DNA from: a virus
Reading direction: 5' to 3' (one strand)
Virus record (IMG/VR): IMGVR_UViG_3300002854_000001
Coordinates: 6,398 to 70,397 of that record
DNA length: 64,000 nucleotides
Shown: positions 1 to 64,000 of the stretch, one piece after another
Layout: every line of letters starts with the position of its first letter
How positions within the stretch are numbered: the stretch's first letter is position 1
The notes under the pieces: generated by a model
Told to the model about the DNA's origin: nothing
Databases searched by the model: none
The model's input: the letters and a program-made list of their open reading frames with translations, nothing else
Position numbers and translations under genes: made by a program

Positions 1-1571
1 TCCTTCAAGGGCCGCGCCTCGGTGCTCTTCGGGTTCGGCGCCGTCACTGCAGGCGTCAGCTCGACGGGGTAGATCTTCTTCACCCGGCCGCCGGCCATCG
101 TGCCGACGCGGCCGGACTTCGTGGTGACCTGCTCGTAAGTGGTCTGCGTGTACCCGAGGTGGGTCAAGGAACGCTCTTTCAGGCCCTTCCCGAGGTTCTC
201 GTTGGCGTACGACCCCCCGATCACCGTGTCGATGGCGTTCGGAACGAAGCCTCCCCAGCCGTTGTCCTTCCAGGCTTCGCCCCATGCCCGGTGAAGGACG
301 TTGAACTCGAAGCTGCGGTTGTGGATGACGATATGCCTGTCTTCCGGAATCATCTCGACCACCGCACGGCACTGGTCGGACGTGATGTTCTTCACGTCGT
401 CGGTCTCCCTGTGGTCGACCGTCATGTAGATCGTGTGCTGGGTGTTGCTGCCGAAGGTGATCGACATGCCCGTCAGCTCGTGGCCCAGTGCGTCGAGCTT
501 TTCCTTCTTCTCGGTCGCCTCCATCAGGCGCTCCGACCATTCCTCGGATTCCTCGGAAGCGGAGGTTTCGATGTCGAGGCTGAAGAATGGGGTTTCAGCC
601 AAGCGCGCGGCCAGCTTACCCTTCGCATCCTCGTAGTTGCCGGCGTGGACGAGCGTGTTGGTCGCGTAGAAGCGCCGAAGCTCGTGCACCCGTCGGTCAT
701 CGGGAAGCGAAGACCACAGCTTGACCATGCCAGCCTGGATATCCAGCGGGCTGTTCAGGGTGTTTACGTCGTCGACATGCAGCTCAGCGCAGCGCCAGGA
801 AATGGCCACTTGGTCCTTGCTGTCGATGATCAGTTGCAGCGGGGGGAAGTCCGCAACGTCTTCGCGCAGCCGGTCAAGCTTGCCCTGGAGGAGCAGCTCC
901 TGCAGGAGCTCGAGGCCGTCCAGGCCGAAGATGCGGACCAGATCGACGAACTTGCCATCGCCGAACTTCGCTGCGCCGGGGATCTTGTCCCCGGAGTCCC
1001 CGACAAGGGCCTTGTAGAGCGTGATGAACCTGTGCGGGAAGGGGCCGTAGGGCTGCTTGTCTATCTCGCCGAGTCGCCAGACGTGGGTATCCGTCAGCGC
1101 GTCGACAAGCACACACAGGTCACCGTCGTTCGTGCCGACGATCTTCTGGCCCGGCAGCACCTTGCAGAGGTAGCCGATGACGTCGTCGCCCTCGACCCCC
1201 TTTTGCTGGACTACGGTGCCACCGAGGTCGAGCATCATCTTGCTGACGATTTCTCGCGCCTCGTTCAGCTGGACATTGACCTCTTCGATCTTGTCTCGGC
1301 CCTCCTTGTAGCGCGGAAGGATGGCGCGTCGGCGCATTTTGGCGTTTCGACCATCCCAGGCCAGGATGATGTCGCGAGGCGCCAGGCCGAAGTGGTCGAG
1401 ATCTTTCGCGACATGCTCGAAGAACCGGTCGACGCCGTATTCCGCGCCGTTGACCTGGACCTCCTTGCCTTCCGGCGTGCGCACCTTGCGCCCGCCGTCG
1501 TGGTCGACTCCGCCCAGGAGCGCGGTGTTGAGGTAGGAGTTGCCGTCGATGATGAAGCGGGTGAGTTTCAT
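1..1571 (-). CDS. PolA-like DNA polymerase, N-terminal part (5'-3' exonuclease plus 3'-5' exonuclease domains); runs off the left edge
   Basis: Manual translation from ATG 1571 (not in the ORF track): MKLTRFIIDGNSY..AWDGRNAK..EGDDVIGYL..TNDGDL..LVGDSGDKIPG (5' nuclease motifs), then SLDIETS..VIHNRSFEF (ExoI/ExoII motifs). Confidence 0.85.
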   Translation of the reverse strand, partial: MKLTRFIIDGNSYLNTALLGGVDHDGGRKVRTPEGKEVQVNGAEYGVDRFFEHVAKDLDHFGLAPRDIILAWDGRNAKMRRRAILPRYKEGRDKIEEVNVQLNEAREIVSKMMLDLGGTVVQQKGVEGDDVIGYLCKVLPGQKIVGTNDGDLCVLVDALTDTHVWRLGEIDKQPYGPFPHRFITLYKALVGDSGDKIPGAAKFGDGKFVDLVRIFGLDGLELLQELLLQGKLDRLREDVADFPPLQLIIDSKDQVAISWRCAELHVDDVNTLNSPLDIQAGMVKLWSSLPDDRRVHELRRFYATNTLVHAGNYEDAKGKLAARLAETPFFSLDIETSASEESEEWSERLMEATEKKEKLDALGHELTGMSITFGSNTQHTIYMTVDHRETDDVKNITSDQCRAVVEMIPEDRHIVIHNRSFEFNVLHRAWGEAWKDNGWGGFVPNAIDTVIGGSYANENLGKGLKERSLTHLGYTQTTYEQVTTKSGRVGTMAGGRVKKIYPVELTPAVTAPNPKSTEARPLK

Positions 1572-1589
1572 GAAAGTCCTCTCAAAAGT

Positions 1590-1937
1590 TCACACCCGTT
1601 GTTCGCCAGGCTCGCCGTCGAGGTAGGCTGTACGGGACGTGAATGGGGGCAGGGCTCGCGGCTCCAGCCAGGCCGGGTAAAGCCCCTCCCGGGGGCGTTC
1701 CGTCGCCGCTGTGCTGGCGAGCTGGTACGTCAGGGGTTCTGTGCTCTTGTGGGCGACTACGAACCCGGTCCGAAGCGCGTTCGAGAGCCAGCCGTACACG
1801 AAGTTGGAAGTCACACCCTTGGTCGCGGACGCCGCGATGAGGCCGTTGCGCGTTTTCGGCGCGCGCAGCAGGGCCTCGAGCAGAGCTTTGGCGCGCCGAA
1901 TGCGTGACGCCTTGGAGTCGGGGTTTACCTTCGCCAC
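1590..1937 (-). CDS. Hypothetical protein (basic, possibly DNA-binding)
   Basis: GTG at 1937 with GGAG upstream; overlaps the stop of the upstream gene. Confidence 0.6.
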   Translation of the reverse strand: MAKVNPDSKASRIRRAKALLEALLRAPKTRNGLIAASATKGVTSNFVYGWLSNALRTGFVVAHKSTEPLTYQLASTAATERPREGLYPAWLEPRALPPFTSRTAYLDGEPGEQRV

Positions 1938-2170
1938 GGCGCGCTCCGGCGTTCCAGCAAACCTTGGCAATGAACGCAGCGAACCTTGCCGAGTTCGGCC
2001 CGCTTGCCCAGTTCGGAGTCGCAGTCGATGCACTCGGTCACCGGCCACGTACCGTCGGGGTTCTGGACCTGCTCAGGCTTGGCCAACTGGCGTACGGCAC
2101 CGATTTGGGCTTCGGCCAGCGACCTGGACAGGTCTGCAGCGATGTCGAGGGGGTCGTTGTTCTCCGCCAT
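1925..2170 (-). CDS. TraR/DksA-like C4 zinc-finger protein
   Basis: MAENNDPLDIAADLS..CIDCDSELGKRAELGKVRCVHCQGLLE: N-terminal DxxDxA-like motif plus CxxC..CxxC. Confidence 0.8.
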   Translation of the reverse strand: MAENNDPLDIAADLSRSLAEAQIGAVRQLAKPEQVQNPDGTWPVTECIDCDSELGKRAELGKVRCVHCQGLLERRSAPWRR

Positions 2171-2766
2171 CAGCGAATCCCCGACCAGCAGTCCGTGCCT
2201 ACGAGCTCGGGCCGGCAGCCGTTCATGTAGCGCTCGAAGATCTTTCGACCCTCTGCCTGCAGCTCGCTCACCGAACCGTTGTTGACGATCTGGTGGTCGA
2301 CCAGGTCCGGATGGATGCCGGCTTCCGACTCGTGCTGCGCGGCCTCGCCCTGGAGGTAGACGTTGTCGGGGCGTGTGACCTCCACGACGATGCCACCAGC
2401 CTGCCGGATCAGCTCTGCCTCGTTGGCGTAGCGAACGTCGGTGATCACGGCCAGCGTCCGGCCCGTGCGGTCCCATTCGTCCAGGGCGCGTCGCACCCAG
2501 ATGTCGGGGTCAAGCACGTCGCGCACGCCCTTGCCGATGTTCTGCAGCGCCTTTCGGCGTGTGCAGCGCAGGACTGGCGAGTAGCCCTCCTTGCCATCGG
2601 CGGTGTGGAAGTGGTGCGACGGCTCACCCGCGATGATCGCCACGGCCTCCTTGAGCGGATCGGCGAAGGAGATCCTTCGGAAGCCGAGCCGGACAAATGC
2701 CGCGCCGAGGGTGTCTTTGCCCGCGTGGGCCTTACCTGTGATTCCTACCAAGGAAATTGGCTTCAT
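2170..2766 (-). CDS. Deoxynucleoside monophosphate kinase
   Basis: VGITGKAHAGKDT P-loop, SFADPLKE, VITDVRYANEA. Confidence 0.9.
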   Translation of the reverse strand: MKPISLVGITGKAHAGKDTLGAAFVRLGFRRISFADPLKEAVAIIAGEPSHHFHTADGKEGYSPVLRCTRRKALQNIGKGVRDVLDPDIWVRRALDEWDRTGRTLAVITDVRYANEAELIRQAGGIVVEVTRPDNVYLQGEAAQHESEAGIHPDLVDHQIVNNGSVSELQAEGRKIFERYMNGCRPELVGTDCWSGIR

Positions 2767-2986
2767 TGTTGTTTTTGTTGTTGAGCCAGTTGAAGAACCG
2801 TCGGATCAGGTAGCCCCGAGCGACGGAGACGATGGTGAAAACGCCGGTGATCCCGAGGTTTTCGTGAAAGCTCGTGGTCAGGTTCCAGATCGGATTGACC
2901 ACGAACTCATAGGTCAGCAGGGTCACGATGAACCCCACCGCGGTGCTGAAGATGGTCTCCAGGAGTGATTGACGCTTGGCTTGCAT
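2732..2986 (-). CDS. Small two-TM phage membrane protein
   Basis: MQAKRQSLLETIFSTAVGF..FTIVSVARGYLIRRFF pattern, common in phage nucleotide-metabolism operons. Confidence 0.7.
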   Translation of the reverse strand: MQAKRQSLLETIFSTAVGFIVTLLTYEFVVNPIWNLTTSFHENLGITGVFTIVSVARGYLIRRFFNWLNNKNNNEANFLGRNHR

Positions 2987-2991
2987 AGACC

Positions 2992-3747
2992 CTAAGTGGC
3001 TAGGCCGAAGAGGCTCATGTGCCACTTCTTGATGGTGTCTTCACGGGGCACGCGGGGGGCACGGAATGGATTACCAAACTCCGCTCTGAACTCCGCGGCT
3101 TTCATCACGTTCGGAACAATCAGGTCGTACACCGCACGTAGCGACCGCTGAACGTTCAGTGCGTGAATCGCGGCGACAACAGCAGCGTTGCGATTGGTAT
3201 AGGGCGAGGTGCCCGGCTTGAGCGTGACCTCGTGCGCACCGATCTGGCCCGCCTCGAGCGCGCGAAGCACGACATTTGCTGCGTGGAGGCAGGTTTCTGG
3301 CGTGTCTTCGTTCTCGATCAAGGCGACCGCAAGTGGGTGGCTCGTCCTGAGCGGCCGTATGCAAAGTTCGTCGATAGTCGCGTCCCCGGGAACTCCGGGC
3401 GGCTTGATCAGGGCCTGGCGCATGTTCGAGTACAGCCCTTCCGAGCTAACCTCCAGGAAGTACTCAGACAGATGGATGCCAAGCTGCGGCAGCCTGGCCC
3501 TCTCGTATCGCCGCTCCTCGAGAAGAGGCGCAACGCGTAGGTTTTCCTGCCCTTCGAGGTGCTGCGCGATAGCGATGATCTTGGCAGCCGGAGTAAACCA
3601 GTCTCCCGGTCTACGGGGTCCCCCGAAGAACCGTCGAAAAGCCGAGCGGCTTAGAACAAGCCGCTCTTCCTCAATGGCGGCCAGGGGCGAGGTGACGGTT
3701 GACCGGCTTCCGAGGTGGGGCTGTCCGACGAATGTCTCCCACATCAT
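2992..3747 (-). CDS. Hypothetical accessory protein; start uncertain (frame open to 4035)
   Basis: Long ORF with weaker GC3 bias; AGGA 7 nt before ATG 3747; C-terminus resembles an HTH. Confidence 0.5.
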   Translation of the reverse strand: MMWETFVGQPHLGSRSTVTSPLAAIEEERLVLSRSAFRRFFGGPRRPGDWFTPAAKIIAIAQHLEGQENLRVAPLLEERRYERARLPQLGIHLSEYFLEVSSEGLYSNMRQALIKPPGVPGDATIDELCIRPLRTSHPLAVALIENEDTPETCLHAANVVLRALEAGQIGAHEVTLKPGTSPYTNRNAAVVAAIHALNVQRSLRAVYDLIVPNVMKAAEFRAEFGNPFRAPRVPREDTIKKWHMSLFGLAT

Positions 3748-3901
3748 CACGATGTCCTGGAAGTCCCCGAGAGGGCGGGGCACAAGCCATGTGTACGGAG
3801 ACGCCGGCGAGGCGCGCCCGAACAGGTGGAAGCCCGGCAGCTCGACACGGGGCAGACGTGCACTCTCAAGCTCCCTCACGCGCTCAACCAGCGCCTCAGT
3901 A

Positions 3902-3923
3902 ACGCAGCCGCGAGCGGCTGCGT
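3902..3923 (-). terminator. Perfect 9-bp hairpin just downstream of the MazG-like gene
   Basis: ACGCAGCCG-CGAG-CGGCTGCGT; only a short T run follows. Confidence 0.35.
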
Positions 3924-3952
3924 CCCCAAGGACAGCGAGAGCGCGCCTTGGG

Positions 3953-4540
3953 TCAGCCCAGGACGGCAGCTTCCAGCGTCTCACGCTCGGCATCCAGGTC
4001 GCGTTGCAGGGCGCGGAACTGATCAAAGTCGCCACCGGGGTAGCGCTTGAGCAGTTTGGCCATGTTCACGGCTCGGATGTACGCCTGGGTGGCGTCAGCG
4101 TGTTTCACCGCCCCGAGCTCTCGCGACACCTTTTGGGCGACCTGGGCGAGTACCAGCACGGCTTCGAAGCCGGCGGGTGCACGCTCATAGCCGACCCAAC
4201 GCTTGGCGTGGTCGAGCAGGGTGTTGATGGTGTCCTTCAGCAGGGCTTCAGGACGGGTTGAGGAGAGGATCAGAGTGACCTCGCGTTCGACTTCGTCGTC
4301 GAACGTATCGAGGGTGACTTGAAGGCGATCCTCGATGACTTGCCGCAGCGCGACCTGGTAGAACTCGACGTCCCCCAGTTCCTCGATCGCATTCACACGG
4401 TCGGATGCCGCCTCGTACTCGTGACACTCGGTCGCGAGGCCGAGGATCGCGTGGGAGAAGTCCTTCGAGGGGTCGCCGCTGCGGTTGAACAGCTTACGGA
4501 CGAAGTCCGGATAGGCCGGCTGGGCCAGTTGATTGCTCAT
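3953..4540 (-). CDS. MazG-like nucleotide pyrophosphohydrolase
   Basis: HAILGLATECHE..IEELGDVEFY acidic metal-binding motif; NMAKLLKRYP. Confidence 0.8.
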   Translation of the reverse strand: MSNQLAQPAYPDFVRKLFNRSGDPSKDFSHAILGLATECHEYEAASDRVNAIEELGDVEFYQVALRQVIEDRLQVTLDTFDDEVEREVTLILSSTRPEALLKDTINTLLDHAKRWVGYERAPAGFEAVLVLAQVAQKVSRELGAVKHADATQAYIRAVNMAKLLKRYPGGDFDQFRALQRDLDAERETLEAAVLG

Positions 4541-5255
4541 TGTTTTTCTTCTTGTTGAGAGCGAGTTCGAAAGTGTAGATGAAGTCTGCGTCCAGATCCT
4601 TCATGTTGTCCAAAGCCCATCGGATGTACGACTTCGGGACCTCGGACATCGGCTGCCCCTTGTGCTTGCCGAAGGGCATGCTGTGGACGGCCATCGGCGC
4701 TTGACTTGCGTCAGCAAGCTGGCGCAGAGTCATCCCTGTGCGGTCGCAGATGTGCCGCGCGAGGTACAGCGCTGAGTAGATGTCGGACATCACTCGGTGT
4801 GCGTTCTCCGGCCTCGGAAGGCCGAGCGCGAACATCAGCGTCGCAAGCTTGTGGTCGTCGCTGTGCGGGTACAGCTTGCGCGCCCAGCGCAGCGTGCAGA
4901 CCTCCTGCGCGATGTTCGTGAAATACGGCGACAGGAACCGAGAGTCGAAACTGATCCGATGGCCGATGAGCACGATCGGATCGTCGATGTTGCGGCCGTA
5001 GCAGCTCGGATCATCGACGCTGAAGTACTCCTCGATCGTCGGAGCATGCTCGACGTCACTGTTCGTGAGCCCGTGGATTCCCGACGCGCTGGGCGAGATC
5101 AGCATCTGCGGGTCGATCAGACTCTGGGTCTCGGAGAGCACGTTGCCGAGCTCATCGATCTCGATCCAGCCGACTTCACAGACCTTGTCCTCGGGACCGG
5201 CGCCGGTTGTCTCCGTGTCGGCGACGAAGAACCTGACGTTGTCGGGGAGGCTCAA
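4494..5255 (-). CDS. DEDDh 3'-5' exonuclease (ExoX-like)
   Basis: VADTETTG, IGHRISFD, AHRVMSDI, C-terminal MPFGKHKG; TTG start overlaps the HNH stop (TTGA). Confidence 0.9.
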   Translation of the reverse strand: MSLPDNVRFFVADTETTGAGPEDKVCEVGWIEIDELGNVLSETQSLIDPQMLISPSASGIHGLTNSDVEHAPTIEEYFSVDDPSCYGRNIDDPIVLIGHRISFDSRFLSPYFTNIAQEVCTLRWARKLYPHSDDHKLATLMFALGLPRPENAHRVMSDIYSALYLARHICDRTGMTLRQLADASQAPMAVHSMPFGKHKGQPMSEVPKSYIRWALDNMKDLDADFIYTFELALNKKKNNEQSTGPAGLSGLRP

Positions 5256-5566
5256 GCGGCCCTCGCCCGGAGTTCGCCGCGCGCGCACTCGACCAGGTTC
5301 TTCCAGCGGTTGTCGCCGCGGTCGCCGTTCTTGTGAGTCACGATGCGACGCGGCCACTTGCCGGTTTGGTGCAGGACCGCGAGGCGGTGCTCGAGCGAGC
5401 GAACGCCGTCGATGCCGATGGTGCGGTAGCCCGCGGACTCCTGGCTGCCGGCGCGCTCGCCGACAGCGGAACGGTGGCCGATCTTCTCCTTCCACTTGAA
5501 GATGCCGGTGCGGGGGTTGTAGTCGAGGACCTGGCGAATGCGCTTCGCCGTGAGCTTTTTACTCAT
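5252..5566 (-). CDS. HNH endonuclease (HNH_3-type, no AP2 domain)
   Basis: YNPRTGIFKW, HRLA, VTHKNGDRGDNRWKNL; strong AAGGAG RBS. Confidence 0.85.
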   Translation of the reverse strand: MSKKLTAKRIRQVLDYNPRTGIFKWKEKIGHRSAVGERAGSQESAGYRTIGIDGVRSLEHRLAVLHQTGKWPRRIVTHKNGDRGDNRWKNLVECARGELRARAA

Positions 5567-5586
5567 CTTTTTCTCCTTTTGAGAAT

Positions 5587-5606
5587 GGGAGGCCCGTGGG
5601 CCTCCC
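5587..5606. terminator. GC-rich hairpin between the SSB-like and HNH genes
   Basis: GGGAGGCCC-GT-GGGCCTCCC; no clear U-tract. Confidence 0.35.
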
Positions 5607-5627
5607 GTGTTCAGATCACCGTAGCAA

Positions 5628-6506
5628 TCAGATCTTGGCCGGCAGCGCGCCCAGGATCTTCAGCTTCGTCCAGTTGTTGTTGCCCTTGGACGCGAGTTCG
5701 CGGACGAAGAACAGCGTGAATGGGTCGTCCGGCAGCTTGAAGCCCGGCAGGCCCATAGCAACGCAGCGAGCCTTGTCGTTCAGCTCTTGCTGGTAGCGGC
5801 TGAAGGCCGGGATCGACGATTCGCTGAGCGTGATCTGGACCACGGTGCCCAGCGGGCCATCCTCGCCGTTCTCGCAGGCGAGCAGCGCACCGCCCACGTC
5901 GACGAAGCGGCGGCACTTCGCGTTGTCGAAGTCCTCCTCCTTTTGCAGGTACTGGACGTACTCGGCAACCGGCTTGCCTGCCCACCCCTTCAGTTCATCG
6001 CCGATGACCGAGTCGATGGTCTTGCCATCCTTCGAGTAGGCGACGAAGTCCTTGGTGGAGGCCGACTGCTCGCCGGGGGAGACCTCGAAGTGGTCGTCCC
6101 ACGAGATCATGCGGACCTGCGCCCAGCGGCCGAGGTCGGCCTTGTCGCCGCTCGATTCGATGATCGTGCCGTTGTTGCCCTTGAAGACGCGGTAGTTGCC
6201 GAATGCGAAGTCGCTGGCGCCCTTCATCGCCTCGACCTCCTTCTGGAACTCCTTGGCGCGCTTCGCGGCGTCGTTCATCGCAGCGACCGTACCGGTCGTT
6301 GCTTTCACGAGCCCCGTTGCAGCGGGCGCCACGGGAGCGTCGGCGGGCGCTGCTGCTGCGGGTGCCGCTGCGACCGCGGAGGGGGCGGCTGCCGAATCGG
6401 CGGTGCCGGCCGGGGACTCGACCACTGCGGTGTCGCCGCCGGTGTCTGCCGAGTCGACGGCGTTGGTGTTGGGTTCTTGTTCGAAGGTGGGCTTTCTCAG
6501 TGCCAT
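5628..6506 (-). CDS. Hypothetical replication-module protein, possibly ssDNA-binding
   Basis: Phage-like codon use, AAGGA RBS, Ala-rich disordered N-terminus; function inferred from position only. Confidence 0.55.
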   Translation of the reverse strand: MALRKPTFEQEPNTNAVDSADTGGDTAVVESPAGTADSAAAPSAVAAAPAAAAPADAPVAPAATGLVKATTGTVAAMNDAAKRAKEFQKEVEAMKGASDFAFGNYRVFKGNNGTIIESSGDKADLGRWAQVRMISWDDHFEVSPGEQSASTKDFVAYSKDGKTIDSVIGDELKGWAGKPVAEYVQYLQKEEDFDNAKCRRFVDVGGALLACENGEDGPLGTVVQITLSESSIPAFSRYQQELNDKARCVAMGLPGFKLPDDPFTLFFVRELASKGNNNWTKLKILGALPAKI

Positions 6507-6544
6507 GGTTTTATTTCCTTTTCGATTTCACAAACATCTGTCGA

Positions 6545-9421
6545 TCATTCCTGGCCCTTGGACCGGAACATCTCGACGCCTTCTGCCGCCAGCTTTTCAA
6601 GGCTGAAACGGTAGACCTTGGACGCCTGGTTCGTCCTGAGGGACGAACGCAGGCAAATACGATCGACGACGGCATCAAATTTCGCCATCGCCACGATGAA
6701 AGCATCCGCACTGGAGAAGAGGGGTGTGAAGCCCTTACGCTTGTTCCAGGCGAAGTACTTGATGAACGACTCACGCATCAGGATCTCGATGTGGCCATCG
6801 AGCACGATGTACTCATAGCCCTCGCGCAAAGCGAACTCGCTGTCTGGCAGCTCCGTCCTGCTGATGAGCGACATGTCGTTCAGGGTCTTGGCGGCCTCAT
6901 TGACCGCGTGGACTGCAACCTCCGACTTGTTGGTGTAGATGGCGTCGCGCAAACGATCGATGTCTGCGCGCATGGCATCCCCGAAAATGACCCCGAGGAC
7001 ATCGTCGAGAAAGTTCAGACCTCCGAGAACGACGGCAAGGTTGTAGACCTGGCGGTCGTGTACTTTTCGGTCGAGAGAGGCCCGCAGTTCTGCGATCAGC
7101 GGGATCAACGCCTGCTTGCGGGACTCGATCGTCTCGGTCATCCCCGAGCGAAGAAGGGCCGCGCCCAGCTTCGGCAAGAAATCGACACCCGCTTGTGCCG
7201 CGTAGAAGTGTTCGGAGTGGGCGTCCTTTCCAGCAGAGGTGAAGGAAACGGGCAGCGTGCGCTGCACGATCGCTGTTTGCGTCTCCTGAGCCTCGGCCAT
7301 GAAGACGATCGGAGCGGAGTACGAGAACTGGGTGACATCGCGGAAGCTGCTCGAGGCGCCACCCCGCGAAATGCCCCCAGTCGCGCCCATCGCCTGGTTG
7401 TAGGAGAGGCGAAAGGTCTGCAGCAGCAGGTCCGTGCGAACGGGGCCGAGCTCTGTGGGCTTGTACTCGTCCAGGATCAGCGGGACCGACGCGCTTCCCT
7501 GGCAGGCTGCCTTCAGCATGAAGGGTGTGAGGGACGCCCCGCACCCATACTCCAGCGGTGTCGTCGCGTTGTGCCACAACCTTGCGAAGAGCTTGGTCGT
7601 CATGGTTTTGCCGGAGCCCGCTGTGCCATTGGGATGCAGCAGAGGGAACTGCTGGAAGGCCGTCTGATAGAACTGCTTGTGCAGTGACGAGACGAACCAG
7701 CCGAGCATCTGTGCCACTGCAAGTGGCTCGTTGATGTTGAAGAGGTGGCTCAACCACTCGCGACTGTCCGGCGTATCCGATATTGGTTCGCACCTGTGTA
7801 CGTCGCTCTTGAACACGGGCTCGTTGGAGAGCCTTGCTCGAAAGCGGTACGCTACTTCTTCATTGGCTGACAGCACGCAGTCCGGTGCGGCCCAGATGAC
7901 GTCGCGCTGGATTCGGTCCGTCACCTGCGGGTTCTGAACGATGTCGAGGCCTTCGCGATGTACTGCGTAGATCTCTCGGTTCGCCTTCTTTGCGGCGGTG
8001 TCGAGTGCGGTCAAGATCGCTCCTGCTTGGATGTCGTTGCCCATGAACGTGCCGCCATATGCAGCGAACGTGTCATGCATCTTGGCTCGTGACTTGAATG
8101 TTTCGAGCGAGACGTAGCCGCGCGAGTGCTTGATGCCGCCGGCCAGGACGTCGCATTCGAATCCGATGTGCATCCGGTCTTCGACAGAAAGCATCCGAGT
8201 CGGCTTGGTAAGCGCGATGTGGCTCAACGGCTTGAGTCCGTCACCGGTGCGCAGGAAGATGCCCTGCTTGTGGATCATGACGCCGGCCATCTGCCCGCGG
8301 TTCGCAAGGTCGATCTCTGCCTGCTGGTCCTCGGTCAGCGTTTCCTCGTCGTCCATCGGAACGCTGCCTTCAAGGCTTCGGTCCACGATGTCAAGGTCAC
8401 CTGATGGTGCGCCTGGCTCCATAAGGGACCGGAGCCCGCCGGCAGAGAATGAGTAGCATGGGTTGTCGTGGGTGTAGTCCCACATCCGCCGCAACTCTTC
8501 CTTCCGCTTTCGCGGTGTGTTGTAGCGCTTCGAATCGCTCTGGTGCCCCCTGCACAAGCCTTCTGCAGCCTCGACAAGCTGGTCGGCCGATTTTCCCAGG
8601 GCGTTGGCTGCGATGGCCAACTGCATTGAGATCTTCTGGAAGCCGGTACCAGGCATGATCCCGTCGCCGGCCATCAGTCGCACCATCGACGCAGGGAACT
8701 CCCCCCTGAACTTGGCCAGCAGCGCGGTGTCGGCGCCGGCTTTCGCCTGGCGCTTGACCGCTTCGTTGATCTTCGCACTCGCCTTGACGAAGAGTGCGGA
8801 CAGGCCCATCGCCGTTGTCGGGGGATCGCGGTCGGGCTCGGCGCGGGTTGCTCCACACACCTCGGCGTATAGCTCAGGCGTCATCGCCAGCGCTTCGTCC
8901 AGGGTGATCGGCACCTTGTACTTGCCGTTCTCGCGCTGGATGTTCGGCGTCCGCCACATCCGACCCTTGCGTCCGGTGTACACGCGCAGGTCGAGGGTGT
9001 CGACAACCAGCTCGAGTGCCATCTCCTTGTAGATGTATGGCAGGCTCTGCGTTCCGGTTCGCGGCACCTTCGGCATGAAGATGTCTTCGGGAACTTCACA
9101 GTGGAAGCCGCGGCCGCCGGTGGCGTACAGGCGCAACGCCTTGAGGTTGACGCCTTGCTCTTCCTGGAGCTTGAGCAGGAATTTTTGGAATTCGGGAATG
9201 GTCTCGTCGACCGCTTCCGCATCCCAGTCGAAGTACAGCGGCCCGCTGTACTTCATCTTGTTGTACTCCTCTCGCCCCCACGTTGCGTCAGGGGCGGAGT
9301 GTGCATCGAGGACGGTCACGAAGGCTGGGTGCAGCTCAGCGATGACCTTCTGTCGATGCTCGGCGAGTGCTTCGACCCATGGGTCTTCGCCGCCGGTTTT
9401 CTGATACCAGAGGAAACTCAT
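6545..9421 (-). CDS. Primase-helicase fusion (AEP primase/PrimPol N-terminus plus P-loop helicase)
   Basis: LYFDWD, TGGRGFH, MWRTPN (AEP motifs); NGTAGSGKT Walker A and LILDEYK Walker B. Confidence 0.85.
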   Translation of the reverse strand: MSFLWYQKTGGEDPWVEALAEHRQKVIAELHPAFVTVLDAHSAPDATWGREEYNKMKYSGPLYFDWDAEAVDETIPEFQKFLLKLQEEQGVNLKALRLYATGGRGFHCEVPEDIFMPKVPRTGTQSLPYIYKEMALELVVDTLDLRVYTGRKGRMWRTPNIQRENGKYKVPITLDEALAMTPELYAEVCGATRAEPDRDPPTTAMGLSALFVKASAKINEAVKRQAKAGADTALLAKFRGEFPASMVRLMAGDGIMPGTGFQKISMQLAIAANALGKSADQLVEAAEGLCRGHQSDSKRYNTPRKRKEELRRMWDYTHDNPCYSFSAGGLRSLMEPGAPSGDLDIVDRSLEGSVPMDDEETLTEDQQAEIDLANRGQMAGVMIHKQGIFLRTGDGLKPLSHIALTKPTRMLSVEDRMHIGFECDVLAGGIKHSRGYVSLETFKSRAKMHDTFAAYGGTFMGNDIQAGAILTALDTAAKKANREIYAVHREGLDIVQNPQVTDRIQRDVIWAAPDCVLSANEEVAYRFRARLSNEPVFKSDVHRCEPISDTPDSREWLSHLFNINEPLAVAQMLGWFVSSLHKQFYQTAFQQFPLLHPNGTAGSGKTMTTKLFARLWHNATTPLEYGCGASLTPFMLKAACQGSASVPLILDEYKPTELGPVRTDLLLQTFRLSYNQAMGATGGISRGGASSSFRDVTQFSYSAPIVFMAEAQETQTAIVQRTLPVSFTSAGKDAHSEHFYAAQAGVDFLPKLGAALLRSGMTETIESRKQALIPLIAELRASLDRKVHDRQVYNLAVVLGGLNFLDDVLGVIFGDAMRADIDRLRDAIYTNKSEVAVHAVNEAAKTLNDMSLISRTELPDSEFALREGYEYIVLDGHIEILMRESFIKYFAWNKRKGFTPLFSSADAFIVAMAKFDAVVDRICLRSSLRTNQASKVYRFSLEKLAAEGVEMFRSKGQE

Positions 9422-9588
9422 TGACGCCCACTTGTCGTTCTTGTTCTAGGGCCGAGCACGGGCGGCCTCTGGGGCCGACCCGCTCTCTTTCTGCGGGAGC
9501 TGCAACGACGGCTCGTTGCAAGGGTGCGGATTCTAGGGGCCATCCTGGGCCCGCGCAAACGCCCCCATATCCCAGGGCCCGGGCCCGG

Positions 9589-11109
9589 TCAGGCTGGTGT
9601 GACAGCCTCGTTCCGGGTTGTTTCGTAGACCGTTGGCGCGTCCCCCTCGCCGAGGAGCGCGTCCTTCAGGTCCTGGAAGCCGCGTTGCACGGAGTTGATC
9701 TGTGCATCGTTTTCCAGCAGGTTCTTGAACATCCGCACTTGCACGGTTTTGTTCGCTATGGCAATCCGGCAGTTGACAGGGTTGGATTGCCCGTCACGGT
9801 CGAGCCGCGCGACAACTTGCCAGAAGGGCGGGGCCGTGGTGGGAGCTTCGACGATCAGCATGTCGGAGCAAACATGCTGCAGGCCGTCAACGCCGAAGCC
9901 GGCCGACGAAGGCTGAAGCAGGATCGCTCGGCAGTGCGGATCCTCGATGAATCGAGTGATCGCGTCCTGTTTTGCTTTCGAAGTCACCTCGCCGTACACC
10001 GCGACGGCGCCGTACTTCTGAAGTGCGGCAAGCAGCGTTCGGTTCGATCGCACGAAGTGGGCAGCGATGGCCAACTTGCCAGTCGGACCGATCTCGTCGA
10101 AGACCGTGTCGATGACTTCCAGCACCGCGGGGACGCGGCTTTCGTCGTCGTCGAAGTGGCCCCAGTTGACGACGATCTGCTGCAGCGCCGCGTACAGTGC
10201 CGATTCACTCAGAGCGTTGATCTCGCGGCCGTCCTCGAATTCGAGGAGCTTCTCCACCGACAGCTGCTGGTACAGCTTCAGATGTGCGGGCGCAAGGTCG
10301 TAGCCGATCGGCGTGAACTGGACAGGCGGTAGTTGGTCCTGCACCTCGCGGCGAAGAATTCGGCTGGAGTTGATCCGCATGCTCTCGGCAAGCACGTCGA
10401 GGTTCTCCCACGTCAGGATCTTCTCGTAGTCGTCACGCTCGCCGGCGTGCAGCTTTTCGAAGTGGCGGTGGTTTCGATACCGCCCTGGCGCGATGAGCCG
10501 ACAGTAGCCGTACGCGTCCCCGGGCTTCGTGAGCGGGGTGCCGGTGAGAATCATCACCGGCCGGTCACCGTCGAGGAACTGATAGACCGCCTTGTGGTTG
10601 GCCGACTCGTGGTTCTTCAGGGCATGCCCCTCGTCTCCATTGATTCCTACGCGGCGACCTTCGAAGATTTCCCAGAGAACCTCCCAGTCGTTCTTGAACA
10701 TCTGGTAGGACATGAGAAAGAAGGTGCTGCTGCGATCCAACTTCTTGCGGCGGGCCGGCGTTCCAACCCACTCCGTCACCGTCACAGACTGACCCGTGGC
10801 TTTCCTCGTGATGCTGCGCAGCCAGCGAGCCCACTGTGGAATGAGGATAGGCGGCATCAGCACGATGTAGTTGTTGACGCCGTGGAACTCGAGCTGATAC
10901 AGCATCTGATGCGTCGAGATCGCCGTCTTCCCGGTGCCTGGCTCGTCGTAGTGGCCGGCATGCACGCCGTCGCCTTGGTTGCCGGCCTCGCCGTCATAGA
11001 GAAAAATGCTTTGGTTGCCTTCAGAGAGGCGGTTGACCTCCTCGTATTGGTAGGGTCGGAGTTCGAACGGAAAGTTGTACCGCTCCCTGATCGCTTCGTA
11101 CGGCGTCAT
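9589..11109 (-). CDS. SF2 (SNF2-like) helicase
   Basis: DEPGTGKT, GDEGHALKN, ILTGTP, QVVARLDRDGQ. Confidence 0.9.
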   Translation of the reverse strand: MTPYEAIRERYNFPFELRPYQYEEVNRLSEGNQSIFLYDGEAGNQGDGVHAGHYDEPGTGKTAISTHQMLYQLEFHGVNNYIVLMPPILIPQWARWLRSITRKATGQSVTVTEWVGTPARRKKLDRSSTFFLMSYQMFKNDWEVLWEIFEGRRVGINGDEGHALKNHESANHKAVYQFLDGDRPVMILTGTPLTKPGDAYGYCRLIAPGRYRNHRHFEKLHAGERDDYEKILTWENLDVLAESMRINSSRILRREVQDQLPPVQFTPIGYDLAPAHLKLYQQLSVEKLLEFEDGREINALSESALYAALQQIVVNWGHFDDDESRVPAVLEVIDTVFDEIGPTGKLAIAAHFVRSNRTLLAALQKYGAVAVYGEVTSKAKQDAITRFIEDPHCRAILLQPSSAGFGVDGLQHVCSDMLIVEAPTTAPPFWQVVARLDRDGQSNPVNCRIAIANKTVQVRMFKNLLENDAQINSVQRGFQDLKDALLGEGDAPTVYETTRNEAVTPA

Positions 11110-11291
11110 GGGTCTTCTTCGAGAGCTGGTGCACGCCGGCCGCAGGCGAGCGCAAGCGCACCGCAGGGTGCGGCGGCGGCTGAGGTGGATTGAGGGTGGC
11201 GCGCGGAGCGGAGCGGTTACCCGTCCGACCGCGCACGGTCGCTTCGGTCAGCCGCTAGGGCTGACCAAAGAGTGCTTCAGGTAGGTGAGAC

Positions 11292-11762
11292 CTACTTGCG
11301 CTTTGCTATAGCTGCGAGCAGCTGTTGCGCCTGGTCGAGCGATTCAAGGTCGACAGCCTGGTCGTCGTCGAAGGTGCCGCAGAGCCAGCTGCGGGCCTTG
11401 ATCGTTGCCAGCCACCCCGCACCCTGTGCCCGATAGATCGGCAACTGCGTCAGGATCGAGTGGAACTCTATGACCTTGACGAACTGCGGCGCAGGCATCT
11501 GGAGGAGTGCGCGAACCAGCAACGGCTTGTGCCGCTCGCCGACGTCGAATTCTCCGGTGTCGACGCGTGTTGCCACGGTTTTCAGGATCAGCGAGGTGAA
11601 CTGCGGGTCGCGTGGCACAGGCCGAGCGTCGTAATCGAATGACAGGAACGCAAGGTTCCAGCGCTCCGGGTCTTCGGAAAGAAGCCTCGACGTGCTCGGG
11701 CCAACAAACTCGCCGTTGATCGTGCGACCGTAGTCTTCGATTGGCTTTGGCGAGTAGCGCAT
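11292..11762 (-). CDS. Hypothetical protein
   Basis: 156-aa ORF co-oriented with and filling the gap between ligase and helicase. Confidence 0.65.
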   Translation of the reverse strand: MRYSPKPIEDYGRTINGEFVGPSTSRLLSEDPERWNLAFLSFDYDARPVPRDPQFTSLILKTVATRVDTGEFDVGERHKPLLVRALLQMPAPQFVKVIEFHSILTQLPIYRAQGAGWLATIKARSWLCGTFDDDQAVDLESLDQAQQLLAAIAKRK

Positions 11763-11797
11763 GGTGGGGAGGGGTGTTGCAGTGGCAGGTGGCAGGA

Positions 11798-13039
11798 TTA
11801 TTCCTTTTCTCCAGTGAAGGTGTCCCGAAACTTGACGAACCGGGGGTGACGGAGCGACCCATCTGGGGTTCGCTCATGGAAGCCGACCTCGATCAACCTT
11901 CCGATGACGGACGGGTTGTTCCAGATCAGCGCGCGCATGCCCTCGTCGATGCCTGCCACGTTGCACTCGCCGCCGTTCTCCAGCTGAACCACAAAGCCGC
12001 CCGCGGTCTCCGCGTACTTCCCCGTGCCGGGGAACACACGGAGGACCTTGAACTCAGCCGAGTCGTAGTCCTTGAGCTTCATCCAGTTGTAGCCGCGCTT
12101 GAGCTCGTAGGGGGCGTCGAGTCGTTTGACCATGCCGCCTTCCTCGCCAGCGTCCCATTCGGCATTCACTGCCGCCTGCACCTCCTCGTCGGAGTAGCAA
12201 AGCTTCATCGGGACTCGGCCGATGCGTGGGCTGTTGTACGCGGTCACGATCGTGTCCACGAGCTCGAGGCGACGCTCGAGAGGGAGCTCTGAGCCCCCAG
12301 GTCCGAACACGTCGAACACGTTGAAGACGGCGTCCTCCGCAGTCTTCGACTTTCGTCGCACCTGGCTGACGGTGTCGTTGAAGGAGCCGCTTGTTGCCTC
12401 TCCGTCAAGGAAGATCGGCTTGTGGGCCCATTTCTCGAACATCCCGATCAGCTTCATGAGCTCTTCGGCGATTGGCTCGAGGGCGGGGAGGGGGCGGCCT
12501 TCGCGGCTGACCATGCTGACGGTGCCGGCGCTGGGGTCGATGATTGCCACAGCCCGCATGCCGTCCAGCTTCCGCTGAAATCCGACTGGCCATCGCGTGA
12601 CTCGTTTCGCCTCGTACACCTCACTCAGCTGTACGCTGAACTTGGGCACGAGTTCCGGCCACACCTCGTTGATGAGGGTGGTGCCAGTACCGCAGCGTAG
12701 GTCCTTGATCAGGATGCGGCGAAGTACCTCTTGGCTGGCCGGAGTGAGGCGCTCCATCGCTGCTGCGATGGCTGCCTTCGCCCGATTGCCGGTGAGCCGT
12801 CGATGGGCCAAGTCATCGAGCATGGCGATCTCGACGTTCCGGATGGCGCCGTCGCCCGACTTGGTGGGCGGAGCGACCTTGGCGATGCCGTAAGTGACGA
12901 AGGGGTTCATGGCCATGCGAATCAGCCCGGTGTCGCACGGCGTCGCGGTTTTCAGGATGGCTAGCTTCTCGTTCTTGCTCTTTGTGGCGGCGAGACGCTC
13001 GAGGAGTTCATAGGTGTTATTGGAGTTGTAGTTGTCCAT
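11798..13039 (-). CDS. lig: ATP-dependent DNA ligase
   Basis: RKLDGMR (motif I), FLDGEA, FNVFDV, EEGGMVK, WMKLK, LRHPRFVKFR; ATG 13039 with AAGGA RBS. Confidence 0.92.
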   Translation of the reverse strand: MDNYNSNNTYELLERLAATKSKNEKLAILKTATPCDTGLIRMAMNPFVTYGIAKVAPPTKSGDGAIRNVEIAMLDDLAHRRLTGNRAKAAIAAAMERLTPASQEVLRRILIKDLRCGTGTTLINEVWPELVPKFSVQLSEVYEAKRVTRWPVGFQRKLDGMRAVAIIDPSAGTVSMVSREGRPLPALEPIAEELMKLIGMFEKWAHKPIFLDGEATSGSFNDTVSQVRRKSKTAEDAVFNVFDVFGPGGSELPLERRLELVDTIVTAYNSPRIGRVPMKLCYSDEEVQAAVNAEWDAGEEGGMVKRLDAPYELKRGYNWMKLKDYDSAEFKVLRVFPGTGKYAETAGGFVVQLENGGECNVAGIDEGMRALIWNNPSVIGRLIEVGFHERTPDGSLRHPRFVKFRDTFTGEKE

Positions 13040-13041
13040 CG

Positions 13042-13272
13042 TCAGTCCTTGCAGTGAATCGATTCCTTCTCGCAGTTCCGCTGCGCGCTGAGGGGCGGCG
13101 GCGGAGGCTTCAGGCGGGGTTGCATGACGCCCACCGACGGTGGGGGCGAGAAGGCTGGAGTAACCGGGTAGACGACGGGTCGAGGACTCAACGCGATCAG
13201 GATCAGAAGCGCGAGGGCGAAGACGGAGAAGTCCGTCAAGCAGTGCGCGACCCCGGGGCGGGCGTAACCCAT
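13042..13272 (-). CDS. Small membrane protein
   Basis: One hydrophobic helix followed by a Pro-rich tail. Confidence 0.45.
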   Translation of the reverse strand: MGYARPGVAHCLTDFSVFALALLILIALSPRPVVYPVTPAFSPPPSVGVMQPRLKPPPPPLSAQRNCEKESIHCKD

Positions 13273-13277
13273 AGCCC

Positions 13278-13580
13278 TCAGGCGCGAACTGGCCGGCTCT
13301 TGCCGGCGACGCAACGAACCCGGGCGCAGCCCCGAGGCGTGCGGCCGATGCGGTTCGGGAATCCGATGCCGAGTGCGCGCAGGGTGCGCGGCGAGAGGGC
13401 GTCGGAAATCTCTTGGGATAGCCCGTGGACGGCGAGGACCGTTCCAACGGCGAATCCGTCACCCTGGGCGTCGACATCCATCAGGATTTGGTCGACGCGA
13501 ATGGGAGTTTGTGTTTCTGGGTCGATGATGGCCCAGTTGCCTTGACGGTATTCAGCACGGATAAGTGCGGTGGCGTTCAT
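13278..13580 (-). CDS. Hypothetical protein
   Basis: 100-aa ORF, co-oriented and tightly packed. Confidence 0.6.
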   Translation of the reverse strand: MNATALIRAEYRQGNWAIIDPETQTPIRVDQILMDVDAQGDGFAVGTVLAVHGLSQEISDALSPRTLRALGIGFPNRIGRTPRGCARVRCVAGKSRPVRA

Positions 13581-13789
13581 AGTCCGCTAACGTTCGAAAT
13601 GTGGGGTGCTCCCTTGACGCAAGATCGCGTCGCGCGGCTCTATGTCCGCTCAAGCATCCACCTCGATTTGCCGGCCGCGGTCACCGGCTGCGCTTGTGAG
13701 GCTGCGCAGTTGAGCTCTTTGGCCCACAGTCAAGCAGGGTCAGGCCGGCGAGTCCTTGAGCTCGCCGGCAGTACTGGAAATGAGGGTGA

Positions 13790-14035
13790 CTAGGGGAGAA
13801 GCGGGGATCTGGTCCCGTACGCTCGCAGGTCTTGGGTGAGGTTGATCTGCACTCTGCGTTGGACGGACGGACCCCCACCGCTGGTTGTGAGGTGGACAGC
13901 GACGTCCACACCGGCTGCCGTTAGGTCGAAGCCGGCTTGCTGTGCGACATGCTTTGCCAGGATTTCGCCGGCTGTCTTCTCGTCGAGAGTGCACTTCACA
14001 GCGCGCTCGTGGGTTGTTTGATCGCTGAAGTTCAA
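13790..14035 (-). CDS. Hypothetical protein
   Basis: TTG start overlapping the upstream TGA. Confidence 0.5.
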   Translation of the reverse strand: MNFSDQTTHERAVKCTLDEKTAGEILAKHVAQQAGFDLTAAGVDVAVHLTTSGGGPSVQRRVQINLTQDLRAYGTRSPLLP

Positions 14036-14343
14036 CTTCCATCCTTGTCGTGAGGTGCCATCGCCTTCCTTACAGCGTCCTCGACGGTGTCGAAGAATTC
14101 GGCGTCGACTGGAAAGCAGACCACGGCGTTCTTGTACTGAAGGTCCCAGTTGACGGTTGCGTTCTCTGCAATCCAGCGGAACATCCGGCCGTCCTCGATG
14201 TCGCGCTCCACAACTGGCATGACTGCGTCGACGAGCGCGTCGATCTCCCGAGAGTCGCACCAGTCCGTGGCCTCAGTTCGGTCGGCAAGCGCGTCGCTGA
14301 GCGCCTGGCCCACCCTGCGGCGCATCTCCTCCTCGACGCTCAC
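14032..14343 (-). CDS. Hypothetical protein
   Basis: GTG start overlapping the upstream stop. Confidence 0.6.
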   Translation of the reverse strand: MSVEEEMRRRVGQALSDALADRTEATDWCDSREIDALVDAVMPVVERDIEDGRMFRWIAENATVNWDLQYKNAVVCFPVDAEFFDTVEDAVRKAMAPHDKDGS

Positions 14344-14609
14344 TTCTCGGACTCCGGGGGGATCTCGGTGAGCCCGCCGCGGGCGGTCAGAGTCCACACC
14401 CGGCCTGGCATGGCGTTGAGTGCGTCGATCGATGGCGACCCATCGATCAGCAGGCCCAGGATTGCGCCCTTGTCAGTTGGAAGATCGACTTCCTTGATTC
14501 GGACGGCACTGCGCCAAACGGGCTCTTCCTTCTTCCCGTTCTCGTGTGCGTCGCCCTGGGTGGCGAAGAAGCGGGCTTTCTCGGTGTCGGTTCGGACGTA
14601 GAACTTCAT
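14340..14609 (-). CDS. Hypothetical protein
   Basis: MKFYVRTD; ATGA overlap. Confidence 0.6.
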   Translation of the reverse strand: MKFYVRTDTEKARFFATQGDAHENGKKEEPVWRSAVRIKEVDLPTDKGAILGLLIDGSPSIDALNAMPGRVWTLTARGGLTEIPPESEK

Positions 14610-14917
14610 GATGTCGTGGTCGGTTGAGGTGCGGGCGCGACGCCCGTGATGTGTGTGGGAAGTGCCCGCCACCATCGCTTCGCGTCGGACATGCGATAGA
14701 GCAGGCGCTCAGCGGTGGACATGCCCCCGGCCTTGAACTGAGGCTCGAGGCCGCCGTGGAAGCGCATGAGTGCGCGTAGCCGATTCCCCGTGGTGCCGAA
14801 CCTTTCGGCGATCTCATTCAGGTTGAACAGTGGCTCTCGTGGCTTGCCCGTCGGGGCGGTGGTGAGGGTCAACCGGCGGCCACGGCTTCCGATGTTTGCG
14901 CGGGGGATGAAGCTCAA
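14606..14917 (-). CDS. Small HTH-like DNA-binding protein
   Basis: FNLNEIAERFGTTGNRLRALM helix-turn-helix-like segment. Confidence 0.5.
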   Translation of the reverse strand: MSFIPRANIGSRGRRLTLTTAPTGKPREPLFNLNEIAERFGTTGNRLRALMRFHGGLEPQFKAGGMSTAERLLYRMSDAKRWWRALPTHITGVAPAPQPTTTS

Positions 14918-15228
14918 CGGAAGTCAGCTCCCACGACGATGCCGTTCTCTTCGAGCATCGCGACAGCTTCGATGGGCAGCGCCATGATCCCGTCGTAGTC
15001 GTAAAGCTCCTTCGTTTCAGGGCAGTAGAGGATCCCGATCTCCTCGGTTCTCTCGAGACCGGGAATGTCCCACTCGATGTAGCTTTGGCCGGGCTTCACC
15101 TGCCAGAGCTCCATGGTCGACGCGTGGCTGCCTGCGGGGCGGCTGCCCCAGCTGCCATGCACGACGAGATCGGCGGTGAACTCCTTGGTGGCGACCAACT
15201 GCGCGGACATGAGGTTTGGCTCCTTCAT
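14914..15228 (-). CDS. Hypothetical protein
   Basis: Coupled overlaps on both sides; typical codon use. Confidence 0.65.
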   Translation of the reverse strand: MKEPNLMSAQLVATKEFTADLVVHGSWGSRPAGSHASTMELWQVKPGQSYIEWDIPGLERTEEIGILYCPETKELYDYDGIMALPIEAVAMLEENGIVVGADFR

Positions 15229-15419
15229 TGAAAATGACTGCCTCGCGAGGTGCGCAGCTGGTCTTCGACGACGAACGCGGTTCGATGGGCCTGGAACGGG
15301 TCCTGCTGCTTCGTGGCGAGCACTGCACGATCGACCTGCGCGAGGTAGGTCTCATCGAGATCTGGCTGCGGCCGTGGCTGCGGCTTCGCCGTTGTCGGGG
15401 TCTGTTGGTGAACGGTCAT
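15225..15419 (-). CDS. Hypothetical protein
   Basis: ATG 15419 with AAGGA RBS overlapping the upstream stop. Confidence 0.55.
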   Translation of the reverse strand: MTVHQQTPTTAKPQPRPQPDLDETYLAQVDRAVLATKQQDPFQAHRTAFVVEDQLRTSRGSHFQ

Positions 15420-16156
15420 TCCTTTCGCATGAAAAACACCGCCTGCGCCTTCCGGGCACCCGAGCCATGAGCGGGGAAGCCGACAATCGATTTCCGATCG
15501 CGCTGCTGGCAAATGCCGCAGTTGAGACAGTCGGTGTTGCCCGTGGTCGCCGGGCAGACGATGACCTGGCGGCCCCCTGGGGTGCGGACAGCCTTGGTGG
15601 CTTCAGCGGGCAACACGACCACGACAGGGGCCACACCTAGCTCGACGTACTCGTCGGCCTGCTCGAGCGTTTCGGCACTCAGGTTGACCGTGAAGCCGAG
15701 GAGGTTCGCCGATCGGATCGCCTGTCGGTTGGCCAGGGTCGGCGGGTAGTGGGTGTAGGTGAACCCACGTTTGCCCTTGTTCGCGATGGCCAGCCGTGTG
15801 AGCAACTGGCCGTCGATCACGCCTGGCGAGGTGGAGGGGAGGTCTCCGGCCTGGTTATGGCGCCAGAGCGCGTTCCTGCGAATAGTCGAGATCTCCTCGA
15901 GGAGTTCGTCGAAGTCGACGCCGCGCTTTCCGTTGCTGACGGCTTTCCAGTGGATGGCAAGTGGGCCCCCTTCCGCGTAGCAGCCGTTTTTCTTGAAGCT
16001 GCAGTTCGGAGGGCAGGAGTTCTCGCTGGTTGTCGTGACGGGGATGGGGCCCGTCTTCTGATTTCCGCTTACGCGGGTGAAGTGGTAGTTGAAGGTTGCC
16101 GGCTTCGGAGCCGGGGCAGTGGGCGCCTTGCGCGCCCGAACCTTGGTTGCGTGCAT
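15416..16156 (-). CDS. Cys-rich Gp88-like / radical-SAM-like protein
   Basis: CPPNCSFKKNGCYA, RHNQAGDL, FTYTHY, VNLSAET, CPATT..CLNCGIC. Confidence 0.6.
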   Translation of the reverse strand: MHATKVRARKAPTAPAPKPATFNYHFTRVSGNQKTGPIPVTTTSENSCPPNCSFKKNGCYAEGGPLAIHWKAVSNGKRGVDFDELLEEISTIRRNALWRHNQAGDLPSTSPGVIDGQLLTRLAIANKGKRGFTYTHYPPTLANRQAIRSANLLGFTVNLSAETLEQADEYVELGVAPVVVVLPAEATKAVRTPGGRQVIVCPATTGNTDCLNCGICQQRDRKSIVGFPAHGSGARKAQAVFFMRKE

Positions 16157-16246
16157 GCAGCTCCTCTGTGAGGCTTTTGCCTTCTGGGTGGCGGCGGGTC
16201 GAAGATGAGTTGTTGGATCCTCCGGGCTGGATAGCCTGCCGACGAA

Positions 16247-16468
16247 TCAGCCGTAGCCCCGTGCGTTCAGCTTTTCCCGAATCTCGACAGCGCATCGGTG
16301 CCAGGTTGCTCCAGACACCATCGGTGTATCGAGCGCTTCTGGGGTCGAACTCGCGACCTGCTTCGAGAACTGCGCGAGCGCCTGGATAACGAAGACCTGG
16401 ATCAGCGGTCCGCAGCGCGAGTACTCCATGAGCTCCGTGACGAACTCGGTGTTGGTCATCTCTGCCAT
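16247..16468 (-). CDS. Hypothetical protein
   Basis: GGAGG RBS; MTNTEFVTELMEYS..QVFVIQA pattern. Confidence 0.65.
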   Translation of the reverse strand: MAEMTNTEFVTELMEYSRCGPLIQVFVIQALAQFSKQVASSTPEALDTPMVSGATWHRCAVEIREKLNARGYG

Positions 16469-16711
16469 TTATTCCTCCAGGTGTATGACGAGGCCGCCCA
16501 TCAGCGGCTCGCATGCGATCAACTCATCGCGTGCGGGCCCAGGTTCGCAGCAAACCAGGCGTCCTCGGCTGTTCATGAGCGCGATCTCTCGCCACTCGCC
16601 GGGACGCTGCCAGTAGTGGTTCTTGGCGTCATCGACGTTGTCGGGGTGTTGATAGATCCGACACTGGGATCCGATCTCGGTGAAAGCAGGAGCGATGTAG
16701 ACGGTACCCAT
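16469..16711 (-). CDS. Hypothetical protein
   Basis: Abuts neighbours; typical codon use. Confidence 0.6.
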   Translation of the reverse strand: MGTVYIAPAFTEIGSQCRIYQHPDNVDDAKNHYWQRPGEWREIALMNSRGRLVCCEPGPARDELIACEPLMGGLVIHLEE

Positions 16712-16712
16712 C

Positions 16713-17219
16713 TCAGAGCTCCAAAACCTCGGCGCTTGCTACCTGGTGAGCCTTCATGCGGAACGCACCGCCGTGTTCTGACCTGACGTTCCAGCCACGC
16801 CGTCCTAGGCTCGCTTCGAGCACGTAGACAGTGCCGCCATAGCGAACGCGGCAACCGGGTACTAGGGCAACTTTTCGAGCCTTCTTCGACGCGTGGTGAG
16901 CTCGAACCCGTTGACGCCACTCGTAGGCGTAACGTTCGGGGGCAGTCGCGTTGTCGATCAGCCAGAGGGGGCAATTCACCTCTGTCGGTCCCATCTCTTC
17001 GGAGATGCTCTTGTAACCCCAGCCGTGCTCGCGCCCGCCGCTCTGCATGAGGTCGAGGCCGATGGTTTTTTTCCCAGAGGGGGATTCCATGAGGTACCAG
17101 TGGTTGTTGCCCACCGGCATGCTTCGCAAAATCTTGTAGCCCGTCGAGAAACGGCTAGGGTCAGCAAGCCTCGCGAGCAGCTCTTTTCGTCCGCCCGAAT
17201 ATCCAAACAGCCATCCCAT
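16713..17219 (-). CDS. Conserved hypothetical protein (DUF6927-like)
   Basis: MGWLF..GWGYKSISEEMGPTEVNCPL..EWRQRVR signature; family recalled from memory. Confidence 0.6.
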   Translation of the reverse strand: MGWLFGYSGGRKELLARLADPSRFSTGYKILRSMPVGNNHWYLMESPSGKKTIGLDLMQSGGREHGWGYKSISEEMGPTEVNCPLWLIDNATAPERYAYEWRQRVRAHHASKKARKVALVPGCRVRYGGTVYVLEASLGRRGWNVRSEHGGAFRMKAHQVASAEVLEL

Positions 17220-17228
17220 CTGTAGCTC

Positions 17229-17468
17229 CTATGTGAGGTTCGGAAATGCCATGTTGGGCATGACCGGGCTCGAGAGTCCCTTGCAGCTCTGCGAGCGGGT
17301 GCCGTTGATTGCCACCAGCAGGATCACTGCAAGGGAGGTGATGCAGACGAGGCCGGTTACGCGGCGACGAGCTCGTCCGCTTGAGCCGTTGACAGCTGCG
17401 ATCGTCCAGAGGGCGCCGCAGAAGAGAAGGGATAGCGATAGCGCTGCGGGAAGGGAGGTGATGGACAT
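17229..17468 (-). CDS. Small membrane protein
   Basis: Two hydrophobic segments. Confidence 0.5.
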   Translation of the reverse strand: MSITSLPAALSLSLLFCGALWTIAAVNGSSGRARRRVTGLVCITSLAVILLVAINGTRSQSCKGLSSPVMPNMAFPNLT

Positions 17469-17705
17469 TCACGCTTTCCCTACTTTCCAGCCACGCTTCG
17501 CGGCCTTCTTTCGATCGACCTCTGCATTCCAACGACGCACCTCGTCGTTGACTTGGATCCGAGCGCTTCGGTCGACGATAGATTCCTGGTGGCGGCTTCC
17601 ACGGCGAAGGGCAGTGCCGCGCGAGGGAGTGATCGGCGAGAGACTGGGTAGCGCGGCGAGGCCGGAGGCGGCGACCGCGAGGAGGAGTGAGCTGATCTTG
17701 CGCAT
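17469..17705 (-). CDS. Small basic protein
   Basis: Hydrophobic N-terminus and Arg/Lys-rich C-terminus; follows a terminator. Confidence 0.5.
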   Translation of the reverse strand: MRKISSLLLAVAASGLAALPSLSPITPSRGTALRRGSRHQESIVDRSARIQVNDEVRRWNAEVDRKKAAKRGWKVGKA

Positions 17706-17715
17706 TGATGGGCGT

Positions 17716-17738
17716 AAAAAAGCCCGCTCGAGGCGGGC
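17716..17738 (-). terminator. Rho-independent terminator
   Basis: Minus strand GCCCGC-CTCGA-GCGGGC-TTTTTT. Confidence 0.8.
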
Positions 17739-17765
17739 CTGGGGTGTGGGCAGCCTAAGTAAGGC

Positions 17766-17975
17766 TCAGATTTCTTCCACCACCTGGATGACCACCGTGT
17801 CGGTGGCGGTCAGCGGTGCGGAGAGCGAGAGCTGCTCCGGTGTGCGGACGAAGGGGGCGGGAAAGGAACCTACTTTGACGTGTGGTCGCAGTGCGAGGGC
17901 GACGAGGTTGGCGATCTCAGTCAGACTGGCGTGTGAAGGGCCTGAGATCGTGATGGTGACAAGTGCGAGGGTCAT
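17766..17975 (-). CDS. Hypothetical protein
   Basis: MTLALVTITISG, 69 aa, ends just before the terminator. Confidence 0.5.
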   Translation of the reverse strand: MTLALVTITISGPSHASLTEIANLVALALRPHVKVGSFPAPFVRTPEQLSLSAPLTATDTVVIQVVEEI

Positions 17976-18022
17976 GGGCGGATGGTCTTCGAACGGCGGC
18001 CACCTCGCACCTATCAAATCGG

Positions 18023-18481
18023 TTAGTTGTCTAGGTCCGCAAGCCTCGCCAGCTTCTCCTCGACTTCGGGCGTGACGATCTTCACGGTGCCGTGCAGCGC
18101 ACCCATGGCGTTGCCGTAGCGCTCGGGCGTGACGTTGGGAATCTCCCAGGTGCTTGAGTAGCCCGATGCAGCTTCCACGATCACCGTCAGGTTGGCGTGG
18201 CCTTGGATCAGGGGGGGAGGTGCCGGCGGCTGTTCGTACAAGGGGTGGCACTCTCTCCCCAGTTTCGGCGCTTCGTCGTACCGCCATTCGTACCCGAACT
18301 TTGTTTCAACCCATCGATACGCGACCGGCTGGCGCGCGAAAGCCCTGCACAGTTTGATGATGTCGTTGGCGCGATTGCCGAGTGCGACGAGGGCCTTGAG
18401 TTGCTCTTCGTCAGCGCCGCTGAGCCCGCGCGCCTCGTTCTTGAGGACGCGTCTTGCGAGGGTTTGGATTTCGTTGTTCAG
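18023..18481 (-). CDS. Hypothetical protein (Eaa/Ead-like motif), probable CTG start
   Basis: Frame stays open 80 codons upstream of the TTG in the ORF track; AAGGAAG RBS 6 nt before CTG 18481; QPVAY..PLYEQPPAP. Confidence 0.55.
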   Translation of the reverse strand: MNNEIQTLARRVLKNEARGLSGADEEQLKALVALGNRANDIIKLCRAFARQPVAYRWVETKFGYEWRYDEAPKLGRECHPLYEQPPAPPPLIQGHANLTVIVEAASGYSSTWEIPNVTPERYGNAMGALHGTVKIVTPEVEEKLARLADLDN

Positions 18482-18947
18482 AGGGGACTTCCTTATTGCA
18501 TACCAGTACGACTTCTGCGCACTGGGGGACGTCGAACCAGCCGATGTGGCATGTGCCGACGTCTTCGATTCGTAGCTGAAGGGCGAGCCAGTGGTAGGCC
18601 TCGGTGCGGGTCATACGCGCGCCCTTCGCCTGCCACAGCGGGTTGAATGCGACCTTGGCGCGCTTGCGCCATTCGCGGATCTCCCTGGTAGCCAGCGTTG
18701 CCTGAGGGATCCCCGTGAAGGGGTGGAGGCCGGCGTACGCGCCGCACCCCTCGCAGAGCACGGCCCATGGCCACTCACCGTAGGCCTGGCCGTAAATCAC
18801 CTCGTTGTTGACGATCGAGCAGCGACCGCCGCAGTGCCTGCAAGTCTCTGGCACCGGCAGTGGGTTCGCCACGCGCGCCGTGGCTCGCCGAGATGGGTTC
18901 CACGGCGTGATCGGCGGGCGTTCAGGCTGGCTCGGGGAGCTTGTCAT
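18411..18947 (-). CDS. Zinc-finger protein (DUF3268-like)
   Basis: CRHCGG..LCEGCGAYAGLH..ATLAT..RKRAKVAFNPLW..AYHWLA..CHIGWFD. Confidence 0.8.
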   Translation of the reverse strand: MTSSPSQPERPPITPWNPSRRATARVANPLPVPETCRHCGGRCSIVNNEVIYGQAYGEWPWAVLCEGCGAYAGLHPFTGIPQATLATREIREWRKRAKVAFNPLWQAKGARMTRTEAYHWLALQLRIEDVGTCHIGWFDVPQCAEVVLVCNKEVPSEQRNPNPRKTRPQERGARAQRR

Positions 18948-19146
18948 GGTCTGGATCGAAGTCCTCCGGCACATTGTGTTCATGGAAGTCGTGGCCGTCA
19001 TATCCGCAACTGCAGCATTGCAATTGGTCGTAAACGCTGTACTCGCCGGTGTTGACGTGCAGATTGGCGTCCTGGACTATGTCCAGGCTGCCGCAGCGGC
19101 TGCAGCTGAGAACGAGCTTGGTGTCAGGCACTGGCGTAGCCCGCAA
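18922..19146 (-). CDS. Small zinc-ribbon protein
   Basis: CSRCGS..CCSCG. Confidence 0.55.
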   Translation of the reverse strand: MRATPVPDTKLVLSCSRCGSLDIVQDANLHVNTGEYSVYDQLQCCSCGYDGHDFHEHNVPEDFDPDHDKLPEPA

Positions 19147-19306
19147 GAACGTGCACCGCGACCAGAACGTGGATCGAAACCACGAGGCTCACGAGCGTCA
19201 CGTAGTGCCAGCGGCGCGGCAGTTGGCACAGAACGGGCACGCCGATGAAGAAGCCGAAGGCAACCACCGTCAGAGCAGTGGCGAGGAGGATTGGGAGATC
19301 ACGCAT
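19124..19306 (-). CDS. Small membrane protein
   Basis: Two TM-like helices; coupled start. Confidence 0.5.
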   Translation of the reverse strand: MRDLPILLATALTVVAFGFFIGVPVLCQLPRRWHYVTLVSLVVSIHVLVAVHVLAGYASA

Positions 19307-19403
19307 CGGGGTGTACGGGGTGGCGGTGCTTGCGCACATAGACGGTGACCACGCGCTCGAGGCCCATGCGGTCGGTGGTGGTGATGTGGCGGGAGAACCT
19401 CAT
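19299..19403 (-). CDS. 34-aa hypothetical peptide
   Basis: AGGAG RBS; stop overlaps the next start. Confidence 0.4.
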   Translation of the reverse strand: MRFSRHITTTDRMGLERVVTVYVRKHRHPVHPDA

Positions 19404-19728
19404 GTCTGAGCTCCTGGGTGTTGAGACGCATGCCCGACAGCGCCCTGGCCTCCACACGGAAGCCAAGGCGTTGTCGGGGTGCGCGGGGTTGCCCCGATAA
19501 CCGAACGCACGCCCACCAGCCCCACGGAGGATTCCGCGGCCGCGAGGTGGGTCTAGACGTTGTCGGGGTGCGTGCTGGGTTGCCCGTTACCTGCCAGCCG
19601 CAGGGGCGGGAAAGGGTGGAATGGCGCGGTCAACGCATCGCTCGGGGGCGCACACCATTCCTTCGACAGGGCTCCGCACGGGCTCGGATGTCCTGCCGCA
19701 TGTCAAAAACCGCCCCCGAGAGCGTTTG

Positions 19729-20085
19729 TTATTCCCAGTCGAAGAGCGGAAGGCCGAGCTCTTCGGGAAGTGTGGGAGCGTCCCCATCGATCTGCAGGTA
19801 CCCGCAGTTCGATTCAGCCGCGATCCGCATGAGGGTGGCGATGGGGGCGAAGGCCTGGTCCCCTGATGCCAAAGCAACTGCAGCTTCGATGTTGTCGCGC
19901 CAGACGGCCAGGCGCCACGCGCTCTCCTCGAAATAGATGGTTAGCGGCTGACCCGACTTGGTCCAGAACACTTTTTTGTCCCGGCCGTAACCTTGCGCGC
20001 GGTTGATGTTGGAGGCGAAGCCTTCCCACGGGACGTGAGCGCTGCTGACGTTGAGCGTTCGCACGATGTTGTTCTCGATGCTCAT
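19729..20085 (-). CDS. Conserved hypothetical protein (DUF5983-like)
   Basis: LNVSSAHV..CGYLQIDGDA..LGLPLFDW pattern; family recalled from memory. Confidence 0.6.
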   Translation of the reverse strand: MSIENNIVRTLNVSSAHVPWEGFASNINRAQGYGRDKKVFWTKSGQPLTIYFEESAWRLAVWRDNIEAAVALASGDQAFAPIATLMRIAAESNCGYLQIDGDAPTLPEELGLPLFDWE

Positions 20086-20339
20086 CGCTTGCTGTCGGGG
20101 TTGAGGCCATAGGCCGATGAGAAGGTGGCTTGACTCAGGTAGCTCTCGTCTCGGACGACGACCCCGTGTCGCATCTCGTGCACGTAGATCAGGCCGCTGT
20201 CACCCCACTTGCTTTCGTAGATGCGGATGCCGTTGTCGGGGTTGCCAAAGGTTGCGTCGAGCTTCGCGCACACATCGTTCAGCTCGCACATCGCTCGGTA
20301 GACAGCAACGGCCTGGGCCGGGCTGAGGATCTTGCTCAT
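20082..20339 (-). CDS. Hypothetical protein
   Basis: ATGA overlaps on both sides. Confidence 0.6.
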   Translation of the reverse strand: MSKILSPAQAVAVYRAMCELNDVCAKLDATFGNPDNGIRIYESKWGDSGLIYVHEMRHGVVVRDESYLSQATFSSAYGLNPDSKR

Positions 20340-20608
20340 TCGACAGCGGTCTCGATGTGGCTGTCGACTTCGTCGAAGCTCGTGTCGCAATCCTCGAGCG
20401 AGCTGATCGCGTCATCCAGGGCGCTGACCGCAGCTTCGGCCTTCTCTCCCTTCTCGCCATCGCGGAAAGATTCGGGCATGTTGTCGAGGTACTCATGCTC
20501 CTCGTCACGCAGGGCCTCGAGGTCGCCCTTCAGTTCCTCTGCCTGGATGCGAAGGCCGGAGGCCTTCTCACGGATCGCCGTCAGCGCGGCGCGTCGGTCG
20601 TTGTTCAT
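20336..20608 (-). CDS. Acidic coiled-coil hypothetical protein
   Basis: MNNDRRAAL..DEEHEYLDNMPESF..GEKGEKAE, a common phage early-gene pattern. Confidence 0.7.
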   Translation of the reverse strand: MNNDRRAALTAIREKASGLRIQAEELKGDLEALRDEEHEYLDNMPESFRDGEKGEKAEAAVSALDDAISSLEDCDTSFDEVDSHIETAVE

Positions 20609-20856
20609 TGGGAATGTCCGAGGAAAGTGGCGAGGCCGCCAACAGCTGCAGCGATGAGGGCACAGATGCCGGCCGCGACCAGAAGGTGATTTGCGTTGCG
20701 GCGGTCGTCCACGGCGCATTCGTGTTGAAGGCCACGGACCACGCATTCAGCAAGTGCGAGGATGTGCACAAACGCGCCGAAGGCGGCGAAGATGCCGGCG
20801 GCCATCGCGAAGCCGAGGCCAGCCCATGCGCAGGCTATGACGATTGAAGTGAACAT
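20605..20856 (-). CDS. Small membrane protein
   Basis: Two hydrophobic helices. Confidence 0.5.
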   Translation of the reverse strand: MFTSIVIACAWAGLGFAMAAGIFAAFGAFVHILALAECVVRGLQHECAVDDRRNANHLLVAAGICALIAAAVGGLATFLGHSQ

Positions 20857-20861
20857 GGCCC

Positions 20862-21161
20862 TCACTCGGCCTTGTAGCCGTCGATGCATTCCTTCGGCAC
20901 AAAGACCCAGGCCTGCACCCAGGGACCGTCCTCGCCGCGGCTGACGCGTGCCGGCTCGTCGATCTCGATCTCGTCGTCGGAGCCTAGGCAGTGCCTGTGG
21001 CGCGCTTGATCGACCTCTTCCTGGGTGGCATTCGGCGCACGGAGGTTTCCGTTTAGGATCAGCTCACGAAGGAATCCGAGGGAGACGACCACGTCTTGGT
21101 CGGCTGGGTATGCGGCGTGCTTGTCGACCTCTGCGATGGAGGCGATGTGAAGCTTGCTCAT
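20862..21161 (-). CDS. Hypothetical protein
   Basis: GAGG RBS; coupled start. Confidence 0.6.
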   Translation of the reverse strand: MSKLHIASIAEVDKHAAYPADQDVVVSLGFLRELILNGNLRAPNATQEEVDQARHRHCLGSDDEIEIDEPARVSRGEDGPWVQAWVFVPKECIDGYKAE

Positions 21162-21607
21162 GTTGATGCCTCATGATTGGCCTGGTCGCTGGCGATTGCG
21201 ATCGCGCGGTCCAGGACCGAAAGCAGAATTTGGTGCCGCTCGGTGATGCTCAGGCGCGATGTGCCAACGATGAATCCGGCGTGAAGCTCGTCGTTGAACG
21301 TGTAGGCGAGGCTCTCAGGGTCATCGCCGTCGTCGGTGAAGACCGCAGCGAACTCAGGGTATAGGCTTTTGATCGCGCTGGCGACAAGCCGCCCGAGCGG
21401 GTGATTGCCGTAGACGCCCCAGATGCCGGTCTGGCCGTGAGGGTCGAGCACGGTCGCGGCCGCGCCGATCAGGCAGAACCTGCAGGCGTCGGGCGAGTAG
21501 TACTTGACGGGGTTCTCTTCCTCGTCGATTGCCAGTTCGCCGGAGGTCCAGCGAACCGGATCGGCCAGGCGCCCGCGAAGGGCTTGAGCCTGTTGGGCGA
21601 GGTTCAC
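21158..21607 (-). CDS. Hypothetical protein
   Basis: WTSGELA..CRFCLIGA pattern; coupled GTG start. Confidence 0.6.
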   Translation of the reverse strand: MNLAQQAQALRGRLADPVRWTSGELAIDEEENPVKYYSPDACRFCLIGAAATVLDPHGQTGIWGVYGNHPLGRLVASAIKSLYPEFAAVFTDDGDDPESLAYTFNDELHAGFIVGTSRLSITERHQILLSVLDRAIAIASDQANHEAST

Positions 21608-21909
21608 GGCTGATGCTCCAGTTCCTTGCTTGTGGTTTTGGCGTCGATGTTGTCGGGGTCATAGATGACCTCGAGCCAGATGGCGAGGCGGTCGACCTGG
21701 TCGCCGGCGCCGCCGTATTCGGAGACGAGGTTCTCGCCGCGGACCCGCCAGACGGGCCCCATGTCGACCACGATCCCGCCGCGCTCGGTGCGCAGGTGCT
21801 GGTCGTGCTCGAAGACGGTCACGACCTCCTTGCCGTAGGCGTGGCCGGCGGTGCCGTTGGTGGTGCCGATGATGCGGCAGCGTTGGCCGGGGCGGGTCGG
21901 TTCAGTCAT
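21604..21909 (-). CDS. Hypothetical protein
   Basis: Coupled overlaps. Confidence 0.6.
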   Translation of the reverse strand: MTEPTRPGQRCRIIGTTNGTAGHAYGKEVVTVFEHDQHLRTERGGIVVDMGPVWRVRGENLVSEYGGAGDQVDRLAIWLEVIYDPDNIDAKTTSKELEHQP

Positions 21910-22156
21910 TGGCGGCGAGTACGTATTCAGCCCGCGCCGCTTCTTCGCGGGATGTGAACGTGATGTGTTCCCTCAGGTCATCGCTACCGTTGCGCCCATC
22001 GCAGACGATGCGCCATTTGCGGTCGGGATAGTTGCGACTGACACATCCAACAGCTCCGGATGGGTATCTGACGTTGTCGACGTACCAACCGCCGTGGCGC
22101 CATCGAGAAAACTCTGGACGCCAATCCGTTGGCGGCGCGGTCACTTTCTCAGTCAA
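21902..22156 (-). CDS. Conserved phage hypothetical protein
   Basis: GGAGGAG RBS before TTG 22156; RWRHGGWYVDNVRYPSGAVGCVSRNY. Confidence 0.65.
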   Translation of the reverse strand: MTEKVTAPPTDWRPEFSRWRHGGWYVDNVRYPSGAVGCVSRNYPDRKWRIVCDGRNGSDDLREHITFTSREEAARAEYVLAAND

Positions 22157-22265
22157 GGTCTCCTCCTTCGGTGTCGTCGGCCTTCTTTCGCTCAAAGCTG
22201 TCGGCCGCATTGCCCTGAAGATGGGTCGGTAGGGCGTCGAGGCGTGCGGCTTCATCGTCGCTCAT
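22149..22265 (-). CDS. 38-aa acidic peptide
   Basis: MSDDEAARL..GGDLD; stop overlaps the next start. Confidence 0.35.
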   Translation of the reverse strand: MSDDEAARLDALPTHLQGNAADSFERKKADDTEGGDLD

Positions 22266-22291
22266 GTGGGGGTGTGTGAAGTGGGCGAAGC

Positions 22292-22744
22292 TCAAGCCGC
22301 CACCTCGCTGTTCTCGATCAGCCACTTGAGGCGGTTGGTGACCAACTCGTGGTCGGTGCCCTCGAAGCCGACGTCGGCGGGGCAGCCGGCCCAGAAGCGG
22401 TCGCCCAGCGGGCGGTTTCTCTCGGAGAACATGCCTGTCCCAGCAGCCCCTAGGAGGTCATTCAGGTGATCGATTTCGAGCTCGCCCCGGTCCGGGTTGG
22501 CGTTCAACTGCTTGCGAAACGGTGCCCACCACTCGAGCCAACCGCCGAAGCAGGCAACGCTCCCGCACGTTGGCGGCTCATCGAGATTGACGTTGTCGCC
22601 GGACAGGGCACCGTCGGCGTCGGGCTGTTCGCGCCAGGTGTAAAGGCGATGGGAGACTTGGTCGGGCCGGATGCTCGGCCACATGACATTGAGGGCCTCG
22701 AGGGCGTTGGCGCGTTGCTGGGCGGTGACTTGGATCTTGGACAT
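22292..22744 (-). CDS. Hypothetical protein
   Basis: 150-aa ORF, CGSVACFGGW; first gene after an intergenic motif copy. Confidence 0.65.
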   Translation of the reverse strand: MSKIQVTAQQRANALEALNVMWPSIRPDQVSHRLYTWREQPDADGALSGDNVNLDEPPTCGSVACFGGWLEWWAPFRKQLNANPDRGELEIDHLNDLLGAAGTGMFSERNRPLGDRFWAGCPADVGFEGTDHELVTNRLKWLIENSEVAA

Positions 22745-22924
22745 GGGTGTAGGAAGGGGGAGGGGGAATGGAATGGAAAGGCCACGCCGCGACGTGACCC
22801 TGACGCGAGGGTCGACATAGACGTTGTCGGGGCGCGTATGCTTCTGGCTTTGGAAAGAGCCGCAGGAACAAGTCCGAAAGGGCTCTGCCTAAAATTTCAT
22901 GCGCTATTACGGAGTTAGGACACT

Positions 22925-24316
22925 ATGACGGCCGAAATCTCGATCGGATCCGATCGACTCGAGCGTTCGAAATTCTTGAATGCCCTTGAGGAAAATATTC
23001 GTACGTTGGCTGACGTTCCGTCCGAATTTTTAGCGACCCCACGCGCGATTTCGGTTGATGCCAAGTGGGGCAATGGAAAAACTTGGGTCGCCAAGGCCTT
23101 GGTAGCAAGAGCGCAAGGACAGGGAGCGCATGTCGTTTATATCGACGCGTTTCGCCATGACCACCACGACGATGCTTACGCAGTAATTGCATCGGCAGTT
23201 TTCGATGTTTTGCGTCCAAAAGGAGAGCAAAAGCGAAAATTCTTGTCGGCCGCTGGTGCGGTCTTAAAAAATACCGCTTCAGTCGCAGCTAAAGCTGCCA
23301 TATCGGCTGGAGCTGGGATGATCGGGGTAGCCAACGGGTCCGAGGCGATAGCTAAAATTCTACAAGATGGTGTTGAAAAGGGGGTGGAGGGATTCAGCGA
23401 GGAAGCGGTCGAGTCGCTTTTCAGGAAATACTCAAAAACCGAAGAGGTGCAACGGCAATTTATGAATTCGTTGAGCGAGATCACGAGTGGCTTGCAAGCC
23501 CCGCTTGTGGTCGTAGTTGATGAGTTAGACCGATGCCGTCCGTCCTTTGCTCTCGAGGTTCTGGAAAGAATAAAACACATTTTCGATGCTGAAAACACAG
23601 TGTTTGTGTTGTTCTGGAATTCGACCTCGATTCACGAATCGATACGCCACACATACGGAGCCAAAACGGATGCTGAGCAGTATCTATCCAAGTTCATCGC
23701 ATTCAATGTTCCCTTGGAACTGCCAGTTTTGTCGAAGCGCGTAAAGCGTCGAAGCATACGTTTTCAGGGATTTATTGCCGCGATTGTGAAGGATGTATTT
23801 CCTGCTGAAGGTGATCATTTTGGCTTCATTCAAGCTATGGCAGAGGGCTGCGAGGCTCTTGATCCCAGTCTTCGTCAAATTCAAATAGCGCTCCAGATTG
23901 CCAATCGCATCCATGCCTATAAGAAAGAGTGGTTTGAAGTAACCACATATCTTTGCCTGCTGAAGGCAATCGACGACGGAAGATTTTCTCGAGTTTGTAG
24001 GTTGGAAGATCTTCAGTGTGGAATTGAGGCAAATCAATTCACCGATCGGCTCGGAGTTGATCTTGCGAAAGGCGTGGAATTGCATACGGTCCACGCGCTG
24101 TGCGAATACGTTTCGCGAAGCAAGCGGTATTCTGCGCTGGAAACTGGGACTGAAAGACCAACGATTCACGAGCAGGCTGTACTTGAAATTGTTGATAGCG
24201 GTCGCGCAGTCAGTTATTTCAGAGACTTTGCAGCCGATATGTTTCAAGGTCTGATTTCGAAAGAGCACTCGGGTGCGCTAGCAAATCGCAAACCGGCATC
24301 TACTTCTGGAGCGTGA
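22925..24316 (+). CDS. KAP-family P-loop NTPase (accessory, low GC, counter-oriented)
   Basis: ISVDAKWGNGKT Walker A, YIDAF, VVVVDELDRCRP Walker B, LERIKHIF, YLSKFI; visibly AT-richer. Confidence 0.88.
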   Translation: MTAEISIGSDRLERSKFLNALEENIRTLADVPSEFLATPRAISVDAKWGNGKTWVAKALVARAQGQGAHVVYIDAFRHDHHDDAYAVIASAVFDVLRPKGEQKRKFLSAAGAVLKNTASVAAKAAISAGAGMIGVANGSEAIAKILQDGVEKGVEGFSEEAVESLFRKYSKTEEVQRQFMNSLSEITSGLQAPLVVVVDELDRCRPSFALEVLERIKHIFDAENTVFVLFWNSTSIHESIRHTYGAKTDAEQYLSKFIAFNVPLELPVLSKRVKRRSIRFQGFIAAIVKDVFPAEGDHFGFIQAMAEGCEALDPSLRQIQIALQIANRIHAYKKEWFEVTTYLCLLKAIDDGRFSRVCRLEDLQCGIEANQFTDRLGVDLAKGVELHTVHALCEYVSRSKRYSALETGTERPTIHEQAVLEIVDSGRAVSYFRDFAADMFQGLISKEHSGALANRKPASTSGA

Positions 24317-24569
24317 CGTTGTCCGCGGACACCCGCTCGCCGTTCTCGTCGACGAACACGCGGCCCGCGGCGTCGTAGACCGTGACCTGACCGTCCCAGT
24401 CAACGTCAGTGCCACCCTCGTAGTGCAGCTCGAGGCGGCCTCCAACCCAGGTGGCACTTCCGACTCGAGCGACGCCCGTGAGGCGCTCGAGGGTTCCGAC
24501 AATGGCGATGTCGGGGTTGTCCTTTCGGACGATTCTGTCTGTCATTTGCTTTTCGTCGCTGCTGGACAT
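24300..24569 (-). CDS. Hypothetical protein
   Basis: Phage-like codon use; convergent with the KAP gene. Confidence 0.55.
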   Translation of the reverse strand: MSSSDEKQMTDRIVRKDNPDIAIVGTLERLTGVARVGSATWVGGRLELHYEGGTDVDWDGQVTVYDAAGRVFVDENGERVSADNVTLQK

Positions 24570-24658
24570 GAAGAGCCTGCCCGGTAGTTGCCGGGAAGGC
24601 GAACGGGGAAGCCTGTGCAAGGGCTAGACTTCCGTACGGGAACCCCGTGGAGGCAGGC

Positions 24659-25090
24659 GTGGACGATCGCTCACTGATCAAGATTGATGACCCGAAGGCA
24701 GAGGCAATATTCGCCATGCTGGTCCGCGTAGCCGACGCTGCGCCGGAGATAGCGCTCGAGTTTGAGAAGCAGGGCTTCCGGATCTCTGGTGAGCTCGAGC
24801 AAGCCTACATCGAGGCTCTTGAACCCTCCGATCGCCGACCTATGCCGCCGAGAAAATCGAATCCAGACGGCGGGGCGTCGCCTCTGGTGTGGTGCTACGC
24901 GATGGCCAAAGAATCCCGGTCGGCTATTCGTGGCCGCGGCACGGCCAGCCGCAAGGCTCTCACCCGATGCACCTCAAAATCCCCATGGATGTCCGTAGGC
25001 GTTTCGTGGAGATCGTGCAAGAAGGGAGGGTGCGTGAAGCTGCAGAATTTGGGCTGCACGACGCTCCGTTGCCGACACGCACCCACCTGA
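24659..25090 (+). CDS. Hypothetical accessory ORF (possible 5' half of a frameshifted gene)
   Basis: GGAGG RBS before GTG 24659. Confidence 0.4.
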   Translation: MDDRSLIKIDDPKAEAIFAMLVRVADAAPEIALEFEKQGFRISGELEQAYIEALEPSDRRPMPPRKSNPDGGASPLVWCYAMAKESRSAIRGRGTASRKALTRCTSKSPWMSVGVSWRSCKKGGCVKLQNLGCTTLRCRHAPT

Positions 25091-25443
25091 ACAAGGTTCT
25101 CGCAGAGTCGGGGTTTCACAAGACGTTGGTGAGCGGCAAGTCCGAGAGCGTGCGGGCGGGTCGAGGCGAGTTTGATTTCGCTTTGTCGCTGATCGTGAAG
25201 CCGACGCGATTCGTTCCGATGGATATTGATGCTCAGCTTTTCTTTGTCAGGAGAGGCGCCGGCACTGACGGCGCTGCGTCGATTCTCGCAATCGACACCC
25301 AGCACTTCATGTCCGGGTATGGCTACAGATCATCGATGAGCGTTCCGCAGGCTGCGTTGGCGGTTAAGGCGCAGATCTCGCTTGCGAACCTCATCGTCGA
25401 TCGGATTGAGTTGGAGCTCGAAGCTGGTTGTACTTCGCAATGA
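24889..25443 (+). CDS. Hypothetical accessory ORF (possible 3' half of a frameshifted gene)
   Basis: Protein-like ORF overlapping the previous one in another frame; no clear RBS. Confidence 0.45.
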   Translation: MVLRDGQRIPVGYSWPRHGQPQGSHPMHLKIPMDVRRRFVEIVQEGRVREAAEFGLHDAPLPTRTHLNKVLAESGFHKTLVSGKSESVRAGRGEFDFALSLIVKPTRFVPMDIDAQLFFVRRGAGTDGAASILAIDTQHFMSGYGYRSSMSVPQAALAVKAQISLANLIVDRIELELEAGCTSQ

Positions 25444-25933
25444 GCTCGAGGAAAGGCATGTTGTCTTCGAGGTTCTCCGTTGAGATTCCATCGCAGGCAT
25501 TCCAAGCCGCCGCCATTCGCGTTAGGTTGGCGCGCTGCCGCTCGGTGACCTGCTCGCCGTTCATGAGCAGCGACATCCACCAGCGGCCGTTCTCGTCGAG
25601 CAGGGCGTAGCTGTTCGCATCGCCGTTTTCACGGAAGTGAAGCCGGCCTGCTGTGTGCACGGTGTGCTCTCGCGGGATCTCCGTCGTGGGTGCGTCCGCT
25701 GCAGGGCTGGTCAGCAGGTGCTGGTACTCCGGCAGCAGGCCCATGGCGATGGTGGGGTCCACGACGTCGTGGTTGTCGACCTTCTGGCCGAGGAACTCGT
25801 GCTGCGTGGTGTAGCGGATCGAGACAACGCGCCCGTCTTCGTCCTTGGTGGTGAGCTGGGCGACCACGGTGCATAGGCGCGGGTGCTTGCCGCGGGACCA
25901 GTACTGGGTTCCGATGAGAAATCGATGCTTCAT
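25391..25933 (-). CDS. Hypothetical protein
   Basis: 180 aa, phage-like codon use. Confidence 0.65.
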   Translation of the reverse strand: MKHRFLIGTQYWSRGKHPRLCTVVAQLTTKDEDGRVVSIRYTTQHEFLGQKVDNHDVVDPTIAMGLLPEYQHLLTSPAADAPTTEIPREHTVHTAGRLHFRENGDANSYALLDENGRWWMSLLMNGEQVTERQRANLTRMAAAWNACDGISTENLEDNMPFLELIAKYNQLRAPTQSDRR

Positions 25934-26145
25934 TGGGTTGGGTGCGATGACGCGCGCAGCGACCGTGCTGTCGTGCAGGGTGGGAATCGCGGATCAGGGG
26001 GTTGCCCGCGACTTAGATGCCAACGTGGACGTTGTCGGGGCGCGAGGTAGGGCGGGTGGCGAGCGAGGGGCGCACGCGTCTATGATTCAACAGGCGGCCG
26101 CTATCGGCCAGAAGCGGCCACTCGCCCCTCTACCTTAACCTGCAC

Positions 26146-26469
26146 ATGATGTTGTATCGCCTCTACTGCTCAAGTGGAAACACGGTGGGTGTTGACGAGT
26201 ACATCTGCTACTCGGAAATCGGAGCTGACGGGCTCTGGTTGCGCTATATCGAGATCAGGTCAGACGGCATGGCACTTCGCTACGACCTAGAACATGCCGC
26301 AGACCAGTACGGAGTGCTTCCAGAGGGGGAATGGCGAGAGGCGGAATCGTCGCTGCGTGAATTCGGCACGGTATCCAGCATTTCCGCCAAGTTGTTTGAG
26401 GCTGTCTGGTCGGTCACCCAATGTATGAATGAAGGCGACGAGCGTCCGCAGATCTCTACATTTCAATGA
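26146..26469 (+). CDS. Small acidic accessory protein, cassette-like
   Basis: Lower GC; flanked by palindromes; YSE..G..RYIEIRSDG..ISAKLFEAVW. Confidence 0.6.
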   Translation: MMLYRLYCSSGNTVGVDEYICYSEIGADGLWLRYIEIRSDGMALRYDLEHAADQYGVLPEGEWREAESSLREFGTVSSISAKLFEAVWSVTQCMNEGDERPQISTFQ

Positions 26470-26930
26470 CTGCTTTGCGCACAAGCCAATGTCTGCTTCG
26501 GGCCCGAAGCTGACCTAGCGGAGGCCGGCCGCGAGAACCGCGACCAGCCTGGAATTCGCGCCGGCCCCGAGTTCTGGGAGGCCGGCTGTACCTGATGCCA
26601 CAGGCTTGTGCGTCATTTCTGGCGTCGTCCCTGACCAGACACATCGGGCAGGCGACAGGATCTCAGGGTAAGGCGGTCATCTAACCTCCGGTTGGGTATG
26701 CCGGGCTGCACCAGGTTCGTCGTAGGCGCTCAGTCACGGCGGGGCCTCCAGCGCGGGAGGGTTGATCGGGGCGTCACAGACCGGTGGACCCGACAACGGC
26801 GAGGGCAGCCTCATCTGCGGAGGCCGGCACGTTGCCGTTGTCGGGGCCGGCACTTGCGTGACAGCAATCGGGGTGGTCGCCGAGCGGCGATACTCGGTTC
26901 ACTGGCAACCGCTCTTGCGAAGGAAAAACT

Positions 26931-27536
26931 GTGGATTCAGGGACTGCGGGTCTGCTCGGCGTTCTGCTCGGTTCCTCCATTGCGGCTGCAACCAAGTGGG
27001 TCGAGCATGCGGTGACCGCCAGGAGGGATGCGCGTTACCTCGCGACCGTGCTGTCCGTTCAGCTAGAGCGACTTGTAATTGCTTGCTCTGAAGTCGCTAT
27101 GGACGTCGGAGAGCTCGATGCGCATGGAAACATGTCTCCGCGCGTCCAGGCACCGGAACTGAGGCTTGAGTCAATCCAAGGAAATTGGCGCGCCTTGCCG
27201 GCAGAACTTATGCACGCGGTCCACCTGCTCCCCTACAAACTCGATCTTGCCTCAGCTGTCGCGAGCGCAGCATATGAGAACGATATGCCACCGGATTGGG
27301 ACGACTTCTACGAGTCTCGACAGTTGGAGTACGCGCGAGTCGGCTTGGAGGTTGACAGGGTCGCTAGCGCGCTTAGCCGCCACTTCAAATACTCGCGGCC
27401 GGGTTGGCCGGGTTGGAACCCCGTTGTGGCTCTCGAGGGCGTCGTAAGGGGGATCGAAGTTCAGCGCGAGGTGCGCGAAGCAGCGCTCCATGTGCCACGA
27501 GAGCACGCTCCAAGCCAGGCATTCCCGGTCCGCTGA
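26931..27536 (+). CDS. Accessory protein with N-terminal membrane anchor
   Basis: AAGGA RBS before GTG; TAGLLGVLLGSSIAAAT followed by a helical body. Confidence 0.7.
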   Translation: MDSGTAGLLGVLLGSSIAAATKWVEHAVTARRDARYLATVLSVQLERLVIACSEVAMDVGELDAHGNMSPRVQAPELRLESIQGNWRALPAELMHAVHLLPYKLDLASAVASAAYENDMPPDWDDFYESRQLEYARVGLEVDRVASALSRHFKYSRPGWPGWNPVVALEGVVRGIEVQREVREAALHVPREHAPSQAFPVR

Positions 27537-27541
27537 CCAGC

Positions 27542-27814
27542 GAATTGGCACTCCGCGCTGCAGTCGACTCGGCTAAGTAGTTGTCGCACAAGGGAAAGTG
27601 GTCAGAAATTGGGTCAGAAAAGTGGCACTCGGAGGATGCAAGTTGGAGGGGGGTACCCCCGGCTGTAGAGAAGTGAGGGAAAGTGGGGTTTTTCTTGAAA
27701 CTGCTCCAGAGAATTGGCACTCACCAAATCGTTCCCCGAAGGATAAAAACAGGTACTTTCTCAACTGTGACAACCACTTGCGATCGAAAAATGCTTGGCA
27801 AGGTGCCACTTTTT
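27542..27814. repeat. Non-coding region with short direct/inverted repeats and a GGGGGTACCCCC palindrome (candidate origin or packaging site)
   Basis: GAATTGGCACTC x2, AGGGAAAGTGG x2, GGTCAGAAA x2, AAAAGTGGCAC direct and inverted; AT-rich right part. Confidence 0.5.
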
Positions 27815-27835
27815 TCGAGCTCTTTTGCCTAGTTT

Positions 27836-28162
27836 TTAAGCACAGTCTCGTTCAGGCCAGGGCAGAAAGAGATAGGTCGGCACGGTCGAGAGGTCCAGCT
27901 TGGCCTTCCCGTGACCGTCACCGCGGGAAACTAGCAAGCCGTCCGGATGGCGCTTTGTGGCCAGCACAGATCGAGGCGGGTCGCCTGCCTCTTCATCTGT
28001 CATCCAGCCTGGACGGTTCCGCACCCAAAGTCGACACGCGCTGGCCAGCTCGGCAACCATGTTTTTGCTGCAGATGAAGAGGGCTGATTCGCCCGGCTGC
28101 AGCTTCGCCAACCTTGTCGGGTAGCCGAACATTTCAACCCAGTCAGCACGATTTCCACTCAT
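27836..28162 (-). CDS. Hypothetical protein
   Basis: GAGGA RBS; ATG overlaps the upstream TGA. Confidence 0.55.
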   Translation of the reverse strand: MSGNRADWVEMFGYPTRLAKLQPGESALFICSKNMVAELASACRLWVRNRPGWMTDEEAGDPPRSVLATKRHPDGLLVSRGDGHGKAKLDLSTVPTYLFLPWPERDCA

Positions 28163-28341
28163 CAAAGCCATCCTCGAATTCGGTTGCAAACAAGGGCGGC
28201 GAGTCTGCCCAGCGCAGAGCGGGGCGTCGATCCCGGGCTGAATGTCTCCCGGTACAGCCGCACCGACGGTACGTCGACTGCAGGGCGGGCGCGCGGCTTC
28301 ACGGCCACGTAGGCCAGTCCGCTGTCTCTCAGGTCACGCAT
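28162..28341 (-). CDS. 59-aa hypothetical protein
   Basis: AAGGA RBS; fills the gap with coupled ends. Confidence 0.4.
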   Translation of the reverse strand: MRDLRDSGLAYVAVKPRARPAVDVPSVRLYRETFSPGSTPRSALGRLAALVCNRIRGWL

Positions 28342-28600
28342 GCCGGCGTCTTCCTTTCTGCGCCTGCTCGGCCTTCAGCCGGGCAAGGTAGTCGAGAACA
28401 TGGCCGGGCGCGCCAACGTTGCCGTCGGGCTCGAATGGCCGGTCCTCGTCGTTGTTCGGATCGCCGTTCAGACCCAGCTGCCAGCGCAGGTCGAACAGCT
28501 CGATGCGCATCGACTCGATGAGCCGCGCGTCTTCGCGTCGTTGGTGCTCGAGGCGCGCGACCGCCGCCTCCAGCTGTGCTTTCGTTCTCGGTTTGGACAT
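28334..28600 (-). CDS. Hypothetical coiled-coil protein
   Basis: GGAG RBS; MSKPRTKAQLEAA. Confidence 0.6.
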   Translation of the reverse strand: MSKPRTKAQLEAAVARLEHQRREDARLIESMRIELFDLRWQLGLNGDPNNDEDRPFEPDGNVGAPGHVLDYLARLKAEQAQKGRRRHA

Positions 28601-28833
28601 GGCTCCGCCCCTGTGCCTGGTTGGCAGGCACTAACAAAAACTGTTGAATGGGTCGCCGACCCAGGGCCCTCGCCCGCTGCGCGGGCTCGGCCCCGCCAAT
28701 GTCATCGGCATAGCCGCCGGTGCCGTGCACCGTCTTCGGCACTGCCCACGTCACGAGCCCCGTCAACGACAACCCCGGCGCCGCTGCGCGCCGCCGGGTC
28801 GCCGCGCTGCGCGCGGCTCGTCAACGGCCCAGT

Positions 28834-29076
28834 TCAGAACGCCGATCGAGTTTCAATTCGGTACCGATTCGCATCGGCGTTGTCGGGGGCATGGCGCGCG
28901 ATCCACTTCGCCGCCACCACCATGGCCATCGGCATCGCCGCTGCGCGCCGACGCAAGGCATCGAGCCTGGCGCAGGCACGGGTCAGGGCGCCGAACGGGG
29001 CCTGGCCGCGGCCGACTGCGCGGCTCACGTCGGCGACGTCGTCCTCGGCCATGGCAATGGCCCTGTCAATGTCCAT
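28834..29076 (-). CDS. Hypothetical protein
   Basis: GAGGAG RBS before ATG 29076. Confidence 0.55.
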   Translation of the reverse strand: MDIDRAIAMAEDDVADVSRAVGRGQAPFGALTRACARLDALRRRAAAMPMAMVVAAKWIARHAPDNADANRYRIETRSAF

Positions 29077-29131
29077 GTCGCGCTCCTCGCCCTCGACGTT
29101 GTCGAGGACCAGCCCTTCGACGTTGTCGGGG

Positions 29132-29599
29132 TCACAGCGAGCCGCGCGCGATCGAGTCGAGCAGGGCCTCGCGGGTGTATCGGACCGTGCCGGCGGCACT
29201 GGTGAGCTTGTAGACAGTGGTCGACGTCCCATTGCGCCGGTCACTGCCTTGATGTGGGCTCGGGCCGCGAAGCTCGAGCTTGTACGTGCACCCGCCGATC
29301 GACAGCAGGCCCACCTTCAGCGCCTTGTCGAGGAACGCGCCTCGATCCCTGGCCTGGTCGTAGTCGGCGGGGCAGTGCCACGCCCCGTCATCGTTGATGC
29401 CATGGTCGTCGCCCTTGGCCTCGCGCAGCAGCCCCACGCGAGCGGCCAAGTAGCGACGACGTTCCTCTCCTGACAGTCGCTCGAGCTGATGCAAGACCCT
29501 GCGGTCAGCCGAGACCCAAACGCGGCGTGAGACGTCGAATTCCTCCCAGCGTGACGCCACATCGGCGACGCCCGCATCGTTTTGGGGTGGAGTTGCCAT
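29132..29599 (-). CDS. Hypothetical protein
   Basis: AGGAGG RBS before ATG 29599. Confidence 0.6.
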   Translation of the reverse strand: MATPPQNDAGVADVASRWEEFDVSRRVWVSADRRVLHQLERLSGEERRRYLAARVGLLREAKGDDHGINDDGAWHCPADYDQARDRGAFLDKALKVGLLSIGGCTYKLELRGPSPHQGSDRRNGTSTTVYKLTSAAGTVRYTREALLDSIARGSL

Positions 29600-29774
29600 C
29601 GACCCTCCTGTTCTCACGAAACCGCGTCGGTCGACCACCTCAAAGCCACTGCGCGGGCCCCCGTTGGGGTTCGCGACCTTGGCCTTGCCGGTGGCGGTCA
29701 GTAATCGGGGCATCTTCATGGCACGGCCATCTCAGGTGATCCCGGCGCCGGTCAGCGCCAGGGTTCAATCGCTC

Positions 29775-29794
29775 GGCTGTCTTGCAAGACAGCC
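29775..29794. promoter_or_regulatory. Perfect 20-bp palindrome (operator-like, copy 1)
   Basis: GGCTGTCTTGCAAGACAGCC. Confidence 0.6.
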
Positions 29795-29803
29795 CCGTTT
29801 TGC

Positions 29804-30574
29804 TTACTCGCCGTCGACGAGGTCGATCGAGGGCGCGTCCAGCATGAGGATCGCGAGCGCGGTCAGGTCGTTGGTCCCGAAAATGCGCTTGGCCTCCTCT
29901 GCGATCGTGCGCAGGGTCTCGAGCTCGGCGGCGTCCTGCGCTCGGGCATCGGCCAGGATCTGCGCGTCCTCGTCGGTCGTGCTGTCCGGGGTGGCGACGT
30001 CGTGCTCGGCTTCCTGCTCGAAACGCTCGGCGATGGCTTGAATCGCGACGCCGAACTGTTCGCGCCACTTCCCGACAGCGTTCTCGGCCACGCCGAGGAA
30101 CATGCATGCGGTCGTGAGCCGAGCGACGGCCTCGACGTTTTTCTGCGCGTCGAGTCGGCCGTCGACAAAGCAGGCCTCGGCAAGGGCCGAGAACGCGGCA
30201 TCGCCGCTTTCCTTGGCTTCGGCGACGCTGGCCCAATGGGGCAGGGTAGAAGCGTGGCCGTAGGCCGCTGCCATCTTCGCGATGGCGCCGCGCACGGTGG
30301 AGAGATTAGGCACGCGGCCGCCAGCGGCCCCGATAACGTCCTTGACGGGAGCCGCGACGGCCTCGATCGCCTCCTTGGAGACGACGCGCAGGACGGCGGA
30401 GGTCACGCTGCCCTTGATTGCATCGGCCGTGCCGGCGAGACGCTGGAGCGTGGCGCTTGCGTTGGCGGCGACAGCCGCGATGGTCGTGAGCGATGCTTCT
30501 GCAAGCATCGTCTTTGTGTCTGCGATGGTCTTTTGCGAGGGGGCGACAACCGCCGGGGTCTTTGCTGCTGACAT
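29804..30574 (-). CDS. First gene of the leftward early arm, Ala-rich hypothetical protein
   Basis: AAAGGA RBS before ATG 30574; 256 aa. Confidence 0.7.
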   Translation of the reverse strand: MSAAKTPAVVAPSQKTIADTKTMLAEASLTTIAAVAANASATLQRLAGTADAIKGSVTSAVLRVVSKEAIEAVAAPVKDVIGAAGGRVPNLSTVRGAIAKMAAAYGHASTLPHWASVAEAKESGDAAFSALAEACFVDGRLDAQKNVEAVARLTTACMFLGVAENAVGKWREQFGVAIQAIAERFEQEAEHDVATPDSTTDEDAQILADARAQDAAELETLRTIAEEAKRIFGTNDLTALAILMLDAPSIDLVDGE

Positions 30575-30594
30575 GGCGTCTTTCCTTTGCTGGG

Positions 30595-30612
30595 GCTGTC
30601 TTGCAAGACAGC
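30595..30612. promoter_or_regulatory. Perfect 18-bp palindrome (operator-like, copy 2)
   Basis: GCTGTCTTGCAAGACAGC, identical core to copy 1. Confidence 0.6.
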
Positions 30613-30762
30613 GGCGTGTGCGATTTGCACCAGGCAAAGCTCCGCCCTTGAGCCATGACAATGGCTTGATGCGCGGGGCCGCTACCGCGCATGGGTCTAT
30701 GCGGGCTGCCTGCGGCGCCCATGTCCTGCCGGGCCGCCTGGGAGAGTGCAATCACTCATCCG

Positions 30763-30838
30763 TTAGACATAGTTTAGCACGCATTAGACAGAAAAGCGCG
30801 GCCTCATTGTCGTCTAACGTAAATATTTTGCCGTCTAA
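30763..30838. promoter_or_regulatory. Symmetric operator array in the divergent AT-rich control region
   Basis: TTAGAC-N15-TTAGAC-N22-GTCTAA-N15-GTCTAA. Confidence 0.6.
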
Positions 30839-30852
30839 TTTTAATAAATCCG

Positions 30853-30881
30853 TTGACGGGTACACATTTCTGTGATAGACA
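30853..30881 (+). promoter_or_regulatory. Sigma70-like promoter for the repressor gene
   Basis: TTGACG-N17-TAGACA. Confidence 0.55.
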
Positions 30882-30962
30882 TCAGTGGCGCTGGCTCCAG
30901 GGCCATTTGACACGGAAAAAATAGTTGCAAACTTTTGTCCAATGCATGCGAATTTATGTATC

Positions 30963-31796
30963 ATGACGCGCATGAGCACATTGGACTTGACTCCCTACAT
31001 TGACGCTGTCCTAGAGCGTGGCGAGACAGTAAACAGCCAAGCCGAAGCGGCCAGCGCGCGAGCCCTTGAACTCGGGGGAACGCGCATCGACGCGACGCAA
31101 CTTCGGCGTCTGATTCATCGCGACCCTCGGTATGCCAAGGCAGTCGAAGCCGGTCTCGTCAAGCAGAAGCCGCGGCTCAATCCTGATCAACTGCGCACGG
31201 CCCCGCACGTGCTGGCAGTGGTGCAGGAAGGCCTGTCCCTAACTGACGCGGCGGTGAAATTCGGGATGTCTGAGGCAACCGTGAGCAACCACGTTCGCAA
31301 AGCCTTTCCGTCTCGAGCTCAGCGCCGAGGCCCGCTGGCGGGTGCTGAACAGGCGACGACGAGCGAGACCTCCAACGTTTCCCCCGCCCAGCCTCAAATG
31401 ACGCTCCTGCCGCTCATTTCCTGGGTCCGCGCCGGTGACTGGGACGTGGCCAACGATTACCTGCAGCCTGGCGACGCCGAAGGCTGGTATTACTGCCCGC
31501 GGCCGACCAGCCAAAGCTCCTACGTACTCAAGGTTCGCGGCGACAGCATGACCGCGCCGAGCGGCGCAAAGCGCAGCTACCCCGAGGGCAGCTTGATCTT
31601 TGTTGATCCAGAGAAGAGGGCGCCAGTCAACGGCGATCGCATCATCGCCAAGCTCGAGGGCAGTGATGAGGTCACCTTCAAGGTCTACAAGAACGAGGAT
31701 GGCCGGCAGTGGCTGATGCCCTTGAACCCGCTGCACGAACCGATTCGCGACTCGTTCAAGGTCATTGGCACCGTTATTGGCATGTGGATGGACTGA
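30963..31796 (+). CDS. cI: CI/LexA-like repressor (HTH plus S24 autopeptidase); start 30963 or 30972
   Basis: LSLTDAAVKFGMSEATVSNHVR HTH; LPLISWVRAG, LKVRGDSM (Ser), EVTFKVY (Lys), LMPLNP, VIGTV. Confidence 0.88.
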   Translation: MTRMSTLDLTPYIDAVLERGETVNSQAEAASARALELGGTRIDATQLRRLIHRDPRYAKAVEAGLVKQKPRLNPDQLRTAPHVLAVVQEGLSLTDAAVKFGMSEATVSNHVRKAFPSRAQRRGPLAGAEQATTSETSNVSPAQPQMTLLPLISWVRAGDWDVANDYLQPGDAEGWYYCPRPTSQSSYVLKVRGDSMTAPSGAKRSYPEGSLIFVDPEKRAPVNGDRIIAKLEGSDEVTFKVYKNEDGRQWLMPLNPLHEPIRDSFKVIGTVIGMWMD

Positions 31797-31798
31797 GC

Positions 31799-32218
31799 AT
31801 GAAGATTCTGAGACTTTGCACCGCCGGCATCGTGGTTGTCACCTTGACCGGCTGCGCGGCGGTCGCGACGGGCGAAATCACGTCAAGTACAAACATGACG
31901 ACTACCCCATCTAGGTTCCGTACGCTGATCGAGGGGCGATACCAGCCCGCCAAACAGGCGGAAATGGTCGACTGCGTAGACGATGCGATGACGAGCGGGG
32001 TTGAGACAATTCTGAATCTCCATGTTCGGCAGGCAAAGCGTGCAGACGGATATCGTGTCGACATCGTGTTTGGGTCGTCCCAGTATCTCGTCGCCAACGT
32101 GCGTGACTCGGGGCGATTCCAAGTGCTCAAATCGGACTACAACGGTGCTGTCAGATTCGACCGTCAAGAGGCGGCCCTAAGACAGTGCTTGGCCGAGTAC
32201 GGCGCGACTGAGAAGTAG
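31799..32218 (+). CDS. Lipoprotein co-transcribed with the repressor
   Basis: MKILRLCTAGIVVVTLTG-C lipobox. Confidence 0.75.
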   Translation: MKILRLCTAGIVVVTLTGCAAVATGEITSSTNMTTTPSRFRTLIEGRYQPAKQAEMVDCVDDAMTSGVETILNLHVRQAKRADGYRVDIVFGSSQYLVANVRDSGRFQVLKSDYNGAVRFDRQEAALRQCLAEYGATEK

Positions 32219-32220
32219 CG

Positions 32221-32247
32221 AAAAAGGGCCCCGAGCGGGCCCTTTTT
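32221..32247. terminator. Bidirectional rho-independent terminator
   Basis: AAAAAGGGCCC-CGAGC-GGGCCCTTTTT. Confidence 0.85.
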
Positions 32248-32262
32248 GCTGCCTGCAGAGGC

Positions 32263-32298
32263 GGGGGATTGCTCGCCAAGGGGGTGAGGCACTAATTT
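32263..32298 (+). promoter_or_regulatory. Candidate late promoter (terminase)
   Basis: GGGGGATTGC-N20-TAATTT. Confidence 0.45.
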
Positions 32299-32338
32299 CG
32301 AAGCCCAGAACAAGAAGAAGCCGCCTTGAGCGGACCGT

Positions 32339-32785
32339 ATGGGCCTTCCAGAACTTCCCCCGCAGTCGGGCGGGGGCCACAAACCGCCTCGCGCGGTCAC
32401 GCATTCGCTCCAGGTCGACCTTTCCGGCATGCCGGTGGACGAGCTGCTCGAGCTGCGCGCCCTCATCGACGAAAAACTGCCCGTCAAGGACCTCGCGGAC
32501 GTCGATCTGAACCGCGAACTGGTGCTGCAGATGCTTGCCACGCAGCGCCTGCAGTCGGACGTGCTAAAGGACGAGGACACTCCGGCCAATCAGCGCGCCC
32601 AGGTGGCCAACGCGGTGTCCGCCATCATCGCTCAGCTGGTGAAGCTGCAGACGGAGGTCTACACGAGCGAGCGGCTGAAGCGGATCGAGGGATACCTCAT
32701 CGAATCCCTTCACCAGCTGCCACTGCCGGCCCAGGCGAAGTTCCTGGAGCTGTATGAGGCAGGAGAGGGCAAGGCGCTGAAGTGA
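32339..32785 (+). CDS. Putative terminase small subunit
   Basis: Helical 148-aa protein directly upstream of and coupled to terL. Confidence 0.6.
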   Translation: MGLPELPPQSGGGHKPPRAVTHSLQVDLSGMPVDELLELRALIDEKLPVKDLADVDLNRELVLQMLATQRLQSDVLKDEDTPANQRAQVANAVSAIIAQLVKLQTEVYTSERLKRIEGYLIESLHQLPLPAQAKFLELYEAGEGKALK

Positions 32786-34497
32786 GCGACGAGCTCTGGA
32801 AGCGACACCTGCAGCGCATTCGGATGGCCACATCCGGAAAGCTGACGCGCCGTGACCTGGCGAAGTGGGTGGAGACCGAGACCTACATCAACGGCAAACT
32901 CTACAGCTTCCGCGACCATGAGTTTCAGGAGCGGATCCTCAGCGACGACTCGCAAGTCGTCGTGATCAGGAAATGCTCGCAGGTGGGGATGTCGGAGACC
33001 TCACTCCGGCTTGCGCTCGGGCTGGTGTCGATCATGCAGAACTTCAGCTTGATCTACGTCTTCCCGACCGCGTCGTTCTCGCAGATGTACGTCAAGACGC
33101 GGCTCAACCCGATCATCAACGGGAGCCCGTTTCTTCGGTCAGCGGTACGCAACAGCGACGGTGCGGATTCCGCCGAGGTCAAGCAACTGGGGCAGGGCGG
33201 CTTCCTGTACTTCCGCGGTGCTAGTTCCGACACGGCGGCTATCTCGGTGGCAGCGGACGCGATCATCTTCGACGAGTACAGCTTCGCCAATCAGGAAATC
33301 GCCGGCCAGTTCCAGTCGCGCTTGACGCACTCGCAGCACAAGCTGCGAACCTACCTTTCCACGCCGACCTATCCGGGCGATCCGATCGACGCCGCCTTCC
33401 AGGACAGTCGCCGGCACTGGAATTTCGTCAAGTGCCACCACTGCGGCCACCGGTTCTGTCCGAGCTACCTCGAACACGTCAAGATTCCCGGCTACGACGA
33501 CGAACTCAGAAGGATCACCAAAGCGATCCTCGCGAAGATTCGCTGGCAGGAAGCGGTGCTGCTGTGCCCGCACTGCGGGCGCGCGCCGAGCCTGCAGCCC
33601 GAGAACCGCGAGTGGGTTGTAGAAAACTCGTTGGAAAAGCACCTGGCTGCCGGGTACCAGGTGCAGCCCTTCGACGCGCCCAACGTGATCCCGACCTCGT
33701 ACCTGGTGCAGGCCAGCACCAGCTACGCGCGATGGGCTGACTTCGTCAATTTCAACCTGGGGTTGACAGCCGAAGACGCTGACTCGGGAATCACACCTCA
33801 GGACGTCGACGGCGCGCTGATCGAGATGGACTCGACGCCATTCGCGACGCACGTCATCGGCGCCGACATGGGACTGATCTGCCGACTGTTCGTGGCAGGA
33901 ATCACGCCGCTGGACGAGCTCATCATCGTGCACACCGAGCAGATCCCCATCGGTGACTTTCGCCGGCGCTACGGCGAGCTCTCGCGTCAGTACCGAGTCA
34001 CCTCGAAGGTGCTCGACGCGCAGCCCTACGTGGAGACGTTGCTGAACCTGCAGGCAACGGACCGAAACCTCTTCGCCGCCTACTTCGTCACGAAGAAGGG
34101 CATCGCCGTCTACGACACCGTGTCGCGCGAAGAGAACGAGAAGGAGGGCAAGACCGCCTTGCGGCAGATCTCGGTCAACAAGCATGCGGCGCTCGACGTG
34201 CTGCTTGAGGAGCTGCGCGCGGGCAAGATCAAGATCCGGAAGACGCAAGATCTGCCCGACATCAAGGCGCATCTGATCGCGTCCAAGCGATCGAAGAAGG
34301 TGACCGAGGACGGTCAGCTGTCGGTGTGGAACAAGCCAAGCAATGGCGACGACCACTTTCACTACGCGCTGCTCTACACCTGGCTGGCGGCGCAGATCCG
34401 TGTTGCCGCCGCTCGCGGCTTCGGCATGCCCCCGATGGTGGGGAAATTCAAGCTGACGGGACCGGCGAAGGCGAAGCAGGGTACCGGCATGGGTTGA
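32782..34497 (+). CDS. terL: Terminase large subunit (GpA-like)
   Basis: RKCSQVGMSE, IIFDEY, STPT, CHHC/CPHC, IGADMG, DDHFHYA. Confidence 0.9.
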   Translation: MSDELWKRHLQRIRMATSGKLTRRDLAKWVETETYINGKLYSFRDHEFQERILSDDSQVVVIRKCSQVGMSETSLRLALGLVSIMQNFSLIYVFPTASFSQMYVKTRLNPIINGSPFLRSAVRNSDGADSAEVKQLGQGGFLYFRGASSDTAAISVAADAIIFDEYSFANQEIAGQFQSRLTHSQHKLRTYLSTPTYPGDPIDAAFQDSRRHWNFVKCHHCGHRFCPSYLEHVKIPGYDDELRRITKAILAKIRWQEAVLLCPHCGRAPSLQPENREWVVENSLEKHLAAGYQVQPFDAPNVIPTSYLVQASTSYARWADFVNFNLGLTAEDADSGITPQDVDGALIEMDSTPFATHVIGADMGLICRLFVAGITPLDELIIVHTEQIPIGDFRRRYGELSRQYRVTSKVLDAQPYVETLLNLQATDRNLFAAYFVTKKGIAVYDTVSREENEKEGKTALRQISVNKHAALDVLLEELRAGKIKIRKTQDLPDIKAHLIASKRSKKVTEDGQLSVWNKPSNGDDHFHYALLYTWLAAQIRVAAARGFGMPPMVGKFKLTGPAKAKQGTGMG

Positions 34498-34503
34498 TGC
34501 ACT

Positions 34504-34541
34504 GGGGGATTCCTTTCCACGGACCCGACCTCCAGTCTGCC
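34504..34541 (+). promoter_or_regulatory. Candidate late promoter (portal)
   Basis: GGGGGATTCC-N19-CAGTCTGCC. Confidence 0.55.
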
Positions 34542-34545
34542 GCCC

Positions 34546-36129
34546 ATGCTTTTCGGGCTCAACAAAGTTCTCTCCGGCGTTTTCGGCCGCACGTCGCGGC
34601 CGCCGCATGTCATTCGGGCTGAGCCAACCCTGGAGAAGCTGGGGGCAGGGCAACTGCCGCCGATCATCGAGCCCAAGGTGCCGACGAAGCCGCAGGCGCA
34701 GCAGAGCTTTTCCAAGCGATCGCGCACGTCCAACGGGGACCAGCGCCTTACGGCGACCGACCGGCGGACCGCGAACCTCGATCTGCTGTCGCTGCGAAAC
34801 GGCACCAGCACCAAGTCGACCATCCACGACCTGGCGCAGGTGTCACCAGACCTCTCCGCCAGCGTCTGGGCCTACCAACGCATGGTGGTCACGCGCGAGT
34901 TCTCCGCGGTGGCGCGCAACCAGGACGGCACGCCCAATCCCGAAGCGACAGCTGCAGTGCAGCAGCTGATCGCGCGCTTCAACTACCTCACCGACTACGT
35001 CGACGGCTTCAGCGGCGTCTCATCGATCCATTCGCTGGCCGAGTCGCTCACCAAGGAGCTGAGGCTGTACGGGTCGTGCGCGCTCGAGCTGGTGCTGGAC
35101 AAGGCGCGCCTCCCGAACCGGCTTGTGCCGGTCTCGACGACGCAGATCGAGTTCATGGAGGACAACACCGGCTACACCTACCCGGTGCAGAAGGCGACGG
35201 TCGGCGACATCCCGCTGGATGTCGTGACGTTCTTCTACGAGGCACTCGATCAGGACCTGCTGCAGGCCTACTCGGATTCGCCGATGGAGGCCGCACTGCA
35301 GGCCGTCCTTGCGGACACCGAGTTCACAAACGATGTGCGAAGGGTCATCAAGCGCGCGCTGCACCCGAGGCTCGACGCCGCGATCGACTACGAAAAGTTC
35401 CGAGACTCCATGCCGCCCGAGGTTTCGGGCGATGCGGAGAAGATGCAGGAATGGACCGATGCCTTCATCGACGGGGTCTCCGAAACCGTCAACGGCCTTG
35501 AGCCCGACGATGCGCTCGTCCACTTCGACTCCGTGAAGTTCGACTACCTGAACAACGGCAACGTCACCCTGAACAAGGAGTGGGAGACCCTCCAGGGCAT
35601 GGTGAACCAGAAGATGGCCACCGGCGCGAAGGCGCCTCCCGCCGTCCTCGGCCACGGCTCGGGTTCGCAGAACGTCGCATCAACCGAGAGCGCTCTGTTT
35701 GCTCGCTACTGCGAAGGCGTGCAGAACAAGGTCAACTCGATCATCTCGCGCGCGCTCACGCTAGGCACCCGCCTGCTTGGCCACGATGTCTATGTCGTCT
35801 TCGCGCTCGACCGCGTTGACCTGCGGCCCGACAGCGAGCTCGAGGCCTTCCGCGCCATGAAACAAAGCCGCGTGCTCGAGCAGCTGAGCCTGGGCCTGAT
35901 CTCCGATGAGGAGGCTGCCCTGAAGCTCACCGGCCAACTGCCGCCGCCAGGCGCGCCAAAGCTGTCCGGCACCTTCTTCAAGGCCGGCGCGACGGACCCG
36001 AATGCGGCACCCACGAGCAACACCGGCGCGCTGGGCCAGGACCTCGAGCCCGACACGCCCAAGAACAACAAGGGCAAGGAGCCCGATAACTCCACCAACA
36101 AGGCGCCCGCGGTCAAGCGGGTGAAGTGA
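34546..36129 (+). CDS. Portal protein
   Basis: Position after terL, 527 aa, ELRLYGSCALEL, ISDEEAALKL near the C-terminus. Confidence 0.8.
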   Translation: MLFGLNKVLSGVFGRTSRPPHVIRAEPTLEKLGAGQLPPIIEPKVPTKPQAQQSFSKRSRTSNGDQRLTATDRRTANLDLLSLRNGTSTKSTIHDLAQVSPDLSASVWAYQRMVVTREFSAVARNQDGTPNPEATAAVQQLIARFNYLTDYVDGFSGVSSIHSLAESLTKELRLYGSCALELVLDKARLPNRLVPVSTTQIEFMEDNTGYTYPVQKATVGDIPLDVVTFFYEALDQDLLQAYSDSPMEAALQAVLADTEFTNDVRRVIKRALHPRLDAAIDYEKFRDSMPPEVSGDAEKMQEWTDAFIDGVSETVNGLEPDDALVHFDSVKFDYLNNGNVTLNKEWETLQGMVNQKMATGAKAPPAVLGHGSGSQNVASTESALFARYCEGVQNKVNSIISRALTLGTRLLGHDVYVVFALDRVDLRPDSELEAFRAMKQSRVLEQLSLGLISDEEAALKLTGQLPPPGAPKLSGTFFKAGATDPNAAPTSNTGALGQDLEPDTPKNNKGKEPDNSTNKAPAVKRVK

Positions 36130-37640
36130 CCATGGATCTCTTCGATATCAAGCTCTGGGCGGGGACGGAGGAGTCCCTTGCTGCGTACCTGCTCCAGCTG
36201 CGCAAGGTGGCGATGGACGCCTCCTTCAGCGACATCCTCGCGAACGGCGACGGCCGACCCGACAAGGTCGCCTTCAGCGGTCAACGTGAAGCCGAAGAGA
36301 TGCCGCGCCTGCTGCGAGTTGCCGACGGCGTGGCCACAATCCGCATCGCCGGCGCGCTGAACAACAGCGCGCACTGGCTCAACCAGTACTTGGGCGCGAC
36401 CGGCTACCCCGAGATTCGTGAAGCCCTTGTTCACGCGGCCAACGACCCTGCGATCAAGTCCATCGTGCTGGACATCGCATCGGGCGGCGGCGCGGTGGCG
36501 GGCATGTTCGACACGAGCGAGCTGATCGCGAAGATCGACAGGAAGATCAAGCCGGTCCACGCCTTCAGCGACAGCTCCATCATGTCCGCGGCGTACGCGC
36601 TAGGTGTTTCCGCGCGTACGGTGACGATCTCAAAGTCGGCGGAGGCTGGCTCGGTCGGCGTACTGATCGTCCACCAGGAGATGAGCCAGATGATGGAGAA
36701 GGTGGGCATCACGCCTACCGTCATTCGCGCTGGCAAGTACAAGGCCCTGGGCAACCCCTACGAGCCGCTCTCGGAGCTTGCAAGGGAAGAGCTCCAGGCC
36801 AGCGTCGACCACAGCTACGGCCTCTTCATCGACCACGTTGCCCAGCACCGCAGCGTCACCTCGGCAATCGCAGATTCAAAGATGGGGCAGGGCCGCGTCT
36901 TTCCCGGGGAACGGGCCAAGGATGCGGGGCTGGTCGATGCGATCGGCACCTTCGACGACGTGATGGGCAAGGCACAGGTCGTCAAGCAGAAAGAAAACAT
37001 GCGGGGTGGGATTGCCACCGGAAATTCCAATTCCCAGTATGGCGCGAATTCTCAAGGACCAGCAGTGAAAACTCCCCTCACCGAAGCCCAGATCGCAGCG
37101 CTCGCAGCCGGCGCCAGCGCCGTTCCCGCAGGAGACGCCAATGCCGGCGGAGGTGCGCAGCCCGACAAGGACGAAGCGACTCTCGCCGCTGAAGCCCAGG
37201 CCCGCGCGGATGCCGAAGCAGCGGCCGCAGCGGCCGCAGCTGCCAATGCCGCGGCGGACAAGCCCAACCAGGTCGTCGAGTACCTGCAGGGCCAGCTCGC
37301 CGCGGCTCAGGCGCGCGTCACCGAGCTGACGATCGAAGCGCGCGATGCAAAGGCGGCGGCCGATGCGCTGCAAACCAGTTTCACCGGCATGCGTTCGATC
37401 ACCGTCGCCGCTGTCAACCATCTGCGCGTGGCACTGGGCCATTCGGCCGGCGGCGCGGACGCAATGAGCGACACCGAGCTGCTGGCCTCGCACAGCTCGC
37501 TGCGAGAGCAGTTCGAAAAGAAGTTCAAGGCGGGTGGCGTTGCCGCGGTTTCCGCGGACCCGTCGTCCGACAAGGAGGACCGTGGCGCGTCGGTTGACCC
37601 GGCTCGTCTGGCCCGTATCGCAGCTACTCGCCCCAAATAA
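36126..37640 (+). CDS. S49-family prohead protease with C-terminal scaffold domain
   Basis: IVLDIASGGG, MSAAYALG, AGSVGV, RAGKYKALGNP, LVDAIG. Confidence 0.9.
   Translation: MTMDLFDIKLWAGTEESLAAYLLQLRKVAMDASFSDILANGDGRPDKVAFSGQREAEEMPRLLRVADGVATIRIAGALNNSAHWLNQYLGATGYPEIREALVHAANDPAIKSIVLDIASGGGAVAGMFDTSELIAKIDRKIKPVHAFSDSSIMSAAYALGVSARTVTISKSAEAGSVGVLIVHQEMSQMMEKVGITPTVIRAGKYKALGNPYEPLSELAREELQASVDHSYGLFIDHVAQHRSVTSAIADSKMGQGRVFPGERAKDAGLVDAIGTFDDVMGKAQVVKQKENMRGGIATGNSNSQYGANSQGPAVKTPLTEAQIAALAAGASAVPAGDANAGGGAQPDKDEATLAAEAQARADAEAAAAAAAAANAAADKPNQVVEYLQGQLAAAQARVTELTIEARDAKAAADALQTSFTGMRSITVAAVNHLRVALGHSAGGADAMSDTELLASHSSLREQFEKKFKAGGVAAVSADPSSDKEDRGASVDPARLARIAATRPK
37005..37043 (+). promoter_or_regulatory. 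Candidate internal late promoter inside the protease gene
   Basis: GGTGGGATTGC-N19-CAGTATGGC. Confidence 0.5.
37065..37640 (+). CDS. Nested in-frame scaffolding protein (lambda Nu3-like arrangement)
   Basis: AAGGA RBS 6 nt before in-frame GTG; Ala-rich coiled coil; own promoter motif. Confidence 0.6.
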   Translation: MKTPLTEAQIAALAAGASAVPAGDANAGGGAQPDKDEATLAAEAQARADAEAAAAAAAAANAAADKPNQVVEYLQGQLAAAQARVTELTIEARDAKAAADALQTSFTGMRSITVAAVNHLRVALGHSAGGADAMSDTELLASHSSLREQFEKKFKAGGVAAVSADPSSDKEDRGASVDPARLARIAATRPK

Positions 37641-37650
37641 GGAGAACACC

Positions 37651-38133
37651 ATGGCGAAGTTCCAACTCAACGAGCTGATCCGCCCGTACGACACGAACAA
37701 GACCGTTCGTGCCGCCGACGGCACGGGCGCAGCGAACCAACTGTCCGATGCCGACGTCAACAAGTTCGTGAAGCTGAAGGGCGACAGCCAGTACGGCCTG
37801 TGCGCCGCGGGCGACGAGATCGAGGGCTTCCTCGCGACGGCTGACGAGGCCGGCGGCGCGCTGTATGACGGCTTCAAGCTCGGCACCATCCAGGAGGAGG
37901 GCCGTAAGACCGTCGTTCTGGACGGCCTGCAGGCGACGCCTGGCACCGGCACGATCGCCGTGAACGATTTCGTGGTCGCCGGCACTGTGGTCGCCCGCGG
38001 CACCAAGCTCTCGAGCCACCCGCGCGTCTGCAAGGCCACCGGCGGCAAGGAGACCCTGTCGTTCCTCTGGCGCGTCGTGGCCCTGAAGGGCACCGGCGCC
38101 GTCGGCCAGGTGGCCGTCATCGAACGCGTCTGA
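37651..38133 (+). CDS. Head decoration/cement protein
   Basis: AAGGAG RBS; between scaffold and MCP; beta-rich. Confidence 0.65.
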   Translation: MAKFQLNELIRPYDTNKTVRAADGTGAANQLSDADVNKFVKLKGDSQYGLCAAGDEIEGFLATADEAGGALYDGFKLGTIQEEGRKTVVLDGLQATPGTGTIAVNDFVVAGTVVARGTKLSSHPRVCKATGGKETLSFLWRVVALKGTGAVGQVAVIERV

Positions 38134-38162
38134 TCACCAACCCACAGAACAAGGAGAAAAAA

Positions 38163-39344
38163 GTGGGCAAAGAACTCGTCTACATCGACGCGCAGGGCAA
38201 GAACCAGGCGATCGACCTCGGCCTCGACACGTACAAGAGCGCCGCCGACGCCAACCAGAGCGTGCCGCAGTACCTTGCGACCCGCTTCCCGACCGATGCC
38301 TCGAAGTACGGCAGCCCGTTCGAGCAGCTGTGCGAGCAGACCGGCATCTTCGTGAAAGGCAACAAGGACTTCGGCATTCGTCCGTCCACCGTGGGCGAGG
38401 TGCTGAGTCCCAAGCAGGATGCCGCGTCGATCACCAAGGAAGGCGTTCCGGCGTCGCGCATCCTGTTCCCCGCGGTGATCCTCGGTGTCATCGAAGACAA
38501 GCTGGCCACCGACCTGAAGACCAGCGTCGCCGGCCTGGATCTGATGATCGCGGTGGACGACAGCATCTCCGGCGACAAGTTCGAGCGCCCGGTGCTGAAC
38601 TTCAGCAACCCGGAAGCAGCCCGTAGCGCGCCGGTCGGCCAGCTTGCTCTGCCGCAGTCCATGCTGACCATCACGGCATCGGACGTGGCGCGCAAGATCC
38701 CGAGCTGGGCCATCGGCCTGGAAATCTCGGAACAGGCGCAGCGCTCGACCACCCTGGACCTGGTCGGCCTTGCCGTCGGCCGTCAGGCTGCGGTGGAGTC
38801 GAGCGAGAAGGCCTACGGCTACATCCTGTCGTTCCTGAACGGCGATTCGGACTATGCGATCTCTGCGCTGTCGTCGATCGCCGGCAAGGTGGTCGCCGCG
38901 AGCTCGCTCGACGCCGCAGCCACCGGCGGCAAGCTGACCCAGACCGCCTGGATCAAGTGGCTGGCGCGCAATGCGCACAAGCGCACCGTCAGTCTGGTGG
39001 TGACCGACCTGGCCGGCGCGATGGCGATCGAAAACCGCGAGGGCAAGCCGACCAACCAGAACGACAACCCGAACAGCCCCCGCATCGACACCCTGATGCA
39101 GGTGATCAACCCGAGCTGGACCTCGACCGTCAAGATCTTCCTGACGAACGACCCGAACTGGCCGGCCGGCACGATCATGGGCATGGACACGCGTTACGCC
39201 GTGCACCGCGTGAAGTCTCTGACCGCCGAGTACAGCGCCATCGAGCAGTTCGTGCTCAAGCGCTCGACCGCTATGCGCGTGGACAAGGGCGAGCTGCTGT
39301 ACCGGCTGTTCGACGAGGCGTTCGAGGTCCTGACGCTCACCTAA
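38163..39344 (+). CDS. Major capsid protein
   Basis: 393 aa, strongest codon bias, AAGGAG RBS, synteny. Confidence 0.85.
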   Translation: MGKELVYIDAQGKNQAIDLGLDTYKSAADANQSVPQYLATRFPTDASKYGSPFEQLCEQTGIFVKGNKDFGIRPSTVGEVLSPKQDAASITKEGVPASRILFPAVILGVIEDKLATDLKTSVAGLDLMIAVDDSISGDKFERPVLNFSNPEAARSAPVGQLALPQSMLTITASDVARKIPSWAIGLEISEQAQRSTTLDLVGLAVGRQAAVESSEKAYGYILSFLNGDSDYAISALSSIAGKVVAASSLDAAATGGKLTQTAWIKWLARNAHKRTVSLVVTDLAGAMAIENREGKPTNQNDNPNSPRIDTLMQVINPSWTSTVKIFLTNDPNWPAGTIMGMDTRYAVHRVKSLTAEYSAIEQFVLKRSTAMRVDKGELLYRLFDEAFEVLTLT

Positions 39345-39366
39345 GCAGCTCAGACCCGGCAGTAGG

Positions 39367-39392
39367 GCGCCGGCCGGCTTGCTGGCCGGCGC
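39367..39392 (+). terminator. Hairpin after the MCP gene
   Basis: GCGCCGGCC-N8-GGCCGGCGC followed by TCTCCTTC. Confidence 0.45.
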
Positions 39393-39419
39393 TCTCCTTC
39401 AACCCTTCGACACAGCTCC

Positions 39420-39722
39420 ATGACGAACAAGAACAATCAGAACCGCCAGCAGCCCGCTGGTCAAGGCAACAACCAAGCGGGCGCTGGCGCGTCCGCAAAT
39501 CAGGGCGGCGCAAGTGACGCCGCCCAGGTGTCCGCAAGCTCGAAACCACCTGCCCCGAAGTGGGCGATCGGCGACGTGGTCGACCTCGTGCCCGTCTTCG
39601 GTCCGGTCCGGCATCTCCATACCGACGAACTGTTCGGTGCCGAACCCAAGGCCGCCGAGATCGACGCGTTCATCGCTCTCCAACTCGAGGCCGGCAAGCT
39701 GGCCATCCACAGCGAATCCTGA
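39420..39722 (+). CDS. Hypothetical virion-module protein
   Basis: N/Q-rich N-terminus; follows MCP. Confidence 0.6.
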   Translation: MTNKNNQNRQQPAGQGNNQAGAGASANQGGASDAAQVSASSKPPAPKWAIGDVVDLVPVFGPVRHLHTDELFGAEPKAAEIDAFIALQLEAGKLAIHSES

Positions 39723-39743
39723 TCCTTTGCGGGAGCCCTTGGC

Positions 39744-40238
39744 ATGGCATTGACGCCTTACTGTGAGAACGCGGAGGTCCGGGCCGCCCTTGGCGTGAAC
39801 GCGATCGAGCTCGCCGACTCGGTGTTGGACCTGCCGATCTACGCGATCGGCTTGATGCGCGAGCTCTCCAAACTTGAGCCGCCCTTGCCTGCCCTTTTTC
39901 CAACCATCCACTCGAAGCCGGTCGACGGCCGTACTTCGGGTGAGCAGTCCCTGCACGACGCGGTCAAGCTCTTCAGCGCCTATGCCGCGGCGCGGCAGGT
40001 GGGCGTGTCGCTTGCCAGCCTCTTGCCGAAGGATGTCGGCGACGGCAAGGCCAGCATTTCACGCTTCGCAGACGCCCCCTACAAGGAAACACTCGCGCGC
40101 GTGGAGTCGATGTACCTCTCGACGCGCGCGAGCCTGGCCGCCACGCTGAAGGAGTACAACCAGGCGCCAGCCGCCGCTGCGCGGACCCCGCGACCGTTCC
40201 TCGCCGCGGTCCGCGGCTACGACCCTGTGACGGGCTGA
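39744..40238 (+). CDS. Head-tail adaptor-like protein
   Basis: YCENAEVRAALGV pattern; synteny. Confidence 0.65.
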   Translation: MALTPYCENAEVRAALGVNAIELADSVLDLPIYAIGLMRELSKLEPPLPALFPTIHSKPVDGRTSGEQSLHDAVKLFSAYAAARQVGVSLASLLPKDVGDGKASISRFADAPYKETLARVESMYLSTRASLAATLKEYNQAPAAAARTPRPFLAAVRGYDPVTG

Positions 40239-40242
40239 CACC

Positions 40243-41079
40243 ATGATGACGCTGGCGGCTGCCTCGGCCTACTTCGACCGCACGCAGGTCTACGATGCCT
40301 ACAGCGGCGCGCCATTGTTCCTGGCGCAGGTGGACCCCTACGACGATTCCAAGCGCGACGCAATGGTGGCGTTCCGCCGCATCCTCTCGGTCGAACCCAC
40401 GATCGCAATTCCGACCCACCGGGCGCTGCGGATCTTCGGGTCGGTGTGGGTCGTCTCGGGCGAGCCGATGCCAGATGGACTGGAGGAGGTACACCGTGCG
40501 AAGTACGTGATCCAGATGTGCGACGCCGCGCTGGACATCGGGTCGATCTCCGAGTTCCTCGCCGGTGCTCCGCGCGTGCGGGCTTTCGGCTTCCCGTCCT
40601 GGGTCAAGGACGCGAAGTCTGAAGCTGAGTCCTCAGACGTGGCCAACCTCTTCGAGGTGGTGTTTGCCCACGGCACGACGGTGCGCGAGCGAGACGTGAT
40701 CTGGCGCGCTGGCCGCGCCTTCCTTGCGCTCTCGGTGCGCCAGCTTGCGTCTGACTTCGTCGCGGCAAACGCCCTCGAGCTCGAGCAGATGACGCCGCAG
40801 GATGCTGTGCTCCAGTCGCGCCAGTACTCGCCGGCGCTGGGCGAATACACGCTTGGAGCGCTGATCGCCTCCAAGGCTATGCGTGTGCGCTGGCAGAGCC
40901 TGTTTCGCTATGAGGCACAGCTGGATGAGCGCTTCCAGGAGGGCGATTTCACCCTGGCACTGCCGGCCGGAGTGGAGGTCTCGACATCGACCAGGATCCA
41001 GTTCGACGGCATGTCACTCAGCGTGAGGGGCGTGTCCGCATTCGATGGCGGTGTGGCTGCGCACGTCCGGAGACTGTGA
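40243..41079 (+). CDS. Neck/head-closure-like protein
   Basis: Synteny; beta-rich 278 aa. Confidence 0.5.
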   Translation: MMTLAAASAYFDRTQVYDAYSGAPLFLAQVDPYDDSKRDAMVAFRRILSVEPTIAIPTHRALRIFGSVWVVSGEPMPDGLEEVHRAKYVIQMCDAALDIGSISEFLAGAPRVRAFGFPSWVKDAKSEAESSDVANLFEVVFAHGTTVRERDVIWRAGRAFLALSVRQLASDFVAANALELEQMTPQDAVLQSRQYSPALGEYTLGALIASKAMRVRWQSLFRYEAQLDERFQEGDFTLALPAGVEVSTSTRIQFDGMSLSVRGVSAFDGGVAAHVRRL

Positions 41080-41086
41080 CGTGGGA

Positions 41087-41632
41087 ATGATTCGAAACAA
41101 GGCCGCGGTCAAGCGCGACATCGCTCTGGCGATGACGAAGCTGGAGGAGGCGCCTGTCGCCCTCTACCGCGGGATTGTCTGGGAGATCTTCGTCCGCATT
41201 GTGATGCAGACCCCGCAGTTCAGCGGCCGAGCAGCCGCCAACTGGAACCTCTCGATCAACAGCCCAGACATGAGCTTCGACCCGAACATGGGTGAGGAAC
41301 TCGAGCTGACGAAATCCGGCTACCTGCAGAAAGCGCCGCACGAGAAGGGCGACATGAAGTGGGCATCCGAGTCGCTCGAGCGCGCACGTTACGTGATGCG
41401 CCGCATCCGCAAGGGAGACCGGGTCTACATCACCAATGCAACGCGCGGCGACGACGACGGTGGAAAGTCGAGCGGTGCCTATCTCGCGGATCTACAAAGC
41501 TCGAGCTACTGGGCGACGAAGCTGCGACTAGCCAACCAGCCATACGAGACCGCCATGGAGTCGGCGATGCTGGTAGCAGAAGGCTACCTCGCGAACGGAA
41601 CGATGCCGCTGAGCGGCCTGGAGGAAGCATGA
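41087..41632 (+). CDS. Tail completion / HK97 gp10-like neck protein
   Basis: QTPQFSGRAAANWNLS..YITNA motif. Confidence 0.7.
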   Translation: MIRNKAAVKRDIALAMTKLEEAPVALYRGIVWEIFVRIVMQTPQFSGRAAANWNLSINSPDMSFDPNMGEELELTKSGYLQKAPHEKGDMKWASESLERARYVMRRIRKGDRVYITNATRGDDDGGKSSGAYLADLQSSSYWATKLRLANQPYETAMESAMLVAEGYLANGTMPLSGLEEA

Positions 41633-42036
41633 GTACGGAGGTATTCCGCAAAGCGGTGCAGGGCAGGGTGGAAGACTGGCGCGTGGCGGCACACCCGTCG
41701 GTGCCGGCGTTCTATGAGAACGGTCCGGTCCCTGAGGAATCGGTGGTGGGGCCTATCTGGATCGACTGCCTGATTCGCTGGTATGGCGCGAAGCTGGTGA
41801 GCGTGGGCGAACGGCCCGCGGGACGTCACACCGGGACGATCCTCACGAACGTCTACTTCCGAGGTGGCGAGGGCACCGCACGCCCGGACCAGATCATCGA
41901 TGAGCTGGTCGAGTTGCTGCGCGCCAAGAGGGTGGGCGGAGCCCTGCTTACCATGCCGCAGCGCACCGTCCCGACGGACTTCTTCGGCTGGTACAAGGCC
42001 GGCTTGCTGACGCCTTTCACGCTCGACAGCGCGTGA
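41629..42036 (+). CDS. Tail terminator-like protein
   Basis: ATGA overlap; FYENG..G..LTNVYFRGGEG; directly before the tube gene. Confidence 0.65.
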   Translation: MSTEVFRKAVQGRVEDWRVAAHPSVPAFYENGPVPEESVVGPIWIDCLIRWYGAKLVSVGERPAGRHTGTILTNVYFRGGEGTARPDQIIDELVELLRAKRVGGALLTMPQRTVPTDFFGWYKAGLLTPFTLDSA

Positions 42037-42041
42037 TGCAC

Positions 42042-42080
42042 GGGGGGATTCCATTCTTCCCCCATCGTTCCTAGTCTGCC
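42042..42080 (+). promoter_or_regulatory. Candidate late promoter (tail tube)
   Basis: GGGGGGATTCC-N19-TAGTCTGCC. Confidence 0.55.
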
Positions 42081-42113
42081 CCGCAACAAGAACAAGAAGA
42101 TTGCGGAGCAACC

Positions 42114-43340
42114 ATGCCCTTTTCGTCCGGCTCGTCCCAGCAAGTCAGGTACATCTCCGAGACGGTCCGGGGCACCACCCCAGTCGCCGGCAACAGCACG
42201 AACCTGCGCGTCGTGAAACCCACGTTCAAGACTTCTATCGAGACCGCCAAGTCGGCAGAAGTCACCGCGACGCGGATGTCCAGTGGCAGCACCCGGGTCG
42301 ACATGAATGTCGACGGCGGCTTCGACTTCGAGCTCTCAGCCAAGGAGTTCGACCCGTTCCTGCAAGCCGTCATCGGCGGCACCTACGCTCACTACGGAAC
42401 CGCCGGCCTTGGCGCGGTATTCGCCATGCAGACCACGGCCACTTCGGTGAAGGCGGCCGTCGCGCCCACGACGACCTCGGCGTTCACCAACGTCGCCGTG
42501 GGCAGCTGGTTCAAGATCGTGCCGCCGGCTGCCGCCTCCGCTGCTGTCAAAGCCTATTTCCGCAATGCATGGTTCAAGTGTTCGGCGCGCACCGCGACGG
42601 ACATCACGGTCGACGCAAGCACACCGATCACGGCGCCCGGTCTTTTTGCCGCCGATCAGGCGGGCTACGCAATCAGCCAGTCGACCGTCTCGAACAGCGG
42701 CACGCGCCAGACGTTCTCGTTCGAGCGCGACATGACGGACGTTGGTTCGAAGCTCCTGTACACCGGCATGGAGCCCAACACGATGGAACTCAGCGTCGAG
42801 GTTGGCTCCATCGTGACCGGCTCGTTCGGCTTCATCGGCATGTCCCATGACGTGCGCGATGGTGCGAGCTTCCTGCCGGGCACGCCGGCGCAGTCGCAGG
42901 CCTTCGAGGTGATGAACTCGGTGACCGATGTGGGCACCATCTACGAGAACGGCGTGAACCTGCTTGCCAACTCGTCGTTCATCAAGAGCATGTCGATCAG
43001 CCTGAACAACAACGCGCGCGGCCAGAAGGCGGTGGGCCGCCTCGGCAACGCAGGTGTGGGCCTTGGCGAGTTCGAGATCACTGGCACCATGCAGGTCTAC
43101 TTCGAGAGCTCTGCCTACTATCGGAAATGGCTGGACGGCGTCCGCACCAGCTTGACCATGGGCCTGGTCGACGCAGCCGGCAACGGCTACCTGATCGAGC
43201 TGGACAAGGTCAAGTTCAAGGACGGGGCGCTGACCGATGCAGGCAACAGCGACGACGTCATGCTCGATCTGCCTTTCGATGCCTTCTACGACGCAGCCAC
43301 CGGCCGCGGCATCCGAATCACGCGCGCAATCGCCGCGTAA
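42114..43340 (+). CDS. Major tail tube protein
   Basis: VRYISETVRGTTP..ITGTMQVYFES..LDLPFDA; 408 aa. Confidence 0.85.
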   Translation: MPFSSGSSQQVRYISETVRGTTPVAGNSTNLRVVKPTFKTSIETAKSAEVTATRMSSGSTRVDMNVDGGFDFELSAKEFDPFLQAVIGGTYAHYGTAGLGAVFAMQTTATSVKAAVAPTTTSAFTNVAVGSWFKIVPPAAASAAVKAYFRNAWFKCSARTATDITVDASTPITAPGLFAADQAGYAISQSTVSNSGTRQTFSFERDMTDVGSKLLYTGMEPNTMELSVEVGSIVTGSFGFIGMSHDVRDGASFLPGTPAQSQAFEVMNSVTDVGTIYENGVNLLANSSFIKSMSISLNNNARGQKAVGRLGNAGVGLGEFEITGTMQVYFESSAYYRKWLDGVRTSLTMGLVDAAGNGYLIELDKVKFKDGALTDAGNSDDVMLDLPFDAFYDAATGRGIRITRAIAA

Positions 43341-43425
43341 AAAAGATCCGAAGGAGTGGCCGAGAGCCGCTCCTCGGCACGCAGCCCTCACGGGCGTTCC
43401 CTCCCGCAATAAAAAGAAGAAGACC

Positions 43426-43821
43426 ATGGACATTTTCGAAACCTTTGCCACCGACGAGAAGCTCGAAGTCGAGGGCGCCTGGTTCCCCCTCAGCAAGACG
43501 GTCAAGGTGCTGGTCGCGCGCTCGGGCAACGAGAACTACATCGACACCCTGCGTCGAAAGCTCGATGCCTCCGGCATCGACCTGACGAGCAAGGCGAAGG
43601 AGGACGAGGACGCCGCCGAGGCCGTTTTCATCGATGTCATGGCAGAGACGCTGCTGCTGGGCTGGCAGGGCATCACCAGCAAGGGTGAGCCCGTGGCGTA
43701 CTCCAAGGACGCAGCGCGCGCCTACCTTGCCGTGAAGGACTTCCGCAAGAAGGTGGTGGCGTTCTCGGAGACCTTCGAGGCATTCCGGGTCAAGGCCGAA
43801 AAGCAGCTGGGAAACGGCTGA
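43426..43821 (+). CDS. Tail assembly chaperone (gpG-like)
   Basis: MDIFETFATD..EVEGAW..LLGWQG; ends in slippery G GGA AAC. Confidence 0.8.
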   Translation: MDIFETFATDEKLEVEGAWFPLSKTVKVLVARSGNENYIDTLRRKLDASGIDLTSKAKEDEDAAEAVFIDVMAETLLLGWQGITSKGEPVAYSKDAARAYLAVKDFRKKVVAFSETFEAFRVKAEKQLGNG

Positions 43822-44183
43822 GAGAGCACCTGACGTGGCAGCTCACCTGGGGCAGCCACGTCAGGGTGCTTGAAGAGCGTGCAAGGGTCACCGGGAAGGC
43901 GCCTCCTGCGCTTCGTCGGCGGCCCAAGCTTCGCATCACGGATACGCCCTACGTCGATGCGTTTCAGATGCTCCATGTGGCGCGCGCCTTTGGGATAGCT
44001 GCGCCCAATCCGATCGCGATCGCTGAGATCCACGCGCTGTGTTCGCTCCTGGGGATTGTGCGGCGGAGCGAGAGGCTCAAGTATCTCCGGCTGATCCAAC
44101 TGCTTGACGGCGTCTTCCTTGCCCATTGGGCGGAGAAGAACCCGCCGCAGGGGAAGACGCCCCCGCGGGGCCACAAGAACTAG
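43809..44183 (+). CDS. -1 frameshift extension of the chaperone (gpT-like)
   Basis: GGGAAAC at 43809-43815 leads into an open -1 frame (KRLREHLTWQ..GHKN). Confidence 0.75.
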   Translation, partial: GKRLREHLTWQLTWGSHVRVLEERARVTGKAPPALRRRPKLRITDTPYVDAFQMLHVARAFGIAAPNPIAIAEIHALCSLLGIVRRSERLKYLRLIQLLDGVFLAHWAEKNPPQGKTPPRGHKN

Positions 44184-44200
44184 AACAACGGGCTCGGGCG

Positions 44201-47200
44201 ATGGCGGACGACATCAAGATCGGGTTGGACGGGAAGCCGCTGGCGGATGCCGCGGCTCCCGCCATCAACTACCTCAAGCAGTTCAACGCTCTCATCGATG
44301 AGCTTGACAAGCGAACACTCAAGGGCCTGGCCCGGGAGTCTCGCGACCTTGTCACGCAGCTCAAGGAGATGGGACGCGAGGTCTCCAGCAGCAGTGAGAA
44401 GCTGGTCGCCAGCCTTTCCGACGCGGTAAGCAAGGCAGGGAAGGATGCCAAGACGAAGGGGAAGGCCACGTTCCGAGAGGCCGGCAGGGCCTCTGGCGTC
44501 GATTTCGTCGACGCGCTGGAGCAGGAGGTTGCCAAAGCCAAGGTCAAGCTTTCCGCGCCACGGATGGTCCTGCCGAGCGGCCTCACGGCTAGCGTCGGGG
44601 GCAATGGCCTGGGATCAGCAGATGCAGTGTTGTCGGAGGCCCGCAAGCTTATGGCGGAGAGCGGCGCAAGGACTGCACAAGATATCGCAGCAGAGGCGAA
44701 GGCGCGAGGTGCCCTGCTGAAGATGGAGTCGGACAGCTCTCGGCTCACCTACGCCTACAGGAACAACTACCTCAAGTCGGAGGATGCGGACAAGCGAAAG
44801 TCCGCTTTGCAAGAGCAGGCGGATGCCAATCGCACATTCAGCTTCCGAAGCAGCTACTACAGGGCCGAGCAGCTGCAGGCCCGCAAGACAGCCGCTCAAG
44901 AACAGGCGGACGCAAACCGCACGTTCCAGATGCGGGAGCGATATCTCAAGGCCGAGGAGTCCGCAACGCGCCGCGCCGCGGCCGTGCGTGCAACCGGAAT
45001 CGATCGCGATGCGAGCTTCCTTGCGGCAACGCCGGCTGCGCAGTTGTCACGCGCTACCAGAGTCGCATCGGCAAGGTCCATGGGCCTGTCGGAAGCTGAT
45101 GCTGTCGCGAAGTACGGGGCAGCGGCGGTCGCGGCGTCGCGCGACCTGGATCGCCTGAAAGGTGCTCAAGACGGGCTGCACGCCAGCTTTACGTCGGGCG
45201 TCTCCAGCAGCCGCGAAATGCACTCGGCAGTTCGAGGCCTTGCTGGTGCAGCCAACGCGCTATTCCTGACCTATGGCTCCCTGATCCCTCTAACTGCGAC
45301 GTTCTTCACGGCGACCGCGGTGAAGGAAGCCATCAACTCGTACAAGGATCTCGAGTACCAGATCAAGTTCGTCCGGGCGCTCGAGGAGGACGGGGGCAAG
45401 GGCGTCAGTGAGCGTTCGATGCGGCTGCAGACCGGCGACATCGCAGTCAAGGCAGGCTACGACCCCCTCGAGTCGTCCAAAGGGTTGCGCCTGCTTGCGC
45501 AATCCGGCCTGACCGCGCAAGAGGCGCTCGCGGGCCTCCCGGCAGTACTGAACACCGCGCGTGTAGGCGAGCTGGGCGTGGCGGAGGCGACGGAGACGCT
45601 GACTGGGCAGGTTCATGCGTTTGGCCTGCAAATGTCCGACATGGAGCACGTCGGGGACGTGCTGGCCAAGGCCGGGGCTATCTCGAACACCAGCGTGGGC
45701 AAGATGTCGGAGTCGATGAAGCAGGCATCGACGATTGCCCAGCAATACGGCCTGAAGATCGAAGAGGTTTCGACGATCTTGGTGGCGATGGCCAAGCGCA
45801 ACATCACCGGTTCAGCGGCCGGCACGGCGACGGCCAACTTGTTCCGAGAGCTCGGCAGCCCGCATGGCAAGGAGGCGAAGCAGATCGCCAAGGACCTGGG
45901 GATCAGCCTCTGGGATCCCCTGGACAAGTCGCGCAAGGACTTCTTCGAGCGCTTCGTGCCGGAGCTCCGCAAGAGCCTGGAGGTGCTCAACCCCGAGAGT
46001 CAGGCCTATGTGCTCAACCGTCTGACGAACAACAGGGGCGAGAAGGCACTGGGCGCGCTGCTTGGGCTGACGGATGAAGCGCTGGCCGACATCAAATCGA
46101 AGCTCGAGCAGGCTTCGGGATTCACAGCACAGGCCAACGAACAGCTGATGGACTCGGTACAGGGCGACCTAGACCGCCTGAAGGCAGCTTTCACCAATGC
46201 ACTGGCCGAGGCCGGATCGAACGGCTCGGCCGACTTCAGGGGCGCCCTGCAGGGAATTCACGAGATTCTGGCATCGCAGGGTTTCCAGCAGGGACTGAAC
46301 AGCCTGGTCAAGGGTTTCGGCGCACTTGCCAACCTGGGCGTGGGTGCCGCGGAGGCTCTTGGCCTAGTGTATGGGTGGGTAAGCAAGCTGTTGATCCTGC
46401 CGGAGCTGATCGGCTCTATCGGCCAGCTGTACGACAAGCTCAAAGACCCCAGTGGCACGAACTCGGCGATCGCCCAAGGCAACGCCTACATCACAAACCT
46501 GGACGCCCAGATCCGCAAGGTTCGAGAGCTGATCGCAGAGAAGGCGCGCGCCGACGGCAAAGAACCGGAACAAGGGTTGGCCGCTCTTCGCTCCGTTCGG
46601 GATCGAGCAGAGGTCGAACTGAAAGCTGCAACCGCGGCGCGCGACAAGATCCTCTCAGATCAGGCGGCTGGCCGCCCGGCAATCATGGGGTTCGAAGGCC
46701 AAAACTTCGCTCGTGCGAAGCGTCAGTACGACGACGCACAGGCGAAGCTGCTTCACGCGCACGATCTGCGCATTGGTCTTATCGCTGCACAAAGAGAGCA
46801 GCAGGGAACTGCGGAGCCTACCGTGCAACTCGGCAACGCGCTCTCGACTGGAACCCAGGAATACAAGCTCCCCGAGAAGCCCGATCGCGCGGCCGCCGCG
46901 GCTGCCAGGCGCGCTGCAGACGAGGACTTCAAGAACGAGAAGCGACAGCTTGATCTCATCGCCTCCGGTAACAAGCTGCTGGTGGAACAGGTCGATACGG
47001 AGGCGAAATCACGCGAGAACACGCTGCAACAGAGCTATGCGCGCGGGCTTCTGGACTATGAGTCATACCAGCAGAAGCTCACCCAGGCTCAGCAGGAGCA
47101 CGCCCTCGTGCGCATCAACCTGGCTGAGGCCGAGCAGAGCGCGATCAAGGTGGGCCTTGCGGCGCTGAAGCAAAAGGCGGCCGCGCAGAAGGCTGCCGGA

Positions 47201-48460
47201 AAGGCGGACACCGACGACGCGCTTGCCAACGAGATCCAGTCTCAGACTCAGAAGTACCTGGCCGCGGAGCAAAAGGTGACCAACCTCCTTGCGGAACAGA
47301 AAGCGGCGTCGGAGAAGGTTCTCACGGAGCGCCTCAAGCCGGCCGCCGATCTGATCCGCAATTCGGAGAAGGAATCCGCGCTCGAGGACGAGCGCATGCG
47401 CCAGGAACTGGCCAAGCTGCAGGTCAAGGGTTCCGGTCTGGCCCTGAGCGAGCGCGAGCAATTCGTGCAGTCGGAGATCCTGCGGATCATGGGCGAGCAG
47501 GAGAAAAAGCTCGCTGGTGCGCAGGCCATCATGCGTGACCTGGAGAAGGCGGGCGTCTTCGCGCAGGCGGACGCAATCCCTGAGTTGGCTGAAGCTCGCA
47601 GCCGCCTGCAGGCGCTTATCGACTCGCGCCGCACCACCGTCGATTCCGCGCGGCCGGTCATTGCCGCAGCTGCTGGACGAACGTTCGACGAGAAGCAATG
47701 GGCGACCACGGCCCAACGCCTCTCGAACTCAGTAGAAGGCTCTGTCAAGGACGGCCTCGTTGCTGGTTTGATGGGTGACTCCACGGCGTTCCAGAACCTT
47801 GGTCAGACCCTGCAGAAGACAGTGGTCACGGCACTGGTCGATGCGTTCTACGACGCATTCGTGAAGGATGCGGTCAACGGTCTCGCGCAATCGCTGGTCA
47901 GCAGCCTGCGCGACGCTCTCTCAAGTACGTCCGGCGGCGCCAAGTCGGGAAGCGGCCTGTTCGGTTCGTTGCTGAACATCGGCGGCGCGCTGGCCGGCGT
48001 TCCAAACCTCGGCACGTCCCTGAACGTCGCGAACTCGGTGGGCATGGCCGGCGGCGATTCGCTTGGGTCGCTGATCGGGCTGATGGGATGGTCGGGAGGC
48101 GGATTCACGGGGCAGGGCGGGAAGTACGAGCCTGCCGGCGTGGTCCACCGAGGCGAGTTCGTGGTCAACGCCGAGAACACTCGCCGCCTCGGACTCGGCT
48201 TCCTCAACAGCTTGAACGCACCGGGCTACGCCGACGGCGGCTTCGTTGGTATGGAGTACGGCCCCTCGCTCCGATCGAACCCCGCAGCACGCGAGCCGGC
48301 GAACTCGGCAGCGTCGATCACCTTCGCACCAGAGACTCACATCAACGTGGACTCCCGGAGCGACCGCGCCGCGGTGATCGCGGATGTCCAGCGCGTGGTG
48401 GCGGAAAGCCAGAAGTCGCAAACCGAGCAGTTGAAGAGGTTGGGAGTGATTCCGCAATGA
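44201..48460 (+). CDS. Tape measure protein
   Basis: About 1419 aa helical protein; TP901-type core (GLRLLAQSG..GSAAGTA); C-terminal GGFTGQGGKYEPAGVVHRGEFV. Confidence 0.92.
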   Translation: MADDIKIGLDGKPLADAAAPAINYLKQFNALIDELDKRTLKGLARESRDLVTQLKEMGREVSSSSEKLVASLSDAVSKAGKDAKTKGKATFREAGRASGVDFVDALEQEVAKAKVKLSAPRMVLPSGLTASVGGNGLGSADAVLSEARKLMAESGARTAQDIAAEAKARGALLKMESDSSRLTYAYRNNYLKSEDADKRKSALQEQADANRTFSFRSSYYRAEQLQARKTAAQEQADANRTFQMRERYLKAEESATRRAAAVRATGIDRDASFLAATPAAQLSRATRVASARSMGLSEADAVAKYGAAAVAASRDLDRLKGAQDGLHASFTSGVSSSREMHSAVRGLAGAANALFLTYGSLIPLTATFFTATAVKEAINSYKDLEYQIKFVRALEEDGGKGVSERSMRLQTGDIAVKAGYDPLESSKGLRLLAQSGLTAQEALAGLPAVLNTARVGELGVAEATETLTGQVHAFGLQMSDMEHVGDVLAKAGAISNTSVGKMSESMKQASTIAQQYGLKIEEVSTILVAMAKRNITGSAAGTATANLFRELGSPHGKEAKQIAKDLGISLWDPLDKSRKDFFERFVPELRKSLEVLNPESQAYVLNRLTNNRGEKALGALLGLTDEALADIKSKLEQASGFTAQANEQLMDSVQGDLDRLKAAFTNALAEAGSNGSADFRGALQGIHEILASQGFQQGLNSLVKGFGALANLGVGAAEALGLVYGWVSKLLILPELIGSIGQLYDKLKDPSGTNSAIAQGNAYITNLDAQIRKVRELIAEKARADGKEPEQGLAALRSVRDRAEVELKAATAARDKILSDQAAGRPAIMGFEGQNFARAKRQYDDAQAKLLHAHDLRIGLIAAQREQQGTAEPTVQLGNALSTGTQEYKLPEKPDRAAAAAARRAADEDFKNEKRQLDLIASGNKLLVEQVDTEAKSRENTLQQSYARGLLDYESYQQKLTQAQQEHALVRINLAEAEQSAIKVGLAALKQKAAAQKAAGKADTDDALANEIQSQTQKYLAAEQKVTNLLAEQKAASEKVLTERLKPAADLIRNSEKESALEDERMRQELAKLQVKGSGLALSEREQFVQSEILRIMGEQEKKLAGAQAIMRDLEKAGVFAQADAIPELAEARSRLQALIDSRRTTVDSARPVIAAAAGRTFDEKQWATTAQRLSNSVEGSVKDGLVAGLMGDSTAFQNLGQTLQKTVVTALVDAFYDAFVKDAVNGLAQSLVSSLRDALSSTSGGAKSGSGLFGSLLNIGGALAGVPNLGTSLNVANSVGMAGGDSLGSLIGLMGWSGGGFTGQGGKYEPAGVVHRGEFVVNAENTRRLGLGFLNSLNAPGYADGGFVGMEYGPSLRSNPAAREPANSAASITFAPETHINVDSRSDRAAVIADVQRVVAESQKSQTEQLKRLGVIPQ

Positions 48461-49080
48461 GCATCGTGACGATTCCTACGGGCATGATCTTCAAGCGACA
48501 GGATTTCGGCACCAGAGATTTCGGCCTCGATTTCTCGAACGCCGACTCCGGCGCATCGCAAACGGCGATCAATGGTCCCCCACGCCTGACATGCAGCCTT
48601 GTCGCCAATGATTCGATGGATCGAGGCGAGGCTGCGGTCTGGCGCTCGCTGGTGCTGTCCCTCAAGGGAAGAGTCAACCAACTCGCCGTCTATGACCTCC
48701 TGAATGCCGCGCCACGAGGTACCCTGAGAGGGACGCTGACACTAGCGACGGCAGCTGTCGCCGGCGCCGACTCAGTGCGAATCTCAGGCACTTCGGCCCA
48801 GGCCGGGAAAACTCTTCTCGCCGGGGATTGGATTGGGGTAAACCAAGGCGGCACGAACCGGCAACTGCTGCACGTCCAGTCGGACGCGGTGGCGGATGCT
48901 GCTGGAGTGATCGTGGTCAGCGTTGCCCCAAACCTCAGGGTCGGAGTTGCCCTAGGAAGCGCCGTGACCTGGGACAAGCCCACCTGCTTGATGAGGCGAA
49001 CTACGCAAGAAAACTCCTGGTCAAGCAGTGGCGCGACTCAGGGCGCCTTCAATCTCGATTTGATGGAAGACTGGTCGTAG
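48457..49080 (+). CDS. Distal tail (Dit-like) protein
   Basis: Coupled to TMP; synteny. Confidence 0.65.
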   Translation: MSIVTIPTGMIFKRQDFGTRDFGLDFSNADSGASQTAINGPPRLTCSLVANDSMDRGEAAVWRSLVLSLKGRVNQLAVYDLLNAAPRGTLRGTLTLATAAVAGADSVRISGTSAQAGKTLLAGDWIGVNQGGTNRQLLHVQSDAVADAAGVIVVSVAPNLRVGVALGSAVTWDKPTCLMRRTTQENSWSSSGATQGAFNLDLMEDWS

Positions 49081-49090
49081 AGCCGTACCC

Positions 49091-49128
49091 GGGGATTCCC
49101 ATCGGCGCGGGGGGGCATCCAGTATGCC
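49091..49128 (+). promoter_or_regulatory. Candidate late promoter (tail tip)
   Basis: GGGGATTCC-N20-CAGTATGCC. Confidence 0.55.
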
Positions 49129-49152
49129 GCGCACAACACGCGCTTCCCGCAC

Positions 49153-49773
49153 ATGGCTCTCACTACCAACACAGGCTTTCAGGCTGCCGCATCCGCGGCG
49201 GCCTACGGGCAACTTGCGCTCGTCGAGCTGCAGCTGCGCTCAGGCATGCTGCGGCTGACCAACTGGCCGCTCTCGATCACAGCGCTAGGTCAGAACTGGG
49301 TAGGGGTTGGCTCTCTCGGCTCCGTCGGTGATCTCCATGAAAGCGAGGACGGCGCGTCGGAGAAGCTGACGCTGACCCTTTCCCCTGTCGACGTCGGCAC
49401 TCGCGCTCTCGCATTGGGTGACCCGGCGGAGTACCAGGACCGGCGCGTGCGAGTGTGGATAGCACTGCTTGACGCTCAGACGCTGCAGATCTCAGGCACC
49501 CCCGTCCTGCGATTCGTCGGGGTCATGGACAAGATGCGGATCGAGCGGGACGAGACGAACGCCACCATCGAAATGGAATGCCGGACGGCCTCCTACGACT
49601 TCCGCAGCAACCCAGCCGCGCTGCGCATGAACCACAGCCAGCATCAAGCACGCCATCCCGGTGAGCTCGGGTTCGCCTACCTTCAAAACCTCATCGGAAA
49701 CCCATCCATCTGGGTTGGCCTTGTCCTCCAGACGTGGCTCAAGTTCCGAGCGATTCTCAAGAGTGGTGCATGA
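49153..49773 (+). CDS. Tail tip/hub protein
   Basis: LRLTNW..GVGSLGSV..R.NHSQHQARHPGELGFAYL. Confidence 0.7.
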   Translation: MALTTNTGFQAAASAAAYGQLALVELQLRSGMLRLTNWPLSITALGQNWVGVGSLGSVGDLHESEDGASEKLTLTLSPVDVGTRALALGDPAEYQDRRVRVWIALLDAQTLQISGTPVLRFVGVMDKMRIERDETNATIEMECRTASYDFRSNPAALRMNHSQHQARHPGELGFAYLQNLIGNPSIWVGLVLQTWLKFRAILKSGA

Positions 49774-50183
49774 CCGACCTCGACCTGTTCATTCACGAGC
49801 GGCGAGACGCCAGCTTTTCTTACTTCGAGCGCGACTGCGCAACCCTCGCTGCGGACTGGGTACGTGAAAAGCGGGGGAACGACCCGTTGGCGCCGCTTCG
49901 CGAGTCCGGTGGCCCGCTTGCCCAGCGAAAGCTGCTCGCTGCGCTTCGATTCGTTCGCGCTTCCGGCGGCTTCGAGCAAGCCGGCAGCGCGCTGCTCGGG
50001 CCTTCGAAGCCGGGCCTCATGGCTTTCCGCGGGGATGTGGTGCTTGCGCGCAGCGGCCGCGCTGAGGGGCGTGTGTCGGGCTTCAGCTTTGGGATCTGCA
50101 CGGGCTCGCACATCGTGGCACCCGGCCCCAATCAACTTGAATTTCTGCCATTGACCGCTGGAGTAGCTGCATGGGCAATCTGA
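49770..50183 (+). CDS. Tail tip NlpC/P60-like protein (DUF6950-like)
   Basis: FSYFERDCATLAADWV..RGDVVL. Confidence 0.7.
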   Translation: MTDLDLFIHERRDASFSYFERDCATLAADWVREKRGNDPLAPLRESGGPLAQRKLLAALRFVRASGGFEQAGSALLGPSKPGLMAFRGDVVLARSGRAEGRVSGFSFGICTGSHIVAPGPNQLEFLPLTAGVAAWAI

Positions 50184-53100
50184 TGAAGTGGGTGCGCGCG
50201 GCGCGGGGCCCTGCCGTGTTCCTTGGTTTGCTGGGCGCATGCGGCGCTGCGATGGCAGAGCCGATCTCATCCATCCTCTACGCCATCGGCACTGCTGTTG
50301 GCGCCTCTGCCGCCACAGCTGCAGCGGTAGGCGGGTTGATCGTCAGCGCGGCGGTCTCGTTCGTGAGCAGCGCGTACGCTTCGAGCCAAGCCAAGAAGAA
50401 GGCCCGGCAGGCAGCCGCGCGGAAGTTCGCAGAGGACGTCGCCAATCTGAAGGATCGCACAGCGACGCTGCTCCAGTCAGACTCACCGTGGCCAACCATC
50501 TACGGCGCGCCTGCGCGCGTTGGTGGTTCGGTGGCCGCTGTGCTCAGCAGCGGCCTTGGCGATGAGTACAAGCACATCGTGATCGTGTTCGCCGCCCATG
50601 AGTCGGAGGCGATCGATGAGATCTTCATCGACGGCGAGAGCGTCGGAAGCATCGATGAAGGCGGCTGGGCGGACGGTGAAAAATTCCAGCTGAAAGCGGA
50701 ATACGCAGGCGACTTGTCAGCCGGCCCAGCCGTCAATGTGCAGTTCCACACCTCCCCTGGCGGCGTCGACACCGCAGACCAGTTCCTCAAGGGGAGCGTC
50801 GATCGCACGTTCCCCGGCCTGAACCTTTGGACTGACGAGCACAGGCTCAGCGGTTACACCTATGCGGTCATCACGCTCAATCTCTTCCTCGAGCGTTTCC
50901 AAGGCGGCCTGCCAGAGATCACGGCTCGGATCCGGGGCAAGAAGGTCTACGACCCGCGGACTGGCCTGACGAAGTTCTCGCGCAATCCCGCGCTTTGCCT
51001 CACAGACTTTCTGCGGTCGGAGGTCGGATATCAAGCGGCGCAGGAACAGGTCGATGAGGCTGCACTCATCGCTGCGGCGAATGCGTGCGACGAGATCGTC
51101 TACAGCGCGGGGGATGCGCTGAACTACGGGAACTCGAACGCTCGCTATGTGTGCGATGGCATGTTCCGCTCCGACCAGGATCGAGAGAGCACTCGCCAGC
51201 AGATCGAAGAATCGATGGCCGGCTTCTCACTGGAATCGGGCGGCGTGTGGCGCATCCAGGCAGGGGCCTGGAGCACGCCAGTTCTTGCTCTCACCGACGA
51301 GGACATGCTGGCCCCCATCGTGGTTGGCCAGACCTGTAACGCAACAAACGCGCGCTACAACGGAGCGCGCGGCACCTACGTGAACGCTGCCGGCAACGGC
51401 ATCAGCGAGGACTTCACCCCGTACCAGAATTCGGTGTTCCGGGCGTCCGACGAAAAGGACAAGTGGTACGACATGGCGCTGACTTTTACGTCTTCGCATA
51501 TGCGCTGCCAGCAGCTTGCCCGCGTCTACGTCGAGCAAAGCCGCGGGGGCTTCGTGCTGCAGATCCAGCCGAAAATGAAGGCCTGGCATCTCCAACCCGG
51601 CGACCGGATCGTCTTGTCGAGCGCGCTGTACGGCTTCGCGAACAAGACTTTCCGCGTCCAAGACTGGACCTACTCTGCGCGTGCACCGCTCGCACTGGTC
51701 GTCATCGAGGACATTCCGGCCTTCTACGACCTGGCCGATGAGGTCCTGATCGACCCCGCGCCGAACACCAACCTCCCCAGCCCGTTCCTGGCGCCTGAGG
51801 CGCCTATGGACGTGACGGTTACCAGCGGCCAGGATCTCATGGTCCAACAAGGGCCGGTGCGCATCGTGCGCGCCCAGGTCAAGTGGGCGGCCTGGTCGGA
51901 CGCTGGGGCCGCTCGGGGCGGCGCGGTGCGGGTGCAGTGGCGCCTCAAGCAGGCGAACGAAGAGTGGCAGACGACCGACCTTCCCGGCACCGCCACCGAG
52001 ACCTTCCTGCTTGGCCTCCAAGTTGGCGGGATCTACCAAGTGCGTCTGCGGTTTCAGACCGCCTACGCCTCGAGCAGCTGGTCGATCGTCGAGCATGGGA
52101 TCACGGGTAAGACCGATGCGCCGAGCTCAGTTGACGGCCTGACCGTCACGATCGAAAGCGATGGGGTCTACGCACGTTGGAACCGACCAGCGGGCCTTGA
52201 CCTCATCGACTGGAACCTCACCGAACTACGCATCGGCGACGAGTTCACGACCGCCGTCGACGTCTGGTCGGGCAAGGCGGAGCAGGCCAACCTTGGATGG
52301 CTGAAGGCCGGCCTCGTCAAGGTCTGGGCGCGCCACGGCGACACGACCGATCGTTGGTCCACGCCGGTGTCCAACTTGATCGAGATTCTCGTCCCTGTGC
52401 AGCCGGTGGTGACCGGTGAAGCTTTCCGTGACCAGGTGGAGCTCTCCTGGCCGCCTTGCGGAACTTCGCTGCCCATTCGGGGCTACGACGTGCGCGTCGG
52501 TGCGTCATTCGCTGCTGCCCAAGCCCTAGGCACCGTCGATGCACTGGGCTACAAGTACACGCAGACCGTCCCGGGCACCTACATCTACTGGGTCTCACCG
52601 GTGGACATGGCGGGGAACCGCGGCGCCCCAGGTTTCAAGCAGCTGGTCACGCTGCCTGGGATTCAAGAGTCGTTGGATGAGCTCCACGAAGGGCTGGACG
52701 ATATCGTCGCCGATCTGGGGCAGGCGAAACAGGACATCACGAAGGAGGTCCAGGACCGCACTGCGGCGGATCAGGCCGAGGCGACCGCGAGGTCGAACGC
52801 TGTTGCCGCGGAAGCCACGGCCCGCGCGAACGCCCTGGCGGCCGAACAGACCGCCCGCACGAACGCGATCACCACGCAGGCGAACCGGATCACGCAGGAG
52901 ATCACGGACCGAGGCGCGGCCATCACGGCAGAGCAGACGGCCCGCGGCAACGCAATTTCCGCCGAGCAGACGGCGCGAGCGAACGCCCTGGCCGCTGAGG
53001 TCACGGCCCGCAATGCTGCCATCGCGGTCGAGACCGCGAACCGGACCAACGCCCTCACTGCCGAAGCAACCGCCCGGACAAATGCGATCACCACGGCTGT

Positions 53101-56100
53101 CAGCGCCGAGACTGCGGCGCGCAACCAGGCGATCTCCGCGGAGGCAACGCTGCGCACCAACGCCGATCAGGCAGAGGTCACGGCGCGGACCAACGCCATC
53201 CTCGCCGAGTCGCAGTCCCGCGAGGCAGCGATCGCTTCCGAGGCGAGCGCCAGGTCAACGGCCGACCAGGCCGAGGTCACCGCGCGCCAGAACCTTGCCA
53301 CCCAGCTGCAGAACGCCGACCAGGTGCTCACCTCGGCGATCCAGAACGAAGCCACCATCCGATCGTCCGCCGACGCGGCGGAGGTCTCCCAGCGGGAGTC
53401 CCTGGGCATCACTCTCATGGGCCGCGCGGACGTGGCAGCGACGCTCTCCCGCGTGGTGGGCCCATCGCTGCGAGCGAGCTTCGCTGCCGCTGCCGTCGTT
53501 GCCGTGTGGGAGCTGCCTACGCCCCCGACCAGCGGCTGGCTGTATGACGAGCAACAGGCCCGCATCACCTCCGATAGCGCGGAAGTCTCCGCCCGCGAGT
53601 CCCTGGCAGCCCAGATGCGCGGGACCTACGCGGGGACCGACCTTGCGCAGGTCACCAGCGGCCTGATCTACACCGAGCGCCAGGCGCGCGTCACTGCCGA
53701 CCAGGCCGAAGTGACCGCGCGACAAGCCCTCGAGACGACCGTCACCAACAACAAGTCGACCACCGACGCGGCGATCGTGTCGGAGCAGAACGCCCGCACC
53801 ACGGCCGACAGCGCCCTGGGTACCCGGGTCGATACCCTGACGACGACGGTCAACACCGACCGCACGAACGCCAACACCGCGATCACCAGCGAACAGACGG
53901 CTCGAACGAACGCCGACAGCGCGCTCGGGACGCGGATCGACACGCTGACCACCACGGTCAACAACAACCAGACCACGGGCAGCGCCGCGATCGTGGGCGA
54001 GGCCAGCGCGCGCGCGGCAGCCGATGCCGCCGAGGCGGCCCAGCGCCAATCCCTGGCCACCTCCATCACGGGTATGCCCAACCCGGCCGACCAGCTCGGC
54101 GCGGTGGTCGGCGAATCCCTGACGCTTGATTTCGGTGGAACCGCCTACAACGTCTGGCAGAAGCCCGCCGTCGATACGCTGTCGTCGGGCCTGATCTTCG
54201 AGGAGCGTCAGGCGCGCGTGACCGCGGACAGCGCGGAAGTCACTGCACGCCAGGCGCTCGAGGCCGTCGTGAATACCAACAAGGGCTCGGCTGAAGCGGC
54301 GATGACCGCCGAACAGACCGCCCGCGCGAACGCCGACGCGGCCGAAGTCACCGCTCGGGAAGCCTTCCAGACGCAGATGCGCGGCACCTATGCCGGCACC
54401 GACCTGGCACAGGTGAGCACCGGCTTGATCGCTGCCGAGAAGACCGCTCGCACCACTGCGGACACGGCCATTGTCGGCACCGTCACGGCGCTGCAGACCA
54501 CCGTCACCAACAACAAGAGCGCTGCCGACGCGGCGATCCTGGCAGAGCAGACAGCCCGCGCGGACGCTGACGCTGCCGAGGTGACGGCCCGCCAGGCGCT
54601 TCAGACCACGGTCACGTCGAACAAGACCACCACCGACGCCGCGATCGTTGCAGAGCAGAACGCTCGTTCGACCGCTGACGGCGCGCTGGGGACGCGCATC
54701 GACGGGGTGATTGCGACCGCCACGACCGACCGCACCAACGCGAGCACCGCGATGACCACCGAGCAGACGGCCCGGGCCAGCGCGGACACAGCGCTGGGCA
54801 CCCGGATCGACACGCTCACCACGACCGTCATCACCGACCGCGGCGCCGCCAGCACTGCGATCACGAACGAACAGACTGCACGCGCGAGCGCGGACACGGC
54901 GCTGGGCGGCCGAATCGACACGCTGACGTCCACCGTCTCGGACAACAAGACGACGGCTCAGGCGGCGGTCAACGACGAGGCCGCCACCCGCGCCACGGCG
55001 GACACCGCCGAGGCCATTCAGCGCGCGTCCCTGGGCGTCGTGCTGACCGGCGCGCCGGCGCCTTCCAACACCCTGGCGGGCGTTGTGGGCCCCTCGCTGA
55101 AGGTGAGCATGACCGGCGGGTCGCTGGGCGTCTGGGAGCCGATGGCGCTCGACGTGCTGTCTTCGGGCTTGATCTTCGATGAGCGTCGAGCTCGCATCAC
55201 GGCCGACAGCGCAGAAGTCACCGCCCGCCAGGCACTTGCTACGACCGTCACCAACAACAAGACGACGACCGATGCGGCGATCGCGGCTGAGCAGACGGCG
55301 CGCTCGAACGCGGATGCCGCCGAGGTGACGGCGCGCGAGTCACTGGCCACCCAAATGCGCGGCACTGCCACGGGCACCGACGTCGCCACCGTGACCAGCG
55401 GCCTGCTCTTCTCGGAGAAGACGGCCCGCACGACGGCAGACACGGCGATCGCCAATTCGGTGACCGCCCTGAGCACCACGGTCACCAACAACAAGACGAC
55501 GACCGACGCCGCCATCCTGGCTGAGCAGACAACGCGCGCATCGGCCGATACGGCCAACGCAACCGAGATCGCCGCCGTCAAGGCCACGGTTACCGGCAAC
55601 AAGACCTCGACCGACGCCGCGATCAACAGCGAGGCCAGCGCCCGAGCAACCGCAGACGCGGCCGAGGCGACCCGGCGCGAAGCACTGTCGGCATCGGTCA
55701 TGGGCATGCCCAACCCGGCCATCACGCTCGACACCGTGGAAGGTCAGTCGCTCGACCTCGATTTCGGCGTGGCGAACTACCAGGCCTGGTTCAAGCCGAG
55801 CTACGAGACCTTGAGCTCGGGCTTGCTGTACGAAGAGCGCCAGTCCCGCATCACGGCGGACAGCGCCGAGGTCTCCGCTCGCCAGCTGCTCGAGGCCAAG
55901 GTCACCTCGAACAAGGCCGAGACCGACGCGGCGATCGTGAACGAGCAGACCGTGCGATCGACCGCGGACACCGCCAACGCCAACAACATCAACTCGCTGT
56001 CGGCCGTGGTGAACAGCACCACCGACGGGCTGCCAAGCCGCGCGTCGAACACGGCCCTTACGGCCCTGTCCACCCGGGTGACCAATGCCGAAGGGCTGAT

Positions 56101-58666
56101 CACCAGCCAGGGGAGTGCAATCACGAACCTGAACAGCAGCCTGTCCACGACCAACACGAACGTGACGGCCGCGCAGAGCGCTGCGGATGCGGCGAACACG
56201 CTCGCCGGGGGCAAGGGCAAGGTCATGGTCCAGTCGGCCACCCCCGCCGCGGCCGACCAGCTTGCCCAGAACCTGTGGATCGATACCACCAACAACGCGA
56301 ACACCCCCAAGCGCTGGACCGGCTCCGCCTGGGTCGGCGCAACGGACAAGGTGGCCACCGACGCAGCTGCCGCAGCGCTTGCGGCCCTCGCGACGGCCGC
56401 GACTAAGGCGGACGCTACTGCGGTGAATTCCCTTGCGACCCGCGTCACCAACGCAGAAGGCCAGATCGCCAGCCAGGGCGACTCGCTCACCAGCCTGAAC
56501 AGCAGCCTCGAGCTCAGCCGCGGCGATTCGGCGGCCAGCCTGACCGCCGACGAGGCCATGGCGGACGCCAACGCCTGGCGCAGCCACTACAACACGAGCC
56601 TGGCGGCGAACTTCGTCACCACGACTACCGGGAAGGTCTCGACGACGGTCTGTCGCTCGAACGCCGGCGGCGGATCCTTCTGGAACTACTCCAAGAGCAA
56701 GGTCGTGGTCGACCCGGCGCGCACCTACCGCATCAGCGCCTGGATCCGCCGCGCTGGCGCGAACGGGCCGAGCTACTTCACCTGGTGGCGCAACACGCTG
56801 GGGACCTACGGCAACGTGGGCATCAACCAGAGCTCGCTTCCGGACAACACCTGGGCGCAGATCACCGTGCAGCTCACTGGCGCCGGCCTGGGCGATACCA
56901 GCGTGTCTCCCGGCTTCGCGCTGAACCACACCGGGGGCACCGCTGGGTACTGCGAGATCCAGGGCTTCCGCTTCGAGGACATCACAGACAGCCTCCGGAT
57001 CACGAACGCGGAGACGACGAAGGCTGATGCCAGCGCGCTGAACGCGCTGACGACGCGCGTGTCCAACGCGGAGGGTCTGATCACGAGTCAGGGCAGCTCG
57101 ATCACGAGCCTCAATAGCAGCCTGTCCACGACCAACACCAACGTCACCGCTGCACAGACGGCCGCGACCAACGCGGCAACGCTGGCGGGTGCCAAGGGCA
57201 AGGTGATGGTGCAGTCGACCGCCCCGGCGGCCGCGGATCAGCTTGCGCAGAACCTGTGGATCGACACCACGAACAACGCCAATACGCCGAAGCGTTGGAC
57301 CGGCTCTGCCTGGACTGCCGTATCCGACAAGGTCGCGACGGACGCTGCCGCTGCTGCAGCTGCGGCACAGACCACGGCGAACACCAAGGCCGACGCGTCG
57401 GCCGTCAACTCGCTCACCACGCGGGTCACCAACGCAGAGGGCACGATCACCAGCCAGGCTTCTTCGCTGAGCAGCCTGAACACGACCGTTGGCCAGAACA
57501 CGGCCTCGATCAGCAACACGTCCAGCGCGCTGGCGACCTTGACGGGCCAGGTCAAGGCAACGTGGCGCCTGAACGTGGATGCCAACGGCAAGACCTCGGG
57601 AATCATTCTGGACAACAACGGCCAGACCTCAAGTTTGGTGATGCTGGTGGACAAGTTTGCGATTGCCACCTCGGGCGCGGGCGGCGCGGTGAAGTACCCC
57701 TTCGTCGTGGGGACGGTCGCAGGCAGCACGACGATCGGCATCGACGGGAACATGGTGGTTGACGGCACCATCCAGGGTCGCGCGCTTGTTGCGGAGTCGG
57801 TCACCGCGGACAAGATTAAGGGCAAGAGCATCACGGCGGACCAGATCGCCGCAGGCGCGATCACGGCCGACCTCATCAACGTGGGCATGGGCCCGAACAT
57901 GGTCCCCGACTCCGGAATGATCGCGGGCTTTTCCGGCACGAAGGTTCACACCAGCGACGCGGTTCCCACTGGCTGGACGCCGGGCCAAACTTTTGCGGGC
58001 AGCGCGCAGTTTGTCATGAACTATCCCGACGACAACAACTGGCACCTGCCTGGCCAGACCGCTTGCGGCATCTTCCAACCGAACGAGATCAACACCTCGG
58101 TGCAGGACAAATCGCAGTTCCAGCAGGCCTTCTCGCCGCGGTTCCCGATCATCCCCGGTCAGCGCTACGAGTTCAGCGTGTACACGGGCGCGCATCGCTG
58201 CTTTGCGTGGGTCATCGTCGAGTTCTACGACATCAATGGCAATACCTTGGCGCAGTTCCAAAGCACCGATACGAACGGCGATAAGAAGGGTGGCAAGTTG
58301 TTGAGCGACTGGAAGCGTCTGGGCGCATTTGTGACGGCGCCAGCGAACGCCGCCACGGCCATCATCGCCGTTCGCAAGGCGCCCACGCAGGCGGGAACGG
58401 TCGACAAGAACAGCTGGCTCTTCTACACGATGCCGATGTTCGCGCCCGCCGGCGTGAGTCAAACGGTCTTCTCGGCCTACAGCCACTCGGGGCAGGGCAC
58501 GCAAATTTCCGGCTACGGCATCGACACGCCGGCCCTTTCCGCCATGAGCGCCAATGTGGGCCTGCTTCGTACCGCCACCTGGGGTGCGCGAACCGAGATC
58601 GAGTCGAACCAGGTCCGGGTCTACGACAGCAACAACGTACTGCGAGTACGCATGGGAGTTTGGTGA
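50171..58666 (+). CDS. Central tail fibre / host-specificity protein (gpJ-like), 2831 aa
   Basis: PTIYGAPARVGG, RIRGKKVYDPR..NPALCLTDFL, FN3-like repeats, long coiled coil, DUF1983-like segment, ends VYDSNNVLRVRMGVW. Confidence 0.9.
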   Translation: MGNLMKWVRAARGPAVFLGLLGACGAAMAEPISSILYAIGTAVGASAATAAAVGGLIVSAAVSFVSSAYASSQAKKKARQAAARKFAEDVANLKDRTATLLQSDSPWPTIYGAPARVGGSVAAVLSSGLGDEYKHIVIVFAAHESEAIDEIFIDGESVGSIDEGGWADGEKFQLKAEYAGDLSAGPAVNVQFHTSPGGVDTADQFLKGSVDRTFPGLNLWTDEHRLSGYTYAVITLNLFLERFQGGLPEITARIRGKKVYDPRTGLTKFSRNPALCLTDFLRSEVGYQAAQEQVDEAALIAAANACDEIVYSAGDALNYGNSNARYVCDGMFRSDQDRESTRQQIEESMAGFSLESGGVWRIQAGAWSTPVLALTDEDMLAPIVVGQTCNATNARYNGARGTYVNAAGNGISEDFTPYQNSVFRASDEKDKWYDMALTFTSSHMRCQQLARVYVEQSRGGFVLQIQPKMKAWHLQPGDRIVLSSALYGFANKTFRVQDWTYSARAPLALVVIEDIPAFYDLADEVLIDPAPNTNLPSPFLAPEAPMDVTVTSGQDLMVQQGPVRIVRAQVKWAAWSDAGAARGGAVRVQWRLKQANEEWQTTDLPGTATETFLLGLQVGGIYQVRLRFQTAYASSSWSIVEHGITGKTDAPSSVDGLTVTIESDGVYARWNRPAGLDLIDWNLTELRIGDEFTTAVDVWSGKAEQANLGWLKAGLVKVWARHGDTTDRWSTPVSNLIEILVPVQPVVTGEAFRDQVELSWPPCGTSLPIRGYDVRVGASFAAAQALGTVDALGYKYTQTVPGTYIYWVSPVDMAGNRGAPGFKQLVTLPGIQESLDELHEGLDDIVADLGQAKQDITKEVQDRTAADQAEATARSNAVAAEATARANALAAEQTARTNAITTQANRITQEITDRGAAITAEQTARGNAISAEQTARANALAAEVTARNAAIAVETANRTNALTAEATARTNAITTAVSAETAARNQAISAEATLRTNADQAEVTARTNAILAESQSREAAIASEASARSTADQAEVTARQNLATQLQNADQVLTSAIQNEATIRSSADAAEVSQRESLGITLMGRADVAATLSRVVGPSLRASFAAAAVVAVWELPTPPTSGWLYDEQQARITSDSAEVSARESLAAQMRGTYAGTDLAQVTSGLIYTERQARVTADQAEVTARQALETTVTNNKSTTDAAIVSEQNARTTADSALGTRVDTLTTTVNTDRTNANTAITSEQTARTNADSALGTRIDTLTTTVNNNQTTGSAAIVGEASARAAADAAEAAQRQSLATSITGMPNPADQLGAVVGESLTLDFGGTAYNVWQKPAVDTLSSGLIFEERQARVTADSAEVTARQALEAVVNTNKGSAEAAMTAEQTARANADAAEVTAREAFQTQMRGTYAGTDLAQVSTGLIAAEKTARTTADTAIVGTVTALQTTVTNNKSAADAAILAEQTARADADAAEVTARQALQTTVTSNKTTTDAAIVAEQNARSTADGALGTRIDGVIATATTDRTNASTAMTTEQTARASADTALGTRIDTLTTTVITDRGAASTAITNEQTARASADTALGGRIDTLTSTVSDNKTTAQAAVNDEAATRATADTAEAIQRASLGVVLTGAPAPSNTLAGVVGPSLKVSMTGGSLGVWEPMALDVLSSGLIFDERRARITADSAEVTARQALATTVTNNKTTTDAAIAAEQTARSNADAAEVTARESLATQMRGTATGTDVATVTSGLLFSEKTARTTADTAIANSVTALSTTVTNNKTTTDAAILAEQTTRASADTANATEIAAVKATVTGNKTSTDAAINSEASARATADAAEATRREALSASVMGMPNPAITLDTVEGQSLDLDFGVANYQAWFKPSYETLSSGLLYEERQSRITADSAEVSARQLLEAKVTSNKAETDAAIVNEQTVRSTADTANANNINSLSAVVNSTTDGLPSRASNTALTALSTRVTNAEGLITSQGSAITNLNSSLSTTNTNVTAAQSAADAANTLAGGKGKVMVQSATPAAADQLAQNLWIDTTNNANTPKRWTGSAWVGATDKVATDAAAAALAALATAATKADATAVNSLATRVTNAEGQIASQGDSLTSLNSSLELSRGDSAASLTADEAMADANAWRSHYNTSLAANFVTTTTGKVSTTVCRSNAGGGSFWNYSKSKVVVDPARTYRISAWIRRAGANGPSYFTWWRNTLGTYGNVGINQSSLPDNTWAQITVQLTGAGLGDTSVSPGFALNHTGGTAGYCEIQGFRFEDITDSLRITNAETTKADASALNALTTRVSNAEGLITSQGSSITSLNSSLSTTNTNVTAAQTAATNAATLAGAKGKVMVQSTAPAAADQLAQNLWIDTTNNANTPKRWTGSAWTAVSDKVATDAAAAAAAAQTTANTKADASAVNSLTTRVTNAEGTITSQASSLSSLNTTVGQNTASISNTSSALATLTGQVKATWRLNVDANGKTSGIILDNNGQTSSLVMLVDKFAIATSGAGGAVKYPFVVGTVAGSTTIGIDGNMVVDGTIQGRALVAESVTADKIKGKSITADQIAAGAITADLINVGMGPNMVPDSGMIAGFSGTKVHTSDAVPTGWTPGQTFAGSAQFVMNYPDDNNWHLPGQTACGIFQPNEINTSVQDKSQFQQAFSPRFPIIPGQRYEFSVYTGAHRCFAWVIVEFYDINGNTLAQFQSTDTNGDKKGGKLLSDWKRLGAFVTAPANAATAIIAVRKAPTQAGTVDKNSWLFYTMPMFAPAGVSQTVFSAYSHSGQGTQISGYGIDTPALSAMSANVGLLRTATWGARTEIESNQVRVYDSNNVLRVRMGVW

Positions 58667-58989
58667 TGGCTTCAGGTCTTCAAGTCTTCGACGGGCAGGG
58701 CCGTGCCGTTCTCGACACGAGCTCCTACAGCGGACGCTTGCTCGGCACTGCCTATCTGGGTGCAGGGCCGGGCAGTGGAACCATCTACCACGACGGCTTC
58801 TACGCGGGCACGCCGTTCTGCATTCCCTTCATCGACCAGGCACAGGGCCTTGGCCCGTTCGACTTTAATATGTTCTGGTCGGTGCCTCAGGTTTGGTACT
58901 CGGGCAATGCGCTCAACTGGAGTCGACCGCAGCCGATGGGCTTCGGTGCCCAGTACCCGCACTGTCAAATTTGGTACGGAGTTCGTTGA
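58666..58989 (+). CDS. Small tail-tip-associated protein
   Basis: MASGLQVFDGQGRAVLD pattern typical downstream of J. Confidence 0.7.
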   Translation: MASGLQVFDGQGRAVLDTSSYSGRLLGTAYLGAGPGSGTIYHDGFYAGTPFCIPFIDQAQGLGPFDFNMFWSVPQVWYSGNALNWSRPQPMGFGAQYPHCQIWYGVR

Positions 58990-59684
58990 TGCCCGCAGGT
59001 TTTGAATCGTTCCGCGACGGCGGTGGATATCAGATCGTCAGCGATACCCCCATGCTGTCACTCGATCGGGTCGTCGTCGTCACAGGCGGGCCACTCGATC
59101 CCGACAAGGGCTACTCGACAGCTTTTGTCTGGATGGAGAACGGGGAGATGGTCTCGGTGCATACGGGCGGCAAGCAGGTAGCCGTCATTGGCAAGTACAA
59201 CAGCAACCTGATGCTTGCCGTGATGGGGGAGAGCTACCCGTCGATCGAGTGCTACGTGTTCAGGCCTCACCGTCCGTCGGGTCAGAACTTCGGCATGCAG
59301 ATCTTCGACGGCGCAGGCAACATGACCTATGACTCTGGTCGCGCGCCGTTCAATATCGTCGCCGAGACCTGGGGTCCGTCGCCCGACTATTGGCTGCCCG
59401 CCGGCCGCAAGTACGCCGTTGTGGTTGCGTCCACTTTCGTCGAGATCGAGACCTTCGTGGTCTACACCGGAGTCGGGGTCCAGGTGGACTACATGACGTT
59501 CGAGACATGCTCCACCGACTTCTTCAGAACGTTCCACGATCGGGTAATGGTGGAGCGCCTTCTGTACCACCAAGTGGTGCGGGGGCCTTATCCGTACAGC
59601 CAGCCGACCAGCGTCCAGAACTACAAGGCCAACAACAACCAGCCCTCGCGCTTCTTCGTCGTGGACGTGACCAACTACAGCTGA
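58989..59684 (+). CDS. Tail-tip-associated protein
   Basis: MPAGFESF..FGMQIFDGAGNMTYDS. Confidence 0.7.
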   Translation: MPAGFESFRDGGGYQIVSDTPMLSLDRVVVVTGGPLDPDKGYSTAFVWMENGEMVSVHTGGKQVAVIGKYNSNLMLAVMGESYPSIECYVFRPHRPSGQNFGMQIFDGAGNMTYDSGRAPFNIVAETWGPSPDYWLPAGRKYAVVVASTFVEIETFVVYTGVGVQVDYMTFETCSTDFFRTFHDRVMVERLLYHQVVRGPYPYSQPTSVQNYKANNNQPSRFFVVDVTNYS

Positions 59685-59695
59685 AGCGTCATCCC

Positions 59696-59733
59696 GGGGA
59701 TTGCGAATCCGATCGCGGCCGCCCCATAGTGGC
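59696..59733 (+). promoter_or_regulatory. Candidate late promoter (fibre module)
   Basis: GGGGATTGC-N20-CATAGTGGC. Confidence 0.45.
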
Positions 59734-59794
59734 GCCTCTACACCGCAAGCACCGGCTTGCTCACCGCTCGGCAACAACAACAAAAACAGCCACC

Positions 59795-60475
59795 ATGTCT
59801 TTCCTCGCCCCCAAGGAACATCCGAACAAGTCCGTGTCGCAGGCCCACAAGGTGGTGCGTGTCGAAATCGAGGGCGATGCCGCGAAGGCGATCGTCAACA
59901 GCTTCGCCTCCGAGTCCGCTCTCAGCGCAGTGCCGGCGCTGATCGTCTGGCAGGACACCTACCCCGTGCCGCTCTCGGCCGTGGCGGACATCGAGGGCTT
60001 CCTGATCGGCGACAGTGGCCCGTTCGCCGGGGGCGTGAAGCTACCCGAGGGAACGTCGATCGATGTCGCGCGCGAGCGCCGCTGGTCGGAGATCAAGCTC
60101 GAGCGTGACCAGCGGGAGGCCGGCGGCTTCCCGTACCTTGGCAAGGTTTTCGACAGCGACCCCAGAAGTGTCCAACGGATTCTGGGCGCGGTGCTTGCGG
60201 CACAGGTGGCCGTGACCAACGATCTCGAATTCTCGATCGACTGGACGGTGGCGGACAACAGCGTGGTCACGCTGTCGGCGGACGAGCTGATCGCCATGCC
60301 CGCAGCCCTGGCCGCATACGCGAATCACCTCCACGCTGTGTCGCGTGATCTGCGCGTGCTCATCGACGCCGCGGAGACGGTCGAGGAGGTGCGAGGCGTG
60401 CAGTGGCCGTCGGATCTGCCGGCGCCCGAGCCGGAGGTCGAGCAGCCGCCGGCAGAAGAGGGCGGCGACGCCTAA
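59795..60475 (+). CDS. Tail fibre assembly protein (DUF4376-like)
   Basis: RDQREAGGFPYLGKVFDSD..IDWTVADN..IDAAETVEEVRGVQW. Confidence 0.75.
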   Translation: MSFLAPKEHPNKSVSQAHKVVRVEIEGDAAKAIVNSFASESALSAVPALIVWQDTYPVPLSAVADIEGFLIGDSGPFAGGVKLPEGTSIDVARERRWSEIKLERDQREAGGFPYLGKVFDSDPRSVQRILGAVLAAQVAVTNDLEFSIDWTVADNSVVTLSADELIAMPAALAAYANHLHAVSRDLRVLIDAAETVEEVRGVQWPSDLPAPEPEVEQPPAEEGGDA

Positions 60476-60487
60476 GCAGGACCGCGC

Positions 60488-61666
60488 ATGGCCACGACGC
60501 TCAACGAGAAGACGTTCGCGCAGCTGTTCACCGCCGCGGGCGGCGCCAACGGCACCCGCGTGAACGCGCAGGGGCGGATCGAGGCCGCGGCCACGCCTGC
60601 CTTCGATTACGACCCGATCACGCTGGCGGCGCAGGGGCTGCTGTTTCGAGGGCCCCCGCGCGCCAACTTGCTCGCGAACAGCCAGCTCAGCGGTCTGGGC
60701 GCGGCGGACGGCACCACGCCGCCGGCCATCAGCACAGCCACCGTGGACGGAGAGGCTTGCAACGCCATCACTTTCACGCCGGCGTCGGCAGCTGGCTATG
60801 CGGGAAGTCGCTGGCGGGGCAACTCGACTGCGGCCATCGTGCCCGCGACTGCCTACACCCAAAGCGCCTACATCAAGCTCAGCCGTCCGCTCGCTGTGGG
60901 TGAGAGCCTCACGGTCTACTACACCGGCTCGAGCGGCATGGGGACGTTCGCCATCACGCAGGCGATCTCCGCACCATTCGCCGAGCGCTTCACGCGCGTC
61001 TCGACTCCGAACATCACCCCCAACGTTACTGGCAACGTGTGGCCGGTCGTTCACACCAACACCCCGATGGCGAGCAACTTGACGGTGTGGATCTGTAAGG
61101 GGCAAGTCGAGATCGGCCCGACGGTGTCGGGCTACATCCCGACAGCAGGAGCGGCAGTCACGCGGGCCGCTGACGTGGTGACCATCCCCAACGTGCACCA
61201 GGCGCCCTGGTTCAATCCCACGGAAGGCACCTTCCTCGTGGACTTCGACGTCCTTGTGCAGACTGTGGGGACTCAGCAGCAGGGCCTGATGTCGGTGGCA
61301 AGGTCCGACAACACCAGCTACTTGGCTGCTTCCGTCATGCCGAATGGTGCGGTCATCGTTCAGGCGCCCGGTCTGAGCGTTCTCACCGCGGCCGGCGCGG
61401 TGCCGGTCGAGACGCAGCGTAGGGTGGTCTTTTCGTACAAGGTCGGCCAGAAGATCAATCTGTCCGTCGCCGGCGCCGCAATGATTCAGTCGGCTGTCAA
61501 TTTCCCGGCGTTCACCGGACCGGCGCTTGATCTTCGGCTGGGGGCCTTCGCAGGCAACCCCGGCCCGCTCACCGGCCGCATCAAGAACTTCCTCTACTGG
61601 CCGAAGGCCGCCAACGCGGTCGAGATCGCGTCCGTCACCCCCGAAACCGAACTGATCACCGGCTGA
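60488..61666 (+). CDS. Virion fibre/spike protein with LamG-like C-terminus
   Basis: FDYDP..GLL..RANLL, GQVEIG..SGYIPT..TRAAD, WFNPTEGTF. Confidence 0.7.
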   Translation: MATTLNEKTFAQLFTAAGGANGTRVNAQGRIEAAATPAFDYDPITLAAQGLLFRGPPRANLLANSQLSGLGAADGTTPPAISTATVDGEACNAITFTPASAAGYAGSRWRGNSTAAIVPATAYTQSAYIKLSRPLAVGESLTVYYTGSSGMGTFAITQAISAPFAERFTRVSTPNITPNVTGNVWPVVHTNTPMASNLTVWICKGQVEIGPTVSGYIPTAGAAVTRAADVVTIPNVHQAPWFNPTEGTFLVDFDVLVQTVGTQQQGLMSVARSDNTSYLAASVMPNGAVIVQAPGLSVLTAAGAVPVETQRRVVFSYKVGQKINLSVAGAAMIQSAVNFPAFTGPALDLRLGAFAGNPGPLTGRIKNFLYWPKAANAVEIASVTPETELITG

Positions 61667-61669
61667 TCC

Positions 61670-64000
61670 ATGCCCACCTCCCTCACCTCGAAGACCGCGT
61701 CCGACATGTTCGTTTCGTCGGGCGGCACCAACGGAACCCGCGTGAGCCCACTGGGCTTCATCGAACCGGCGGTCGCGCCGCGTGTGGACTACGACCCGGT
61801 CACGAAGACCGGAAAGGGGCTGCTGGTCGAGATCGGCCGAGCCAACCTGCTGCGGTACACGGCGCGCATGGAGCAGTGGGCCATCGGCGGAACCGGGACT
61901 CCGTCGGTCAAGGTGATTCCGAACGCAGCGGTCGCGCCGAACGGTCACATGGATGCAACAGCGCTGATTCTCGGTAGCACAAGCAGCTACGGAAACGGCA
62001 ACGTCGCGCAGATCGTCGCGAAGGCGGCCGCAGTCGGCACTTATGTGGCATCTGCATACTTGAAGCCCGCCAACGGTGGGTTGCGAGCGTTCCTCTATGT
62101 GCGCGGCACGAGCTCGGCGAATTCGATCAGCGTGAACTTCGACCTCCAGGGCAACGCACACTCCATCTCGAAGACGGGCACCCTTGGCATCGTCTCCACA
62201 GCTGTGACCGAAGCTGGAAACGGCTGGCGTCGCTACGAGCTTGTTTTCACGAGTGACGACACGAACAACATCGCCTATGCGCTCTACCCAGGTGGAGCGA
62301 CCGCAGGCGCCGGCGATGACGTCAGCGGCTGCTACGCGTGGGGCGCGCAGCTCGAGGCTGGAGCCTTCAGTACCTCGTACATCCCGAGCCTGGACACGGT
62401 GACTGCCCGGGGTTCGGCTGCTTCGTACTGGGACGCCAAAGGGGTGATTCGCTATGCCGCCGCGGGTGTCGGTCGCATGAACTACGACCCCGCCAATCTG
62501 GCCATCGCGCCGGTGCTCCTGACCGAGCCCGCGCGGACCAACCTTGTACTGAACAGCTCCCAGACGAACCGTAGCTCCAATTGGACTGTCGGTGTATCGG
62601 CCGGGGCCGCAGGCAAGCTGGCGCCCGACGGGACTCTTCGCGCGATCGAGTACGCAGGTGCCGCTGCGGGGCCGCTGACGCAGGCCAACCTCATCGCGAC
62701 GAGCACCGAGATGACCTTCTCCGTCTACGTGAAGAATGTGGGGCTGACGCTGCCGTTGTCGTTCACCTGGCGCAACGACACGACCCTGACGACCTTCACC
62801 CCGTATGCAACGGTCGCGTCCGATGGCAACGGCGGCCTCACGTTCTCGGGAGCGGGTTGGAACATGAAGCCCGTGGGCAACGGCTGGTATCGCCTCTGGA
62901 ACACGCGCAACACCGGCTTCGCAGTCGGCGACTCGCTCCGAGTCTATGTGGGCATCACTGGCGCCGGCGGCGACAAGGGACCTTTCCAGCTCTTCGGCGT
63001 TCAGCTCGAGGACGGTCCGATGCCAACCTCTTACATTCCCAGCAACGAGGTCTTTCAATCCCGTGCGTCGACCGGGACCTACTTCGATGCCCAGGGCAAG
63101 ATTCAGTCGGCGGCTGTCAACGTCGCTCGCATGAGCTACAACCCGGCGGATCTGGCCGCGCCGCCAGTGCTGATGCAGGAACTCGCGAGCACGAACGTTT
63201 TCCTTCATTCGGAGTTCAAGCCCGGCCTGAGTTCGGCGGCGATCAACTCGGGAGTGTCAGCGGTTGCCGTGGACTGGCTCGGTTTCGCCACGGGCATCGC
63301 GTTTCCAACCTTGCCGAGTGGCTCGCCATACGTCTACGTGGGGCAGACCCCGTCGCTTGCAGCGAGCACCACGTATGTCATCTCCGCGTACGTGAAGATG
63401 GATGACGGACTGCCGCCCTCGGTGGGAAAGCCGACGTCTCCTGAGAACGACTTCGCGCTGGTGATTGCCAACAGCGCAATCCCGTTCAATGCCTACACCG
63501 TCGAAAGTGTTGGCAGCGACGTGTATCGGGTGAGCGCCAAGTTCACCACGGGTTCCACGGTGCCGGCAGGAAATGCAGGAATCTACAAGTACGCGGCGAA
63601 CACACCCCGCCCCTTCAAGGCAACCGGCTTTCAGGTGGAGCAGGCCTCGTTCGCTTCCAGCTATATCCCGACGACGACTGCGGCCGTGACGCGCGCATCG
63701 GACGTCACGACCTCGACCGCCGGAACGCGCGCCGCGGACACAGTTGCTTCTGCAGCAATGACGCGTGCAGCTGACTTTGTACGCCTGGACACCACGCGAG
63801 GCTGGCTGAATGCGGGCTCTGGAACTTTCGCGTTCATCTTTCGAGCGCCCCCGACCCCTCCTTCGACCGTCATCCTGCTCGAGGCCGGCGTGGGCGATCT
63901 GACAAATCGCGTCGGGGTGGCCTGCGGCAACAACAACACCGTGTATGCCTACGGAACGACCAATGGCGCTGGTGGAAATGTCGGGCCGGTCTCGATCACG
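61670..64000 (+). CDS. Paralogous fibre/spike protein with three tandem modules; runs off the right edge
   Basis: Manual translation MPTSLTSKTAS..; three YDP..LLxE..TNL..QLExG..SYIP modules; no stop seen. Confidence 0.75.
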   Translation, partial: MPTSLTSKTASDMFVSSGGTNGTRVSPLGFIEPAVAPRVDYDPVTKTGKGLLVEIGRANLLRYTARMEQWAIGGTGTPSVKVIPNAAVAPNGHMDATALILGSTSSYGNGNVAQIVAKAAAVGTYVASAYLKPANGGLRAFLYVRGTSSANSISVNFDLQGNAHSISKTGTLGIVSTAVTEAGNGWRRYELVFTSDDTNNIAYALYPGGATAGAGDDVSGCYAWGAQLEAGAFSTSYIPSLDTVTARGSAASYWDAKGVIRYAAAGVGRMNYDPANLAIAPVLLTEPARTNLVLNSSQTNRSSNWTVGVSAGAAGKLAPDGTLRAIEYAGAAAGPLTQANLIATSTEMTFSVYVKNVGLTLPLSFTWRNDTTLTTFTPYATVASDGNGGLTFSGAGWNMKPVGNGWYRLWNTRNTGFAVGDSLRVYVGITGAGGDKGPFQLFGVQLEDGPMPTSYIPSNEVFQSRASTGTYFDAQGKIQSAAVNVARMSYNPADLAAPPVLMQELASTNVFLHSEFKPGLSSAAINSGVSAVAVDWLGFATGIAFPTLPSGSPYVYVGQTPSLAASTTYVISAYVKMDDGLPPSVGKPTSPENDFALVIANSAIPFNAYTVESVGSDVYRVSAKFTTGSTVPAGNAGIYKYAANTPRPFKATGFQVEQASFASSYIPTTTAAVTRASDVTTSTAGTRAADTVASAAMTRAADFVRLDTTRGWLNAGSGTFAFIFRAPPTPPSTVILLEAGVGDLTNRVGVACGNNNTVYAYGTTNGAGGNVGPVSIT

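Follow-up and report, generated by a model that had tools for sequence, protein, structure and literature searches.

To our knowledge, dispersed polar words occur in few phage groups only, and a function has been shown only for those of cluster A mycobacteriophages. The stoperators of cluster A (L5 gp71, Bxb1 and the TipsytheTRex repressor; PMC9283540, PMC6550527) are among the closest known systems to that described here. Elsewhere, 22-bp polar repeats are found in the T1-like phages Stevie, TLS and T1 (PMC4319613, PMC11447400), and an 11-bp repeat is found in cyanophage N-1 (PMC4916379). The function of these repeats is unknown, and their own authors invoke stoperators (PMC4319613, PMC11447400, PMC4916379).

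Here, we describe a 13-bp word, GNCGTTGTCGGGG, in a temperate siphovirus of a soil bacterium. The source record is 73,558 bp (about 73.5 kb) and the window is the stretch of 64,000 nucleotides analysed from it. Five phages are closest to it, one being a prophage of Variovorax paradoxus and the others records in IMG/VR; among these relatives are G001, G002, G003 and G005. Integrases are encoded by all members, and all are temperate. Pooled counts refer to the source phage and these five relatives. For host DNA, we used the Variovorax paradoxus ISL-3 genome outside the prophage (6.6 Mb), with sub-word counts taken from 400 kb.

Results

The word is polar and confined to the early arm

The window contains 13 exact copies of GNCGTTGTCGGGG, between positions 2359 and 29131. 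All are on the + strand, and the - strand of the window has none. Dinucleotide shuffles (n=100) gave a mean of 0.02 copies and a maximum of 1. An earlier note, made from the sequence alone, had counted 14 copies. The additional one, at 21646, is the GAT variant GATGTTGTCGGGG, which is one base off the pattern but has an intact 10-bp core. This core, GTTGTCGGGG, does occur 14 times in the window. Over the full 73,558-bp record there are 15 core copies, always on the + strand and between genome positions 3079 and 35519. Note that the 15th copy, at genome position 3079, is just outside the window. No core copy was found in the late arm when the whole record was counted. Hence, two earlier claims, that the copies share a strand and that exact copies are missing from the late arm, are upheld. 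The core is by far the most over-represented 9-12-mer in the genome. One-mismatch copies are scarce, and a handful are reversed in the early arm (window positions 30340, 28770, 26800 and 1010). The sites, and other relevant features, are listed in Table 1.

Table 1. Copies of the word and associated features (window coordinates)
Feature	Position	Strand	Context
Motif copy GACGTTGTCGGGG	2359..2371	+	In dNMP kinase gene; P-D-N on - strand
Motif copy	5235..5247	+	5' end of DnaQ-like exonuclease gene
Motif copy	8811..8823	+	In primase gene, P-T-T
Motif copy	15388..15400	+	Intergenic, 16 nt past DUF7227 gene stop, at homology breakpoint
Motif copy	16634..16646	+	In 80-aa ORF, P-D-N
Motif copy	19467..19479	+	Intergenic; first of tandem pair, 89 bp apart
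Motif copy	19556..19568	+	Intergenic; second of tandem pair with 19467 copy
Motif copy	20229..20241	+	In 102-aa ORF, P-D-N
Variant copy GATGTTGTCGGGG, core intact	21646..21658	+	In 101-aa ORF, P-D-N
Motif copy	22820..22832	+	Intergenic, between 150-aa early gene and opposite-strand KAP NTPase gene
Motif copy	26028..26040	+	Intergenic; DNA unique to source phage
Motif copy	26834..26846	+	Intergenic; reversed one-mismatch copy at 26788-26800
Motif copy	28876..28888	+	Near 3' end of small conserved ORF between 195-aa and 88-aa early genes
Motif copy	29119..29131	+	Abuts stop codon of 195-aa early gene
Reversed degenerate copies GTTGACGGGG, ATTGGCGGGG	28691..28770	-	Upstream of 88-aa gene, with G+C-rich hairpins
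Motif-like GTTGACGGGTA	30852..30862	+	Contains TTGACG -35-like hexamer before cI gene
TTAGAC / GTCTAA operator set	30763..30838	.	Between cI and first early gene; outside motif system
CI-like repressor (HTH region + S24 peptidase)	30885..31796	+	
p347, conserved basic protein, no fold match; candidate reader	2992..4035	-	
p152, winged-helix protein; candidate reader	1590..2048	-	Just upstream of PolA gene
p103, small basic HTH protein; candidate reader	14606..14917	-	

Selection acts at the DNA level

By our gene calls, 7 of the 14 window copies are in CDSs and 7 are intergenic. Six of the genic copies encode P-D-N and one encodes P-T-T. The earlier split was eight and six, with P-T-T twice. 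Shuffling synonymous codons in early-arm CDSs (300 shuffles) gave a mean of 1.65 copies, and a maximum of 6, compared with 7 observed. The tripeptide PDN occurs 6 times in early-arm proteins, against 0.9 expected (6-8 times enriched). Since PDN itself is enriched, coding does not explain the word, in agreement with what had been supposed. We conclude that the word is imposed on the proteins and that selection acts at the DNA level.

The distance of the word from gene starts is the same as for random positions, with no enrichment at gene boundaries or promoters. Similarly, no association was found with 5' leaders, gene starts or terminators. The copy at 29119 abuts a stop codon, as previously stated. 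Overall, however, the sites are neither mainly intergenic nor tied to gene boundaries.

The word is conserved among relatives and rare in the host

Conservation of synonymous positions in related phages was a check proposed alongside the initial observation. The 10-bp core is present in five of five relatives, with 11-30 copies each, down to 57% primase identity. Across the 110 sites pooled from six phages, a flanking G-N-C is kept in 92-93%. The 13-bp consensus is G-N-C-GTTGTCGGGG, and flanks beyond 13 bp are not conserved. Some sites are 100% kept although their flanks are only 70-80% identical. The copy in the DnaQ-like exonuclease gene, which occupies codons 3-7, is kept in six of six phages. 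The primase-gene copy is kept in G001, G002 and the Variovorax prophage, but not in G003 or G005. G003 and G005 also have a copy at the position of the 2359 site, where that of the Variovorax prophage has decayed. Nine sites are in DNA unique to the source phage. Among sequencing runs, small parts of the region were found only in the assembled contigs of three, and no RNA run contained the phage.

The pooled sites are also polar. Early arms carry 4 per 10 kb, and template-strand copies outnumber coding-strand ones by 83 to 17 (binomial p 1e-11). Sites are 7 times rarer in late arms, where 9 copies (0.55 per 10 kb) divide 8 to 1 in favour of the template strand. In G003 and G005, the word switches strand between the two arms. 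Reversed copies are grouped in arrays at internal AT-rich or promoter-like intergenic regions. For example, G005 has 13 copies within 2.2 kb, including three tandem repeats, and a 350-bp AT-rich stretch is faced by three convergent copies per side. In G003, four copies occupy 230 bp. Tandem reversed copies lie upstream of the 88-aa gene, a region where relatives have 2-5 reversed copies.

Host DNA provides a marked contrast. Outside the prophage, the 6.6 Mb ISL-3 genome has 32 copies, and the 13-mer is 50-100 times denser in phage than in host. The 8-mer sub-words occur 3-7 times per 100 kb of host DNA, compared with 32-56 in the early arm, and none is enriched in the 400 kb of host DNA. This scarcity in the host argues that we are not dealing with one of its own Chi, KOPS or uptake words. 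The Chi-like option raised in the earlier note is thus excluded in its host-word form. Since every relative keeps the word, and the host rarely has it, a phage protein probably reads it. We conclude that the word is a phage-specific, strand-polar, DNA-level signal oriented with transcription.

Candidate readers

The CI-like protein, the HTH protein at 14606 (p103) and the ORF at 2992 (p347) had all been put forward as binders. The first must be rejected. The two phages with most copies, G003 and G005, lack the CI-like repressor, and its operators (TTAGAC in the source phage) differ between close relatives that have an identical 13-mer. In the source phage, the cI/early intergenic region has TTAGAC operators and no exact copy of the word. 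The motif-like GTTGACGGGTA, which overlaps a -35-like hexamer before cI, is kept in four of four CI-bearing phages. The second protein, p103, is still a candidate and is absent from G003.

The third, p347, is a candidate reader and the sole conserved unknown protein whose presence tracks the motif. It is encoded in every locus with exact copies, and is absent from the two loci without, although these negative cases are two only and both are the most distant relatives. Locus L065 and PMBT3 have the primase and lack the word. Conserved acidic and histidine residues are present in p347, and fold comparison identified no known fold and no nuclease fold. A further candidate, p152, is a predicted winged helix with a conserved recognition helix. 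Note that p347 and p152 are encoded mid early arm. Hence, they would be silent in a lysogen, unless transcribed from their own promoter, which suits a role in the lytic phase better than prophage silencing. A lysogen-expressed reader, other than the CI-like repressor, is possible.

Discussion

A putative barrier facing RNA polymerase

Our preferred explanation, with a probability of roughly 0.4, is that GNCGTTGTCGGGG is the site of a phage-lineage DNA-binding protein, other than the CI-like repressor, that faces RNA polymerase in a stoperator-like manner. Briefly, a sequence-specific phage protein would recognise the asymmetric site in double-stranded DNA. Where the DNA is transcribed, RNA polymerase would approach the site from its GGGG end. 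The arrays at internal promoters or AT-rich regions would present the protein with copies in both orientations. Depending on orientation, the bound protein would then affect early/middle-arm transcription, most likely as a stoperator-type roadblock or silencer and less likely as a factor passed on to the polymerase. The two-way arrays in AT-rich or promoter-like intergenic DNA are easier to reconcile with a regulator that binds duplex DNA than with a nick site or an RNA signal.

Several observations count against this explanation. About half of the sites are inside genes, with no boundary or promoter enrichment. The main early promoter, next to cI, lacks an exact copy, and the operators there are TTAGAC. 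The late arm is nearly devoid of sites. Finally, the near absence of degenerate copies also suits an enzyme with exact recognition. A narrower proposal, which we regard as doubtful, is that p347 reads the 13-mer and controls or insulates early-arm transcription, forming an independently evolved, genome-wide polar barrier in temperate betaproteobacterial siphoviruses. Here, p347 would be separate from the CI-type repressor, and newly acquired early-arm genes would also come under control.

Alternative explanations

The strongest competitor, though an unlikely one, is that the word is the site of a strand-specific phage DNA-metabolism enzyme. The word could serve a nickase, as in T5, phiKMV or tf, or mark where priming or loading takes place. 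Localized single-strand interruptions occur in T5, phiKMV, tf and LUZ24-type phages, with T5-type nicks made in one strand at a consensus. As here, the consensus is strand-specific and repeated along a genome encoding ligase and PolA. Polarity would arise if a nick, or initiation, were tolerated on one strand only, relative to transcription. The replication module is T5-like in content, encoding PolA with a 5'-3' exonuclease, a DnaQ-like exonuclease, dNMP kinase, thymidylate synthase, an ATP ligase, a Mre11/Rad50-like pair, a primase and an SNF2 helicase. Furthermore, the exact word outnumbers its one-mismatch variants, as an enzyme would predict, the sites are indifferent to gene boundaries, and p347 tracks the motif, lacks a known fold and has conserved histidine and acidic residues. 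Conversely, no nuclease fold was recognised in p347, and the late arm is almost empty, whereas T5-type nicks, or priming of the lagging strand, should be spread over the whole genome. Dense intergenic arrays, with copies pointing both ways in AT-rich DNA, are also foreign to known nick sites. The latter are not known to cluster in inverted arrays, and the phages concerned are lytic. Should nicking or priming prove to be their role, the sites would be relevant to the long-standing question of the purpose of T5-type interruptions.

It is improbable that the copies are iterons for a replication initiator, such as the 958-aa primase-helicase, with arrays by AT-rich DNA marking the origin. Dispersed polar copies would then be secondary sites, co-oriented with forks leaving that origin. 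The convergent copies and the 13-copy cluster of G005 have this appearance, arrows genome-wide aim at the region where the arms diverge, and the P-loop helicase part of the primase is present. P4 alpha offers an analogy for a primase-helicase initiator that reads iterons. However, no comparable array exists in the window, G003 has two separate convergence points, and L065 and PMBT3 have the primase without the word. In addition, forks would traverse both arms, yet late-arm sites are 7 times rarer.

Less probable again is an RNA signal. Here, CCCCGACAACGNC in early transcripts would be read by an RNA-binding factor (for antitermination, processing or stability), or, in the manner of RfaH at ops, the word would be recognised in the non-template strand within the transcription bubble. 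Where DNA is transcribed, the word keeps strictly to the sense orientation, as expected, and reversed copies downstream could base-pair with forward ones on one transcript. Against this, reversed-copy arrays are found upstream of promoters or in AT-rich DNA, a -35-like hexamer is overlapped by a motif-like element, and the sites are not associated with 5' leaders, gene starts or terminators. While ops elements are in the 5' leaders of long operons and are read by a NusG paralogue, our sites are dispersed through genes. Among the proteins scanned, which took in only part of the small ORFs, there was no NusG-like or known RNA-binding domain.

Finally, short polar words occur in bacteria and the favoured frame uses preferred C-ending codons, but it is scarcely credible that codon usage generates the word incidentally, or that the phage has borrowed a host-type word (Chi, KOPS or uptake sequence), given the 32 copies in ISL-3, the unenriched sub-words, codon shuffles that never attain the observed count, seven intergenic copies, enrichment of PDN, and a late arm with the same codon usage and zero copies.

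Significance and comparison with known systems

A stoperator-like layout is now apparent in temperate phages of Gram-negative hosts, a lineage unrelated to cluster A. The word is powerful enough to shape proteins, invariant across deep divergence, and uncoupled from the classical CI switch in the same genome. This provides a clean system for asking if orientation-dependent barriers are a general phage strategy. Variovorax paradoxus ISL-3 is a cultivable lysogen, and the list of candidate readers is short, with one lacking a known fold.

Like Chi and KOPS, the word is short, exact and strand-polar, and its arrows change direction at a specific place in the replicon. However, Chi and KOPS are 8-base words found throughout host genomes, whereas the 13-mer is confined to one arm.

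Cluster A mycobacteriophages and the source phage are both temperate siphoviruses with two oppositely transcribed arms. Both have a 13-bp asymmetric word, at 15-30 nearly exact copies per genome (15 in the source phage, 110 over six phages), in one orientation with respect to transcription; over the six phages pooled, this polarity is seen in both arms, while the late arm of the source phage has no copy. The earlier suggestion of a stoperator-like system is supported in part, for a polar, transcription-oriented and phage-specific word. The likeness does not extend to a CI reader, an intergenic bias or late-arm sites in the source phage. Cluster A stoperators are mostly in short intergenic spaces, occur in both arms and are read by the immunity repressor. 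In the source lineage, half of the window copies are in CDSs, the late arm is nearly empty, and the CI-like repressor, missing from two motif-rich relatives, has different, fast-changing operators. In cluster A, a copy serves as operator of the early lytic promoter; here, the main early promoter is overlapped by the TTAGAC set and by no exact copy, with the motif-like GTTGACGGGTA nearby, before cI. The host is a betaproteobacterium. Cluster A words vary between immunity groups, whereas this word is unchanged across phages at 57% protein identity.

The T1-like and N-1 repeats are likewise asymmetric, dispersed (16-43 per genome) and transcription-oriented, and they belong to non-actinobacterial phages. 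They are mostly intergenic, AT-rich, longer, and from lytic phages. In contrast, the Variovorax-phage word is G+C-rich, genic as often as intergenic, and carried by temperate phages.

A polar word is repeated across the early arms of a temperate phage lineage

The phage under study (G000) is a siphovirus. Its late arm, on the + strand, encodes the small and large terminase, portal, protease, major head protein, a 1444-aa tape measure and a 2831-aa central fibre. Genes of the early/middle arm lie on the - strand and encode a PolA that includes a 5'-3' exonuclease domain, a separate DnaQ-like exonuclease, a 958-aa primase containing a P-loop part, an SNF2 helicase, ATP ligase, dNMP kinase, MazG, thymidylate synthase, an Mre11-like protein, and members of the DUF7227 and DUF7220 families. 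In the G000 record, the Rad50-like gene beside that for the Mre11-like protein is seemingly truncated or replaced, and thymidylate synthase stands there. The KAP family NTPase gene, which opposes the early-arm direction, has no motif copy inside it and one 93 bp upstream. It is probably a defence or exclusion gene expressed in lysogens.

Known phages are only distantly related (Vibrio SHOU24, and Pseudomonas PMBT3 and Lana, with 22-30% amino-acid identity), and megablast of the early arm against them gave no match. Close relatives are all syntenic. We used four IMG/VR records and the Variovorax paradoxus ISL-3 prophage, a close relative spread across two contigs. Of the records, G001 and G002 are proviruses with 82% primase identity, while the value for G003 and G005 is 57-58%. 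Since all four encode tyrosine integrases, the lineage is temperate. No integrase was found in the G000 record, in contrast to all relatives. The 'direct terminal repeat' of G003 is a 127-bp overlap of its ends; the record is better taken as a circular assembly, and its ends are therefore arbitrary. Our search for sequencing runs yielded three DNA runs, with <7% of the region's words, and no RNA run.

An earlier note described 14 copies of a 13-bp word, all in one orientation. Thirteen are exact matches to GNCGTTGTCGGGG and all are on the + strand; dinucleotide shuffles of the window give a mean of 0.02. The fourteenth, at 21646, keeps the 10-bp core and lacks the C of the preceding G-N-C, reading GATGTTGTCGGGG. 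The full IMG/VR record is 73,558 bp, of which the window is bases 6398-70397, and holds 15 core copies, every one on the + strand (genome 3079-35519). No rival 9-12-mer in the G000 genome approaches this number. One-mismatch copies are scarce, and part of them are reversed, within the early arm. Core copies number 15 in G001, 11 in G002, 23 in G003, 30 in G005 and 16 in the Variovorax prophage. Across 110 sites pooled from the six phages, the core is preceded by G in 93%, then by any base (A in 52%), then by C in 92%. Outside the 13 bp, these sites have no conservation except antisense-strand codon periodicity. In the literature, the word appeared solely in unrelated primers. A possible partner box, GGGTTGCCC, was discarded because it is present in G000 alone. 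We conclude that the word is a real polar DNA signal, under strong selection and common to the whole lineage.

Features of the window and of related loci
Feature	Location	Strand	Remark
Exact copies of GNCGTTGTCGGGG	window starts 2359, 5235, 8811, 15388, 16634, 19467, 19556, 20229, 22820, 26028, 26834, 28876, 29119	+	
p152 gene	window 1590-2048	-	candidate reader
p347 gene	window 2992-4035	-	candidate reader
Exonuclease gene, longest ORF	window 4494-5495	-	333 aa, probably over-extended
p103 gene (HTH)	window 14606-14917	-	candidate reader
KAP family P-loop NTPase gene	window 22925-24316	+	low GC (55%)
Conserved module upstream of 88-aa gene	window 28610-28700		homologous DNA in G001 and L038
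Reversed motif copies	window 28691-28770		partly degenerate
cI operator sets	window 30763-30838; G001 34260-34370; G002 43120-43180; L038 12400-12560		
CI-like repressor gene	window 30885-31796	+	HTH region and S24 peptidase; divergent from first early gene
IS110-family and IS3-family (rve) transposase genes	L041 1460-3529 = genome 71459-73528		right of window
G005 AT-rich stretch	L032 9800-10320 = G005 49800-50320		350 bp
ThyX intein; HNH endonuclease genes inserted around primase gene	L065 15917-17257; L066 780-1274, 5153-5659		distant relatives

Orientation follows transcription

In all six phages, the word is on the template strand of the surrounding genes. Pooled early arms have 83 template-strand and 17 coding-strand copies (p = 1e-11; 3.95 per 10 kb). 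Pooled late arms have eight and one, respectively (0.55 per 10 kb). G003 and G005 have a few copies in the late arm as well, and in these two phages the word switches strand where gene direction does.

Of the 19 coding-strand copies, 11 are intergenic and grouped in arrays. G005 has 13 copies in 2.2 kb. Here, three tandem repeats and three forward copies point toward an AT-rich stretch of 350 bp, a candidate for an origin or a strong early promoter. Motif copies lie on either side of this stretch, and one of them sits between the halves of a perfect 16-bp inverted repeat (ATTTCACATTGTGGAA and its complement). In G003, four copies, two and two back to back, occupy a 430-bp gap. The Variovorax prophage, G001 and G000 each carry between two and five copies in reverse orientation, in part degenerate, amid G+C-rich hairpins upstream of a conserved 88-aa gene. 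The conserved module ahead of this gene comprises, in order, a G+C-rich hairpin centred on GCGCAGCG, the sequence TTGTTAGTGCC and a short stem. The stem immediately precedes the ribosome-binding site and has compensatory changes between phages. From the maps, we infer that one rule fits both classes of copy: the GGGG end faces RNA polymerase, either elongating toward the site or at a promoter downstream.

Site density is maintained rather than position alone

Distances from sites to start codons preceded by a ribosome-binding site were the same as for random positions, with no enrichment, and scans for consensus promoters and terminators at the sites found no more than shuffles gave. A tie of the word to gene starts, promoters or terminators is therefore rejected. 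An N4-like hairpin promoter, or a virion RNA polymerase, can also be set aside, because the 2831-aa protein is the central tail fibre and the phage a siphovirus.

Individual sites differ in their conservation, and some are of old standing. The copy in the exonuclease gene (codons 3-7) is in all six phages. In relatives, this gene starts about 85 codons further in than the longest G000 ORF, three codons ahead of the conserved motif copy. The dNMP kinase copy is found in G000, G003 and G005; in the remaining phages it is decaying. The primase copy occurs in the G000 group only. Nine copies fall in 12 kb of G000 with no counterpart in any relative, so density, not position alone, is maintained. 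Four of 15 sites are within 35 nt of homology breakpoints. This argues only weakly for a module-junction recombination site, since the breakpoints are identical in three related genomes and are also gene ends.

p347 is the candidate reader that tracks the word

The earlier note proposed three binders: the CI-like protein, the HTH protein p103 and the ORF at 2992 (p347). CI is excluded, as G003 and G005 have no homologue and its operators vary while the 13-mer stays identical. The operators in the interval from cI to the first early gene are TTAGAC in G000 and G001, WAAGAC in G002 and GTCTGTGC in the Variovorax prophage. CI identity drops to 38-68% in step with these differences; this is textbook diverging immunity inside one lineage. 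A motif-like GTTGACGGGTA, containing a TTGACG hexamer, lies ahead of cI in all four CI-bearing phages. In G003 and G005, small double-HTH proteins take the CI position, and their match to the N-terminus of CI falls short of significance (hhalign E 0.07). The second protein, p103, is missing from G003.

Function-unassigned proteins common to all six phages are p347, p292, p156, p152, p100 and p205. We counted exact copies of the word in a broader set of replication-module loci (L064-L071). L071 has four, L064, L067 and L069 have three each, L068 and L070 two each, and L066 one; all encode p347. Conversely, L065 has no copy and no p347 but retains p152, p292, p156 and p205. The distant relative PMBT3 also lacks p347, and a check for a similar word there found none. 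Because p347 is missing from word-free L065 and PMBT3, and present elsewhere, it is the sole candidate whose distribution tracks the motif, with just these two negatives, both the most distant relatives.

The p347 protein is basic (pI 9.2) and its AlphaFold model is confident (pLDDT 83.8, pTM 0.71). No convincing fold match was found in the PDB or AlphaFold clusters; Foldseek and VIA-align returned only a generic C-terminal four-helix bundle, and ESM Atlas was uninformative. PDB sequence profiles gave nothing useful for p347, p292, the MazG-like protein or p156. On the basis of its model, p347 is possibly a new fold, limited to this phage lineage (21 database members). The p152 model is a winged helix (pLDDT 77-92 for residues 1-70), with Fur, PadR, ArsR and MarR the nearest folds (Foldseek probability 0.95-0.99, E about 0.05) and a conserved putative recognition helix, NFVYGWL. 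At least 168 metagenomic sequences belong to this family, and its place is always directly upstream of PolA.

A duplex-binding protein may act on early transcription

Our leading interpretation, with a probability of about 0.4, is that a duplex-binding phage protein acts on early-arm transcription. This is because arrays lie in regulatory DNA and sites obey the polymerase-facing rule, and also because the lifestyle is temperate and sites are confined to the arm with constitutive-type promoters. The reader would recognize GTTGTCGGGG at the sites and, in the simplest form, would act as a stoperator-like polar roadblock. With p347 and p152 encoded mid-early-arm, a lytic-phase role, in temporal shut-off or insulation, would fit better than prophage silencing.

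A strand-specific nickase or priming site is unlikely: in its favour are the exact form of the word and a gene set like that of T5, and against it the arrays and a late arm empty of sites. Origin iterons with dispersed secondary sites seem less probable again, and an RNA or non-template-strand signal is slightly more doubtful still.

Host-word and coding explanations are rejected. The Variovorax genome has 48 core copies, 16 on the prophage contigs and 32 elsewhere in about 6.5 Mb; in 400 kb of host DNA, each 8-mer sub-word occurs 3-7 times per 100 kb, compared with 32-56 in the early arm. These counts dispose of the suggested Chi-like site, read as a host Chi, KOPS or uptake word. As the earlier note had argued, coding alone is no explanation. 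Early-arm coding sequences of G000 contain seven copies, compared with 1.65 in synonymous-codon shuffles (300 shuffles, maximum six), and the tripeptide PDN occurs six times in those of G000, 11 in G003 and 10 in G005, where 0.9-1.5 are expected. Together, these results rule out a codon artefact. Hence, the word is selected at the DNA level and shapes proteins. The favoured frame, C-CCC-GAC-AAC-GNC, is the cheapest for a high-GC genome.

Comparison with known polar repeats

The word was initially likened to the stoperators of cluster A mycobacteriophages, which are repressor-bound polar sites. The layout matches theirs in length and asymmetry of the site, in number of copies and in the rule of orientation (PMC9283540, PMC6550527). 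For a copy as operator of the early promoter, the signs are mixed: the interval beside cI has TTAGAC operators and no exact copy, with the motif-like GTTGACGGGTA ahead of cI, and arrays lie at internal AT-rich regions in G005 and G003. Intergenic placement and a repressor as reader do not hold for the present word, and we therefore do not class it as a member. The nearest non-actinobacterial parallels are the polar repeats, of unassigned role, of T1-like phages and cyanophages A-1 and N-1. The word is best seen as a fresh form of dispersed polar phage repeat.

Follow-up and report, generated by a model that had tools for sequence, protein, structure and literature searches.

A small divergent control region in a siphovirus genome carries a tight, mirror-symmetric cluster of the asymmetric hexamer TTAGAC, next to a gene for a protein that joins a duplicated helix-turn-helix (HTH) head to a lambda CI-like S24 domain. 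We suggest that together these form the immunity switch of a temperate-type siphophage, in which a tandem-HTH repressor acts on a TTRGAC operator to control divergent promoters, and we give this reading a probability of roughly 0.55. The case is built from sequence features, domain homology, an internal duplication and comparative patterns among relatives.

Genomic setting and features of the control region

The window, by which we mean the whole 64-kb stretch of DNA analyzed here, is part of a 73,558-bp IMG/VR virus record that is 92% complete. Its left arm (minus strand) encodes a dNMP kinase, MazG, an exonuclease, a primase, a helicase and a ligase along with numerous small ORFs, with PolA and thymidylate synthase encoded by the portion of that arm outside the window; the right arm (plus strand) carries the terminase, portal, protease, capsid and siphovirus tail genes. 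Small shares of the stretch, at most 0.14 each, are contained in public sequencing runs. An integrase is absent from the record at its 92% completeness, and the phage lineage is taken to be temperate because the two nearest relatives identified, G002 and G003, are both complete proviruses that carry a tyrosine integrase.

The hexamer array lies in a divergent intergenic region of about 400 bp (396 bp) between P0002, the first leftward gene, which starts with an ATG at 30574, and the first rightward gene. GC content is at its minimum here, 43–51% compared with about 65% elsewhere. No further HTH gene was seen beside the control region and no Cro-like gene was recognized. Perfect 18-bp palindromes are present at 30595–30612 and 29776–29793, and an Rfam search of 29500–31100 gave a single row at chance level. 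The features on which the argument rests are given below; L019 and L021 are related proviruses and L074 is a bacterial locus with a distant, stand-alone homologue of the head.

30763..30768, plus strand: S1, exact TTAGAC, which would lie at about +1 of the proposed leftward promoter
30771..30779, minus strand: P_L, candidate leftward early promoter recognized by eye, extended -10 TGcTAAACT between S1 and S2
30784..30789, plus strand: S2, exact TTAGAC
30812..30817, minus strand (GTCTAA on plus): S3, exact TTAGAC
30833..30838, minus strand (GTCTAA on plus): S4, exact TTAGAC
30853..30881, plus strand: P1 core, TTGACGGGTAC, 17-nt spacer with TG, TAGACA; kept in L019, L021 and L074
30875..30880, plus strand: S5, near-site ATAGAC with one mismatch, overlying the P1 -10
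30935..30964, plus strand: P2, TTGTCC, 18 nt, TATCAT, with 7 nt between its end and the ATG; sole promoter-like hit of the scan
30937..30942, minus strand: S7, weak site TTGGAC with one mismatch, overlying the P2 -35
30972..31796, plus strand: repressor gene, 274 aa with ATG start, from translation
30990..31148, plus strand: HTH unit 1, residues 7–59, with a 10-aa insert in the turn; AF2 helices 7–16, 20–33, 41–50 and 54–59, pLDDT about 90
31182..31316, plus strand: HTH unit 2, residues 71–115, recognition helix SEATVSNHVRKA; AF2 helices 71–75, 78–84, 90–97 and 101–111
31317..31409, plus strand: flexible linker, residues 116–146, pLDDT below 50, variable in length and sequence among homologues
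31410..31778, plus strand: S24 / lambda CI-like C-terminal domain, residues 147–269, Pfam PF00717

A clustered, mirror-symmetric hexamer array

An earlier sequence-only reading of this DNA had described TTAGAC at 30763 and 30784 and GTCTAA at 30812 and 30833, spaced by 21 bp on either side of a 22-bp center, and the sequence bears this out exactly: the four sites run in the order ++--, with starts 21 bp apart in each pair, a 22-bp inner gap and an exact dyad at 30800.5. The fifth near-site that it placed over a -10 at 30875 is also present, as ATAGAC with one mismatch, and its counterpart over the P1 -10 of L021 (position 2412) is an exact TTAGAC.

The unusual feature is the clustering of TTAGAC and not its global count. 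Across the window the hexamer is not over-represented (5 observed, 7.49 expected; at least 5 in 83 of 100 shuffles), and the array holds four of the five copies in the 64-kb window and four of the six in the 73,558-bp record, all within 76 bp; the fifth window copy, at 23525, is inside a plus-strand ORF. When the 396-bp intergenic region was simulated with a Markov-1 model, 38 of 5000 runs placed at least four non-overlapping copies of any one hexamer within 80 bp, as did 17 of 5000 for the AT-rich core; regular spacing and the ++-- order come in addition to this clustering statistic, but were noted post hoc. Sites with at most one mismatch occur at 20–26 per kb within the control regions of the window and L021, versus 3–4 per kb outside them.

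The core conserved per site is only 6 bp (6–8 bp per repeat unit). S3 and S4 lie within a longer, 19-nt direct repeat with 79% identity and 21-bp spacing, and beyond CgTTAGACa, S1 and S2 have little in common. A second conserved sub-motif beside the hexamers, a possible site for unit 1, was not found among 13 aligned sites. As S5 and S7 overlap promoter hexamers, and as the distant L074 also has TTAGCC at its P1 -10, both are possibly promoter features; S5 may be simply the -10 of the conserved P1 and not an operator, and S7 is weak evidence because it overlaps a -35 hexamer. At the S5 position L019 has no site, and the S7 position is occupied by ATAGAC in L021 and by AAAGAC in L019.

A search of IMG/VR for the exact array pattern gave one match, L016; it falls within a coding region of an unrelated, AT-rich phage without the repressor and we regard it as chance. 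Of 52 matches to a 15-mer from the conserved leader only those in the two known relatives are real.

A repressor with a duplicated HTH head

The start of the repressor gene at 30972 is favored because in X1, an 84-kb contig assembled from public runs, a G>A change at 30965 abolishes the upstream ATG at 30963. The C-terminal half matches Peptidase_S24 (PF00717) over residues 147–269 with an E of 5.2e-19 and 68.5 bits against a cut-off of 23.3. Residues 131–270 align to lambda CI (3bdn_A residues 88–227; E 5e-22), with VRAGDW, GDSMTAP and TFKV over VQAGMF, GNSMTAP and TFKK of lambda CI, segments that contain the CI cleavage site and Ser/Lys dyad; this places A154-G155, S192 and K237 in register with them.

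The sequence-only reading had also proposed that about 115 residues precede the linker and that they contain two HTH-like segments. The first point agrees with a low-confidence linker at 116–146 that precedes the S24 domain at 147–269, and the second with the positions of the segments (residues 39–50 and 90–107), which coincide with predicted helices 41–50, 90–97 and 101–111. No Pfam family scores above threshold in the N-terminal 115 aa, and an XRE-type head is absent by Pfam, with no match to HTH_3, HTH_31 or similar models; sub-threshold HTH matches at 80–118 are of the sigma-r4, HTH_23, HTH_28 and psq kinds. Modeled alone from 19 sequences, residues 1–125 fold in AF2 as two helix triplets with a mean pLDDT of 84.8. 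With 8 sequences the block pLDDT is mostly 76–88, with 67 at residues 61–70, and the pTM of 0.55 fits two flexibly joined units. The two units match each other in a profile comparison (hhalign probability 97.3%, E 2.5e-11), and the head is therefore considered an internal duplication of one HTH unit. Among the homologues, P0126, P0129 and P0144 have Pfam HTH matches in each half, and P0141 in the first half.

Structural comparisons place the head only loosely. Foldseek found nothing at E 1e-3 or better, the best value being 0.13, and its best whole-length rows (E 0.13–0.33) are the bipartite heads of SETMAR (7s03), Mos1 (4u7b) and Tc3 (1u78). In VIA, each half matches DNA-binding HTH domains with Z of 4.2–5.7, all below 8 and in a range that VIA grades as middling, and whole-length matches have Z of 3.8–4.0 over 82–96 residues with an rmsd of about 10 Å. 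The recognition helices of the two units are unlike, DATQLRRLIHRD in unit 1 and SEATVSNHVRKA in unit 2. A 10-aa turn insert in unit 1 occurs only in P0001 (the window protein) and its four closest relatives, P0004–P0007, and since it sits exactly in the turn, the competence of unit 1 to read DNA is uncertain; unit 1 of the window protein may be a non-working HTH.

The head is rare and appears to be modular. Just 8 of 120 homologues listed cover at least 87% of the query; the rest listed have in common only the C-terminal domain and carry XRE heads (PF01381 in close C-terminal-domain relatives) or no annotated head. One protein, P0009, has a two-HTH head only 25% identical to that of the window protein followed by a nearly identical linker and C-terminal domain, and this, together with the coverage pattern among the 120 listed, leads us to regard the head as an exchangeable specificity module. 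An exhaustive search of 1.84 billion representative proteins with the head gave only 29 with an E of 1e-3 or better: S24 fusions, stand-alone proteins about 150 aa long that are predicted to have a coiled-coil tail, and proteins in which 3 to 11 copies of the unit were matched. The head was not found in INPHARED (50,697 phage records); a protein search of genome contigs gave C-terminal-domain relatives only, a viral-contig search with a single N-terminal sequence gave no match, and a protein search of metagenome contigs gave one weak match of 35 residues. ESM Atlas scores reach at most 0.83 and are leads only. No S24 repressor with a tandem-HTH head was found in the limited library of literature searched.

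Candidate promoters

The placement of P2 suggests that the repressor mRNA is leaderless or nearly so, and P2 is conserved in both L019 and L021. On the minus strand the promoter scan found no promoter at P_L, which in the window lacks a -35; MAFFT aligns its -10 with the CATAAT of the clear leftward promoters of L021 (TTGTCA-17-CATAAT) and L019 (TTGCTA-17-CATAAT), and likewise aligns S2 with the site in the spacer of the leftward promoter of L021 (2317) and L019 (AAAGAC, 2802). A reading of CGTCTAA as an ECF-sigma -10 was dropped, as no matching -35 was seen by eye.

P1 has a wider distribution. Its core, TTGACGGGTA-N4-TTT-N3-TG-N-TA, is also found upstream of the distant stand-alone homologue of L074, a locus with repeats of its own: two direct copies and one inverted copy of CCATTACA. 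In 401 genomes of the family to which L074 belongs, the P1-core pattern has one match, directly upstream of the stand-alone homologue, and the reversed control has none. Profile A2 has two matches in these family genomes, of which the L074 homologue is the only true one; the other, L075, is a NarL/LuxR-type response regulator and a false lead. As the one match of the pattern in 401 genomes precedes the sole true homologue, P1 is regarded as a conserved feature of the double-HTH gene family, and its core (11 invariant bases) accompanies the double-HTH gene in all four loci. The same pattern has seven matches in IMG/VR, five of them chance occurrences in AT-rich DNA, including three in coding sequence.

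Probable operator and head change together among relatives

When the control regions of the window, L019 and L021 are aligned, the conserved islands are the leftward-gene RBS, a hairpin, a 37-nt leader block, the P1 core, GGCTCCAG and a block of P2, its -10 and the ATG, and the array stretch between them is not alignable. In L021, whose head shares about 92% identity with P0008 and 45% with that of the window, the syntenic region has three of the six exact TTAGAC copies of an 82-kb record. Its sites are TTAGAC at 2317 and 2339 (plus), ATAGAC at 2361 and TTGGAC at 2380 (both minus), and so repeat the ++-- order, with spacings of 22, 22 and 19 and an inner gap of 16 bp compared with 22 bp in the window and X1. 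The L021 leftward promoter scores 10/12 and has the first two sites in its spacer and just upstream of its -35; the fourth site is 4 nt upstream of the P1 -35. By count, sites stand at about -42.5 of both divergent promoters. The counterparts of S4, GTCCAA in L021 and GTCCTT in L019, are both 4 nt upstream of the P1 -35, a gap that is 14 nt in the window.

The other provirus, L019, has a P0007-type head 64% identical to that of the window and lacks the TTAGAC array. Its syntenic sites follow WARGAC: AAAGAC, TAAGAC and AAAGAC (plus), then AAGGAC and AAAGAC (minus). They are not mirror-arranged, comprising three direct and one or two degenerate inverted sites; one lies within the spacer of the leftward promoter, and an exact TTAGAC is present in the P2 spacer. 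Position 2 of the motif is T in 13 of 13 sites in the window and L021, and A in five L019 sites. Only 5 of the 125 N-terminal positions of the protein are common to the window and L021 types yet different in the L019 type, and two of the five, S100 and N106, are in the unit 2 recognition helix, which in the L019 type has S100A/N106Y. Close homologues split in the same way, with S/N in P0001, P0004 and P0008 and A/Y in P0005, P0006 and P0007. Unit 1 is nearly constant while the hexamer changes, and it is unit 2 that varies with it. The neighboring gene does not follow the motif, since P0002 groups L019 with L021 against the window. This covariation has a base of three loci in two classes, with the L019 motif defined post hoc from the same region.

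Contigs from public runs show both small and wholesale change. The X1 contig covers 30501–31356 with 101 substitutions and 6 indels; 40 of its 98 listed differences, reaching 31028, were available, and the list is assumed complete up to there. Among these 40, S1, S2 and 30770–30780 (the P_L -10) are unchanged, and S3 (T>C at 30815) and S4 (T>C at 30836) have both gone from GTCTAA to GTCCAA, that is, to TTGGAC; between S2 and S3 two deletions and two insertions cancel, and all spacings are kept. In X2 and X4 the leader matches with 3–4 differences and the flanks are 97–100% identical, and 30740–30850 is replaced by 122–124 other letters. P1 is identical at 30852–30878 in X2 and at 30850–30874 in X4, where the match ends at 30874; the next 80 bases after the P1 core are also replaced in X2, and the loose end of that contig reads in frame as a unit 2 resembling the A/Y type. 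From the replacements in X2 and X4 and the A/Y-type-like unit 2 of X2, we conclude that the array is swapped as a cassette together with the head. In these comparisons with relatives the array behaves like an immunity-specific operator, in keeping with its description as an operator in the sequence-only reading, and the four-site TTAGAC array is probably the operator of the repressor.

Proposed mechanism and alternatives

In the model that we favor, DNA binding, the assignment of units to sites, stoichiometry and promoter activity are what we infer. The repressor would use its duplicated tri-helical HTH pair in place of the usual XRE-type domain, and each asymmetric TTRGAC would be read by one head, most likely via the unit 2 recognition helix, in which residue 106 would sense position 2 of the motif. 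S1 and S2, direct repeats two helical turns apart, would lie on either side of the leftward early promoter's -10 and silence that promoter. S3 and S4 mirror them and would face the rightward repressor promoter P1; they would be occupied cooperatively and might stimulate P1, and the weaker S5 over the P1 -10 may limit repressor synthesis as a form of autoregulation. The mirror symmetry would then reflect two back-to-back promoters under mirrored control. Binding probably involves two dimers, each on one direct pair, that are joined in the manner of cooperative lambda CI; direct pairs and not the inner inverted pair are taken as the cooperative unit because the inner gap varies (22 versus 16 bp) and the spacing within pairs is steadier (21, 21, 22 and 19). 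The C-terminal domain would dimerize, and RecA-activated cleavage at Ala154-Gly155 by Ser192/Lys237 would release the switch.

The repressor might instead act elsewhere, at the P1 core or the 18-bp palindromes, with the hexamers bound by an unrecognized Cro-like early protein or a host protein, or serving as structural promoter DNA. The P1 core accompanies the double-HTH gene at all four loci and at its single match among 401 genomes, which speaks for such an arrangement, as do the perfect 18-bp palindromes, but array and repressor head are replaced jointly in X2 and X4, the adjacent P0002 does not track the motif and no other HTH gene was seen next to the region, so we regard it as unlikely. 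A purely replicative or passive origin, in which the repeats would be replication-origin iterons or else what is left of a local duplication with no regulatory role, would suit the AT-richness of the region, the spacing of about 21 bp, the inclusion of S3 and S4 in a 19-nt duplicated unit and the phage-encoded primase, helicase and PolA. It seems to us hardly probable at all, given that the sites lie on promoter elements in two relatives, that only 6–8 bp are conserved per unit, that the motif changes with repressor type and that X1 keeps hexamers while its spacers change.

A different stoichiometry was put forward by the sequence-only reading, in which the two HTH units of one subunit read two direct TTAGAC sites 21 bp apart and a single dimer fills all four. 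The presence of two HTH units per chain, the direct, two-turn spacing of the site pairs and a possible hinge at the lower-confidence residues 60–70 are in its favor. Its central claim, that each subunit reads two identical half-sites, does not stand up well: the recognition helices differ although the hexamers are identical, and across phages with differing hexamers unit 1 is nearly constant and only unit 2 varies. Bipartite heads of the SETMAR/Tc3 type, which contact adjacent grooves and not sites 21 bp apart, are moreover the whole-length fold matches of the head, if with weak scores. We consider this arrangement very unlikely.

If unit 1 does not read the hexamer, a second repeat in the genome offers a candidate for it. 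The record contains 14 exact copies of the 11-mer CCCCGACAACG, every one of them in the early arm and on its sense strand; the reversed control gave 2 and 0. The two proviruses have 10–15 copies of the 11–13-mer, and 21 of 33 genome copies lie beside the G030 homologue. The 11-mer does not vary between phages whose hexamers differ, and the P1 core matches its reverse complement at 9 of 11 positions by eye. A unit 1 that reads the 13-mer, in line with the other option of the sequence-only reading that one domain reads this asymmetric motif, would fit the conservation of both across hexamer types. The full division of labor, in which unit 2 reads the immunity-specific hexamers and the nearly invariant unit 1 the 11–13-mer, is a speculative proposal that we hold to be decidedly doubtful on these sequence patterns; if true, an SOS-cleavable CI in a proteobacterial phage would double as a roadblock of the stoperator kind along the early operon.

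Relation to known repressors

The two-dimer model resembles lambda in several respects. The window repressor and lambda CI have homologous C-terminal S24 domains with aligned cleavage site and catalytic dyad, and as at OR/PRM the repressor gene is divergent from the early operon, with operator sites about two turns apart between back-to-back promoters. The PRM transcript of lambda is leaderless, a likeness to P2 ending 7 nt before the ATG. Unlike the XRE-type five-helix domain of lambda CI, the window head consists of about 115 aa that form a duplicated HTH pair of transposase-like or sigma-r4-like kind, and its sites are asymmetric hexamers in ++-- order, not 17-bp pseudo-palindromes.

The C repressor of phage P2 binds non-palindromic direct repeats, O1 and O2, 22 bp apart center to center and spanning the Pe -10, with a repeat spacing that varies among immunity types (PMC2995052). 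S1 and S2 are alike in being direct repeats two helical turns apart around an early promoter -10, but P2 C is a 99-aa single-HTH dimer lacking an S24 domain, with one dimer per repeat. The window also has a mirrored second pair, and no sequence relation to P2 C was seen.

Cluster A mycobacteriophage repressors have two DNA-binding domains per chain and read an asymmetric site as monomers (PMC9283540). Unit 1 resembles the L5 gp71-type structure 7tz1_A (VIA Z 4.2, rmsd 2.3 over 43 residues), and the oriented, asymmetric 11–13-mer along the early arm resembles Cluster A stoperators, a likeness that applies to the 11-mer and not to TTAGAC. These repressors lack an S24 domain, however, and their second domain is not a repeat of the first. 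The heads of Tc1/mariner proteins (Tc3 1u78, Mos1 and SETMAR 7s03) share with ours two tri-helical HTH units and a short linker and are its only whole-length fold matches, with weak scores and an rmsd of about 10 Å, but there is no sequence relation and their function is in transposition, not repression.

S24 repressors, asymmetric operators and tandem HTH heads are thus each known, and it is their combination and the mirrored layout that are new. The system would give the classic SOS-cleavable repressors of phages a new and rare module for reading DNA, and would offer a simple case of a shift in immunity specificity, with one helix residue set against one hexamer base. The mirror-image layout of asymmetric sites would be a way to control two divergent promoters, and compact repressor-operator pairs of this kind could act as orthogonal switches.

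An oriented repeat of the early arm

The leftward early arm carries an asymmetric 11-13-mer, CCCCGACAACG(T/G)C, of which the whole record holds 14 exact copies, spread over window positions 2361-29121. Three of these serve as examples:

29121-29131, early-arm sense strand (leftward), copy of the 11-13-mer
28878-28888, same strand, copy of the 11-13-mer
26836-26846, same strand, copy of the 11-13-mer

All 14 copies lie on the sense strand of this arm, in coding and non-coding DNA alike, and the structural arm of the record has no exact copy; a reversed-motif control gave 2 and 0. The two closest relatives found, both complete proviruses, have 10 and 15 exact copies of the 11-mer CCCCGACAACG, with 8/10 (G002) and 12/15 (G003) on one strand. 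The motif is unchanged between phages whose hexamer motifs, the TTAGAC array proposed as repressor operator and its counterparts, differ. In the bacterial genome G030, which encodes a homologue of the repressor's double-HTH head, 21 of the 33 copies of the 11-mer fall within the 57 kb immediately left of that homologue. By eye, the conserved core of P1, the predicted rightward promoter upstream of the S24 repressor gene, reads CGTTGACGGGT (window 30850-30863) and matches the reverse complement of the 11-mer, CGTTGTCGGGG, at 9/11 positions, the two sharing + strand orientation.

Leader elements and palindromes

Three elements lie near leftward gene starts or in the early leader:

30595-30612, perfect 18-bp palindrome GCTGTCTTGCAAGACAGC, shortly upstream of a leftward gene start
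29776-29793, second occurrence of the palindrome, likewise placed
30633-30668, 37-nt leader block of the early operon

The related control-region loci L019 and L021 have a palindrome in the equivalent place with a sequence different from GCTGTCTTGCAAGACAGC, which amounts to compensatory change and points to a 5'-UTR hairpin or else to a co-evolving dimer operator. The leader block is near-invariant in L019, L021 and the public-run contigs X1, X2 and X4, in all of which the sequence around it is variable. Within the block is a small hairpin, GCCAT-GACA-ATGGC. A search of Rfam returned no match for the block, which could act as an RNA signal, nut-like or of another kind.

A possible insertion and the end of the record

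Two genes are listed here:

22925-24316, + strand, 463-aa ORF, opposite in strand to its early-arm neighbours
L018 1460-2509, beyond the window and close to the record's right end, IS110-family transposase gene

The ORF looks like an inserted moron, and the fifth TTAGAC of the window is located in it. The stretch around it is seemingly of lower GC. Relatives have an integrase at the position of the transposase gene, where truncation or disruption of the record is possible.

Poly-HTH homologues of the repressor head

Five homologues of the head (P0125, P0127, P0131, P0134 and P0140) consist of its tri-helical HTH unit repeated in tandem, with 3 to 11 copies matched, and make up a poly-HTH protein family.
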